Shown one piece after another: positions 1 through 64,000 of a stretch of DNA of 64,000 nt. The DNA comes from Octopus sinensis (taxonomy: Eukaryota). The position numbers and the translations under genes were made by a program. Below the pieces are notes generated by a model. The model did not search any database and was not told the DNA's origin. It saw only the letters and a program-made list of their open reading frames with translations. The stretch is taken from assembly GCF_006345805.1 (NCBI RefSeq), contig NC_043006.1, positions 25,544,001 to 25,608,000 on the forward strand, written 5' to 3'. The first letter of the stretch is position 1, and each line of letters opens with the position of its first letter.

Positions 1-289
1 ACAACCATCATTTTATATTTAATCAATAAGAGCTAGTTATGTTCTGAGTTTTTGCGTATGTAAACAATAGATATGAGAAAAATATTTTATATATCATAAA
101 TTGAACAATTAATCAATTGCTGATCAATCTAGGACTAATTAAAGAAACACTTGTATATTGAAACTGAATGTGGACATAGATATTCATGGTGCAAGAAAAA
201 AAAATTAAGAGTTAATTTAAAATTTGTTTTTTCTTTTATTCTGTTTAAATCTAGAAATAAGTCATACATTATATTGTTTTATCATGCAG

Positions 290-351
290 AAGGGATTTTG
301 GAAAACTTTGCAACAGAAGGTTTAGATCGGAAGGATGTATTTTTTTATCAG
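290..351 (+). CDS. TUBG1: Gamma-tubulin, first exon visible in the window (E34-Q54)
   Basis: cag acceptor at 287-289 and gtaag donor at 352. Encodes (E)[20 protein letters not shown], matching gamma-tubulin [21 protein letters not shown]. Earlier exon(s) lie outside the window. Confidence 0.93.
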
Positions 352-885
352 GTAAGTTTGTGATTTTTTTTTTTAATTAAAAAGACTTCAAATTCAGATA
401 TTTTTTAAAATCAAGTAGAATAAATTGTTTGAGACACTTCATTCAAATTTGAAAATGTCCTGCAAATTATGTTGCTGGAACCCTACTGAAGATGTATTGG
501 TGTGAATATAAACTGGATCCATCTGTCACAAAGTGAAATTAATTTTTCAGTTTGATAGTTTAGACATTTTCTGTTTCTCAACATAAGCTTGTTTATATAA
601 AAATTTGTAGGGAAACCTCTTCAGATGCACTGTAAATTTTGCATTATGAATTAAACATTTTAAATAAGATTAGAGATATAATTCTGACATCATAACATAG
701 AAAGAACTTGGATGTCAGTTTTATCTTAGGAATGTATTATTTTCACTGGACAAAGATGGCTTGGTGGCAAATTGACTTCAATCGAGTGAACTAAATCATT
801 CAAATTGTAATTAGTTATGGATAAAATTTCTAAAGTTATTTGACTCTGATGGGTCACTATATTTCTGATATTCTTTTATTCATTG

Positions 886-1241
886 ACTTGTTTCAGTCAT
901 TTGATTGTGGGTGTGCTGGAGCACTGCTTTTAGTCGAAGAAATCGACCCTGGTACTTATTCTTTGTAAGCCTTGTACTTATTCTATCATTCTCTTTTGCT
1001 GAACCACTAAGTTTTGGGGACATAAACAGACCAACATCGGTTGTCAAGTGGATGGTATGTGTGGGGACAAACACACACACACAAATATATATATATATAT
1101 ATACAATGGGCTTCTTTCAGTTTCCCTCTACCAAATCCACTCACAAGGCTTTGGTCAGCCTGAGGCTGTAGTAGAAGACACTTGCCTAAGCTGCCATGTG
1201 GTTGGGAAGCAAGCTTTTTACCACATAGCCACGCCTATCCC
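886..1241 (-). mobile_element. tRNA-derived SINE, family A (head AGGCGCAGGAGTGGCTGTGTGG, tail GTAAAAGAGT)
   Basis: Reverse complement of the copies at 12191, 21170 and 40885; A-box TGGCTGTGTGG, B-box GGTTCAGTCCC and internal (TG/TA)n. Confidence 0.85.
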
Positions 1242-1344
1242 TATTGTGTATTTTTTTAAGATAATTATTGTGTTGCAATAATGTATTGAATGTAATAAAT
1301 TCTATCATTTTCAGCATTTATATTGTAATTCTTTCTCCTACTAG

Positions 1345-1512
1345 GCTGATGATGAACATTATATTCCCCGTGCTGTACTCCTTGATCTTGAACCAAGAGT
1401 TATTAACACTATCATGTCATCTCCTTATGCCAAACTATATAACCCTGAGAATGTTTTCCTTGGCAAGCAAGGAGGGGGTGCAGGAAATAACTGGGCTGTT
1501 GGTTTTTCACAG
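1345..1512 (+). CDS. TUBG1: Gamma-tubulin exon (168 nt)
   Basis: tag/GT boundaries; [56 protein letters not shown]. Confidence 0.98.
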
Positions 1513-1549
1513 GTATACATTTTATATTTCTGTTTACATAACTATTTAA

Positions 1550-1769
1550 CCCTTTAGTGTTTAAACCGGCCATATCTGGCCAAAATTGTCTTCCTGTTTT
1601 ATGCTCAAACCAGCCAGCTCTGACCTCTCAAACCTATCCTACAAAGTCATTCTAAAAATAAACAGGGACATCATCAAAATCTCAGAGTTACAAGATGCTG
1701 AACAATTAATTTAAAACAATGTAATTAAACAGGCTTTACATTTGACAGAGTAATCTGAATGCTAAAGGG
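1550..1769. mobile_element. piggyBac-type MITE
   Basis: TTAA|CCCTTTAG...CTAAAGGG|TTAA; a second copy in the opposite orientation lies at 20616-20836. Confidence 0.85.
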
Positions 1770-2011
1770 TTAAACTTTGAACTTTTTAGATTATTTATTT
1801 TTAAACTGCCAGGAAATTTTTTAGGAAAGTAAAGTTAGTATTACAGATAACCAGACTAAATGTTTACCTTATCTAGACCAGTACCTCGCATCTTGTTACA
1901 CTACAACAGCCATTTTTGCATTCCTTCAGTTTTCATTGACTTCATAGTTCCTTTTGGTCTCTAAAATCTGCCACTATTTAGCAATTTTTTATTTGATACT
2001 ACCATGCATTT

Positions 2012-3770
2012 TGTTGTGGAAGGATTCCAAACCACCCCCACCAAGTGACTAACGGTGAACTGACTCATTGTTATAAATTAAAGAACTATGAGCAGTTGGC
2101 AGTTCGTGTTGGTAGCAGTTCGCTGTGAACCTTTGATATAAAGCATTGAGTCTCGTGTAATAGTAATAGTAGTGCATCATGTATATACTTCCTTCCTGCT
2201 TCATTATATATCGAATACAAGGATATAAAAGTGGCAACGAGTTGTTCAAAGTTTGTGTTGGATGTTTAGGGTTTTTATTTTTGGTACAAACCAAAGAAAA
2301 AAATCAAACATGGAGAATTTATTGGCCTCCCTGGTGCAGTTGTAACAGCAACTACAAGTTTGAAAATAGTTTAGGTTCATACTTGCCAGACAGCATAACA
2401 AATTCAATTGAAGAATTCAGCTATAATCCAGAAGAAGGGATTACCTTCTCTGCATATTTTCGAAGATATGAAGAAATCTTCAAAGAAGAGTGTAAAAGTT
2501 GGTCCAATAAGAAAAAAGTGTACTATTTTAAAGAAAGTTATCCCCTGCTGAACATGAAAAAATATAGTAATTATATTCTGCTGGAGAAGCCAGGTGAGAT
2601 TTGTTTCAATGAAATAAATAAATATTTTATTGAAAATTTTCAATGAAAGAATTCCCTGTTCAATACTCACTGACAAGGTTTAAATTTGGCCAAAAAAGAT
2701 GATTTTGTCACCTATGCCAGAGTGGTTAACAGAAGGTGTGAGAAATTCAAATTGAACAAGTTAACTCAGGACATGTTCAAGTCTTTAATTTTTGTTCAAG
2801 TGCTTACTGCAAGCAAAGATGCTGATATATGTTCCCAGATATCAACAAAATTAGAACAGGACCAAAATTTAACTCTGCAGGCAGTAGTAGAAGAATGTCT
2901 GAAGATTATTAATCTATGACATGACAAATAAAATTGTGCTGACCAGTAATGGATAAGAAAATAGACAGAAAAATGTTATGGGTGTGGTGGTCTACATTTT
3001 AAAAATAACCATCCATTTAAAAATATAAAATGCTGAAAGTGTGGTAAAATAGGCCATAAAAAGTCACGTTGTAGGACAAAACCTAAAAAATGGTTCAGCA
3101 GAAAAAAAATCACATAAATGGATTATTGGTGACAAAAATACAAACAAGCCTTAAAAAAAATTTATGTGTGTAAAAATTAACACAAATGTAAAGTTACAAT
3201 TGGATACAGGCAGCGACATCTCGGTAATCCAGATATATGGAAAAAGATTGGGAGACCTAAATTAAATAAAACCTTTAAAATTGCCTGTGGTGTTTCAGGA
3301 AAAAAAATTATATTTTAAGGGCAAATTGATAAGTAACATTACATTTTGTGAAAAAACCTTAAAGGTTAAAGTTTTTGTGTTAAATAATACAACAAACTTG
3401 TTTGGTACTGACTGGATGGAATTGCTTAATTTATGGGACTTCCCCATAAATCTTTTCTGTAAAAGTATAAATGGTTTTACCTTCCTGTAAAAATAAGTTG
3501 TTGGACAAATTGAAAAAAAAGTTAAATATTTTTCCTGAATAAATTAGGTCTTTGTACCAAAATGAAGGCATAGTTTCAAAGAAAAGAGAACGCCATACCA
3601 GTATTTAAACAAAAATGAGTACCGTTCACAGCATTGGAACAGATAAACTTAGACTAGAAAAAATTGGAGTTATTCTAAAAGTGGAATATTCTACACCAAC
3701 TGTGTACATTAAGAAAAAGAATAATGAATAACTATATGAAATGATTTTGCTATGTATTTCTCTCATATGA
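2012..3770 (+). mobile_element. Decayed, 3'-truncated Ty3/Gypsy LTR retrotransposon (Mag-like gag)
   Basis: Putative 5' LTR TGTTG...ACA (2012-2219) and PBS-like TGGCAACGAG (2232). Gag NSIEEFSYNPEEGITFSAYFRRYEEIF and DDFVTYARVVNRRCEKF, CCHC remnants, protease LQLDTGSDISVI (~3195) and the start of RT. Many stops and frameshifts. Confidence 0.85.
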
Positions 3771-4031
3771 TATAATATGCTTTGCCTCAGAGACTTGGTA
3801 CACAAGTTGAAACCCAATTTGGGTTCAAGAGCAACCACTGTGTTTTATATCCCAGTGTGTCTTCACTCAATATTCAATACTTCTTATTAACCTATGACAA
3901 TTTGAACTAAACACAACACTGACTCACTTAGCTAGTATAGGAGTCCCTATGGTTATAGACACTCTTCCTGCTCAAGATCTAAAATAAATGATATGAAAGA
4001 GTACTTAAACTAATATTTGTGATGTTTTTAG

Positions 4032-4100
4032 GGTGAAAAGTTATATGAGGAAATATTTGATATCATTGATCGAGAAGCTGATGGAAGTGACAGTCTTGAG
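4032..4100 (+). CDS. TUBG1: Gamma-tubulin exon (69 nt)
   Basis: tag/gtaagt boundaries; GEKLYEEIFDIIDREADGSDSLE. Confidence 0.98.
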
Positions 4101-4309
4101 GTAAGTACTAATCTCTTGTTAATCAGCTCGCACATAAATGTTCAAGACATGTTGAAAGTAAATACAATTTTTTTATTCTTCAAATTAATGAAATTTTATT
4201 CAGTTGAATAATTTAGTATTTAACCCTTTTGTTACTATATTTATAACCAAAAATACTACTTTATGTGTTTCAATTAAATTCTAAAATAATTGTAAATTTA
4301 GACTATGGA

Positions 4310-4960
4310 CACATAAGAGGTGCAGCAGTATAAGAGAAAAGTTAACAGAGAAAGTAGTCTTTGTGTGTGAAAGATGTGTAGGTACAATAAACACTAAGAA
4401 TGTACAACTCCTTTTCTATATATCAAGCAAGGCCATCTCCCTGAAAGGTCTAGTGATTTTTCTGTTTTCCTGCTGCTTATTGGACTTTGGTCTTTGATAA
4501 ATTAATTCTAAGGTCCTTTGATTCCAGGCCTTGTTTCTACACCTGAAATTTCTTCTCTAGTGATTCTGCACTAAGAACATGATCATCAGCATAGAGGAGC
4601 TCCCAAGGCAGCCAGTCTTAATTCCTCTGTTATGGCCTGGAGGACTATGATAAATAAGAGGGGGCTGAGAACTGATCCTTGGTGAACTCCTACCTGTACA
4701 TTAAATTCCTTGCTATACTCATTCTTCAAGTTAGAAAGATTCCAAGAAGCAGACTAGTCTGGAAGTTTAAGGATCTTTTGACCAGTCAGAGATTTAGAGA
4801 CGTCATAACTGAAGCATTTAACATGAAAGAGGATCTATAGACATGTAATATAGAAGACAGCTGGAAGTTCCTATAGGACAACTTACTGAGTGCCACAGAC
4901 CAACAGATATAGGGTGATGTGGTGGTGGAATAGTGTAGTAGATAGAGTTTTTAGAGTGAC
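4310..4960. mobile_element. Rearranged RTE LINE fragments
   Basis: Three pieces homologous to the RTE at 52.3-54.7 kb, in +, - and + orientation. Confidence 0.7.
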
Positions 4961-5598
4961 AGGATTGAAAGAATGATGGTAGCAGACAACTGTATCAGGC
5001 AGCTAGAAGGGAAGCTTGGAGACAGTTATACTTAGCTTAGGAAGAAGCAGAAAGGTTATGCCCTGCTACTCCTCACACACAATTCCATCTTCTGGCAAAA
5101 TTCCCCAACTCTCCACCCACTGCCCTTTTACTTACCATCACATGCTTATCCACACACCTTCCATGTCTCTGCTCATCCACCATATCCACCTGCCAGCTAC
5201 TCCAATTCCACTCACCATCACTTGCTATCTCTAATTATCTCCCCTCACACTTTTAAAGAACATCTCTATTCCCTCAGTACTACCTTTACTGTGTCCCCAC
5301 CCCATTGTTCCCTGTAGGTAGGCCCTCTTTCTCTCACTCTGACTTGTCTATCTTTCTAACTCTCCCACCTGCCTCCCTTATCCTACTGAGGTAACCAAGT
5401 GTCTTCTCTGTAGTAAGACAGCTATCCCTGTCCCTCTATCTTAGCTCCAATCTTTCGCCTGACATGGCTACTTCTCTTGGTTCCTCTCCCTCTTTTAGCT
5501 GAGAAGTCCTTGTCATGCATACATGCTGGCACCATGTAAAAAGCACTTGTTCTGGCACCACATAAAAAGCACCCAGTACACTTTGTAAAGTGGTTGGT

Positions 5599-5980
5599 GT
5601 GGCTGTGTGGTAAGTAGCTTGTTTACCAACCACATGGTTCTGGGTTCAGTCCCACTGCATGGCACCTTGGGCAAGTGTCTTCTACTATAGCCTCAGCCCG
5701 ACCAAAGCCTTGTGAGTGGATTTGGTAGACGGAAACTGAAAGAAGCCTGTCGTATATATGTATATATATATGTGTTTGTGTGTCTGTGTGTCCCCCTAGC
5801 ATTGCTTGACAACCGATGCTGGTGTGTTTATGTCCCCGTTACTTAGCGGTTCGGCAAAAGAGACCGATAGAATAAGTACTGGGCTTAGAAAAGAATAAGT
5901 CCCGGGGTCGAGTTGCTCGATTAAAGGCAGTGCTCCAGCATGGCTGCAGTCAAATGACTGAAATGAGAAAAAGAGAGTAA
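5599..5980 (+). mobile_element. SINE family A nested in an RTE 3'-UTR fragment (5520-6058)
   Basis: RTE-tail motif GTGGTTGG is split from AGGAAGGGC by the SINE. Confidence 0.8.
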
Positions 5981-6236
5981 GGAAGGGCCAAAACAGATGA
6001 CTGCTGCCTGGTGCAGCCCTCTTGCTTATCAGCATGGAAAATGGATGTTAAGTGATGATCTGTCTAATATAACCCAATTTCAGTGAGTCGTGTGTATGTA
6101 AATTGACTCAGCCAAGAAAGTTTATTGATTTCATTATTTTGCTCAGGTTTTTCTCTCTGATCTGACTACCTCTGCCATGGTCTTTACTGCCTTGAGACAT
6201 GCAGTCTCTGCACAGCCTCCACCTGAACATAGGATA

Positions 6237-7108
6237 CAGGGTGTTCAGGCTAATTTGATGATTTTCTATGACTTTTTTTTTTTCAGGTACAGCTTGATGA
6301 ATTAGTGATTAGTTAACAGTATTGGAGAGCATAAAGATTAAAGTTGTAGATGAGAAAAAGTTAGCTGACATGGAGGACCGGAAGCTATCTAAATATTTGA
6401 AAAGAGTTACCCGCATTATGATGATTTGTGCTGGGTGTCAAAATGCTGATATCGTGACTGCTGCTTAATGCTGTGTAGAGGCTGTAAGAAATGACATAGA
6501 CAGCTGCAACAGAGACTACAAAGCCATGGCCAGGAGGTGTTCTGTCTGTCCACACACTGGCATTCATTCCTATATCTTTGAACAGCTTCACAAACCCATC
6601 TGAATTGAACCTTAGGCACAATTAAGACAGCTATATAAAGCTGCTGGAGACTGGTCAATCCTTGGCTGGAGAGGGTTGCTAATGGAAGGTCATATGTGTG
6701 ACAGCAGGATTTGGCTCCTTGCTTGGTAAAAGTCAAAAGTGGTTGTTGAAGAATTTCTCTGACTTCACCAGCCCCAATTTCTGGCCTTCTAATTCTCATT
6801 GTAATACCATGGATTACTGTGTGTGGGCCATAGTTGAGAAGGAAACCAACTGCTCTACCTGCAATACCAAGGTCAAAGAGGTGTTCAAAGCTCTTCCCAG
6901 GGTTATAGTGAGGAACACATGCACCAGGTTCCAAAGCCATCTGGAGGCTGTGGTGGAAACTGAGTGTGGATACTTTGGGTAAACTGTTATTTTCCAGCCA
7001 TAATCTAATTGGTATTTTTCGATTAAAATTAAAAACAACTTATTTTTGGATGAGATATTCTTTCCTTTTCCTTTTATACATGTTATTAGATTTAGCCTGA
7101 ACACCTTG
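6237..7108 (+). mobile_element. Tc1/mariner (maT/DD37D-like) defective transposon
   Basis: TIRs CAGGGTGTTCAGGCTAA and TTAGCCTGAACACCTTG; transposase C-terminus KNFSDFTSPNFWPSNSHCNTMDYCVWAIVEKETN. Confidence 0.85.
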
Positions 7109-7197
7109 TCTTCATCCAAAATTTTTAAAATGTTAAAAGATAATTGACTTGTCTCTGGCTTCTTTGTGTTCAGAAATGTTTTTTTTATTTGTTTCAG

Positions 7198-7277
7198 GGG
7201 TTTGTTCTTTGTCATTCAATAGCAGGTGGAACTGGATCAGGTTTAGGATCATATATGTTGGAAAAGTTAAATGACAG
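7198..7277 (+). CDS. TUBG1: Gamma-tubulin exon (80 nt), containing the GGGTGSG-type tubulin signature loop
   Basis: cag/gtaatt boundaries; [26 protein letters not shown](R). Confidence 0.98.
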
Positions 7278-8342
7278 GTAATTGGAAACGTGCATTTTTT
7301 TTTTTTACTGTGAAATGTATAATAATGAAGTTGAGAGCTAAAATTAATCCACTATCAGTTCCTCAGTCCTTATTTCATACATGTGCAATGGAAAAGCTTA
7401 TTTGCTTGATTTTCTTGTAACGAAAATTATTTGCTATTGATGCATTGACTTGAAGAAGAGAGAAAATGCAAGCTGTGATATTTCTATAAAGTGATACCAG
7501 AACCAAGAACTTGGTCTACTGGAAATTACTCTGCATTTATTGTATTTGGTACACAGTTTACTGTACAGTTGTCATGGTTTTTTACCAGCAGCCTGAAATC
7601 TAACATCATCATATTTGCTACTTCCTTCTCAGTCATCTAATTCCATGTTCACTCTGCACCAACACCTCATCTTCAATTAACTTTGCATATCTATATCAAG
7701 ACAGTTACCTTCTATTGATAATTTGATGGATGACTTGCTCAGCCATTCATATAAGGAAACATTACATATATAGATCATGCTTATCCTACTTTTCCTCTTT
7801 TCTGAAGAATTTTCAAATTCAGTGCCTATACTTCCTTACCATGCTTTCTTTCCTTTTAAAAACTTCTTACAGTCTGCCATTTGCACAAAGAGAGAAATTT
7901 TCATTGCTAACACACAAAACAGCTCCCTGAATTTTTTCATACTTCCATATTGTAGAAACTGTGATTTAATTTAGTCACCTCCTGCGCCTATGGCATCATC
8001 TAAATAAAAGAAAATAGCTACATCTGAGAAATTCATAGATTTCATAATTTTGACCAATTCTGCTAGGAGAACCAGGCCATCAGCATTCTGCAAGCATGTT
8101 TTCCATTAGCACACTAAACCTACTCTAAACACGTACCAAACACACAACTTCTACATTTAAGTAACCAGTATACTTAGATATCCTAATTATACACAGTAAC
8201 ACACATGCTATACATAAACATAGAAATAATTTTGGCATAACATAATAGGCCTGTGAATTGCTTTCTTTTCTGTTTCATGGAAAGATTGTGTGTGTTTACA
8301 TGAATACATGCAAAATATGTTAAACTTCCCAAGTACATAGAT

Positions 8343-8715
8343 TTTTACCTCCACCAAGGAAGGGGGTTGTTTTCATCGGCATTGGTTTGTTCTTCTGTCC
8401 ATCTGTGTGCAAAATAACTCAAAAAGTTGTGAATGGTATTTGATGAAACTTGCAGGAAAAGTTGGTAATGACACAAGGAACAGATGATGAAATTTTGGGA
8501 GTGATCCGGGAATTTTATGGATTCTTGAAGGATTTTTCATTTATCTTTACTTTACATGAAGTATTACAATGATTATCTCCCTTGAGAATACGTTCATTGT
8601 TTCCACGTAACTTATGGTGGCGTTGCTGTTTCCAAAGTTTATTTTCGTTTCTCTATTAGTAATTTTACTCATGTATCTATGTTACTATGAGCTGCTTGGC
8701 CAAGGTCTGTGGAGG
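8343..8715 (+). mobile_element. Helentron/HINE-like non-autonomous element
   Basis: TTTTTACCTCCACCAAGG start, degenerate subterminal inverted copy CTTGGCCAAGGT, and internal AAAATAACTCAAAAAGTT...GATGAAACTT motif typical of such elements. Confidence 0.55.
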
Positions 8716-9195
8716 ATGACATGACAAGCCTTGACTATTGGGATCAACTCAAAAAGCTCAGGCTTTGCTCCCTCCACCGCCGCTGTGAGCTCTATATCAT
8801 CTGTATGATGTGGAAAATATTCCATCAACATTGCCCATCTTTAAGATTTGTCCGAGGCTTGGCCCCCATGCCCTCTGTCCACTACAGAAATGTTTGTGTC
8901 GTATCACAACACTATGACAGAACTATTTCACCTCAATTGGCCCTGCTCTCTTCAACATCATGCCAGACACACAGAAGGGAGGAAAGTGACGTCACGGCAT
9001 TCAAACGATCCCTAGATGATTACCCCCAACAAATACCAGATAAACCACCCAGATATGTCTCTGAAAACAATAATCCTCTGCTTGAATGGGCTACGGTTCC
9101 CCAGAGCTGACTGCATATCTCTTTCAGGTGGTGCTATGAAATTAGATATGGCCTGATTCAACTTTGGCTGAAACTTATCTAAGTAATCTAATCTA
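8716..9195 (+). mobile_element. CR1/L2-group LINE 3' end
   Basis: LDYWDQLKKLRLCSLHRRCELYIICMMWKI; short AATCT-repeat tail. Confidence 0.75.
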
Positions 9196-9703
9196 TGCTG
9201 TAACCTTTTAATCAAAGCATGACAACGTGAGTAGAGGCTGATATCTTAACATTTCTAATGGTCTTAAGTATAAAAAGAAAATATTTAAGATTTATATAGA
9301 ACTACATTCAGAGTATGTCTATAAGCTATTGTGTTTAGATCTGGTTTCTATCCTCAAACTGTTCTGTTTTATAGATGCAATTTTTTTTTTTAATAAAGCA
9401 CTCAGAAATTAGAAACATGAAAAACCTGCAACAATCTCAGTCCCATGAGTATCAGATAATGGATTTTCAACTGTTTAAAGAAACTGATTGTGGTGATTGT
9501 AGATACAGTGTTGATGACAATGCTCGAGATAAATATGGGAGGAAGATAAATTAGTATCGGTGGTTATAATGGCGACAGGAGCGGTGTATTATAACTGCTT
9601 CAGATGATTCCTGTTTTTAAAAGGTTTTTTTTTACCTCTCCTAAGAAGGTTATGTTTTTGTTGATGTTGGTTTGGGAAATTGAGCAATTTTCAGCATGAC
9701 TTG

Positions 9704-10016
9704 ACTTGACAGCCTTCACCCGGGGTGGGTTGAGCTGGCTTCATTCATCCTCAATGCTGCATCTCTCACAAACGCCAACCAGGCCTGGCAATTTGAGGCT
9801 GACGACCGCGTGATCTCCAACCACTCATTATTCCAGCAGCGAACGCCGTAGATATGGGGGCCTAGGTTGGGTTCCAGATCAGCCTTGACTGTTTTTCGTT
9901 GTCCACCACATCGCTTTCGCCAACCCTGAAGGGGAGCTGGAGCAATTGCTTCGTAGATGAATTCTCCTGGTTGACGACAGAGGGCATGACCCAACCAACG
10001 CAGATGTCTTGTTAGG
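9704..10016 (-). mobile_element. 5'-truncated RTE LINE with (TCAAG)n tail
   Basis: GWRKRCGGQRKTVKADLEPNLGPHIYGVRCWNNEWLE...AWLAFVRDA; ATGACTTG on both sides (9696-9703, 10017-10024). Confidence 0.8.
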
Positions 10017-10161
10017 ATGACTTGCCTTTATGTTTATTTACCGATAAAGGCACTTGCCTGAAATAGCAGCCTCAAAAAGGTTATGACAAATGTAATAGTG
10101 AAATGATATTTTAAAGAAATATTAAGGTGTGTATGTGTATGTGTATGTATGTACATAACTA

Positions 10162-10205
<44 letters not shown>

Positions 10206-11251
10206 CATACCTATATATGTATGTATATACATGTACATATATATATATATGTATACGGCATGCATGTATATGGGTGGAAGTGAGCTGCTTGGCAGAGGTC
10301 TGAGCTCTCCGGGTGCTTTTGTAGTTGAGCTTTGGTTTGGCTATAAAGTCTGTAATACAAAGAGATGCAGGATATGACTCAATTGTACTCTTAGTCGAAC
10401 AGTAAATATTGTTATTCTTAAATATGCTTTCTGAATTTCTTAAGTTTTCTATATGTCTCACAATCCATTAAGCTCTTGCAACCTTGCAAGATAATGGTAG
10501 TAAAACAGTGATTCATTATTGTCTCCGGTAGCTGTCACAGTACAAATATGGCTTCCATGATACCATATTCCCTCAACCAAGGTTGTTATTGTTTCAGGCA
10601 AGTGCCTTTATGTTTATTTACCCATAAAGGCACTTGCCTGAAATAGCAGCCTCAAAAAGGTTACGACAAATGTAATAGTTGAATGATATTTTAAAGAAAT
10701 ATTAAGGTGTGTATGAGTGTATGTGTATGTATGTATATAACTATATATGTGTGTGTATATATATATACACAGCTATATATGTATAGACATAAATGTATAT
10801 ATGCATATATATATGTATAGACATAAATGTACATATACATATATATGTATATGTATATAGATATATATATATATATAAATACATATGTATATATATGCAT
10901 ATATACATACCTATATGTACATACTTACATCTATACCACAGTTCTATATTTAAGAGATGAGGAATTATGTACATTATTTACAATTGATAGATATTTGTCC
11001 TCATCTTGTTAACACAATGTATATATGTGTGTGTATATGTTTGTGTGTCTGTGTTGGTCCCCATGACATTGCTTGATAACCAATGGTGGTGTGTTTACGT
11101 CCCCATAACTTAGCGGTTTGGCAAAGGAGACCGATAAAATAAGTACTAGGCTTCCAAAGAATAAGTCCTGGGGGCGATTTGCTTAACTAAATGCAATGCT
11201 CCAGCATGGCTGCAAGTCAAATGACTGAAACAAGTAAAAGAGTATATGTAT

Positions 11252-11282
<31 letters not shown>

Positions 11283-11283
11283 C

Positions 11284-11820
11284 TCACCATCATCATCATC
11301 ATTTAATGTTCTCTTTCCATGCTAACATGGGTTGGCCGATTTGACTGAGGACTGGCGAGCCAGATGGCTGCATCAGGCTCCAATCTTGATCTGGCAGAGT
11401 TTCAACAGCTGGGTGCCCTTCCTACTGTCAACCACCCCGAGAGTGTAGTAGGTGCTTTTATGTGCCACCGATATGAGGGCCAGTCAGGCGGTACTGGTAA
11501 CGGCCACGCCCAAATGGTTGTTTTTATGTGCCACCTGCACAGGAGCCAGTCCAGCGGCACTGGCAACAACCTCGTTTGAATGTTTTTTCATGTGCCAGTA
11601 AGGTGACGCTGGTAACGACCATGCTTGAATGGTGCTTTTTGTGTGCCACCAGCACAGAAGCCAGTTAGCTGCTCTGGCAACGATCACACTCAGATGGTGC
11701 TCTTAGCGCTCCACTAGCATGGAGGCCAATCATCGAATTTGATTTCGATTTCACTTGCCTCAACAGGTCTTCGCAAGCAGAGTTTAGTTTCCAACGAAGG
11801 AAAGGTTCGCATCAGTGAGC
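11284..11820 (-). mobile_element. RTE 3'-UTR retrocopy with (GAT)n tail (family also at 18712, 21995, 24080, 35825, 40360, 50843, 55456, 56030, 61335, 63880)
   Basis: Shared motifs GTAAAAAGCACC, GGCGTTAGGAAGGGCATCCAGCTGTAGAAAC and GGACGTTAAACGATGATGATG. Confidence 0.85.
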
Positions 11821-11982
11821 TGGTATATATATATGTTTGTGTGTATAGATATATGCCAGTCTGGGTGTGTCACGAAAATCTACACCTGTGATTACTCAGG
11901 AGTAAAATGTAATCTTGTATTTTTATGTCTTGATTGATATCTTGTTAGCTTGATATGATTAAAAGTATTGATTTATTTGCAG

Positions 11983-12109
11983 GTTTCCCAAAAAGCTTAT
12001 TCAGACATATTCAGTATTTCCAAATCTGGATGAAATATCAGATGTTGTTGTCCAACCATATAATTCTCTATTAACATTGAAGAGACTTACATTGAATGCA
12101 GACTGTGTG
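11983..12109 (+). CDS. TUBG1: Gamma-tubulin exon (127 nt)
   Basis: cag/gtaagc boundaries; [42 protein letters not shown]. Confidence 0.98.
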
Positions 12110-12190
12110 GTAAGCTCTTTAATGTTTTTACAATGTTAAGCTTTCAATGTTCTGTTTAGCTCAATGGGTTTTAATTAGAATCTGAAAATT

Positions 12191-12600
12191 AGGCGCAGGA
12201 GCGGCTGCGTGGTAAGTAGCTTGTTTACCAACCACATGGTTCCAGGTTCAATCCCACTGCATGGCACCATAGGCAAGTGTCTTCTACTGTAACCTCGGGC
12301 CGACCAAAGCCTTCTGAGTGGATTTGGTAGACGGAAACTGAAAGAAGCCTGTCGTATATATGTATATGTGTCGTATATGTGCATGTGTGTGTCTGTGTTT
12401 GTCCCCCTAGCATTGCATGACAACCGATGCTGGTGTGTTTATGTCCCCGTTACCTAGCGGTTCGGCAAAAGAGACCGATAGAATAAGTACTGGGCTTACA
12501 AAAGCATAAGTCCCGGGGTCGAGTTGCTCGATTAAAGGCGGTGCTCCAGCATGGCCGCAGTCAAATGACTGAAGCAAGTAAAAGAGAAAAGAGAGTAAGT
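12191..12600 (+). mobile_element. tRNA-derived SINE family A, full length
   Basis: AGGCGCAGG head, A/B boxes and (AAGAGT)-type tail. Confidence 0.9.
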
Positions 12601-12611
12601 AAAGAAATTGT

Positions 12612-12920
12612 AGGAGGTGCAATGGCCTAGTGGTTAGGGCAGCAGACTCGCGGTCAGAGGATCGCAGTTTCGATTCCCAGACTGGGCGTTGTATGTGTTT
12701 ATTGAGCGAAAACACCTAAAAGCTCCACGAGGCTCTGGCAGGGGGCAGTGGTGACCCCTGTTGTACTCTTTCGCCACAACTTTCTCTCACTCACTCTTCT
12801 TGTTTCTTGAGTAATGCTGCGATGGACTGGCGTCCTGTCCAGCTGGGGGGAACACATATGCCATAGAAACCGAGAAACTGAGCCCATGAGGCTGGCTAGT
12901 CTTGAAAAGGGTGATGTTTA
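12612..12920 (+). mobile_element. tRNA-derived SINE family B
   Basis: AGGAGGTGCAATGGCCTAGTGGTTAGGGCAGCAGACTCGCGG...GTTTCGATTCCC tRNA-like head directly after the tail of family A. Confidence 0.75.
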
Positions 12921-13649
12921 TCGTTTATCATTTAAAGAAATGGTACATTAGCTAAGATTGGGTGTAGACTTACTCCTTCCCTTCTTTAACACCTATCTAT
13001 CTTTTACTTTTAACAAAGTCCACTCTGTTGTAAACATTTGAACCTAGTTTCCTGTCTAATGGTAGGTAACCTCTCGACAGTCTGACCAACTTGTCTCTTA
13101 TTAAGACAGAGTGTATCTAAGACTACATTATCCAGTTTTTCTAATTATTCTGTTTCACCACTGAATAAGGTTCATAAATCTGAATGCTTTGTTATGCTTA
13201 GCTGACAAAAGTTTCCACGTGTAAAATTTTCCAACAACTATCCTATGCTTATAAGGAAAATGGATATAATACAACTAAAGATAATACAATATAAAATGGT
13301 AAAAAAAAAACTGATATGATGGTTGAACAGTTGAGTTGCTAGTTTGCTGACTATGATGTTAATAGTCATAACATTTTCAGTTCACAGATAAAGTACCTAT
13401 TTTACTTAGCGTAACTGGAATTAGGACCTCTCCCTCTTCAACGCAGTATGACTAATAGAAGATTATCATCCTCTTTGTCATATTAAAAAAAAAATTTCAT
13501 TTCTGAATTGAACATCTTATACATGGTATGATTTATAATGCAAGTTGTTAGATCTGAGCATAATGTTTAGTTGATTGTCTTTTAAGATGCTGATGTTTTC
13601 AGTATTAATGTAATTTTGTTTATATTCTTGATCATTTCTTGTTTTACAG

Positions 13650-13736
13650 GTTGTTTTGGATAACACAGCTCTTCACCGAATTGCAACTGATCGCCTTCGC
13701 ATTCAGAATCCAACTTTTGGTCAGATCAACTCATTG
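13650..13736 (+). CDS. TUBG1: Gamma-tubulin exon (87 nt)
   Basis: cag/gtgggt boundaries; [29 protein letters not shown]. Confidence 0.97.
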
Positions 13737-14190
13737 GTGGGTTCAGAAAACAATCTTAACTCTTTTTGCATTAGACTTAAGTAGAAAGAGGAAAGATAAA
13801 ATGTAATGACTTCACATTTCAGTTACACAAAATCTTTCTTACTGCTACTACTTACAAAAGTGAACTGCTTCATGGTACCAAAGACATCTTGTTCTGAATG
13901 TCTATATTTTAATGACAAAAAAACTAAAAAGCTGAAGAAAGAATGAATGTTTATTGTATATTTAATCTCTCAATATCGTCATCATGGCTTGCTTATACTT
14001 CTGGATCTCTCATTAACAATCTTCCAATGTGTTGTCCCGAACCTTCCTATTCATTTGGTTTTGTGTCATATCTGTCATCTTCAGTTCTATTTCTGCCAAG
14101 TGATTATAGGCACCCTATCTTCTTTTTCTCTCTGGGTTCCAGTCCAAGACTTATCTTACCAAACATCCCCTTTGTCTTCTAAAGTGTATA

Positions 14191-14380
14191 TATTTCTTTA
14201 CTACTCACAAGGGGCTAAACACAGAGGGGACAGACAAACGGATTAAGTCGATTACATCGACCCCGAAAGGATGAAAGGCAAAGTTGACCTCGGCGGAATT
14301 TGAACCCAGAATGTAACAGCTGACGAAATACAGCTATGCATTTTGCCCGGCGTGCTAACGTTTCTGCCTGCTTGCCGCCT
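14191..14380 (-). mobile_element. tRNA-derived SINE family C (central GCCGAGGTCGACTTTGCCTTTCATCCTTTCGGGGTCGAT domain)
   Basis: Homologous to 58881-59112; flanked by repeats of TCTAAAGTGTATA. Confidence 0.85.
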
Positions 14381-16020
14381 TTCTAAAGTGTATAACCTCG
14401 CCGTCTTCTAAAGTGTATAACCTACCTATCTCTACTTAAATTTTGCTATTTATTGACTGATTGATTTTGCTTAGCTCTAATCCAGAGTTCTTTGTCGTTC
14501 ACAATTTCTGGCTATCAAATGTTTAGGATGCGTTTGAAGCACATGATCATGAATATTTGTTACAGTCTGAGGATATTTATGTTTATTCACTTATGATCCA
14601 GCACAATATAGTAAGGTGGATTTGACATTTCTATTGAAAATTCTCAGCTTAATATGTTAGGACAGCCTTTACTTTTAAGCTTGATTTTAAAATATTAAAA
14701 GTTTGATTTACTTTCCTAAATTGTGCATTGGTACCTTCCTCTCTACCTTCACTTGTAGACATCATGCCTTCTGAGATATGTAAAACAATTGTTTTCATTC
14801 AACATTTGATTTTCAACCATGACAGAGTCAGGGTCAACTCTCACTGTAGTTTTCATTATTATCTATTAGCCTATCTGTTTCTTTTTCCTGCATGTATTTG
14901 TCATTCTGGGATATCAGATAAATGTCATTTGCAAAGAGATTTTTTAGCAATTACTCTTTTAGCTTGCCTAGTTTGCTCCTTCACCTTAACAGTTACTTTC
15001 AAAAACATCATTGTTTACTTTGAAAGGTTTTAACAGTCTTCCGCGGTGTATCACTTGACAGTGAATGTCTTTGTACAGCTGTTGAATGATATTTGTGTTA
15101 GGTGTTTTGCAGTCACAGAATAGACTCTAGATAACTTTCCTGTTGAGACTTTTGAAATCTTTTCTGAAGCTGATAAAATTGAGAACAAGGAAATCATGCC
15201 ATTCCTGCAACTGCTCAGTAACGTTCCAGAAAGTAAGAATTTGAACTCTGCAGGATTTATCCTTTGTAACTCCTGCTTATTCTGCCTTGAACCTGTATTC
15301 TACAGTATTTTTCACTTCCTCAAGAATGATTCCCACTTAGTGCTGATCCTAAATTGCTTGAAGGATATACATACATTTCTTCCAAGGATCTTGTAAGCTA
15401 CTCAATACAGTGGTGGGATACTGTGAAAGACCTTCTGCATGTCAACAGAAGCAAAATAGATTTCTTTGCTTAATTTTCTCTTTTAATTGTACTACTGGAA
15501 CCTAAATTGTTTGGCACAAGCCCACACCTAAATTAACTCCATCCTGATCTGCTTTTGCTCTCAATTACTTTGAAGATTAGATTTATTAATCAAAGAATTC
15601 TATGACAGTTCCACCCTAAAACATATCACTTGCTAGAGGTGTTACTGGGCTGGGAAAATCAGTGTGGAGTGTTGAGAAAAATATCTTTGCCTTTCATCAA
15701 TCTGGAGTGAAGATATTGATTAAAGCCCACCTTTCAGTGTAATCTCGTGTCTATGTTAGAAATTGATATTATTAGTAATTTACAACATCTTGATTAATTA
15801 ATTAATAGATGATTTTAAATGCCTGATGTCTTTACTTGTGATAGTTCCTTGTTATGGCACATTACTCCTTCAAATAATACGTTTCAGCACTACTTTGTCT
15901 CTTTCATTTTCCTCCCATTTTGACCCCACTTGTTGCCAATTACATGTTAGTTCTTCATTTTTGTAAATTTAATATGATGGTAAAAATTATATTTCCCATT
16001 CTCTTTCTTTGTACTTGCAG

Positions 16021-16170
16021 GTCTCAATTGTGATGTCAACAAGCACAGCTACACTGCGTTACCCTGGATACATGAATAATGATCTTGTAGGCTTGATTGC
16101 TTCTCTTATTCCTACACCACGACTTCATTTCTTAATGACTGGTTATACACCGTTAACAACTGACCCACAT
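16021..16170 (+). CDS. TUBG1: Gamma-tubulin exon (150 nt)
   Basis: cag/gtaatg boundaries; [50 protein letters not shown]. Confidence 0.98.
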
Positions 16171-16239
16171 GTAATGATCATGTTTTACCTTACTTCCTCT
16201 CATTTTCTTTACTATTTTTCTATTTCTTCATTAAATATA

Positions 16240-16775
16240 TGAGGTGCATTCCAGAACTTTTGAGATTGTTTCAGGAGAGACATTTATTAATTACGAGGGG
16301 AAAAAAAGCTCTAATCTCCTTCAAAGTAGGTTCCTCTGACTTCAATGTACTTGTTGTAGCAATTTGGTCACTTTGTGAAGGCCCCATGGAAGTCCGCCAA
16401 AGTGAAGGTGTTTGGACCCTTGACACTGCTTCCTTTATCTTTGCAATGGCTTCAGAATGACTCCCTGAGGTTCTCCTTTAGCATGGGGAACAATTAAAAA
16501 TCACAGGGTGCAAGGTTTAGAATGTGGGGGGGGCGGTTTTGATATCTATCTCTTTCAAGTAGTTGATTACTAGGATGGAATTGTGACAAGCAGTGTTTAG
16601 TAGGGTGTGTTGAAAGTGCTGTTGCTGCTGTTCCTTCAGTCTAGAATTAAAAAAATAACAGTTGGTAGGGTAGTTCATTAGATATATAGTAATGATATAC
16701 TAAAATTACAATAATCTAAGACAGTTATAACTACCTGTCCTAAAAAAAGTCTTAAAACTTCTGGAATGCACTTTT
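16240..16775 (-). mobile_element. Non-autonomous mariner element
   Basis: TIRs (T)GAGGTGCATTCCAGAA and TTCTGGAATGCACTTT with TA flanks; the minus strand shows the mariner C-terminus TFTLADFHGAFTK...NKYIEVRGTYFEGD. Confidence 0.75.
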
Positions 16776-17354
16776 TATCTGTTGCATCTCTATTTCTTCT
16801 CAAATATGTAGCTAATTTTCAAATGTAGCTTATTTGTCTCTCAATATCTAAATTTAAAGAGTTAGGCTGTTCTCTGAAGGTGAAATTCAACTGTGAAAAA
16901 CCGTATTCATTCTGCCAGATAAAAAGTTACAGAAATAAAAGTAACTTTTTATCTTTGTTTGAATTTTTATCTGAATTATGGCTTGTACTGTAGAGTCCAG
17001 TGAAACTAAACATACTTATTTTGCACATATTTATGGGATTTAAAAATTAAAATATAGTTTATTGTATTGAAAGTTGATAAAGTTATAAGGGCCTGATGAT
17101 TGGGGTGGCATCTTGAAAGGGGTTCCAGGGAAACACGGAGTGGTTTAGGAACCCGAGGATGTACCTCATGAAACACGTGTTGCCAAGGAATAAAACAGTA
17201 GGTATTTAAAATAAAAATAAGTAGGGGTATACTATCTCTAAATTAAAATATATTTCTTCATTGAGAATAATTTGAACCTCTGTTATGCCGGAATTGTTAT
17301 TCCCTAAAAAATAATTTATGTGTATGTATATATATATATATATGTGTGTGTGCG

Positions 17355-17391
<37 letters not shown>

Positions 17392-17709
17392 ATATGTATA
17401 TATATATATATGAATATGTGTGTATATGTATATATATATATATGAATATGTATGTATATGTATATATATATGTATATATATATATGTGTGTATATTTACA
17501 TAAGACTTTTTTAGTCAGTGGATATTTATTTTATTTTATATTTGTCTATTAGGTTTTATGGTAGTTTATGAATTTTTAGTTGGGCATATTTAACTTTTTG
17601 ATAGGCCATTCTTCTTGCATATAATCTCTTTACTCATATTCATATATATATATATATATTTATATCTCCATACATATACATATATCCATATGTACATCCA
17701 TTTATATAG

Positions 17710-18030
17710 TATAGTTGGTTGGAGACGAAATCCACCCATAATCCTGTGAAGTGTCCTGGTGCCAAAAGTGTTCAGGTGGCCCCTAAGGGCCTTGGAAATT
17801 CTCAAACTGTAGAGCAAGAGAACAAGGACTAGAGATCTAAAGACCCAAACCTTTGTTCTCCTGCTCAGTTATTGGCAGTACCAAATTTCCATGTCCAGTG
17901 AGTCTAAAACTGCCTTAGCATATCCACGTCTTTTAAGATGTCAGGCTCGCAGCTAATGCTGTTATAGATCATGCTGCTGCAATATGTGAAGTAGTCAACA
18001 ACTTCGACATTCTCACTTGCATGTAAAACA
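17710..18030 (-). mobile_element. RTE LINE RT C-terminal fragment
   Basis: LSRRTKVWVFRSLVLVLLLYS...LNTFGTRTLHRIMG. Confidence 0.65.
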
Positions 18031-18462
18031 TATATAAATAGCTCAAAATTTTTCCCATTCTAAATAGATAAATTTTTATTGGAGATTTTAACTACTTTCT
18101 GATTAAATATCAAAATCTCTTGGAATGATTTTAATAAGATTTTAATTTTCCAAACTATTCATGAGAAATGTTTTAATGTGAGCATTTATATTTACATCTT
18201 GTTTCAGTTGGATTCACCATTGATTATTATAAGGTATCTTGTGGGTACACAGGAATTAATGTGAACCAAAGATCAGATCAATCAAAATATAGGCGAGGGT
18301 TCTTGTCTGAAAAGTTATAATCTTAAACATTTTCTGTTATTGCCTCTACCTTGAACTTAATTTTATAACTGTTACATCATATTTGCTTCTTTTTATTCTC
18401 TCCGTCACTACATCGCATTTCAGTTAGTTTTTTAAAATTTATTTTGTGATTTTTCCATACAG

Positions 18463-18615
18463 GTTGCTAGTGTGAGAAAAACTACTGTCCTCGATGTGAT
18501 GCGTAGGCTATTACAACCAAAAAACATGATGGTCTCAACGCCTGTTCATAGACAAGACAAGCACTGCTATATTTCAATATTGAATATCATTCAAGGTGAA
18601 GTAGATCCTACACAG
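18463..18615 (+). CDS. TUBG1: Gamma-tubulin exon (153 nt)
   Basis: cag/gtaaaa boundaries; [51 protein letters not shown]. Confidence 0.98.
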
Positions 18616-19778
18616 GTAAAATGATTATTTTTCATGATATATAGCTTTTATGTAACATCCTTCAGATGTAAGTTTTTAATCTTTTGAAGCAGTCACTTGA
18701 AAATTTTTATATTCATCATCATCATCGTTTAACATCCGTTTTCCATGCTAGCATGGGTTGGATGGTTCAACTGGGGTCTGGGAAGCCAGGAGGCTGCACC
18801 AGGCTCCAGTCTGATCTGGCAGTGTTTCTACAGCTGGATGCCCTTCCTAACACCAACACTCCATGAGTGTAGTGGGTGCTTTTTACGTGCCAGGCGAGGC
18901 TGGCAAGGGCCACGATTGGTTGGTGCTTTTTACATGCCACCGGTACAGAAGCCAGTCAAGGCGGCACTGGCATCAGCCACGTTCTGATGGTGCTTTTTAC
19001 GTGCCACCGGCACAGGTATCACAACTACAATTTCCATTCTAAAATGACATATAGTTAATGATTAAATCTTATAGTTTACATCTTAGCTACTATAAAATAT
19101 TCAGATTGTTTTTTTGTTTTGTTTTTTATTTTGAAGTTTTAGAAATAATTCATGGCCTTTTTACCAAATAAAATGACTTTTTAAAAATTTGTTCTTTTAT
19201 TTGTAATTCATTATCATTCCTACAACAATGCCTATTGTAGAAGTCTTGGAGTATATAATGGAGTATATTTACTGACAGTTTGTCTCACTAACTATTTAAA
19301 ATTATTTTTGGCATAAAATCTTGTTAGAAATTGGATTATAAATCTAGAATTCTGCATTAATATTTCTGATACTGTCCATCACCTTACATTATTACATGTA
19401 GTGGTATATCTGATACTGTCTATCACCCTATGTTATTACACCACAATTCAGTAACTTAATTTTTTTTTATGCATTATTTCCATCATCACCTGGTTTACAT
19501 CTGATTTTAACATACGATATAAATTCAATCTAAGTGCAATGCAACATCTTTCTTTAACCATATATTTCATATTGACAGTTACCAGGTTCAAGCTATTTGC
19601 ATTTTAAGTGGTTGTTTCATACTTTGTTGGAAAACTTACCCGATGTAAGCAATGTTATTGTGACAATAGTGGTAGAAACACTTCAGAATATATCTTAATG
19701 TTTGAGATATATTGTATGCCTATATCAATTTGGTATAAGTCAAATTGATTGATTTTATTCATTCTTTCTTTTAAACAG

Positions 19779-19940
19779 GTCCACAAAAGTCTGCAGAGAA
19801 TCCGTGAGCGTAAACTGGCACAGTTTATCCCATGGGGTCCAGCCAGTATACAAGTTGCACTTTCCAGAAAATCTCCTTACATTCTAACTGCTCATCGAGT
19901 CAGTGGTCTAATGTTGGCTAATCACACCAGTATATCTTCA
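19779..19940 (+). CDS. TUBG1: Gamma-tubulin exon (162 nt)
   Basis: cag/gtgagt boundaries; [54 protein letters not shown]. Confidence 0.98.
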
Positions 19941-20379
19941 GTGAGTAGTTCTTTGCCTTTTATTCATGCTTTGTTTTAATATAAAAATATGATGTATAAT
20001 CTGATGCTTGTTCATTTTCACTAAAAGTAACTCCTTAGAAAATATATTACTGTATATAAGTCACAGTAGTTAAGTTGAATTTCCTTTGTCTTTATAATAT
20101 TTTGGCTTCAGCTTTTGAGCTATAGCTTAGTTACATTACTTTTTGTAAATAGTGTTTATGACTTGGATCATAATTGTATCTAAATGTGGTATGGGGAAAA
20201 AGCTGAAATAATCTCAGTCATTGCAAATAGTCTAACAATATCTTGGAACTATAGGTATCATAACATTAGTTTTCTATAAACTATTCTTGTACAAACTGAT
20301 TAACTGGTGTTTTTACATCACCATTTCTGTCCCTTATGTAAGATATTAATATTTTCTATTCATAAACATTTCATTGCAG

Positions 20380-20571
20380 TTGTTTGAAAGGACCATGTCA
20401 CATTATGATAAACTGCGGAAACGAGAAGCTTTTATGGAAACATTTAAGAAAGAACCTATGTTCCACAATGATTTATCAGAATTTGATGCTTCCAGAGAAG
20501 TTTTGCAACAATTGGTGGATGAATATCATGCTGCTACCAACTCAGAGTATCTTTCTTGGGGCATGAAAAAT
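20380..20571 (+). CDS. TUBG1: Gamma-tubulin penultimate exon (reads through to TGA at 20580 if the donor is not used)
   Basis: cag acceptor; [64 protein letters not shown], followed by gtatgt (donor-like) and then tga. Confidence 0.95.
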
Positions 20572-20615
20572 GTATGTTGATTGCATAGAGTGCTTTTTTT
20601 TCCCCCCCTGTTTAA

Positions 20616-20836
20616 CCCTTTAGTGTTCAGATTATTCTGTCAAATGTGATGTTTGTTTATTTAAAATGGTTTGAATTAATCATGCATTATCTTGTAATTT
20701 AGAGATTTCAGTGATGTGATTTTTTTAGTTTTAGAATGACATGGTAGGGCTGAGGTGAGAGACGAGATCTGGTCAGTTTCAATATAAAACAGGTTAAATA
20801 TTTTGGCCGGATACGGCCGGTTTGAATGCTAAAGGG
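20616..20836. mobile_element. piggyBac-type MITE (second copy)
   Basis: TTAA|CCCTTTAG...CTAAAGGG|TTAA. Confidence 0.85.
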
Positions 20837-21169
20837 TTAATAAGGTAGTAGACCCAATCCAGGACTGTGGAGCTGGTAAAAATGTACCAATTTGCGACTA
20901 AATGCAAATTGTAATGTGTGTTAAAATTTCCAATTTCAGAGATAGTAATTTAGCCATTTAAGTTGACCTCATTTAAGAAATGGCATAGCATTGAGATGTG
21001 TTGATGGATGTTGTATCGCCAGCAACAGCTTAGACCAGCACTAGAAAAGCAAAATAAACAAGAATTATTTTAACTTATGTAACCTGAATATTCTGAGAAT
21101 AACTGAATAAGGGATTAAAGAGAATGCATCTAAACTAAATGTATAACTAATTAAAATTTAACATTTATG

Positions 21170-21332
21170 AGGCGCAGGAGTGGCTGTGTGGTAAGTAGCT
21201 TGTTTACCAACCACATGGTTCCGGGTTCAGTCCCACTGCGTGGCACCTTGGGCAAATGTCTTCTACTATAGCCTCGGGCCGACCAAAGCCTTGCGAGTGG
21301 ATTTGGTAGATGGAAACTGAAGGAAGCCCGTC

Positions 21333-21368
<36 letters not shown>

Positions 21369-21795
21369 TTGTCCCCCTAGCATTGCTTGACAACCGATGC
21401 TGGTGCGTTTATGTCCCCGTTACTTAGCGGTTCGGCAAAAGAGACCGATAGAATAAGTCCCAGGCTCGAGTTGCTCGATTAAAGGCGGTGCTCCAGCATG
21501 GCCGCAGTCAAATGACTGAAACAAGTAAAAGAGTAATATATTGGTGGATTTCGTAGACGGAAACTGAAAGAAGCCCGTCGTATATATATATATGTGTGTG
21601 TCTGTGTTTGTCCCCCAAGCATTGCTTGACAACACAACCGATGCTGGTGCGTTTATGTCCCCGTTACTTAGCGTTTCGGCAAAAGAGACCGATAGGATAA
21701 GTCCCGGGCTCGAGTTGCTCGATTAAAGGCGGTGCTCCAGCATGGCCGCAGTCAAATGACTGAAACAAGTAAAAGTAAAAGAGTAATATATTGGT
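21170..21795 (+). mobile_element. SINE family A with a tandem duplication of its 3' two-thirds
   Basis: Full copy 21170-21534 followed by a headless copy ending at 21784; both are followed by AATATATTGGT. Confidence 0.85.
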
Positions 21796-22270
21796 ATAAT
21801 AGTTAAACTGCTATCAAAATAGTTGTTGAGGTAATTAGTTGTATGACTCTTCTATGGGGCATCGTATTTACTTTGCTGGTTTTTCTGGAGAGTAATAGTT
21901 GCTGATTTGCTTTCCTTCCTCTCTATTTTTTGTTACTTTAAAAAAAAAAAAAAATTAAAGATGAAATTTACATTTACTTTTATCTTGTAAACAGTCTTGA
22001 TCTGGCAGTTTCTACAGCTGGATGCCCTTCCTAACGCCAACCACTCCAAGAGTGTAGTGGGTGCTTTTTACGTGCCATACATATGGATATATGTATATGT
22101 GAATGTGTGTGTATGTGTATGGGTGGGATAATATGTAAATATGTATCTCTATATGTAAATTTATGTATATAAGGGCTCTTAGAGAATGTGTATATATTTA
22201 TAATAATATGTGGGAGAATATATTATAATATATGTAGGTACTAGTTTATGCATGTGCATATGGGTGTATA

Positions 22271-22658
22271 TTCTTTACTCTTTTACATGTTTCAGTCATT
22301 TGACTGTGGCCATGCTGGAGCACCGCCTTTAGTCAAGCAAATCGACCCCGGGACCTATTCTTTTGTAAGCCCAGTACTTATTTTATCGGTCTCTTTTGCC
22401 GAACCGCTAAGTAACAGGCACATAAACGCACCAGCATCGGTTGTCAAATAATGCTAGGGGGACAAACACACACGCATATATATATACATATATACGACGG
22501 GCTTCTTTCAGTTTCCGTCTACCAAATCCACTCACAAGGCTTTGGTCGGCCCGAGGCTATAGTAGAAGACACTTGCCCAAGGTGCCACGCAGTGGGACTG
22601 AATCCGGAACCATGTGGTTGGTTAGCAAGCTACTTACCACACAGCTACTCCTGCGCCT
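22271..22658 (-). mobile_element. SINE family A
   Basis: Ends in CTCCTGCGCCT (reverse complement of the head). Confidence 0.9.
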
Positions 22659-24307
22659 ATATGTGTGGATATGTATGGGTGTGTATTTGTCGAATAGTGG
22701 TACATATAGAGAATATTGCATCTATACGAGTATGCATGTGGACATGGATATGTTTTCATTTTGTTTACTCATTTAATAAAAATGTTGGGTATATAATTAT
22801 TTAACTCATAAATAGTTTATTTGTTTAATTTTAGACCTAAACCTACTTATAGATTTGATTCTGTAGGTGTTTGTATATGTTGATGTAAGAATGTATGTAT
22901 ATGCATATGTGTGTATGTATGTTTGGATGTGTCCATGTGTACGTGTATGTGGATTGTAGGTAGGACTGTATGTGTGTACTGTGACGTTCTGTGAGAGTAT
23001 GTGGGTGCATGCATGTTTGTGTATATATGAGTGGGTATATACGTTTGTATATATTTCAACGGATGTATGTATATTTGTTTACGTATACATAGGTATGTGT
23101 GTATGTATGCATACATTACGATTAATTAATCTAAACTTGTTTCTCCATTTTGTTGAATGAATAAATAATCCAAAATTCTAATATCCGAAAGTTGATGAAC
23201 AAACTAAACTTGTTTCTCCATTTTCTTATTTGTATTATAAATTTACAGTAAAAATATTTCTTTACCTTCACCTGTTTAATACAGTCAGTGAGTTAATTGC
23301 ATTGCCATTAAAAACATTTATACAAGATGACATGAGTGTTCAGTTTTTGCTGAATGACCTGCACAAAGGATTTGTTTATAGTGATCAAATGTGTGTGTGC
23401 TGTACATTAGCACACTCTCTCCATCAAGTCGATGTTGACTGAACAAGTGTAAAGTGCCACACAGTGGAAAAGAACCAGAAACCTAGTAGTTGGGAAACAA
23501 GCTTCTTAATCAAAGGGCCATTAATGTGCCTATGTAATTGTCATTTAATTCCCTTTTTTCTATGCTTGCATAGGTCAGACAATTTGTTGAGGCAGATTTT
23601 TAATGGCTGGATGGCCTTCTTGTCACCAACTTTCACTTGTTTCCAAGCAAGGTAATATTTTCCCATAATGGACATATTTTTCTTGGAAGACTGGAAACAA
23701 TCAACTCTCCTTGTATGATGATGGTACTCATTTACAACCATCAAGTGATGGTCTAGGGTACACACACATACACACATGGTTGGCTTCTTTCAGTTTCCAT
23801 CTATCAAATCCACTCAAAGATTTTGTCAACCTGGCCTATAGTAGGAGACACTTGCTTAAGGTGTTGTGCAATGAGACTGAACCTATATACAGGCACACAC
23901 AATGTTGACTGTCAGAAGAATGAATACCCAGTACCATAGAGATTATTAAGATTACAATTTTGTTTAAGTGAAACTCTTGAGAAGCCCAATACTGACTTAA
24001 TTAAAAATAAAAGGGTCTGTGTTTGTGTTTCCTTGTTTTAACATTGCATAATAGTTGTAAACAAGAGCCACCTTCATACAAGTGGTGTCCTTCATTTCCA
24101 GTTTTGCATTGAAGCATGTCCAGTCATGGGGAGATTATTACCTTACATGGAAAGATGTGAAGGTTGGTGATAGAAAGGGCATCCAGCTGTAGTAAACTTG
24201 TATCAACAAATTTTCTGACTCGTGCAAGCATGGGAAAGTAGATTACATTAATACTAAATATTTAATACAAAGAAATTATAATTAATATTTAAAAATTTTA
24301 ATTTCAG

Positions 24308-24328
24308 GCATCAAAAGACGGTGTTTGA
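24308..24328 (+). CDS. TUBG1: Probable gamma-tubulin terminal coding exon (ASKDGV*)
   Basis: tttcag acceptor at 24302-24307 in phase 0, compatible with the donor at 20572. Followed by an AT-rich UTR-like stretch and AATAAA at 24582. Confidence 0.7.
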   Translation, partial: ASKDGV

Positions 24329-24581
24329 GTGCATAGAAATGTAACTCTGGAAATATAACTGATTTTGATCCAGTCTAAGAGAAGAAAATTGTGACACACA
24401 GAACTGATTTATGATTGAAAAAGTCTAGATTTGTTGATATCACTGTTCTCTACAGTAATTCAACATGCATGTCTTTCTCACTTAAACTGATATTTACACA
24501 CATTTGTTGAATCGATCCTATTTATTTCTGATTTCTGTTAACTTGATTCCTTTCATACATGTTCTGACTTATATTTTTTAA

Positions 24582-24587
24582 AATAAA
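24582..24587 (+). terminator. Candidate polyadenylation signal of TUBG
   Basis: AATAAA ~255 nt after the putative stop codon, followed by T-rich sequence. Confidence 0.5.
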
Positions 24588-24719
24588 TATTATACATTTT
24601 TTTTACATTTTCTATTTAAGACAATTTTTAAAAATGTTTAAAGTTTATTCTCATAAAAATGCGTTCTCTAACGTACATTATATTATTTCTGTTTGTTGTT
24701 AGATTGCTTGTATATGTTA

Positions 24720-25900
24720 CAGGGTGTGGATGGTATTCATTCACATGATGACTAACTCAGGAAAAAATGAGTGTTCTTATTTTTTCAGATATACTTGTCA
24801 CATTCAGGTCACTTTGTCTTCACAACATGTTCTGTTGGTCTCACTTGATGAACCCACTTTTGGCCTTGATGACAGCCTCCAAGCATCCTTGGAACTTGCC
24901 ACAGGCCTTCATCACTATTTCCCGTTTTAGACCCCTGAAATTCCTGGTAATCTTGGCCCTCAGCTTATCCCCTTCATATTGCTGCTGGATTTGTTGGTCT
25001 CTTGTTCCACCGTGTCCCACACAAAGACATTAAGGGGATTGCAATCAAGCAAGTTGGGAGGCCAAATGTCAGGTGTTGTGTGATCAAAGAAATTCTCCAA
25101 CCGCCAGATTTGGATTTTCTGGCTGGTGTGGCAAAGCACAGTCTTGTTGCTGCATGTACAGCCTCCCTGCAGCTAACCAGTAGAGCTAGGGCTTCACCTT
25201 ACTCAGAACACAGATGAAGCCATCAGTATTCAACCTGAGGCTCTCAGGGAATATGTGGGGTGGCATGACATTACCTTTATGCTGACAACACCAAAGGCCA
25301 TGATTGTCATTGAAAATTTTGTCTGCATGACTCTGGGCATGTCCTTGGGTGAGACAGCGAGCCACGTGTTGTTCTAGAAGTTAATCTTCTGGTTTTGGCA
25401 GAAATTATTCTTCTTGGAGAAGAACCACAGCAGGTGTTTCAACTTGTTGATCTGCGTCTTGGTGTGCTTGAGCCATTTTTCATGCTTCACCTTGATCAGA
25501 AATTATCCCTTCCTCATCTTGTATGAAAAGGAACAAATGTCCTCATCTACCACCAGCCTGATGAGCTTTTCAGCCACACTTTTCTCCCTTGCAATGGTAT
25601 GCTTCAACCTGCTGGGGCTATTGTTGATGATCTGGATTTCAGTGATGAATTCTGGCATCAGATCATCAATAAGAAGGGAAAGACTGACAACAAAAGTAAA
25701 AACAATGGCTTTGGAAAGGCAATGCATACCCTGCGCACAGATAAATTTTTTGCAAATTATAGTGTGGCTTTCAATGTGTTGCCTACCCATGCTTTTTAAT
25801 TGAACTGAATTAAGCTTTGAAAGTGTTTGACTAAAAGAGGATTAGAAACCTAAGAACAGTGAAATTAAGAAATCAACACATAAATAAACTAAACCCTCAA
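24720..25900 (-). mobile_element. maT (DD37D) transposon, decayed
   Basis: TA|CAGGGTG terminus. KHTIAREKSVAEKLIRLVVDEDICSFSYKMRKG, and QQD...WPPN..DCNPL(N) with 37-residue spacing after restoring a 2-nt deletion. The other end is not resolved. Confidence 0.8.
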
Positions 25901-26179
25901 ATCTATCACTGTACACACACACAGAGTCACATATCTATGTATGTATGTCTGTCTATACCCACACGTCTACATGCAGACGAGGGTCAATTCATATGAAAGA
26001 GAAGGTGGACACGATGAAATACTTATAGAAAATATTGCACAGGAATGTCTTTCAATGATGGCAGGTGAATCAAATGTACTGTAGTTTGTTGTAGGATATA
26101 ATTTATATGACCACTTGCTTATCAGGAAATTTGTAAGTTCAATTTTCCTTTTTTTTTAGTATCACTTATACTCCAGTGA

Positions 26180-26735
26180 AATAATTTTCAAATATTTTTG
26201 AGGAAAATTTTCAAAAAATTTTTTAGAAATTTTTGGGGAAAATTTTCAAAAACTTTTTCAGAAATTTTTGGGAAAAATTTTTAGGATAAATTTTCAAAAA
26301 TTTTTGAGGAAAACTTTCAAATTATTTTTTCAAAAATTTTTTGGGAAAATTATCAAATATTTTAGGCAAAAACTTTGAAAAATTTTTCAAAAAAAGATTG
26401 ACGGAAGTTGCCAGCAATTTTTCAAAAATTTTGGGGGAAATTTTTCAAATATTTTGGGGAAATTTTTCAAAAATATTTGAGGAAAATTATCAATAATTTT
26501 TGGGGAAAATTTTCAAAACTCAAATTTTTGGAGAAAATTTTCAAAAAGTTTTGAGGAAAATTTTCAAAAAACATTTTTAGGATAAATTTTTTTTAATTTG
26601 GGGGAAAATTTTCAATAATTTTTGGGAAAAACTTTCAAAACTTTTTGGGAAAAATTTTCAAACATTTTTGAGGAATTTTTCAAAAATTTTTGAGGAAAAT
26701 TTTAAAATTATTTTTTCAAAAATTTTTTGGGAAAA
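26180..26735. repeat. AT-rich minisatellite, ~20-24-bp unit (GGAAAATTTTCAAAAATTTTTG-like)
   Basis: About 25 degenerate tandem units of alternating A- and T-tracts. Confidence 0.9.
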
Positions 26736-26744
26736 AATAAGTTA

Positions 26745-28290
26745 GGAAACACAAGATGCAAACCTTCCCTTGAGTAAAGATATTTCGTCAAAGTAAAAAG
26801 ATTTGGGACAGTAATCAAAGAGTTGAAACAGTGTATCATAGCAGTAGCAGGCAAGCTCTCCAGATACCAGAAAAGAATGGATCAGTATCAACAGAATAGA
26901 TTATTTGAGACAGACCAGAGGAGATTTTATAACCAAATAAATAGTGGAGAACAAAGTACTGAAGATGAGAAACCTAATGCATAAGAAGCTAGAAAGTTCT
27001 GGAGTAATATTTGGGATAAATCTGTCAGTCATAATGGAGATGCTGTATGGTTAAAGAAAGTGAGAAGCAGTCGGATCTAAGATTAACTAGTTGCATTAAT
27101 GAGTAAAGTGTTAGGAAAAATGCCAAATTGGAAGGGCCCAGGACCAGATTTAGTTTGAGGGTACTGGCTAAAGAAATTTAGTAGTTTACATGGGAAACAG
27201 GGAACAACTTCAAGATTGCCTTAATAGAGGAATAATACCAGATTGGATGACTAGAGGGAGGAAAATACTTATCATAAAAGATAAGAGCAAGGGTAATACA
27301 GCTAGCAACTATAGACCAATCACTTGCTAACCATTAGTGTGGAAGCTGTTAACAGGAATACTTTCAGAAAGCATTTACAAGCACCTTGGCAACCAGAATT
27401 TACTGCCAGAAGAACAGTAAGACTAGAGGAACGCATGATCTATTATACATAGATAAAGCAGTTCTAAATGAAGTAAAAGCTAGAAAGAAAAATCTAACAA
27501 TAGCATGAATAGATTATAGGAAAGCCTATGACATGATCCAACACTCATGGATAAATGAAAGTTTGAGTATATTCATTATAGCAGATAACATAAGAGAATT
27601 AATTAGCTGTAGCATAAAGAAACAGAAAGTAGATCTCTACTCAGGTAATACACTTTTAGGGAAAGTTAATAACAAAAGAAGAATTTTCCAGGGGGACTCG
27701 TCCCCATTAATACTTATCTTATGTTTGATCCTCCTAAGTTTAGTATTAAGGAAGGCAAAAGCAGGGCATCAGTTCAGAAATAGTAAGGGAAAAATTAACC
27801 ATTTGCTCTACATGGATGATCTGAAGCTTTTTAGTAAGAATGAAAAGAGATTCTTTAATACAGATGTAAGACTCTTCAGCAAAGATGTAAGCATGGAATT
27901 TGACATAGATAAGTATGCAATATAATTCATGAGAAGGGGACAGGTAGTCAACAGCGAAGGCATCCAATTACCAGATGGCCAGAATCTAGTGAAGGTTGTA
28001 AATACTTGGGCAATATCATTATTTAGATACTTGGCAGCTTTTGTAGATTGGATAAAAACTGAATTAGCAAAGCTAGACAAAAACTAGGAAGGAATTCAAT
28101 ACAAATGGAGGTTTCTGCCCAAAGGTAGGAGTAGCAAGATTATACCTGCTTAGAAAGGAAGGTGGAAGAGGGTCAATATCAGCAGAAGACTGCATGGAGT
28201 TAGTTATGTAGGTAATAGTGAAGAAAGTTTATTAAAAGCTGCAAGAATCACACCAAGACACAGGGAAACCAAAAACACAAAAAACGAACA
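26745..28290 (+). mobile_element. R4/Dong-clade non-LTR retrotransposon RT region, decayed
   Basis: QQNRLFETDQRRFYNQ, PGPDLV*GYWLKK, SNYRPITC, IDYRKAYDMIQHSW, IFQGDSSP, NHLLYMDDLKLF. Confidence 0.85.
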
Positions 28291-28299
28291 GAAATTATC

Positions 28300-30275
28300 T
28301 GACCTACAGGAGGAAGCCACCCCGCAATCGTCTAGTGACACACTAATTTCCTGCACATCAAGAAGAGTCCTCTCCTACTGACATTGGTACCCTGCTTCAG
28401 GATCTCATTCACCCTACGAAACATCAACACACCTGTTCTGTCTCTCTGAAGCTTAAGCCCCAGTGCAGCTCCTCCAGCCATTAACTCTGGTGACTTTGCA
28501 ATCAGCCTGAATTCCTTCAGATGTCTCACAACCTCTGAGGCAGGCACTTGTCTCATCCACTAAGATGTCATCTATATAGGAATTGGTGGCCCTTCTTATC
28601 CTATCCACCTTTCCCAGGATGAATTTGAGCATTGCTACCATGGTTTTCAGTGCAGAATTCAGCCCGAAACCCAACCTTGTCAGATAATATGTCTGGCTCT
28701 TATATCGCACCAGCTGGTACTGCTAGTTTGTCGTTCACATGGAGCTGCGAATATACTGATTTCAAGTCGATGATTGTCGCTACCTTAGTTGACTGTCTCC
28801 ATATGCGCAGCATCTCATCAAAGGCATCAGTTACCTCACCACTTGTGTGGCATGGTACATGGCCAATCATCTCCCAAAAGTCCAGTACCGGTTTGACTTT
28901 GCACTCTGCTCACCACCTCCTCCTTCCTCAAGATAAGGATACCTTCCTTAATCCACTTCTCTACCTCTTCTTCAAACTTGCTCCTAACGTGTCCTTTCAG
29001 GGTATGCTGGTAGCAGCTCACCCTGTTCTTTAGTGTCAGGGGTTCCTCTTTCCAGCGCCACTCTTTCATTCACCACTAGCCATTGAACGCCACCTGAAAA
29101 TCTTTGTCTTCAATGGTGTAGGCAGTGCAGCTCCTCACAGAGCTCTGCCCCCGCTCACATTCCTGACTCATAGCGCACAACACCCCCACAGCACCAAACA
29201 AAACCACATCTCCTCCACACTGACCCCTCCAAGGCAGTTGATTGCATCCATCCCCATTACCATGTCAATCTCATCTACCACATGGCTGATCACAGCCATG
29301 TGGTAGATGGGATTGTGCCTCGCACCACTATCTCCACATCGCTGCTACCCTTTCATTTGATTTTCTGCCATCAACCGCCTGAACACTACTCATCCCCTTC
29401 CATTTTTTTGTCACCTTTGGGGTCACGTGAGTCATCATGCAGCCTGTCTCTACGAGGGCCTTGAATGTGTTTTCCCTGACCATGACCTCAACTATGGGCA
29501 GCAACTTCATCATCACCTCTACTCATTTGCAGGGGAAGTTTGCAAGGCAACAACTTCCCCGTGGCCTTTTTCCAGGTCACAATTTTGGACGATATGCCCA
29601 GTCTGTTTGCACCAGTAGCAAATTGGTCTGGGCTCTGCACAGTCCCTTGCCATGTGCTGTCCCTGGCACTTAAAACACCAGCCTGTGAAAGGCCGCTGTC
29701 ATTCCACAGCAGGCCTCTTTTTGTCTTTCACCGGCCATCATGGGCTTCTGCAGTCGCCATCACCACTGCCTTCTGCTCAGAGTTTTGTATCAACATGCGG
29801 GCTGGAATGATGAGCTCGCTCATTGCCATTTTGTTACTGCCTGGCAATTGTTGCAGCTGCACCGACACATTGTTGGGAAAGCCATTCACAAAAGCCAGTC
29901 ATGCTGCCTTCTCCAGCCTCCCTCTGATAAAACCAGACAGCATAGCCAGCCTCTGTACCTCTGCAGCATATTCATCAACCTGTTCTACTGTCCACCTGAC
30001 CATTCCCAGCTTAGCATAAGCAGTGTACTCTCCCTCTGTGTAAGCCTCTCTCAAGTGCTGCTTGATCTTTGCCACACTCAGTTGATCTTCATCCATTTCG
30101 AGGAACAGTGCCAGCACACTCCCTTCCAAATGAGGCTTGCTACATCGTCGATGCCATGTAGCCTGGTCACAACTTCGACCTTTCGAATTCAGGCTACTAC
30201 GTCTCCTTTGCCATAGAAAGGTCTGATGACATCACTGCTGATCCTTGTCTTCACTGCCATTGTATATTAAGGGGA
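28300..30275 (-). mobile_element. Truncated LTR-retrotransposon internal region (gag-PR-RT), same family as 43430-47382
   Basis: Gag MAVKTRISSDVIRPFYGKGDVVA...VRWTVEQVDEY, protease KALVETGC, RT YYLTRLGFGLNSA...NSYIDDILV; no LTR seen. Confidence 0.85.
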
Positions 30276-32399
30276 CAACGTCTGTATATGATTACTGAAA
30301 TAGCTTGTGTGTGGGAAATGAAAAGAGGTTCACCTACCTTCCTCTCTCGTCTTTGCCTGTCTAGCAGTAATCTCTCTGGTGATCCTACCCTACTCCTGTC
30401 ACCCAGTATAAGCAGCTGCTATCTGACCAACTCAGGAGTGAATACCCTGATGTCTGTTCATGATGCCTCTGGCAAGCAAGAACAGGCCGACCCTCACCAC
30501 TCTTGCACTTCCTCTTCTGGTCAGTCCCTTGACCATTGATGTCATAACCCTCTTCTTCCGGCTCATCCGCACACTATCCATCTGCCTTGTCATCTCAGCT
30601 ACATCCTAAAGCTCTCTGGGTGGTAGTTGCATGTGTGGATTTTTAGGTCTATCGATGGGCTCAGAAAGGAACATGCCAAAAGTTGATATTGGTCACTGAA
30701 GCCTATTCCACATGAAGCCGTGACTTGCCAGATTTTGCTGATCACATGGGCAATATTCTTTCCAGGCAAAGTCACAATTGGTCAGATTAGCTGATATGGG
30801 CAACATTCCAGCAAATCATGACATTGGGTGATAGCTGAATATTCTACTACAGGTGTTGTGTAGAATGTGTTGTGTGAGTTGTGCCATTCTTTGATTATCA
30901 TATTTGGACAGTTTGTCTCAGTCTCCTTGACAGGCATCTCCTGGATAATTATGGCCATGTACCATGTACATGTTTGGACGAAATATTGTTCCTAGTTTTA
31001 ACCATCATATCAGGTAATATAGTCCTCAGGTTTAAATAATCTATTATATAGATGATACTGAATTTAAGAAATTTGGTTATTACAATTAAGGGGCCAAGAG
31101 ACTATGTAGAAGTTCTATGTTGGCTTCTTTTCAACTGTTCAACCATTCTTTAGACTGAGGTCACATATACTATTCACTTATATATATATATATAAAAATA
31201 AGTGAAACGGTATTATTCTCAGAGTCACTTAACATACGTATTATTGTATAATATGCCTAACATATTGAGGGTAAAGTACATCTATTTATATGCGAAGCTC
31301 GAGCAATCTTAAAAACACAAACAAAACAATACACACGAGGCTAGAAAAGAATTTCAGTCCTATCTATCCCTATTTACTAGTCTCTGGTTGCGCACAGAGA
31401 AATAATCTGCTAACGGTTATAGAGCTGATGTATTTAATGTTGAATTGATGTTTTTTCTTCCGCTCATGATTGTGTTTTCTTCGGTTTTGGATTTCGATTT
31501 TAATATGGAATATTTATGAAATTAAGTTGTAGAATAGTTCAATAAATTTAAAACATGGACAATAAAAAAAAAATTACTTTAGATAGTTAGCATACCCTTA
31601 CGGAGAGAAATCAAGTTTAATAACAAAAATAAGACAACTTTATTTTGTTGAAATGCCAAAGCAAGCAAAAAGAATTTTTTTTGTATCATTCTCTTAGACT
31701 AGGAGTTTTAGATATTATATTACTTGTGGAGTGAAAACACTTGTATCTTTGCAAAGATTCTTCTTTGTTCACTCACCTATACACGTACGCTTGCCCAGCG
31801 ATATCAGAGAGTAAGAAGAAACTGAAGGATCGCTCAAGTCTGTACCATGTTTACAGGTGTATACTAACAGAAAACTGCGTCGGAATTTGGATGCGTATCT
31901 ATATATGTATTAGCCAATGTCTCACTAGAATGCTTCTACTTTTGTTATCTACGTCACAAATAAACAATCTTGAGGTATGCCCCAGAACTCATAATTTTTG
32001 CGTTAGTTTTGTTTGTGCTCTTCTATAGTTTATACCATCGGTTTTATGAGAAAAAAAAACTATATGCAAACACTGAGTTATTAAAAAAAGGCCAGGTAAT
32101 TATCTCATTAATATAACGTATCAATAGATTTTTATTTTGTCAATTGTAACTTTTCAGTATTTTTTCGTTACGCATGCATCGACAGTTGAATGTGTTAGTG
32201 TGTGAATTTATATATAAAAAAGAAACTTTATTTTTTAAAAAATGCTTAATTCATGAATGAGTAGCAAAAGTGAAGAGAGAATCTATTCTAAAAAGTTCGC
32301 CTAGCTTGGAATATGTAAATATGCATTGATTTCGTTGTTAAGACAAAATACCACAAATACTGGACTGGGAAATGAAACATAAACGAATTTAATTGATAT

Positions 32400-35300
32400 C
32401 GACTGTGGAATGAAATGCTTTTGAGAACTCATTGTAATAGCTGATTTGTTGGTCTTGTTGAATTGCTATTAATTTTCATATCTTTTTTGTTTGAAGTTTT
32501 GGCATACCTACACAAGTGGGCCCCACTTCCGACTTATTCTCATAACTCTGAAAAGTGGATATTTTGTAACGAAATTTTCTACAAATACCTTTCAGATAGT
32601 GTAGATTATATCGAAATTTAATGAAAGGTAAAAAAAAAAAGATAAAAAGAAAAGAAAATGAGTACGCGCGCATACTTACTGATCAGATATCTACAAAATG
32701 AAACTTGAAATTTTGAAAAAAGAATTGTGTTTGTGTTCATCAATTTTTTAAACATTAAATTCCGATATAATTGTAATCAACGCCAGCTGAAAGGTATTAT
32801 AGAAAATTCCATTAAAAAATACCAACTTTTAAGAAAGGTACGAGAAAATGAAGTCAACTCGTATGAATTATCTGAAAGTTCCCTCGCTCCAAAAACATTT
32901 TTTACATCAGATTCTGATTGAAATGTATTTATAGAAAATTCATTAAAAAAGAAAAAAAACCCATTTTTCTGAAAGTTATGAAGAAACAAAATCGGTTGGA
33001 TAAGCATTTCTGAATGTATGCGCAATTTTTAAAGATTATTTAAACCGGATGCTTAGTGAAGTTTATTAAAATAAAATAAAAATTTACTGGTTATAGAATT
33101 TTATTTTGATACTACTATTATACTTTTCCCTCATTATATTTCATGTACACAAACATGCAAGCACGCAAAAGAGACTTCTCCTACCCATATGCGTACGAGC
33201 GTTTTCAAAGCTGTGTGTGTTTGTGTGTATGATGGATTGGAAAATGTCCAAGGTGTATTTAGTTATGACCGTTTTAGTTTTGAGTTCAAATCCTACTGAG
33301 GTCAACTTTACATTTCATACTTTTAGAGTCGACTAAGTACGATTCAAGTCCGAGACCGATTCCTATTATGTAACGTGTACAGGTACATGGAATTATAATT
33401 GAAGGTAACGCATACTTTTTAGTGTATGGATGTCAAGTAACAAAATTTGACTTTCACTTTGGTTTATTAAAAAGCTGTCGAATTGGCCATGCATTTTAAC
33501 TAATATTAATGTCTATCTTTTGGTATTAGTAGACTATATCATTCACCCACACAATGTTCCCGCATGACATTGATTAAGAGGCAAGGCCGAAAAAGAGGGG
33601 ACGATTTTTCGTCGATAGTATATCAACACTGAAACTTTTTCCGTAAAAAAAATTATTTCTTTAATTTTTCTGTTAAAGTTTACTTTAACTCCTGGTCAAC
33701 AAAACAAAACAAAACCCTTTGGTGCACAGTCACCCCCCCCCAACTGACCTTTCCGCTTTCTTTTTTTTTTTTCATCGGATTCCCATGTTTGCGATGACGG
33801 AGATTCCGAATTGCAAAAACCACGTTTTCAAAATTTTTAATCCCCCGCTCCGATTTTTAACTTTTTTCGACCCCCACCCCCCGATATGGAAATGAACTTG
33901 CGCAATGTTACACCTTTGAATTTCTTTTGGTGAATTTTTACCACTTTGCTATCATATATGTGGAGACTTGCAAGCATAGCAAATAAAGACAACTTATTTT
34001 AACAGAAATTTTATGAGTTACATTTCCGTAAATGTTTTTTCTAGCGCACTCCACCCACATATACGCACGCGGATACACATGGATTAAGTCCCATTTTAGA
34101 AGTATGTTTAAGTTTTTATTGTTTTGGAATGAAGAACATAAACATAGGTGCTGAGCCAGTGACTAAACTTGTAGTATTTTGTTGGGATTAATCCAATGAA
34201 TTGACAGCAAAATAATTGCTTCTATCAGAATCGTTTACTTTTAATGCGAAAAAACAAAACCGACGTATACGAAAGGTATGTAAAATATATTTTGTGTACT
34301 TTTTTCTCTTTTCATTCGGATAAGCTGTAGAAATTGTTTCTTGCGCACAAAAATTCTCCAGACATTTAGCTGTTATTTTTAGCATATTGAGTTTTGTGGT
34401 AAGGGCTTCACATGCTGCGGTCCTTTTGTTGTTTCACTAAGAATCTACGCATGTGGAAACTGACAAAACAGCTGTTCATTTTCACTTTTTGTCAGCGCGA
34501 TGGGGCGCGGATTAATTTTGGAGTTTTTCATTAAAAATTTGAAATTGATTTTTTTTTTTTCATACTTTTAATCTCCATATTTTTCCACGTGGATTGAAAA
34601 AGAAAATTTCGAAAAAAAAAGTTTAAAATCAAAAATTGGGGCGGGAGATAAAAAATTTTGAAAACGTGGTTTTTTGAATATTTGGAATCTCCATCATTGA
34701 AAACATCCGGTGGAAGGAAAAAAAAAATCAGAAAGGTCAGTTTGGGAGGAGGGAGTGACTGTGCGCCAGGTCCGCCGCCAAACCTTTTAACCTTTTCAGT
34801 TAACGTTTACTTCAACTCCCGGTCATCAAAAAAAAAAAGACTGGGTTAATGAAATTTTCTAGAAATACCTTTCAAAGGGCATAGGTTACGATTATGAAAA
34901 AATTTGGGTCAATATAGAGACCCATTAACATGAAAAGAAACCCCTAGCCTACCAGGTTTAAAAAAATTGTTAGGAAAATGAACATGAAAAAAATTTGCGC
35001 AAACGAACGGTGGGTGGGAAAGGACTTTCGGAAAATTCACAAGATCCAATTTTCCCTCATCACTTTAAAGAATATGGGTATATATTTCGATGAAATTTAA
35101 CAGAAATATTGTTCAAATGACACAAATTATGATTATAAAAGAATTGTGGGGAAAACAAATATGGAAACAAAAATTTGTGCAAACATACATGTACATACCT
35201 TCATCCTTGTTGGTAATTATTTGATGGCAACGATTCGAGAGAGGAAGGTATAACTTGGTAGTCTCTCTTCCCATCCATTTGGAAAACATTTTCCCCACAA

Positions 35301-37560
35301 ATTTCTTTACAGTCGTAATCTATGCTGTTTGAAAGGTGTTTCTGTAAAATTTCATTAAAAGATATCCATTTTCCTGAAAGTTATGAGGGGAAAATCGGAT
35401 CTTGTGAATTTTCCGACAGTCCTCTCCTCACCCCGTCCCCGTTCGTTTGTGCCAAATTTTGTTTTCACATTCGTTTTCTACACATTTTTTTACATTTATT
35501 AAACTTCTGTTTTCGTTTTGGTGACCGGGCACTAAACTAGATCCTGAAAGTTATGAGGGAAAACAACATCGTGTGAACTTTCCGATAGTCCTCTCTCCAA
35601 ACCTTCGGAAAAACATTTTCCCCACAAATTTCTTTATAATCGTAATCTACGTTGTTTGAGAGGAGTTTCTGAAAAAATTCATTAAAAGAAAGATACCCAT
35701 TTTACTAAAAGTTATGAGGGGCAAAAAAACGGATTGTGTGAATTTTCCAAGAAATTTCTTTATAATCGTACTTTGTGCCATTTGAATAGTTTTTCTATAA
35801 AATTTCATCTATATATATATATATAAGCACCAACCGATCGTGGCCGTTTGCCAGCCTGCGCTGGCGGCACGTAAAAAGCACCCACTACACTCACAGAGTG
35901 GTTGGCGTTAGGAAGGGCATCCAGCTGTAGAAACACTGCCAGATAAGACTGCCAAATCAAACTGGAGCCTGGTGCAGCCTCTATGTCTTACCAAACCCTG
36001 GTCAAACCGTCCAACCCATGCTAGCATGGAAAACGGACATTAAATGATGATGATGATGATATATCCATTTTCCTGAAAGTTAGGGAAGAATCGAATCTTG
36101 TGAATTTTCCGAAAGTCCTCTTCCCACTCACCCCGTTTGTTTGCGCATATTTTTTTTTACATTCATTTTCTACCCATTTTTTAACACTTAGTAGGTCGGG
36201 TTTTTTTTTTCCATTTTCATTAACGGGTCTTAAACTGTATATTGACCGAAATTTGCAGGGAAAATCTTTTTCCGAAGGAGTGAGGAGAGGTTTTGGGAAA
36301 ATTAACATGATCCGATTTTTTCTCTCCTAACTTTCAGGAAAATGGGTATCTTTTAATAAAACTTTTCAGATGGCATAGATTACAATTATAAAGAAAATTG
36401 TAGGGGAAAAGTTTTTCCAAGAGGGTGGGGAGAAAGGTTTTGGATCAAGAAGACCACATAAGTTGGAATTTCTCCGTTTTGACTGGGATTTTTCCAATTG
36501 CTTTTCACTACAGCCTTCAAAATAATGGGGAGCATCTTTTTATGAAAAAACAGTTTGAAAAATTTATGATTTTTTTTTACTCTCCTCCCCATTTAATGAT
36601 GATACCAATGGGCCTCAGGCATGCTCCATTGGTGGGATATCAGCATCAACAAAAGAATGATAATTTAAATTTTTACCCTCACCTTAATTAAGTGAGGCCA
36701 TGTGTATGTAAGAAAAAAACATATTCTAACAGAAAAGTATGCTATTTAAAATTAATTTTCGTTTACATACCTATTTTTAAAAAAATCACTGTGGATAAAA
36801 TGCCAGAAATGACCTCAGGCTCTCCAATATCTTAAATTATAAACAGAAACAACCAGGGGTGAAAAGTATGATCGAAAAACTCATAAATTCTCCAATTTTT
36901 TTTTTATAGTATAAATGTGTTTATGGGGAGAAAAATATTGAAAAACATCAATAAATGCAAGAGTGAGAAAGAAATGAGTAAGGTTGTCTTGGGATGTGCT
37001 AGAAACGGCAGCCAAATCGCTCTTAAATCATACTTTTACCTCTGAAAATATTTACTATTTTTTTTTTTCAACAAATAGGCTCCTCCCATAGCTTTTAAGT
37101 GCAAAATATTGGCCAGAATCGATCTGGGGGTGAGATGCAGGGAGTAAAAAAAATGAACTTATGTGGTTTTCCAGATCCGAAACTCTGTTTTTTTCTAAAC
37201 TTTTCTCCCTACCCGCTAGAAAAAAATTTTCCTCACAAATTTCTTTATGATCATAATCTATGCCATTTGAAAGGTATTTGTATACAGTTTCATTAAAAGA
37301 TACCCATTTTCCTGAAAGTTAGGAGGGGGAAAATCAGATCGTGTGAATTTTTCCCAAATCCTCTACCCACCCCTTTGGAAAACATTTTCCCCACAAATTT
37401 CTTTATAATCGTAATCTATGTCGGTTGAAAGGTGTTTCTATAAAATTTCTTTAATATATATTCATTTTCCTTTGCGCAAATTTTTGTTTTCATATTCGTT
37501 TTCTATACATTTTTTTTTACACCTGTTAAACTTTTTTTTCCTTGGTGACCGGTAGATAAA
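32400..37560. repeat. Mosaic of a ~150-bp repeat family in direct and inverted arrays
   Basis: Recurrent unit AAACATTTTCCCCACAAATTTCTTTATAATCGTAATCTATG...CCATTTTCCTGAAAGTTATGAGG...GTGAATTTTCCG on + (35281, 35610, 37220, 37380) and - (35040-35160, 36330-36420, 34850). Confidence 0.8.
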
Positions 37561-37689
37561 GTAAAACATTAACCAATTTTTCTTTTTGGTTGAATCATTC
37601 TTTCATTCTTTTCCAGATGAATAGCTTTTTTGTATATATGTTTATGTGCATGAATATATATTTGTGTATAAATGTGTATGTATATTTGT

Positions 37690-37827
37690 GTAAGTATGTA
37701 TTTATGTGTATGTAAAATTTGAATGAAATTGGTTGTGTAGTTCTCAAGTTTTAGGGATTCACACAGACACACACACAGAGACAGACAGACATACACACAC
37801 ACACATTCTCATCTTTATATATATAGA
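37690..37827 (-). mobile_element. Helitron-like 5' end
   Basis: Minus strand A|TCTATATATATAAAGATGAGAATGTGTGTG...CTGTCTGTC...AACTACACAACCAATTTCATTCAAATTTT. Confidence 0.6.
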
Positions 37828-37888
37828 TACACGCCTATAAAAAAATTTAAAATATGGTAAAAACCCTTAATAAGAAAGTATAAAGCTT

Positions 37889-38307
37889 GGATCTTTTCGG
37901 TTTGAATGGCAGTTTTTTAAGGCGGTGTCATATGAAATTGTCACCAATAATTATGACCCTAGTATCAATCTATTGCATTTCAATCTGTTTTAGGGTTAGT
38001 TAGGGGTGGGGGTGGGGGAAGGGATCTTTTTTTCTTCACAAATGTAAATAAACCCAATCTGTTTCTTAAACGAGGGACATATTCATACGGCACAGAATGT
38101 TTTCACCTCAATAGACGGTCATTGATTGGTTGAAATTGCAGAAATTGAAGAAAAAAAACAACAAATATCTTACAAACCATAGAATTTCCTCAATAAAGCC
38201 AAGAGAAAAAGATGTTTTATAAACACATTCTACCAGTATACGAAGTTTAAAATTTTTTAGTTACCTAGAAATCATGTTAAAAACTGCCGTTCAAACCGAA
38301 AAGATCC
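37889..38307. mobile_element. MITE with ~29-bp TIRs and 8-bp TSD (Merlin/hAT-like)
   Basis: GGATCTTTTCGGTTTGAATGGCAGTTTTT...AAAAACTGCCGTTCAAACCGAAAAGATCC; TSD TAAAGCTT at 37881 and 38308. Confidence 0.9.
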
Positions 38308-38589
38308 TAAAGCTTTAACTCGGTTGTATTTCTAACAACAATAATAATAAGATTTGGAGAACTTTGCTGAACTGTGGTTAACATGCAATTTGGTAAAATA
38401 AAAAAAAGTGAAAGTAAATTGCTTGTGACATTTCGTAATTTCACGTAAACAATGCATATAACTAAACAATGTATGGAACATATATTTATATTTGATATTA
38501 AGATAAAAGTAATCACATTTACTGGAAAATATAACAGTCATTGATGCATGAATTGAGACTCATGAATAATTTTTCCTGTTCTCTAGATT

Positions 38590-39365
38590 TGTTTTGGCTA
38601 TAATTTTTAACACCTGCTCTGCTACCTCCTTTATGGATAGAGCGTGAAGGCGCATGGCTCAGTGGTTAGAGCGTCGAGCTTACGATCGTGAGGTTGTGAG
38701 CTCGAATCCCGGACCGGGCTGCGTGTTGTGTTCTTGAGCAAGGCACTTTATTTCACGTTGCTCCAGTTCACTCAGCTGTAGAAATGAGTTGCGATGTCAC
38801 TGGTGCCAAGCTGTATCGACCTTTGTCTTTCCCTTGGATAACACTGGTGGCGTGGAGAGGGGAGGCTGGTATGCATGGGCGACTGCTGGTCTTCCATAAA
38901 CAACCTTGCCCGGACTTGTGTCTAGGAGGGTAACTTTCTAGGTGCAATCCCATGGTCATTCATGACCGAAGGGGGTCTTTTTATGGATAGAGCATATTCC
39001 TTCTTTTCGTTTGTCTGGAAGATTACCACTTGCAAGAAAGTTCCAAAAAAGAAGCTGCAGTGGTTTTGCAAGGGCTTGTTTGCATGATGTGAGAAGGGCC
39101 AGCAGCTGAGTTTGTGTCCACCTCATCTACGGCTAGTGTTGATGTAATCAGTTTTCACTTCTTTGGTTACAGCTAAAATGGCAAAGAATTCTGCTGGTTT
39201 ATTCAATTGCTTGTATTCCAGAGGTGTAGTGAACACCCTTTGGAACTTTTCGTTTCATATCTCACTTATCCTCATTGGGTTTCTTGTGAGAGAGTTATCT
39301 TTTTGGAAGAGGGGCCCTATCTTGTGGTGTACTGAGGCTGTTTCTTTGCCAAAGTTAAAAAAGCT
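38590..39365 (-). mobile_element. CR1/Jockey-group LINE fragment (linker and start of RT), interrupted by a SINE
   Basis: The minus strand reads ...SGNLPDKRKEGICSIHKGGSRAGVKNYS across the SINE insertion. Confidence 0.65.
38644..38979 (+). mobile_element. tRNA-derived SINE family D with CORE-like central domain
   Basis: GGCGCATGGCTCAGTGGTTAGAGCG...GCTCGAATCCC head; CTTGAGCAAGGCACTT...CAGCTGTAGAAATGAG; 14-bp TSD TTTATGGATAGAGC. Confidence 0.9.
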
Positions 39366-39375
39366 TTAGGGTTTA

Positions 39376-39965
39376 AATAATAATAATTGTGTACAGTGCT
39401 CAGGTGCACTACAACTCATCTAAAGTGTATATATAATCAGGTGTAGTTTCGGCGGATTTCGGAAAGCATGAGGGCCTTAAAGGATGCAGTGTCATGGCAG
39501 TCAACAACTGACACAGGCAGTTTATTCCATGCTTCAGCAACTCTGAGCGTGAAAAAATGTTTCCGAAAGTCATGGGAGCTGTGTTGTTTTCTGACTTTGT
39601 AGGCATGTCCACGTGTGTTAGACACATGGAGATCAAAAAGGTGTTCAGTGTTGTTGTTGGTGAGGTGGTTGATAACTTTGTGGGTGTTTACCAAGTCCGT
39701 CGCCAGACGCCGGAGCTTCAGTGAATCCATGCCCAGAGAAACAAGGCACTCAGAATATGGTAGGTGTCTGATGGAGTGTATGCGTTTGGTTGCATGTCTC
39801 TAGACAGATTCCAGGAGGTCAATGTTCTGAGCAAGATAGGGGTTCCAAACTGACTTGATATTTTCTATAATTCAGGCTTCCTTATCTATACACTCTTCTT
39901 TGTGAGATTGATGCAGACTTTTCTCAATCGCCTACAGCACTTCTCTTCAGGCAGGACTTTTCACT
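39376..39965 (-). mobile_element. CR1 LINE 3' end with (TTA)n tail
   Basis: LKLRRLATDL...SNTRGHAYKVRKQ...RKHFFTLRVAEAWNKLP. Confidence 0.85.
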
Positions 39966-40100
39966 ATTTTTGAGGTGCTTGTTCAGGCAGTCGGCAATCT
40001 TTGTCTGTTTATGTATACATATATATGTATATATATAATGTATATGTATGTATATATAATGTATATGTTTGTGTGTGATTATAGATATGTGTGTGTGCAC

Positions 40101-40203
<103 letters not shown>

Positions 40204-40587
40204 TGTGTGTGTATATATATATATTTATATATATATATATATAAATATGTATATGTATATGTATATATCTATGTGTGTCATCTTCATCATCATTTAACAT
40301 CCGTTTTCCATGTTGGCATGAGTTAGTTTGATTGAAATGTATATATATATATATTTGGCTGTTGCTGGTGTTATGTAAGTGGCAAGTAAAAGGCACCCAT
40401 TACATTCACAGAGTGGTTGGCATTAGGAAAGGCATCCAGCCATAGTAACCATCCCTAATCAGACTGGAACCTGGTGCAGCCCTCCAGCTTACCAGATTCA
40501 GTCAAACTGTCTATCCCATGCTAGTATGGAAAGGGATCGTTAAATGATTATGATGTATAGGTATATATATATGTACATGTGTATATA

Positions 40588-41880
40588 CAGGGTGCAATGG
40601 GTAAATTGTTGCCATTTTATATTTCTAATTTCGCATGTGTGCGTTGTTTGTTTTTGATTTTGTCAATACACAATGTAGTAGGGTCAGTAGGGCACTGTCT
40701 GTGAGAAAAACAGCACCATAACAGAATTCACTCTGCTAGAAATTTCGAAACACAATGCTGTACTGCCAAGCAGTACAGCATGAAATACCGGAAGCTCCAG
40801 TACAAACATTTCAGAGTCTTTGGGTGTCTGAGGACTGTGCAATCTGAGGACATGTACTGAGAGTGAAAAAAAAAAAACGAACATAGGCGCAGGAGTGGCT
40901 GTGTGGTAAGTAGCTTGCTTACCAACCACTTGGTTCCGGGTTCAGTCCCACTGCGTGGCACCTTGGGCAAGTGCCTTCTACTATAGCCTCGGGCCGACCA
41001 AAGCCTTGTGAGTGGATTTGGTAGACGGAAACTGAAAGAAGCCCGTCATATATATGTATATATATATATGTGTGTGTGTGTTTGTGTTTATCCCCCCCCA
41101 ACATCGCTTGACAACCGATGCTGGTGTGTTTACGTCCCCGTTACTTAGTGGTTCGGCAAAAGAGACCGATAGAATAAGTACTAGACTTACAAAGAATAAG
41201 TTCTGGGGTCGATTTGCTCGACTAAAAAAGGCGGTGCTCCAGCATGGCCGCAGTCAAATGACTGAAACAAGTAAAAGAGTAAAGAGAAAAGAGTATCCAG
41301 TCACCATCATGGTGTTTGGAGTGATCGCTAGTGATAGCAATGTTATGCCTCCATTCATCTTCCCACACACCCTCAGACTCAATACAGATACCTATATCAT
41401 GTGCCTAGAGGAGGTAGTGCTACCCTGGATCAAGAGAGTGGCTGCTGGAAGACCTTATGTCTGGTAACAGGATTCTGCATCATGCTACACAAGTTGGAAA
41501 ACCCAGTCATGGCGACCACATCACCCCTAACATCTGGCCACCTGACTCTCCAGATTGCAACCCCCTTGATTATTATGTGTGGGGTGCAATTGATCGAGAG
41601 ATGAAGAAAATTCCTTGTAATACCAAGGATGAGCTGAAGACAAGGATTATGGCAGCATTCACTAACTTAAACTAGGAGACTGTCCAGAAGAGTTGCAGGA
41701 GATTCTGAAGTTGTCTGGAGGGCGTGGTTGAAGCCAATTGGGATTTTTATTGAATAAATTTACTCCTTAGTATATCAAGATATTTTTATATAATTTTGGT
41801 AAATATATCTGTTAAAATGAGATGTCATTGTTATTTTCATTTTTGTATAATTTAGACAGCAATATATTCACCACACCCTG
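40588..41880 (+). mobile_element. Internally deleted maT (DD37D) transposon with a nested family-A SINE (40885-41294)
   Basis: TA|CAGGGTG...CACCCTG|TA; PVTIMVFGVIASDSNVMPPFIFP...RPYVW*QDS...WPPDSPDCNPLDYYVWG. Confidence 0.9.
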
Positions 41881-43429
41881 TATACACACACATGTATGTA
41901 CAGTGGCCCGGAAACAAAATTTGCTTAGGGAGTGCAAACCCATGTCCAAAATTTTTACAAACAAGGTGGATTTTTCCAATCTTGATATCAAAACAAACAC
42001 AGGTTCAGTAATAATAACTTTTATTATTATGATGTTAGCTGAAAAGTTTATAGGAATGTGACCAAATGAAGTTCATTTTTAAATATTGGGATCTTTTCTA
42101 CTTGGTGTCACTTTTTGAAACTTTAAAATGAAGTGAAAATTTTCAAATTTGATATATTGATGTAATTTTTCAAGTTGAATCTTATGTTATTCACTTGTTC
42201 CAGAAAATCTTTAGAAAAATATTACAGAGGTTTAAAGTTTGATCATTTTCACCCAATCAGAAAACAGGAATTGGAAGCTGGCATTTTGTATGTGATGACA
42301 ACATTACAATGACAAAACATTCAACAATGGGAGTTTTAATCAGTTTTAATGAATAAAATTTTGTGAAATGTTGGATAAACATACTGTTGCTTTAGTTCAC
42401 GTGAACAATACATATTTTTGAAATTAATTGGAACAAAACTGAAGGAATTGAAAAGTGAAAATCAAACAGGAAAGATCCTCTACACACTTCTTTCAGCATT
42501 GCAGTGCTTTGATTGCCTTTGTGAAAAATCTATCCTGTTAGTCAAACAAGTCTTCAACAGCTGATAAGACGTCATCACTATGATATTGGTCCTTTAATTT
42601 GGAGGATTCCAAAATAGATTTCTAATATAGTTTCTTCATATTTTGCTGGTAGCTTACTGGCGTAAAATTGCAAATATGAAAATAATACTTGTATGTTGTG
42701 TGTTGTTAATTTATTGAAAGGGATCCCATAAAACTCAACTAATTTGTTAAAAATGAAGATGTTAAAATCTAAGAGATGTTTAATTTATGCAGAGTATCAT
42801 TTTGAACAGTGATACAAAAATCATGGAAATTCATGGTTGAACAGAAACTATCAAATTAATTAAATTAATTTAATTATATATCACTGTACTCATTAGTGCA
42901 AGAAGTATAAACAAAATTTTTTTATAAAGGACTTGATAGAGGAAATAGTAGAGTAGGATTTTGGAGATTCATTTTTATCCTTATGAGACAGAAAGAGGAG
43001 TTGTAAGTCCAGTTAGGTATTAACTAAAACTAAAAGCTATAACGGTTATTTGCAAATAGAAGTGAAAGAGGTTTTAGAGACATTCCCTCTATAGATGAGT
43101 AAGGTGAGTAGTAATTCATACTCCAAATAAGTCACGTAGGGTAAAGGTTGTATAGAAATCACTCTAGCATTAACCCTATCACTGAAATATATAATAGTCG
43201 GCAGTGATATATGGTAATAGTTTTGCTACTGTAGTAGTAGGTACGGTGGTAATATGGTTGTAGTGTTGTGTGGAACTGAAGTGATGTAAGACACATTTGT
43301 GTTATATTCTGTGGACTCTTCCTTCCCACATTAGCAGTAGGACAAGTAAAGAAAAGTGACAGGGTTACTGAACATAAAACTGGTTGTTGTTGAGATTGAA
43401 TAACCCTCACTTTTGAATAGGCTTTATGC

Positions 43430-46400
43430 ATATTAGTAGCTATGGATTAATGTAAAAGATATGCTGTAGAATTGAGCTGAAGCTGTGGTGAAGGTGGAAG
43501 TGGGAGAGTGGGTAGGCCCTGTTGGTAGTTCCTGAGGACGGAAGTGTTCAAGAGAGCATGCGCAGCGGGGACAGGAAGAGGGCAGAGTGCAGCCGGACTG
43601 CATGAAGTCAAGACATGTGTATGTACGACCAACAGAAGAAAAAGACCGTGTGGGTGGTGAGAGAATGCTCCCTCCAAATCGACAGCAATTCTCCTTTTTC
43701 CTAATTTCCCCCTTCATACCACAAGTTATTTCGGCTCATTGTGTAGTATCAAAAAGTAAAACAAAAATTACTATTCATGGTAAAATATGGCATCAAAAAT
43801 TAAACTCAGCAACAACATGTTGAAACCATTCTCTGGTCAAGGCGATGTGGTGGCCTGGATAAAGAAGGTGAAGCTGGTAGTAAAATTGCAGGGGATACAG
43901 GACATAGCCAACCTCCTACCTTTGTATTTAGAAGGTAGTGCACTGAACTTGTATCTAGAGATGTTGGAAGATGATCAGCAAAAGATCTTAAAGATCGAGG
44001 AATGGCTGAAAGTTACTTACACAGAGGGAGCCTTTAAGGTGTATAGTAAACTTGGAAGTGTGAGGTGGACTGGAGAACAGGTTGATGACTATGTGAGTGA
44101 GATTAGGAGATTGGTGGCTTTAGCAGTGATTTCCTGCGGGGCAATGGAGAGTGTTGTGAGATTGGCCTTTGTGACTGGATTTCCCAATCACATCTGAATA
44201 AGTTTGCTGGTGAGTGAGTTGATAGAGCGAACTTGTGTCATGACTCAGAACAACACACACGATGTAGTTTGTATGATGATGGAGATGAAAACAAGAAAGA
44301 GATGAATGGAAACTATCTGTAAGAAGAATGAGGCGAGAAAAGCTGGTGAATGATGAAGGGACCATGTTTCAGGTGTCGGGGTCCTCATATAGTCAGAGAC
44401 TGCATGGCACCAAAACCGGAAGTGGTGTGCTACTGGTGTGACCAGCCTGGGCACATTGTTAACCAGTGCAAACGGAAATGGATGGAGGGTAGCTACTGCT
44501 AGCTACCCCATCAACTGATTAGAGGCACACTCATGGTCACTACCAATAATAAACTTTCAGGTGGGGTCGAGAGAGGCTTGAGCCCTTGTGGATACTGGTT
44601 GCACTACAATACTGGTAACCCAAGTCTGAGCAGGAAAGTTAGGTGCAGAGGCGAGATCAGAATACAATTGATAGTGCAAGGGTTGGTAGTGAAGGTTCCA
44701 GTGATTGTTGTCAATGAAGTGGTGGACAGCATTGACTTAGTGGTGGGAATAGAGCGATTGTCCAGCTAGGAGTGGAATTCGGCAACCGATGTGCTGTGTG
44801 CTTTGAGTATGGAGAGGTGGAGGAAGGCTACAAGAGTGATGGAACACATGTAGAAATGTATGTGACATTGAAGACAAGAAAACAGGATGAGCTGTTATGA
44901 ACACCCCTTCAAAAGAGGAGCCAGGAATGAATTCGAGAGGGAGGTGGAGTGATGGATAGAGGAGAGTATTTTGAGGCCATGGAAGGAGAAGAGAAAAATG
45001 GTGTGTTGCCCTTAATGACTGTGGTCCAGCCCATGAAGAACAAGGTTTGTCCAATACTCAATTTCCATGAAAGGAATGAGCACATGTCATCCCATATGAG
45101 TGGTGAGGTAGCAGACGTCTGTGAGGAAATTTTGTGGGTTTGGAGGCGCATGACAGGAGCAACTACAATTGTCGACCTGAAGTTGGCCTATCTGTAACTC
45201 CATGTGTCCAAGAAACTGTGGATGTACTAGTTGGTGAGGTACAAGAGTAGAACTCACTGCTTGGCTCAGTTGGGGTTTGGCTTGAGTTTGGCACCAAAAG
45301 TTATGGCAAAGGTCTTAAAGACGGTCTTGGGGAAAGTGGCTGAGGTTGAGCAAGCAACTAATTCATACATTGACAGCAGAGGTAATTATAGATCATCTGA
45401 AGAAGTTTGGGCTGATTGCTAAACCACCAGAGGCCATAGAAGGAGATGCTGTACTGAGGCTCAAGATTGAAAAAGATAAGATGGGCAGGCTTGTTTTTCA
45501 TTGAGAAAATGAGATTCCAGGCCTGAGCAAAGATATGAGTAGACAAGAACTCTTCTCAGTGTGTGAAAAGTTGGTAGGACACTATCCAATTGCAGGATGG
45601 CTCCGGAAGCATGTATCTTCATCAAGAGGCATGCCGAAGGAGTAAAGTGGAGTGACAAAGTTGGGGAGAAGACAACTGCCATGATGCAAGATGTTTTGGA
45701 GAGAGTGAGAGTTTGGAGGATCCAGTGAGGGTATCTGGAATGTGCTCGAAACAAAAAAGGGAGTTGTTTGGTGTGATGCAAGTAGCATCGCAATAGGAGT
45801 CATCCTGGAAGTGGGGGTTGTAGAGGTGGAAGATGCAGCATGATTCAGAAAAAAGGATGACTCCAGCCACATCAATGTAGCTGAATTGGATGCTGTACTA
45901 AAGGGCATGAACTTGGCACTGAGATAGGAGCTCCATGTATTGGAAATTTGAACTGATTAGGCCACAGTAAGAGGGTGGGTGGCATCAGTGATCAGCAATC
46001 AAAGGAGAGTCCACACAAAAGGAGACGCGGAAATGATAGTGAAGCAGTGGTTAGGAATCCTCAGAGAGCTGGTCGCTGAGTTTGGCTTGGTAGTGTTTTC
46101 ACCTTCAGAAAAGAATAAGGCAGATGTGCTAACCAGGGTGAAAAAGCCCTGGTTGGTGGAAGTAGAGGATGTACAGAGTGTGGTGGATGCAGCGTGTCAC
46201 CTGGTGGGCTCAGAGCTGAGGAGGTTGCACAGCATGTTCCTGGCCAGGGAAGTGGACCCTAATGTTACTAGGGAAAGTGTTTGGAAAGTGGTGCAGAGCT
46301 GCATCAGATGCCAGTCTATAGACCCCACACTGAGTGTGTATGAGGCAGAAAGGATTCAGGTTGGAGAAGATTGGAAGAGGTTGGCGATAGATATGACTCA

Positions 46401-47382
46401 ATTATCTGGGAAGGCAGTACATCTCAGTGGTTGACTGGGGGTCAGGAAGAATGACAATATAGAAGGAAATTTGGACGGGTGCTGCGGCTGAAACTGTAGA
46501 GGTCCTAAATGTGGTATTCCTGGAGAGGGGTCCAGTTGATGAGCCATTGATGGACAACAGTGCAGTGTTTCACTCAGCTTAGTTGAAAGAAATTCGCGAC
46601 CAATGGAATACCAGACGTTTCTTAAGAGCAGCATATAGGCCTGGTGGGAATGGGATAATAGAGCAACACCATTGCACAATGAAAGCCATTGCTGAGAGGG
46701 GACAGATTTCCCCTATTGAAGCAGTGTTCTGGTACAACATGTCACCAAGGTCAAGACATGCTGGGGAGACAGTCCCTCAAAAGGCTGTGTTTAGATACGA
46801 ATGCAGACACCTGAGCGTAGAACCACAACCCTTTGGGGAAGAAGAACAGTTAGCAATTGTTCAAATCAGGGAAGAAGTGTGGGTGAAAGGAAGGGTGACA
46901 GCAGTGAACTCACATAACAACATGTTGGTGGAAGGAGTGCTGTGTCACGTCCTAGATATCAGGAAGGTCATGAGCTCCTCCAGTGATGAAGAACAAAGAG
47001 AGGGAGAGGCTGGCATTGCATCTTTGTGATGATCCCAAAGAGAGCGTCGTCCACCTAAGTGGCTGGAAGACTATGAAAGGGATGTGATAGTAATTGGTAG
47101 ATCAGTGAGGCATATGGTATTGAGCTGAAGCTGTGGTAAAGGTGGCAGTGGGAGAGTGGGTAGGCCCTGTTGGGAGTCCCCGAGGACAGAAGTACTTAAA
47201 AGAGCAGGCGCAGCGGGGACAGGGAGAGGGCAGAGTGCACTCGGACAGCATGAAGTCAAGACGTGTGTGTGTACGACCAACAGAAGAAAATCATCATGTG
47301 GGTGGTGAGAGAACGCTCCCTCCAAATCAACAGATAAGAAAACCTCAATTCTCCTTTTTCCTAATTTCCCCTTCATACCACA
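43430..47382 (+). mobile_element. Near-complete, decayed LTR retrotransposon (gag-PR-RT-RH-IN)
   Basis: 5' LTR ~43430-43723 and 3' LTR 47083-47382 (TGT...ACA), preceded by the purine tract GAAAGGGA. Gag from 43787 with two CCHC-like knuckles, PR ALVDTGC (~44582), RT LGFGL...SYID (~45270-45372), RH WCDASS...HINVAEL (~45770-45890), integrase with C..C, MDN and NGIIE motifs (46200-46700). Confidence 0.92.
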
Positions 47383-47843
47383 TATGCCTAACTCCACGCT
47401 GTCTCAAGCTATGCTTTACACATTGTTATGTGTAATACAGTGCTTAGTCAGTCATACTATTTTCTATGTATAATATCTTCCCCTGTCATTTCTTGTTAAT
47501 ACTGAAATGAGAAAATGTGCCCAATTGGTATGTTTATTTTAATTATATTAAAATATTAGCTTCTGAATAGGTACAAAATCATAGATCAACAAAGGTGTTT
47601 GAAGAGTTTTAATTGATGTAAGTAAAGGGAATTAATCCCACCCACCAATAATTAATTTTGACTAATTTTAAGGGATCTTCAAGAAAAGCACAATATTTCC
47701 AATTAAAGTTTCTGACAAAATTCAGTGTCATTAATTAATATCAAAAAGGAAGAAAACTTTTTGTTGACAAACTAGTACATTCAACTTTCGGTGCAATGGA
47801 AACCCGTAAAAGGCCGATGTTTGCCGATTACACCACGAATTTA

Positions 47844-47853
47844 ATGACGTCAT
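47844..47853. promoter_or_regulatory. Perfect CRE/ATF palindrome in the CpG-rich RETREG promoter region
   Basis: ATGACGTCAT ~90 nt upstream of the ATG; the local CpG density is visibly high. Confidence 0.5.
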
Positions 47854-47941
47854 ATCTGAACTGCTCGGGAGAAAATGATGTGCCTCCTCTTGGGTGTTGT
47901 TCTTTCCTCAGTCGACGCGTCGTTCATTCTCTGAACGTGCC

Positions 47942-48087
47942 ATGGACTCTGACACTAAACCAGAAGGCTTGCTGGAAGCCATTCTCAGTCCATGGGAAGG
48001 ATGGATTTTGAGAATACAGAGTTTATTAATATGGGAGAAACCGCGATGGGCTATAGTTTGGTTATGTTTAATTCATCTTCTATTTTG
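47942..48087 (+). CDS. RETREG: Reticulophagy regulator (FAM134/RETREG family), coding exon 1
   Basis: gccATGG Kozak context. MDSDTKPEGLLEAILSPWEGWILRIQSLLIWEKPRWAIVWLCLIHLLF(W) aligns by eye to human RETREG3 LVEVLGPYEPLLSRVQAALVWERPARSALWCLGLNAAFW. Phase-2 donor tg|gtaggt. Confidence 0.9.
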
Positions 48088-50302
48088 GTAGGTATTGCAC
48101 ACATCTCCTCTCTTTCATACCTGTTGTTAAACATAACCACACCTGTATTTGTATTTTAATGCCATGCATTACTTTAGCATAGTGAGCGACTACATTTTCT
48201 TAATACAATAACTGCATCTCTCTGTTCATGTGTTTGTATGTTTATTTTTATACAGCTGATTCTGTTTATATTTATTTCCGTTTATATTCTCCCGTGTGTG
48301 TGTGTGTCCTTTACGATCACATTCTATTCGCTCTTCCTCTCTCATTTTATACTTCTCAGCATTCCTAACATAATTTTGTCTCCCTAATCTATTTCCGTTT
48401 TTGATATAGCCGGTGGTCGTTTAACATTTTATTGAGGTGATCTGATATCTTATATGGATGTAAGAAACAAAGATATATCACTGCTTGTTTTTTCTCTCTC
48501 TCTCTTTCCATTAATAAATAAATACGCCAAATGTTTAAATACAAATTTAATGACAAACTGAACTTATCCAAAAATCGTTATATTATTTGGTGAGGCGGAG
48601 AATATTAACAAATCTCTTTTCTTTATATTTAATAAGCTGTGTTTATTTTTGTGTTCCAATCTTATGAAGCAGAATGTATTCCGATGTGACGGAGTTAAGG
48701 GTATAAATGAATTTTCGTTTCCTCCGAATATGGTTGGTAAACTGTTACATAAAGTATCCGGTAAAAATAGATCATCTTTCACTTACCTCCCTCCTCCTCC
48801 CTATTAACATTTACAGGTTTGTTACCAACGGAGACTATTTTAACAGGTTCCTTTCTTGTTTCAAGTGTTTTTATCAAAGCAGTCCTTTTTTTCCTTAATA
48901 AATCTTGTTTACACTTCGTCACGATTTCTAGTCGAGCTTCAAAGTTAGGGTGGAAGGAAGAGAGAGAGAGAGAGAAAAAAATCTAACTTGACATTTTCTT
49001 CTGATTAGATTTGTTGTACCTATTTTAACCTGGGTCCAGAGCATTTTGCGACCGAAAAAAAAAAAAAATGAAACAAACTGATGAATTTTCTTTTCTTGTT
49101 TTTTTTTTTTAAATTTGATAATAAAAACAGGCTAATTTGTCTACTTAGTTACGAGTCAGTTAACAATTAGCTAGATTGGTTGCTTGTATCTGGTGACGTG
49201 ATATTTTGTTGCACTTAAAAGCCATTCTAAACAAGCTCCTTAAAATCCCAGGCTAAACTATTCTTTTTAACTAGCAATTAATTTAATTGATCTCAAAACC
49301 AGCGCCCCCCCCCTAATTCGTCCCCATCCAACGACGCACAAGAAAACTAACATTTTAATGAAACGGCCAACTCATTTCACAAAAGGAAAAAAAGAAAGTG
49401 AGTGGGGGAGTGGAGTTTACACTATACATTAGTATATATAAATATATATATAATAGTCATTCCTTCACCATATAACATAGTACTGAACAACATATGTAGT
49501 TTATTCTCCCAGCTTGAAATTTTAATCCTTCCTCCTTGAAATATGTCTCACTTTTTGACTCAATGGTTGTTATTGATTTAATTCTACTGATATTGTATAT
49601 CTGATGATTATGTTCTGAAATCGTTAATAGTGTTTATTTTCCTCCACACATGCGTAAAAGCCTGTGATTTTGTTCTTAAGGTGGAGACTAGGAAGTAAGG
49701 TATTTTTTGTACTATTTACCTGAAAAGAGTACATATTGTGTGTGTGTGTGTGTGGGGGAGGAATTAAATTTTTTAGATAACAAAATTCTTTCACAAAAGA
49801 AAACAACCATCCATTCCTGGGCCTTTGCCTTCTCCAATAAGGTCGGGATAGCTATTCCGAAAGTCCGCCAATAAGAAAGATTATCCGTAAACATTTGTAG
49901 AAAGTATGGCATTCATGCTTATCCTAAACCCATTATTATTTTTGTTGTTTAATCATAAATCAACTCTAATCAAATTAAAAGGTTTCATATATTACTGTCT
50001 TGTTTTAGCTTATTTTGCCTTTAAATGTATCTAAAACTACGTTGTCTCAGGTCTGTCTCCTTAAGATGTTTGAGTGTGACTTGAGAAATTGGTTGCTATT
50101 TTTAGCACATCAAACGACTAGCTAGAGGTTCTGGCAAACATCATCCATATTCAGATATTGATTCAATCGATTATAGTCCTTTTAATACAAACGTGTGGCT
50201 TGTGTCAAAGAAAGAAAATAAAATACTGAACCAGAAGATGATATTTTCAGTAAACACATACATTCAGAGAAAGCTCTTCTTGATTTTATATATATATATA
50301 TA

Positions 50303-50431
50303 TTATTTTATAGAAGGAGCTTCTACAGGACTAGAACTGTTTCATTCCGATGAAATCTTCCTGAAAGCTTCCTGAAGATTTCATCGAAATGAAACAGTTC
50401 TAGTCCTGTAGAAGCTCCTTCTATAAAATAA
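50303..50431. repeat. Near-perfect palindrome (58-bp arms, 1 mismatch, 13-nt spacer)
   Basis: 50303-50360 is the reverse complement of 50374-50431 except at one position. Confidence 0.95.
50366..50416 (+). ncRNA. Type I hammerhead-ribozyme-like motif
   Basis: Stem I AGCTTC/GAAGCT, core CTGAAGA, irregular stem II TTTC-ATC-GAAA(T), GAAA, stem III ACAG/CTGT, cleavage triplet GTA ending at 50410. Confidence 0.6.
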
Positions 50432-50621
50432 ATTACTTTACTGTGCTATGTATTGAGTACCTTATTCACTGTGGTTAACCCCGACTCAACCTGGGACCTA
50501 CATATATATATATATATATATATATATACTACACATACACACACACACCAGAATAAGCAGATAAATGTGAAACAGGGTGGGGAAAAAATAGTACTCAAAT
50601 ACTGGAGGTAGAGTAATATGT

Positions 50622-50782
50622 TTTATTATTAAAGCTTCCAAAACATCACAAAAATATCACAAAAAACTGCTACTCAGAAGTTCATGTTTCCATTCGTCTG
50701 ACAGTTCACAATTGTTCAACGAATGGGAACATGACACACAGTGTAGCAGTTTTTTGTGATGTTTTGAAGCTTTAATAATAAA
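50622..50782. repeat. Imperfect palindrome containing two degenerate hammerhead-like motifs
   Basis: TTTATTATTAAAGCTTC..AAAACATCACAAAA..AACTGCTAC versus GTAGCAGTTTTTTGTGATGTTTTGAAGCTTTAATAATAAA. Confidence 0.8.
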
Positions 50783-51533
50783 GTACCTATGTTATATATA
50801 TATGTATATATAAAGTTTTAGCATGGCTACCGAATAATTGTCACATATCGTCATCATCATCGTTTAACGTCCACTTTCCATGCTAGCACGGGTTGGACGG
50901 TTTGACTGGGGTCTGGGAAGCCAGGAGGCTGCACCAGGCCCAGTCTGATCTGGCAGTGTTACTACAGCTGGATGCCCTTCCTAACGCCAACCACTCCGTG
51001 AGTGTAGTGGGTGCTTTTTACATGCCACTGGCACAGGTGACAGGCGAGGCTGGCAACGGCCACGATTGGTTGGTGCATTTTACGTGCCACCGGCACAGAG
51101 GCCAGTCAAGGCGGCACTGGCAACGGCCACATTTGGATGCATCTTTTTATGTGCCACCAACACTGGTATCACAACTACAATTTCCATTGATTTTTGAGCG
51201 ATTTCGATTTCACTTGCCTCAACAGGTCTTCACAAGCAAAGTTTTGTGTCCTAAGAAGGAAAGGTATGCATAAGTGGGGAAGGTATGCATATATTTAAGG
51301 CGATACTGGTAACGATCATGCTCAAATGGTGCTTTTTAAGTGCCACTGGCACGGAAGCCGGTTAACCGCTCTGTCAATGGTCACACTCGTATGGTGCTCT
51401 TTGCACCCTGGGGAAAGGTATGCATATATTTACAGATACATTCCTCTATTTACATAATAATAATATCAAAGTCTCTATCATTCTTTTGTTGTCTTGGCAT
51501 TTCTCTCTGAAGGAGACTACAGTAGCGGTACTG

Positions 51534-51989
51534 GATATTAACGGTTATCAACAAGCTAAAATGGCAGTCTATAAATATAGGACGAAAGCTACCATTGATT
51601 AGCTCCAAGAGCCCTTTGCCTTTAGCTAGCTATATGACACACAAACCTGTATCCATTATAATCGTTGAACTGGGGAGGTCTATTTTTGAAAACCAGTAAA
51701 TGTATTCCACTGAAATTAAGTAAATAATCCTTTAAACAGACGGTCAGCAGCGACGCCTGCTGGGTTTGGCTACTCTGCATTGATAAAGGGCAAATACCCT
51801 GAAACATGTCTGCAGATGCCTAACCAGCAAGGGGAAGCGGCTGATCTCCCCTGTTCGGAGGTTATAATGGACACCGGTTCGTGTGTCATTTAGCTAGCTA
51901 GAGGTGATGGCCTCTTGGAGCTAATCAACGGCAGCTTTCATCCTATATTTATGGACTGCCATATTAGCTTGGCGATAACTGTTAATATC
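51534..51989. mobile_element. 456-bp element with 128-bp terminal inverted repeats
   Basis: 51534-51661 is an imperfect reverse complement of 51862-51989. Confidence 0.85.
51775..51815 (+). ncRNA. Minimal hammerhead-like motif with a mutated core
   Basis: Stem I CTGCA/TGCAG, core TTGATAA (two changes from CTGATGA), stem II AGGG/CCCT, GAAAC, palindromic ACATGT stem III, GTC triplet. Confidence 0.6.
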
Positions 51990-52299
51990 TGTCTGTCTGT
52001 CTGTCTATCTATATATATATAAACATAAATACTTTATTATAGATATATGTGCGTGTTTGTGTGTGTGAGACACTGATAGATTGATAGGTACTGCCCTGGT
52101 GTCGAAACCATAGTGATATCCATGGAGCAGCTGATGATTGAGGTATGTTGGATTGTTGGTATGGCTGTTATTGTATGTGCAGAATAGTTTTATAAGACAC
52201 ATAAATCAATAATCAAAATCAAATTCGATGACTGGCGTCTGTGCTAGCAGGGTGCAAAGAGCACTGTACAAGTGTGACCTGCAATGAAGAGGGAACCAG

Positions 52300-54722
52300 G
52301 TTGCTGGAGTGCTGTGATGCAAATGTAATACTAACTTCAGGAAACTTGCCACTCACCTGTTCACTTACCAGTCTGGTGAGCACATTAGTCAGATTGATTA
52401 CATTCTCACCAGGAAATGAGAAAGATGGATACTTATAAATGTCAAAACTTTCCTTGGTGAAGAATGCACCCTACAACATAGGTTAGTAGTTAGTGACTTC
52501 AGGATTAGGGCTAAACGGATGCCCAGAAGGTGACCAGCATGGAAAAGAAGGTTCTGGAAGCTTAAGGATCCTCTGAATGGACAGAGATTTAGAGATGTAT
52601 TACTTGATGCTTTTGATGAAATAGAGGAGGATAAATGGAGGTTCATACAGAACAACCTGTTGAGGGTTACTGATCAGATCTGGCTGGTGCATAGTCCCCT
52701 CTTGACCTAAGGTGACATGGTGGTGGAACAATGTAGTTGACAGGCCCAGTAGGCGCAAGGAACAGGACTGGAAGTGTGGTGCTAGTAGGGAACTGTATCA
52801 AATAGCCAGAAAGGAAGTTAGGAGACAAGTTTACTTAGCCAGAGGTGAAGCAGAAAAGAGATTTGAGGAACAGAGATGTGAAGTGTTTCGAATTGCACGA
52901 CAGTGTGTGAGAGAGAATTGTGATGTTATAGGAGAGAAATGTGTTCACATGGCTGATGGCTTACTTGCATTTAATGATACTGCAAAGAAAGAGACTTGGA
53001 AACGCCAGTATGAAAGGTTGCTAAATCAAGAAAATGAATGGAAAAAAGAGAATCTCCCAAATATTAACCTCCCAAATATTAACCCAACCAGCTATCTGAA
53101 TTGACAGTACCTTGGTAGACAGGAAAAGCTTCCAGCCCATCAGGAATTGTTCATCATGAATCACTCCTGAGACACTTAAAATATTTGGCTGTGGTCTAGT
53201 CATCCACATAGATAACCAGGTGATACACACAGGAGTCATACACAATGACTGGTGTAGCAGCACCATAGTCAACTGCTAGAAAGGTAAAGGTGACACCTTA
53301 GACAGAAATAATTACAGAGGTATCAAGTTGCCGGATCAGGTGATGAAAGTCATGGAGAGGGTCATAGCCCAACTTAGTAGCGAGAGAGTTAGTTTAGATG
53401 AGAAGCAGTTTGGGTTTGTGCCAGGGAGAAGCACCACTGATGCTATATTTCTAGTAAGGCAGCTGCAAGAGAAATACACAGCCAAAGATAAACCCCTACA
53501 CTTGGCTTTTGTTGACTTGGAGAAAGCCTTTCACAGGTCCCCTAATCCCTTATCTGGTGGTCAATGTATTAACTAGGGATAGGCAAGTGGTTGGTGAGAG
53601 CTGTACAAGCCATGTACAGGGATGCTACCAGTACAGTGAGGGTTGGCAATTAGTACAGTTAAGAATTCTGGGTACAAGTAGGGCTTCACCAAGGATCAGT
53701 CCTCAACCCCCTCCGGTTTATCATAGTCCTCCAGGCAATAACAAGAATTTAAAACAGGCTGCCTGTGGGAGCTCCTCTATGCTGACAACCTTGTTCTTAT
53801 AGCTGAGTCACTACCAGAGCTAGAGAAGTTTTAGGTATGGAAGCAAAGTCTAGAATTGAAGGACCTTAGAGTTATCCTAGCAAAAGCAAAAGTCTTTATT
53901 AGTTAGAAGGTGGACAATTCACAAATTCTTTCAGGTAGATGGCCCTGCTCAATCTGTGGAAAAGGTGTGGTTAGAAACTCCATAAGATGTACCTGGTGTA
54001 AGCTTTGGACATGTAAGAGGTGCAGCAATCAGAGGAAGGTTAACAGGGAAGTTAGTTTTTGTGTGTGGAAGGTGTACACTTACAGTAAACACCAAAAATG
54101 TACAGAAAATAGATTCCATCACATGCTAGGCGGTAAAACTAAAAGCAGTTCATAGCTTCTGTTATCTAGGTGACCAAGTCAGTAGTGGGGGTGGATGCTC
54201 TGAGAACATAGCTGTTAGAATAGGAATAGGCTGGGCAAAGTTCAGAGAGCTCCTACCTCTGCTGGTAATAAAGGGCCTCTCACTCAGAGTGAAAGGCAGA
54301 CTATGAAGCCTGTGTGTGAGCAGCCATCTTACATGGTAGTGAAACATGGGCTGTAACTGTTGAGGACATGCATAGGCTTGTAAGAAATGAAGCTTGTATG
54401 CCCTACTGGATGTATAATGTCAGTGTGCATGCATGACAAAGTTTAAGTTGGACATAAGAAGCATCAGATGTGGTGTGCAATAGAGGTGACTGCGCTGGTA
54501 TGGTCATGTGATGCGTATGGGTGAATACAGCTGTGTGAAGAAGTGTTGCATACTAACAGTGGAGGGAACCTGTGGAAGAGGTAGACCCAGGAAGACATGG
54601 TGAAGCACAATCTTTGAACATTGGGCCTCACAGAGGCAATGATGAGAGACCAAGACCTTTGCAGATATGCCGTGCTTGAGAAGACGCATTAAGCCAAGTG
54701 AGATTGTAGTTGTGGCTGATGC
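52300..54722 (+). mobile_element. RTE-clade LINE (APE end, RT, Cys-rich insert, 3' end), decayed
   Basis: SQIDYILTRK, NYRGIKL, QFGFVPGRSTTDAIFLVRQLQEKY, FVDLEKAF, HQGSVL, LLYADNLV, CSICGKGV..NSIRC..CKLW, LRWYGHVMRM, GRGRPRKTW. Confidence 0.92.
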
Positions 54723-55455
54723 ACCCCCACGTACCCCACCATTTACTTCCTTCCCCAAATCCACCAGCTCAACAACCCTGGCTGCCCTATTGTCTCTGCC
54801 TGTAACTGCCCCACAGAATTGAACTCAAAATACTTCGACCATGTCCTTGCTCTCCTAGTGGCTTCCCTCCACTCTCTATGACACTAACCATGTTCTCTGT
54901 TTCTTCAACTCTTTCTCCTTTCCTCCTGATCCCTCTAAACTTCTCTTCACTCTTTATATTGAGAGTCTATGTATGGTGATCCCATGCAATGAAGGACTTC
55001 TTGCACTCAAACACTTTCTACATTTTCGACCCAATCCCAACCTGACATCTTCAAACTTCTTCATTTGGCCAAACTTGTTCTCTCCCTCAATAGATCTTGG
55101 GAGTGGCCATGGGAATGAGAATGGACCCCAACTGTGCGGACCTTTTTGTTGGCTACATTGAGGCTCAAATATTCTCATGATTCACTGGTCCCACTCCCAA
55201 ATTATATAGTCGTTATATTGATGACTGTATTAGTGTGACTTCACTCTCCTGCGAACAATTAGACTCCTTCCCCTCTTTTGTTCAATTCTTCCATCCTGCC
55301 CTCAAATTCTCCTACACTATTTGCAACACTTCTGTCACATTTCTTGACATTTCAGTCAGCATACACCACTCCACTCTCACTACCTCCATCCACTACAAAC
55401 ACACCAATTCACACTCATACCTTAACTTCTTTTCTTCCCACTCTACCCACACCAA
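54722..55455 (+). mobile_element. Penelope-like element RT fragment
   Basis: FLPQIHQLNNPGCPIVSACNCPTE, GVAMGMRMDPNCADLFVGYIE, YSRYIDDC, HPALKFSY..FLDISV..HYKHTNSHSYL. Confidence 0.85.
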
Positions 55456-56378
55456 GCTCTCCAGGCTCCAGTCTGATCTGGCAGTGTTTCTACAGCTGGA
55501 TGCCCTTCCTAACGCCAACCACTCCATGAGTGTAGTGGATGCTTTTTACGTGCCACCTGCACAGGTGCCAGGCGAGGCTGGCAACGGCCACGATTGGATT
55601 GGTGCTTTTTACGTGCCACCGGCACGGAAGCCAGTCAAGGCAGCGCTGGCATCGGCCACGATTCGGATGGTGCTTTTTACGTGCCACCATAGAGAGGAAG
55701 AATAATTGCATTCTTCTAGTTCTTAGGCATTGCACCATCCCTTCAGACTATACTAATAAGTTTATGAAGAGACTGTAAATTGTGAGACCTCGGCACAAAT
55801 TCCATCCCTTCCAGGTACTCTACCAAAATTCAATTTACTTATTGCTGTCATTACCTTATTGAGGGCATGGAATTTAAGGAGCCAATGAAGTACAGATGTT
55901 CTGATAAAGTGCATCCAGTACATTTTGTTAAATAGTGGATGAATGGAGATATAAGGTTGAGAGGACCCTTGGGGATGTCTTGGCAGTATGACAACTTCTA
56001 CAGTGCTTGCCCCATGGAAAAATGCACTTAGTACACTCTGTAAGGTGGTTAATATTAGGAAGGGCATCCAGCCATAGAAATTATACCAAAGTTGAAACAG
56101 ACAAGTGAGGTGTGGTCTTCAGAGCAGGTAGGCTGAGGAGGAGAGTAATCTCAAACAACTAACACTAACCATGATGACCTGCGATCCATGCTGACATGGA
56201 AAGTAGACATAAAATGGTTATGACATTTGTATGTAAATGGATGTGTATGAATGCTTGGTGTGTTTATCTAAAAGAAAAACTGAGAGATTAGCTTACTTTG
56301 TTCACTGACAATCTTTGATAATGCTTTGATATTTCTTATGAAAACTGACCCTGATCTACTTTATTTTTCTATTTGCAG

Positions 56379-56485
56379 GTTCTTCTACAACATACCCCTT
56401 AATTTCTATTCATTTTGCTGTTGTTCTGTCATAGTTCTTTTCATCCTTGATCTTTTAATAAATAAAATTTGGAAGAAAATAACAT
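56379..56485 (+). CDS. RETREG: RETREG/FAM134 exon 2 (107 nt; reticulon-homology hydrophobic segment)
   Basis: ttgcag acceptor and gtaagt donor. (W)FFYNIPLNFYSFCCCSVIVLFILDLLINKIWKKIT, compare human DQWKNKIWPEIK. Phase is compatible with exon 1. Confidence 0.88.
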
Positions 56486-57594
56486 GTAAGTGCTTTTTAA
56501 TTTCTACATAATTTTTATTTACTTTGTATTTTTCTGTCTGATTTTTGTCATCTCCTTTTCCCCTTACTCTTTCTACCTTTTCTTCCCAACTCCACCACAC
56601 ACTTTTTGAAATCTCATATAAGTGTCTCTTTGAATAAATAAATATAAAATATAGGGAATCAAGTAGAGCAGTAACTCCAATGAAGATGGGCATGGTTTCT
56701 GATAACTCATTCAATCTATTGCAGCGTGGAAGGTGTTTGTAAGCCATTTAAGAAACACACAAAAGCCGTTCGATTCACTTCAACATTTAAGTTTAATTTG
56801 TCAAAATATTTTCGTCACTTTAAGACCGCAAACTGTTCAGCACACGATCTGAGATCAAATCACTTGCTATGCAAGTACATCGCCGTCATTCAATCTATGT
56901 TAGCATGGAAAGTGGATGTAAACTGATGATAATGATGACTATGAGCTAAGTTTATTTATACTTAAAAAAAAAAGAAGACCTTCCCCAAAAATAGTATGCA
57001 AAAGAGAAGGCTGCATTGGTATGGAACTAGGAGACTGAAGAACACTTTGGAGAAAGCGGGGAATGCTAACTTGACAGTGCTGCATCTTTCAGGGGAATTG
57101 ACAAAACACTATAGTGATTGGAGATATGGTACTGTAGAAAACCTGACCATCTATGATGAAATGTGTTGAAATGACAGTTGTTATAGAGGCTGGGGTTTGT
57201 GTATGTATTTATGTATTTACAGAAAAAGTGGCACACAGCAGAATAGATGGTGTTGGTTGTATTTACTATCCATTGTATTCTGATTTCAAAAGCCACCTTG
57301 CTTGACTTTGATTTTTTTATAAAATCTGGGTTGATAGAATATATGCCTTAATCAAAACTGGGATAAAATACATACCAAGTGAGCATGGGACTTGGTAAAA
57401 TGCATATCACTCAAGTACTGGGACTGATAAAATATTCAACCAGTCAAGTTCTGTGGTTGATAAAATATCTACTAGTTTTCACCTTCACCAACGTACTATT
57501 CTATCACAAAGAATTTTCTCAGAGAAGTCTAATATTTAATTCCTACCAGCAAAATGAACTGAAGGAATTTGTAATTAAACATCTGATCTAGAAA

Positions 57595-59370
57595 TATGAC
57601 TCTGTATGGCATTTTTATTGGTTTCACTATAAAACCCTCATTACCAACAGTTTCTGTAGTACCTTGTTCCTCACCATAATGCCCTCAAACTAAAATTTTC
57701 TGGAGTATCTTATCCTCTTAGCCATGTTGTCTGTATGGCATTCTCGTAGGTTTCAATATAATGCCCTCACCACTAATAGTTTCTGTGGTACTTTATCATC
57801 TTGGCCATGTTGTCTGCATAGCATTCGTTTTGGTTTCACTATAATGCCCACATCACCAACAGTTTCTGTAGTGTATTCTCTTCTTAGACATGTCGTCTGT
57901 ATTGCTTTTTGGTTGGTTGCACTGTGATGAGTTTTTTGTAGTATCTTATCTCCTTAGCCATGCTGTTTGTATGGCATTCTTGTTTGTTTCACTATTATAC
58001 CGTCACCACCACCATTTTCTGTAGTATCTTATCATCTTAGCCATGCTGTTGCTATGGATTTCTTGTTCGTTTCCCTGTAGTACCATTACCAGCAATGCTT
58101 TCTGTAGTATCCCCTTAGCCATGCTGTGTGTATGGCGTCCACATTGGTTTCACCATAAGGACCTCACCTGCCACAGTTTCTGTAGTATATTCCCCTCTTA
58201 GACATGTTGTCTGTATGGCTTTTTCATCTACAATGCCCTTATCATTAAGTGTCCGTAGTATCTTACCGTCTTAGCCATGCTGTCTGTATGGCATCCACAT
58301 TGGTTTCAGTACAATGACCCTATCACCAACAGCTTTTGCAGTACCTTTTCCTCTTAGGCATGTTGTGTGCGTTGCATTCTTGATGGTTCAACTATAACGC
58401 CCTCATCATGAATAGTTCCTATTTTATCTCATCCTTTAAGCCATGTTGTCTATAGCATTCTCATTGGATTCACCATAATGCCCTCACTAGCAACAGTTTC
58501 TGTAGTACGTTATCCTCTTAGTCACGTTGTCTGTATGGCATTCTTATCGGTTTCACACTGATGCTGTGGTTTCACTATGATGCCCACAGTACCAATAGCT
58601 TCTGTAGTATCTTATCATCTGAGCCATGCTCTCTGTATGGCATTCGCATTGGTTTTACTATAATGCCCCCACAACCAGCAGTTTCTGTAATATCTTTTCC
58701 TTTTAGCCATGTTGTCTGTATGGCATTCACATTAGTTACACTGGAATACCCAGACCACCAACACTTTCTGTACTATCTTCGCCTTGTAGCCATCTTCTGT
58801 GTATGGCATTTTTGGTGGTTTCACTATTAAGTCCCCATCACCAATAGTTTCTGTAGTACCTTGTTCATCACTATGATACCGATTTCTTTATTACCCACAA
58901 GGAGCTAAACACAGAGGGGACAAACAAGGACAGACATAGGTATTAAGTCGATTCCATCGACTCCAGTGCGTAACTGGTACTTAGTTTATCGACCCCGAAA
59001 GGATGAAAGGCAATGTCGACCTCGGCGGAAATTGAACTCACAACGTAACGCAGACGAAATACCGCTAAGCATTTTGCCCGGCGTGCTAACGTTTCTGCCA
59101 CCTTGCCGCCTTGTTCACTATGATACCCTCATCACAACCAGTTTATCCTCGTGGCCATGTTGTGTATATGGCATTCTTGTTTGTTTTGGCTATAATGCCC
59201 TCATCACCTGTAGTGTCTCTAGCATCTTATCATCTATCTGAGCCATGTTTCTGTATGGCATTCGTGTGTTGCTTTCACTATAACACTCTCACCACCAGCA
59301 GTTTCTATAGTATCTTATGCTGCTAGTCTTGTTTGTATGGCATTCTTGTACGTTTCACTATAATGCCCTT
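57595..59370. repeat. Degenerate ~83-bp tandem array (~19 units) interrupted by a SINE
   Basis: GCCATG(T/C)TGTCTGTATGGCATT... recurs at 57721, 57804, 57887, 57957, 58040, 58118, 58201, 58274, 58357, 58440, 58623, 58706, 58789, 59154 and 59242. Confidence 0.9.
58881..59112 (-). mobile_element. SINE family C with 12-bp TSD
   Basis: CACTATGATACC at 58869-58880 and 59116-59127. Confidence 0.9.
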
Positions 59371-59466
59371 TTAAAGAACTTAATTATATAACATAGAAAC
59401 TGACTATTGCACTGTTACGTAGCGGTACATTAAGGTCTCCTTCCTAAGCTAGTGATTATAGTAGGC

Positions 59467-59873
59467 TCTCTTTTCTCTTTTTTACTTGTTTCAGTCATTT
59501 GACTGCGGCCATGCTGGAGCACCGCCTTTAGTTTAGCAACTCGACCCCGGGACTTATTCTTTTTGTAAGCCCAGTACTTATTCTATCGGTCTCTTTTTCC
59601 GAACCGCTAAGTGGCAGGGACGTAAACACACCAGCATCGGTTGTCAAGCAATGCTAGGGGAACAAACACAGACACACAAACACACACACATACATATATA
59701 TACATATATACGACAAGCTTCTTTCGGTTTCCATCTACCAAATCAACTCACAAGGCATTGGTCGGCCCGGGGCTATAGCAGAAGACACTTGCCCAAAATG
59801 CCACGCAGTGGGACTGAACCCGGAACCATGTGGTTGGTTAGCAAGCTACTTACCACACAGCCACTCCTGCGCT
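59467..59873 (-). mobile_element. SINE family A
   Basis: Full-length reverse-complement copy. Confidence 0.9.
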
Positions 59874-60281
59874 GAAGACAACTTATTAAAATATTTGGTC
59901 CTTGGGATGGGAATGTTAATAACTTTGTGAAGGTTGCATGGGCTAATTTTTGGTGTGTTGGGGGCCATGATCATAAGGTTGTGCATTGAATTCCTGGACT
60001 GCATGTTGTTTCCTTGAGCAAGGCATTTCAGTCTTTTCAGCTGAAAATGAATACCTGCAGCAATATCTAGGGTTATCTTTGTGATGAACTGGTATCTTCT
60101 ACAGGGATGCATTCAAAGATAGGGGAGCGACTGCCTGATGTTTCATTTTTACAATAGAAAGGCTATTGTGATATCCTGAGTTGCCTGTTGCCTTAATTGA
60201 CATACACATAATTGACAGCTGGACAATAAATTGACTATCAGTACAATATGGTTGAGAAAGCGTGAATAGCAAACAAAAAAC

Positions 60282-60692
60282 GTATCTTTTCGGTTTGAAC
60301 GGCAGTTTTTAACATAAATTCTAGGTAACTAAAAAATTTTAAACTTCGTATACTGGTAGAATGTGTTTATAAAACATCTTTTTCTCTTGGCTTTATTGAG
60401 AAAATTCTAGAGTTTGTAAGATATTTGTTGATTTTTTTCTTCAATTTCTGCAATTTCAACCAATCACTGACCTCTATTGAGGTAAAAAACATTCTGTGCC
60501 GTATGAATATGTCCCTCGTTTAAGAAACAGATTGGGTTTATTTACATTTGTGAAGAAAAAAAGATACCCTTCCTCCCACCCCTAACCCTAACCCAGATTG
60601 AAATGCAGTAGATCGATACTAGGGTCATAATTATGGGTGACAATTTCATATGACACCGCTAGAAAAAACTGCCGTTCAAACCAAAAAGATCC
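60282..60692. mobile_element. Second copy of the 8-bp-TSD MITE, in the opposite internal orientation
   Basis: Same TIRs; TSD CAAAAAAC at 60274 and 60693. Confidence 0.9.
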
Positions 60693-60989
60693 CAAAAAAC
60701 TAGAGACCAGAGAAACTCGTGGTGGGCTATGTGAGCAAAATTCAAGCCTCTAACCTTCTTCCCAACTGCACAGTTGCTACCACTACCATTAATGCCATTC
60801 AAATTGATCATCCCTGTCTGATGTTTGTTCCCATACACACATGGGTGGCACTGATTAGTAAGCTGACCTCCTCATTTCCACATTTGTTTTAACAATTTTT
60901 TTTCTCTACTTCATTTAGTTATTTAGTTAGTTTATCATCACATGTTTTGTTTCATATTGAATTTTCTTATCTGTTGTTTTTACTTCCAG

Positions 60990-61050
60990 CCGTCTTCCTT
61001 AGAATCAGAACCAGATTTTGTAATAGATTTAAAATCAAAGTTCCGGAGAG
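60990..61050 (+). CDS. RETREG: Probable RETREG exon 3 (61 nt)
   Basis: Long pyrimidine tract ending in cttccag, and a gag ag|gtaagc donor. The frame continuing from exon 2 is open, (S)VFLRIRTRFCNRFKIKVPE(S/R), and ends GAG AG| like the vertebrate E-S junction. Confidence 0.55.
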
Positions 61051-61350
61051 GTAAGCTTTCCTATCACCAACTCTGTTGTTTGCAAGCATAGTCTAGATAA
61101 GATTATTTTTTAAATAAAGTTGTGTGTGTGGTTACTGTTGTTACTTAGTTGTATATCTGTTCTCAAATAGTTGACCAGTGATTAAAGGTGATTCAGCTGT
61201 AACCATTTACTTTTTTAACTTGGTACAGACGTCTTATAATCTGGGATGTCTTTCTTAAAACAGTAGGAAGTGATTTGAGGGAAATTCAGTTGGTATTTTT
61301 AGAAGATTGAGTGAGTTTTAATGCTCTCTGGTTGGCTTGGGTGTGCAAAC

Positions 61351-61720
61351 CTGTGCCGGTGGCACATAAAAAGCACCATCCGAACGTAGCCGATGCCAGT
61401 GCCGCCTCGACTGGCTTCTGTACCGGTGGCACGTAAAAAGCACCATCCGAACGTGGCCAATGCCAGCGCTGCCTCGACTGGCTTCTGTGCTAGTGGCATG
61501 TAAAAAGCACCATCTGAACGTGGCCGATGCTAGCACCACCTCGACTGGCTTCTGTGCCGGTGGCACATAAAAAGCACCATCCGAACGTGGCCGAATCCAG
61601 CACCGCCTTGACTGGCTTCTGTGCCGGTGGCACGTAAAAAGCACCATCCGAACATGGCCGATGCCAACACCGCCTTGACTGGCTTCCGTGCCGGTGGCAC
61701 GTTAAAAGCACCAACCGATC
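61351..61720 (+). repeat. 67-bp minisatellite (5 full units and a partial one) inside an RTE 3'-UTR copy
   Basis: Units start at 61351, 61418, 61485, 61552, 61619 and 61686. Confidence 0.95.
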
Positions 61721-62989
61721 GTGGCCGCTGTTAGACTCCCCTGGCACGTAAAAAGCACCCACTACATTTGCGGAGTGGTTGGCGTTAGGAAGCGCATCCA
61801 GCTGTAGAAACACTGCCAGATCAGACTGGAGCCCGGTGCAGCCCATGGCTTCCCAGACCCCAGTCGAACCGTCCAACTTGTGCTAGCGCGGAAAACGGAC
61901 GTTAAACGATGATGATGATATATATATATATACACACACACACACATGGAGCTGCGGTGGCACCACTGCTTTAATTTTTTTATGCTTGTCTGAGAGAGTT
62001 TATTGAACCAGATTTTCTATGGTTTGTTGCCTTCCCTGTTTCCAGCTTTCACCTGTTTCCAAGCAAGATATTATTTCTGCATGTCCAGACATGTTTCCCC
62101 AGAATATTGGAAATGAATGACACTTCTGTGTGACAGTGACACTTATTTACATGTATCATGTGATGTCAAGATAAGGCAATACGCATCACATGCATATTCT
62201 TACATATATACCTACATATATGACAGTCTTCTTCCAGTTTCTGTCAACCTAATCCACTCATGAGGCTTTGGTCCACCTGGGGCTATAGTAGAAGACACTT
62301 ACCTAGGGTGCCATGCAGTGGATCTGAACCTGAAACTATGTGGTTGGAAACAGTTTGTTTTGCAAATATATGGCCTTAGGTTCAATCCCACTACATGGAA
62401 CCTTCTGTTATTGCTTTGTGCTGACCATTGCTTTGTGAATGAAATTGTTTGATTGAAACTCTGAAAGCCTGTTATGTATGCCTTTGTGTGTGTATCTGGT
62501 AAGTTTTTGTCTCTGCTTCTTGCATGAGATCATTTGAGTGAAAAGTGATGTATTTATTTACGTTCCCTGTGAACATTACATCCCATACCTCTGTTGTCTT
62601 AGAATAGAAGAATAAAATCTCCCTTGAAAGAAGGAAAGAGTTGGTAAAAAGAAGGGTATCTGACTGTAAAAATGCTTCCTCAAATAAGTTTGTGTTTAAC
62701 CTATGCCAGCAAAAACAAACGAATGAATGTAAAAATATATATATATTTATATAGGTGTGTGTGTGTGTGTATGTGCGTGTGTATATATGTATTTCTATAA
62801 TATAAATTGGACATGGGCGATCATTGTATTCTTTCTTGTCTTGAGGTTTGTTATCGCTTTTCAAATTATGAATTTTAGATGAATTTCTGAGTTAGACATT
62901 TTGATTGCTAGTGGGGATAATTGGTAACCAAGGTATTTTACAGTAGGTAAATCTCTAAATTTTCAATATGGGTTTCTAATTTAATTACG

Positions 62990-63335
62990 TCTTATATTTT
63001 TTGATAAATGACACCTCTTTGTTTAGTCATATTTGTGTTGAGATCCAAATAGCAAATTGATATAATGGGAAGATTAGGAATTGTGGTTGCAGTTGTTCTG
63101 CACATCTGTCAATGTGTTCATTGAGATATATCTGGCGATATTGCGAGGAGGATATCTGTTGTCTGTGGAGCATACATCTCCGTCTAATTGACAATCCTGT
63201 CGACCCTATGGCAGCCCGAGCATCTGATAACATAAATGAGGTTTTCTGAGGTGTAAGTGAAGTTGGATTTAACTTTGAATTTTCGCCCTTGTCTAAAATG
63301 GAATTTTGATCCTTCCAAAAGATTGAGGAAGAACA
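62990..63335 (-). mobile_element. Penelope-like GIY-YIG endonuclease fragment
   Basis: FKVKSNFTYTSENLIYVIRCSGC...TGLSIRRRCMLHRQQI...LNEHIDRC. Confidence 0.7.
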
Positions 63336-63339
63336 ACAC

Positions 63340-63800
63340 TTTTTTTGTCCTTTCAAGCCTCCTGATTTTCACTGAATTGATCAGGAGGTGTCTTGGAGTT
63401 TGTGCAAAGGATTTCAGGACTAAATCACAGTGAGCAGCATTTCTTACAGTCTTGGCATCAACTTTCATGTTAATTGTCAGCTTCATCATAGATGTGACTG
63501 GGTCCTTTGAAATTCTAGATTTGCGGGCCTTCAGGAATGCTAGATCTTGCTTTTTATTGGTTCTACAGTACTTTGCTTTCTTTGAATGCCTCTGGTGTTG
63601 TTCAAATGATTCTTGACATTGTAAACTGTGTTTAATGGTACATTAATCAACTCAGAAATTCACTTGATGTTAATTCTTGCACAGAGCAAATCAACAAATG
63701 TGTTCTCTTTTTGCTTCTTGAGCTGACATAGTTGAACTTATACCTGAAAAAGCAAATGAAATTGTTACTATGAGACCTAATGCTGAAGATAAGGTAAAAA
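63340..63800 (-). mobile_element. maT/Tc1 transposase N-terminal fragment
   Basis: ATG at 63729: MSAQEAKREHI..LLCARINI..ISELINVPLNTVYNVKNHL; then VDAKTVRNAAHCDLVLKSFAQTPRHLL. Confidence 0.75.
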
Positions 63801-64000
63801 AAAACTTGTTATAATAGATCAATGCTACATAAAAAAATAAGATTTACAAAAAGTTCCAAGTTTATATATATATATACATATCATCATCAACATCATCATC
63901 ATCATCGTTTAACGTCCGCTTTCCATGGGTTGGACGGTTCAACTGGGATCTGGGGAGCCTGAAGGCTGCACCAGGCCAGTCAGATCTGGCAGTGTTTCTA

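What the first reader, a model, noticed from the sequence alone, without database searches (positions are those of the whole stretch)
290..61050. Gamma-tubulin next to RETREG/FAM134: possible ancient bilaterian microsynteny
Seen: TUBG is followed ~23.6 kb later by a FAM134-family gene on the same strand, with no other recognisable protein-coding gene between them. Established (from memory, verify): human TUBG1 and RETREG3/FAM134C are immediate head-to-head neighbours on 17q21. Inference: the linkage survived from the bilaterian ancestor despite extensive coleoid genome reshuffling, with a local inversion changing divergent to tandem orientation. That would uncouple the linkage from a shared bidirectional promoter.
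Basis: partly seen in the sequence, partly recalled or inferred. Interest (0 to 1): 0.72.

Follow-up and report, generated by a model that had tools for sequence, protein, structure and literature searches.

The report
Ancient gamma-tubulin–RETREG gene pair, flipped in octopods
An octopus genome keeps gamma-tubulin next to the ER-phagy receptor gene RETREG, a pairing also seen in mammals, an acorn worm, a brachiopod, snails, clams and a worm, but in octopods one gene has been flipped, so the two no longer share a promoter.

Summary
The window comes from Octopus sinensis or O. vulgaris. It holds gamma-tubulin (TUBG) exons 2-12 on the + strand (290-24328). After 23,613 bp come the first three, perhaps four, exons of a RETREG/FAM134 gene on the same strand (47942-61050, possible cassette exon 63322-63429). 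I found only transposon-derived ORFs between the two genes.

RETREG and TUBG lie head-to-head, 263-743 bp apart, in a mammal, a hemichordate, a brachiopod and a gastropod. They are divergent but further apart in a bivalve and an annelid. A paper reports 0 bp in human and 496 bp in axolotl. The octopod Argonauta shares the window's tandem order (2-hydroxyacid dehydrogenase ←, TUBG →, RETREG →). The flip is therefore derived and predates the Argonauta-Octopus split. A single inversion of TUBG, with one break in the shared promoter, is the simplest route.

Three things are not shown:
- whether squids or Nautilus share the flip;
- where the breakpoints lie;
- whether selection, rather than inertia, keeps the pair together after the flip.

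This is a new, well-documented member of a known class: conserved head-to-head pairs. Interest is modest.

The parts
290..351 (+). TUBG exon 2 (exon 1 lies upstream of the window)
   Evidence: AG/GT borders; part of a model identical to P0288
1345..1512 (+). TUBG exon 3
4032..4100 (+). TUBG exon 4
7198..7277 (+). TUBG exon 5
11983..12109 (+). TUBG exon 6
13650..13736 (+). TUBG exon 7
16021..16170 (+). TUBG exon 8
18463..18615 (+). TUBG exon 9
19779..19940 (+). TUBG exon 10
20380..20571 (+). TUBG exon 11. The donor GT is at 20572. If that donor is not used, the frame reads on to a stop at 20578-20580, giving the C-terminus of O. bimaculoides isoform X1.
24308..24328 (+). TUBG exon 12, coding part (ASKDGV, stop 24326-24328). 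The 3' UTR follows.
   Evidence: the annotated end of the O. bimaculoides gene maps here
24329..47941 (.). Spacer of 23,613 bp between TUBG and RETREG. It holds transposon debris and one block, 24435-24601, that is collinear with Argonauta.
43471..47333 (+). Degenerate LTR retroelement. The LTRs are 43471-43685 and 47119-47333, 89% alike. It ends about 600 bp upstream of the RETREG start codon.
47296..47334 (+). Coding part of the alternative first exon of RefSeq RETREG3 isoform X2 (O. sinensis). It lies in the 3' LTR, and one base past the reported repeat copy.
   Evidence: 13/13 residues identical
47942..48087 (+). RETREG exon 1 (ATG at 47942; donor TG|GTAGG inside a Trp codon)
56379..56485 (+). 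RETREG exon 2 (rest of the first membrane hairpin, including the NKIW motif)
60990..61050 (+). RETREG exon 3. This small linker exon has the same phases as the 31-nt exon 3 of Aplysia.
63322..63429 (+). Possible in-frame 108-nt cassette exon. O. bimaculoides isoforms X1, X2 and X4 include it. O. bimaculoides X3 and O. sinensis X2 skip it.

Best explanation
RETREG and gamma-tubulin formed a head-to-head gene pair in the last common ancestor of protostomes and deuterostomes. Their start sites lay a few hundred bases apart, the signature of a shared bidirectional promoter.

In the lineage leading to octopods a small inversion flipped TUBG. One break fell in or next to the shared promoter and the other beyond the 3' end of TUBG. 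The 3' end of TUBG now faces the 5' end of RETREG, so the pair is tandem (TUBG → RETREG →). The 5' end of TUBG now faces a 2-hydroxyacid dehydrogenase gene.

The pair has stayed adjacent since then, most simply by inertia. Transposons swelled the spacer from about 8 kb in Argonauta to 23.6 kb in this Octopus.

Shown: the gene identities, the orientations, the taxonomic spread, and that Argonauta and Octopus share the tandem state. Inferred: the single-gene inversion, the position of the breakpoints, and the neutral persistence.
For: Gene identities.

Head-to-head RETREG(-)|TUBG(+), with gaps between gene ranges:
- 378 bp in the mammal Galemys; its exon 1 matches named RETREG3 proteins
- 346 bp in Lingula
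- 263 bp in Saccoglossus
- 743 bp in Aplysia
- about 8.8 kb in Mya
- about 5 kb in Capitella, with a THAP gene in between
- human 0 bp and axolotl 496 bp (PMC5766544 Table 3)

Octopods: Argonauta hians has 2-Hacid_dh(-) twice, then TUBG(+), then RETREG(+) about 7 kb downstream, with no gene called between. O. bimaculoides has 2-Hacid_dh(-) upstream of TUBG. The window and Argonauta are collinear through the TUBG exons, one non-coding block and RETREG exon 1.

Geometry: flipping TUBG alone turns ←RETREG|TUBG→ into ←RETREG ←TUBG. Read on the other strand, that is TUBG→ RETREG→. Flipping RETREG alone would put RETREG upstream of TUBG, which is not what is seen.

Because two molluscs (Aplysia, Mya) keep the divergent state, the octopod state is the derived one.
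Against: - No 2-Hacid_dh gene lies within 10 kb downstream of TUBG in any non-cephalopod locus. The predicted ancestral order (TUBG → 2-Hacid_dh →) is therefore unconfirmed, and more than one rearrangement may have occurred.
- No decapodiform or Nautilus locus was available, so the event is dated only as earlier than the Argonauta-Octopus split.
- Mytilus (two species), a spider, Nematostella and Trichoplax show no RETREG within 10 kb of TUBG. The pair has been broken, or spread beyond 10 kb, several times. It may not predate bilaterians.
- Only one representative per lineage was examined, and each flank was limited to 10 kb.
Confidence: 0.8

Rival explanations
1. The linkage is actively maintained. 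The two genes share regulatory elements or a chromatin domain, or RETREG enhancers lie inside or next to TUBG. Breaks between them would then be selected against even without a common promoter, which is why the pair survived in a heavily rearranged genome.
For: - The pair survives in at least six bilaterian lineages.
- It stays gene-free and adjacent in two octopod families after the promoter was split (window).
- One collinear non-coding block, 24435-24601, is conserved with Argonauta.
- Conserved pairs in general are enriched for co-regulation (Irimia et al. 2012, PMC3514665).
Against: - The conserved block lies just 3' of the last TUBG exon and is most simply 3' UTR.
- The rest of the spacer is unconserved transposon debris, and its length varies threefold.
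- The pair was lost or spread apart in Mytilus and a spider.
- Adjacency that persists within one order after a local inversion is what neutral expectation predicts.
- No expression or chromatin data were examined.
Confidence: 0.15
2. The tandem order arose by another route. RETREG may have been relocated, or duplicated and then lost, to the 3' side of TUBG. Alternatively, two or more overlapping inversions may have occurred, rather than one inversion of TUBG alone.
For: - The new upstream neighbour of TUBG (2-Hacid_dh) is not found downstream of TUBG in any outgroup locus, as the one-step model would predict.
- Coleoid genomes are known for extensive rearrangement (PMC9023564).
Against: - One inversion is more parsimonious than any multi-step path.
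- Outgroup flanks were limited to 10 kb and most had no called gene downstream.
- Neither the TUBG search nor the RETREG profile search turned up a second octopus TUBG or RETREG.
Confidence: 0.2
3. The octopod arrangement is an assembly or annotation artefact, or the adjacency is a coincidence.
For: The region is rich in repeats, and RefSeq models here include transposon-derived first exons.
Against: - The same order and orientation appear in this window and in an independent Argonauta hians assembly. The two are collinear at the DNA level.
- O. bimaculoides places both genes on the same chromosome-scale contig and has the same upstream neighbour.
- The same two families are neighbours in eight other lineages.
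Confidence: 0.02

Closest known systems
Human and vertebrate RETREG3 (FAM134C) - TUBG1 head-to-head pair at 17q21.2
   Same: The same two gene families are immediate neighbours. The mammalian partner is RETREG3 by name. Human distance is 0 bp and axolotl 496 bp (PMC5766544). The exon 1 boundary of RETREG is identical.
   Different: In vertebrates the genes are divergent and share a promoter region of less than 1 kb. In the octopus they are tandem, 23.6 kb apart, and the 5' end of TUBG faces a 2-hydroxyacid dehydrogenase gene.
Conserved ancestral microsyntenic pairs (Irimia et al. 2012, Genome Res, PMC3514665), for example HSPE1-HSPD1
   Same: It is a pair of unrelated genes adjacent across several phyla, mostly 5'-5', with intergenic distances under 1 kb. 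That paper treats such distances as a signature of bidirectional promoters.
   Different: The paper's main text does not name TUBG or FAM134, and its supplementary lists are not held. I could not tell whether this pair is already on that list. In this case the orientation changed in one lineage while adjacency was kept.
Metazoan microsyntenies retained in coleoid cephalopods (Schmidbaur et al. 2022, Nat Commun, PMC9023564)
   Same: It is an ancestral linkage that survives in a cephalopod genome known for large-scale reorganisation.
   Different: For its topological analysis that study required clusters of at least three genes. Neither gene appears in its text or in its six held supplementary files. 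That work is based on squid (Euprymna); this evidence comes from octopods only.

Membership tests
gamma-tubulin (TUBG) | Tubulin/FtsZ GTPase domain plus tubulin C-terminal domain, with gamma-type sequence | tested here: met
   The spliced model is 100% identical to proteins carrying PF00091 and PF03953 and named tubulin gamma-1 chain. The named proteins among the 120 best hits are overwhelmingly gamma-tubulins; a few are unnamed or 'hypothetical' entries.
gamma-tubulin (TUBG) | Intact spliced reading frame | tested here: met
   Eleven exons have AG/GT borders and no internal stop. Exon 1 lies outside the window.
RETREG/FAM134 ER-phagy receptors | N-terminal reticulon-homology domain (Pfam RHD_RETREG1-3) | tested here: met
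   Window exons 1-3 score 48.5 bits against a cut-off of 27, covering profile positions 2-69 of 184. The O. bimaculoides orthologue covers the remainder at 106 bits.
RETREG/FAM134 ER-phagy receptors | C-terminal LC3-interacting region (DDFELL-type) | not testable with these tools
   The 3' exons lie beyond base 64000. The orthologous O. bimaculoides and O. sinensis proteins end in ...ELADDFEFLDSTELDDH. Binding was not tested.
RETREG/FAM134 ER-phagy receptors | Orthology shown by gene structure | tested here: met
   Exon 1 ends at TTT TG|GT in window, Argonauta, Galemys, Lingula and Saccoglossus. tblastn matches in Aplysia, Capitella and Mya end at the same 'FW'. Exon 2 ends in phase 1 and exon 3 ends in phase 2 in both octopus and Aplysia.
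Conserved ancestral microsyntenic pair | Adjacency of the same two orthologues in several distant lineages | tested here: met
   Seen in a mammal, hemichordate, brachiopod, gastropod, bivalve, annelid and octopods. Absent within 10 kb in Mytilus, a spider, Nematostella and Trichoplax.
Bidirectional-promoter gene pair | Divergent (5'-5') orientation with start sites less than 1 kb apart | tested here: not met
   In the window and in Argonauta the genes are on the same strand, with the 3' end of TUBG facing the 5' end of RETREG, 23.6 kb and about 7 kb apart. The feature is met in Galemys, Lingula, Saccoglossus and Aplysia.

The most novel reading that the evidence does not exclude
The TUBG-RETREG linkage is held together by something other than the shared promoter. 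This could be a common chromatin domain or long-range elements that couple microtubule nucleation to ER remodelling. If so, it persisted in octopods for a very long time after the promoter was split. The octopod locus would then be a natural experiment separating 'shared promoter' from 'shared neighbourhood' as the cause of deep microsynteny.
Probability: 0.12. Interest if true: 0.6.

Novelty: new member of a known kind. Interest (0 to 1): 0.33.

Why it matters
Deeply conserved head-to-head pairs are usually explained by a shared bidirectional promoter. This pair is conserved from mammals to molluscs, yet in octopods the promoter has been split by a one-gene flip while the genes stay neighbours.

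That gives a clean comparison. The same two genes can be studied with and without a common promoter, to ask whether their co-expression depends on the promoter or on the neighbourhood. It also gives a simple rare genomic change that can be scored in squids, Vampyroteuthis and Nautilus as a phylogenetic marker.

It does not change what is known about either protein. Both genes are already annotated in RefSeq for these octopuses.

Tried and rejected
- Protein search with window exon 1 plus a guessed second exon, and with an alignment of exon 1 peptides from six species. Both returned only fragments. One search showed why: the representative of the octopus 90% cluster (P0281) is an isoform that lacks exon 1.
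- Pfam scan of three-frame translations of 47.9-50.9, 55.8-57.7 and 59.9-61.4 kb. It found only exon 1; exons 2 and 3 were too short on their own.
- An exon 3 read in another frame (PSSLESEPDFV...), which looks like the acidic linker of other RETREGs. I rejected it because it is incompatible with the splice phases and with the RefSeq proteins.
- The idea that the antisense ORF over the cassette exon (63187-63489, - strand) is a Penelope-type GIY-YIG remnant. It has no Pfam support.
- A loose tblastn of the short exons against all loci. It was mostly noise.
- A search for 2-Hacid_dh downstream of TUBG in outgroup loci. Nothing was found.
- Literature searches found no paper that discusses this pair as a microsynteny. 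The supplementary lists of Irimia et al. 2012 are not held.
- Squid, cuttlefish and Nautilus could not be tested.
Full report
WHAT IS IN THE WINDOW

The sequence is AT-rich, repeat-laden animal DNA. I used a remembered human TUBG1 only as a guide for tblastn. It located ten + strand exons of gamma-tubulin, and all have AG/GT borders.

The spliced protein was 100% identical to 'tubulin gamma-1 chain isoform X1 [Octopus bimaculoides]'. However, the window DNA is only 78-99% identical (mostly 87-96%) to the O. bimaculoides locus. Cluster look-up and sequence retrieval settled the source. With the donor at 20572 and a small terminal exon at 24308-24328 (ASKDGV, stop), the model equals residues 34-456 of the O. 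vulgaris / O. sinensis protein, 423 of 423.

Exon 1 lies upstream of the window. Base 290, the start given in the finding, is the first base of exon 2.

THE SECOND GENE

An open frame at 47942-48087 reads MDSDTKPEGLLEAILSPWEGWILRIQSLLIWEKPRWAIVWLCLIHLLFW. It hits Pfam RHD_RETREG1-3. Exon 2 (56379-56485) and exon 3 (60990-61050) were fixed from the DNA and from RefSeq proteins recovered later. Together, exons 1-3 score 48.5 bits against a cut-off of 27.

Exons 2-3 are identical to 'reticulophagy regulator 3 isoform X2 [Octopus sinensis]'. Exon 1 matches O. bimaculoides isoforms X1 and X3. A 108-nt in-frame exon at 63322-63429 is used by some O. bimaculoides isoforms and skipped by others. The rest of the gene lies beyond base 64000.

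The full-length orthologues end in ...DDFEFLDSTELDDH, the family's LC3-interacting-type motif. Base 61050, the end given in the finding, is the last base of exon 3.

The TUBG stop codon and the RETREG start codon are 23,613 bp apart.

THE SPACER

ORFs of 80 aa or more between the genes are transposon pieces or low-complexity repeats:
- a reverse-transcriptase fragment (RVT_1, 27509-27922) and a weak DDE_3 transposase remnant (41418-41672);
- a - strand retroelement piece with a YIDD motif at 28.4-28.7 kb (read directly from the translations);
- a degenerate LTR element of about 4 kb, with LTRs at 43471-43685 and 47119-47333 that are 89% alike.

No Rfam family or tRNA is present. The Argonauta annotation calls no gene in the homologous interval.

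Against Argonauta the window is collinear only at the TUBG exons, one block of about 165 bp just 3' of the last TUBG exon (24435-24601), and RETREG exon 1 with about 130 bp upstream. Everything else that matches is a short dispersed repeat.

IS THE LINKAGE ANCIENT?

I looked up the genomic surroundings of TUBG orthologues, 10 kb on each side, in eleven other species.

A gene whose product carries RHD_RETREG1-3 lies on the opposite strand, 5' end to 5' end with TUBG, in:
- the mammal Galemys, gap 378 bp;
- the brachiopod Lingula, 346 bp;
- the hemichordate Saccoglossus, 263 bp;
- the gastropod Aplysia, 743 bp;
- the bivalve Mya, about 8.8 kb;
- the annelid Capitella, about 5 kb, with a small THAP-domain gene in between.

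The Galemys exon 1 peptide matches proteins named RETREG3. A paper on the axolotl genome tabulates RETREG3-TUBG1 as neighbours, with distance 0 (overlapping exons) in human and 496 bp in axolotl (PMC5766544 Table 3).

No RETREG lies within 10 kb of TUBG in two Mytilus species, a spider, Nematostella or Trichoplax.

By parsimony the head-to-head pair was present in the protostome-deuterostome ancestor. I have no evidence that it is older.

ORTHOLOGY

In window, Argonauta, Galemys, Lingula and Saccoglossus, RETREG exon 1 ends in ...FW, with the donor inside the Trp codon (TTT TG|GT). tblastn matches in Aplysia, Capitella and Mya end at the same 'FW'.

In Aplysia, exon 2 ends with a one-base overhang and a 31-nt exon 3 ends with a two-base overhang. 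The octopus has the same phases with a 61-nt exon 3.

The TUBG search and the RETREG profile search showed no second octopus TUBG or RETREG. A paralogue more than 50% identical would have been merged into one representative, so this is not proof.

WHAT HAPPENED IN OCTOPODS

Argonauta hians has two 2-hydroxyacid dehydrogenase genes on the - strand. TUBG follows on the + strand, and RETREG follows on the + strand about 7 kb further on. O. bimaculoides also has a 2-Hacid_dh gene on the - strand upstream of TUBG.

The tandem state is therefore shared by two octopod families. Because Aplysia and Mya keep the divergent state, it is derived.

Flipping TUBG alone converts ←RETREG|TUBG→ into the observed order. 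Flipping RETREG alone does not. One break must have fallen in or beside the few hundred bases between the two start sites. This step is inference. I could not find 2-Hacid_dh downstream of TUBG in any outgroup flank, so additional rearrangements cannot be excluded.

The spacer grew from about 8 kb (Argonauta, stop to ATG) to 23.6 kb here through transposon insertions.

WHAT THE SPLIT PROMOTER DOES AND DOES NOT SHOW

It does not follow that something else holds them together. After a one-gene inversion the genes are still neighbours, and they remain so until another break happens to fall between them.

The spacer shows no conservation beyond a probable 3' UTR block, and its length is free to vary. 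I therefore rate selective maintenance as possible but unsupported (about 0.15).

COMPARISON WITH WHAT IS KNOWN

Irimia et al. 2012 (PMC3514665) described conserved head-to-head pairs with sub-kilobase spacing as a class. Their text does not mention these genes and their lists are not held.

Schmidbaur et al. 2022 catalogued metazoan microsyntenies retained in the squid Euprymna. For the topological analysis, clusters had to hold at least three genes. Neither gene appears in the text or in the held supplements.

Only six papers in the library mention RETREG3 and TUBG1 together, and none discusses evolution beyond the axolotl table.

I file this as a new, well-documented member of a known kind, with an orientation change that is a usable rare genomic marker.

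LIMITS

- Each lineage has one representative, and flanks reach only 10 kb.
- There is no squid, cuttlefish or Nautilus locus.
- No expression, start-site or chromatin data were examined.
Every conclusion rests on database proteins retrieved afterwards.

Noticed in passing
window 43471-47334: A degenerate LTR retroelement ends about 600 bp upstream of the RETREG start codon. RefSeq isoforms in two Octopus species (O. sinensis X2, O. bimaculoides X2) begin with a coding first exon inside its 3' LTR (47296-47334 here; 13/13 residues identical to O. sinensis X2). That exon splices to exon 2. If real, an LTR-driven promoter makes a RETREG that lacks the first part of its membrane hairpin.
   Followed up: partly
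window 60990-61050 and 63322-63429: Other RETREGs share an acidic linker, RVPPxxPEDxDxWTPVHP, between the two membrane hairpins. Octopus replaces it with a basic peptide from a longer exon 3 (SVFLRIRTRFCNRFKIKVPE). Some O. bimaculoides isoforms add a 36-residue cassette exon. Exon 3 and the cassette exon are 71% and 82% identical between the two Octopus species, against 34 of 35 residues for exon 2. These exons are therefore weakly constrained.
   Followed up: partly
window 20572-20580 and 24308-24328: TUBG has two alternative C-termini. Read-through of the exon 11 donor gives ...MKNVC-stop, as in O. bimaculoides isoform X1. Splicing to a tiny exon 3.7 kb downstream gives ...MKNASKDGV-stop, as in O. 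sinensis/vulgaris; Argonauta and Callistoctopus proteins have the same length of 456 aa, though their C-termini were not read.
   Followed up: yes
window 24435-24601; L005 26946-27097: This is the only non-repeat, non-exon block in the spacer that is collinear with Argonauta (72% over 169 bp). It lies about 100 bp beyond the TUBG stop codon and is probably 3' UTR.
   Followed up: no
window 57671-59318: A degenerate minisatellite with a unit of about 83 bp (11 or more copies, 65-78% matches) fills part of RETREG intron 2. It produces long spurious ORFs in all three frames.
   Followed up: partly
window 5599-5975, 12186-12598, 22274-22664, 40883-41295, 59477-59870: A dispersed repeat of about 400 bp occurs at least five times in the window. 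All copies match one place in the O. bimaculoides locus (L001 86.8-87.2 kb), and a core of about 100 bp matches three places in the Argonauta locus. It is probably a SINE-like element shared by octopods.
   Followed up: no
L001 1-2898; L005 1-488 and 3785-6316: In octopods the gene now facing the 5' end of TUBG is a D-isomer-specific 2-hydroxyacid dehydrogenase. Argonauta has two tandem copies. It lies 3.7-7 kb away, so TUBG is no longer in any tight bidirectional arrangement.
   Followed up: partly
L010 5381-6203: In Capitella a 114-residue THAP-domain gene sits between RETREG and TUBG. It is probably a domesticated or recent transposon insertion into the old shared promoter region.
   Followed up: no
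window 27509-27922, 53280-53573, 41418-41672: Fragments of reverse transcriptase (RVT_1: E 1e-7 in the spacer, E 9e-12 in RETREG intron 1) and a weak DDE_3 transposase remnant (E 0.002, below the cut-off).
   Followed up: yes
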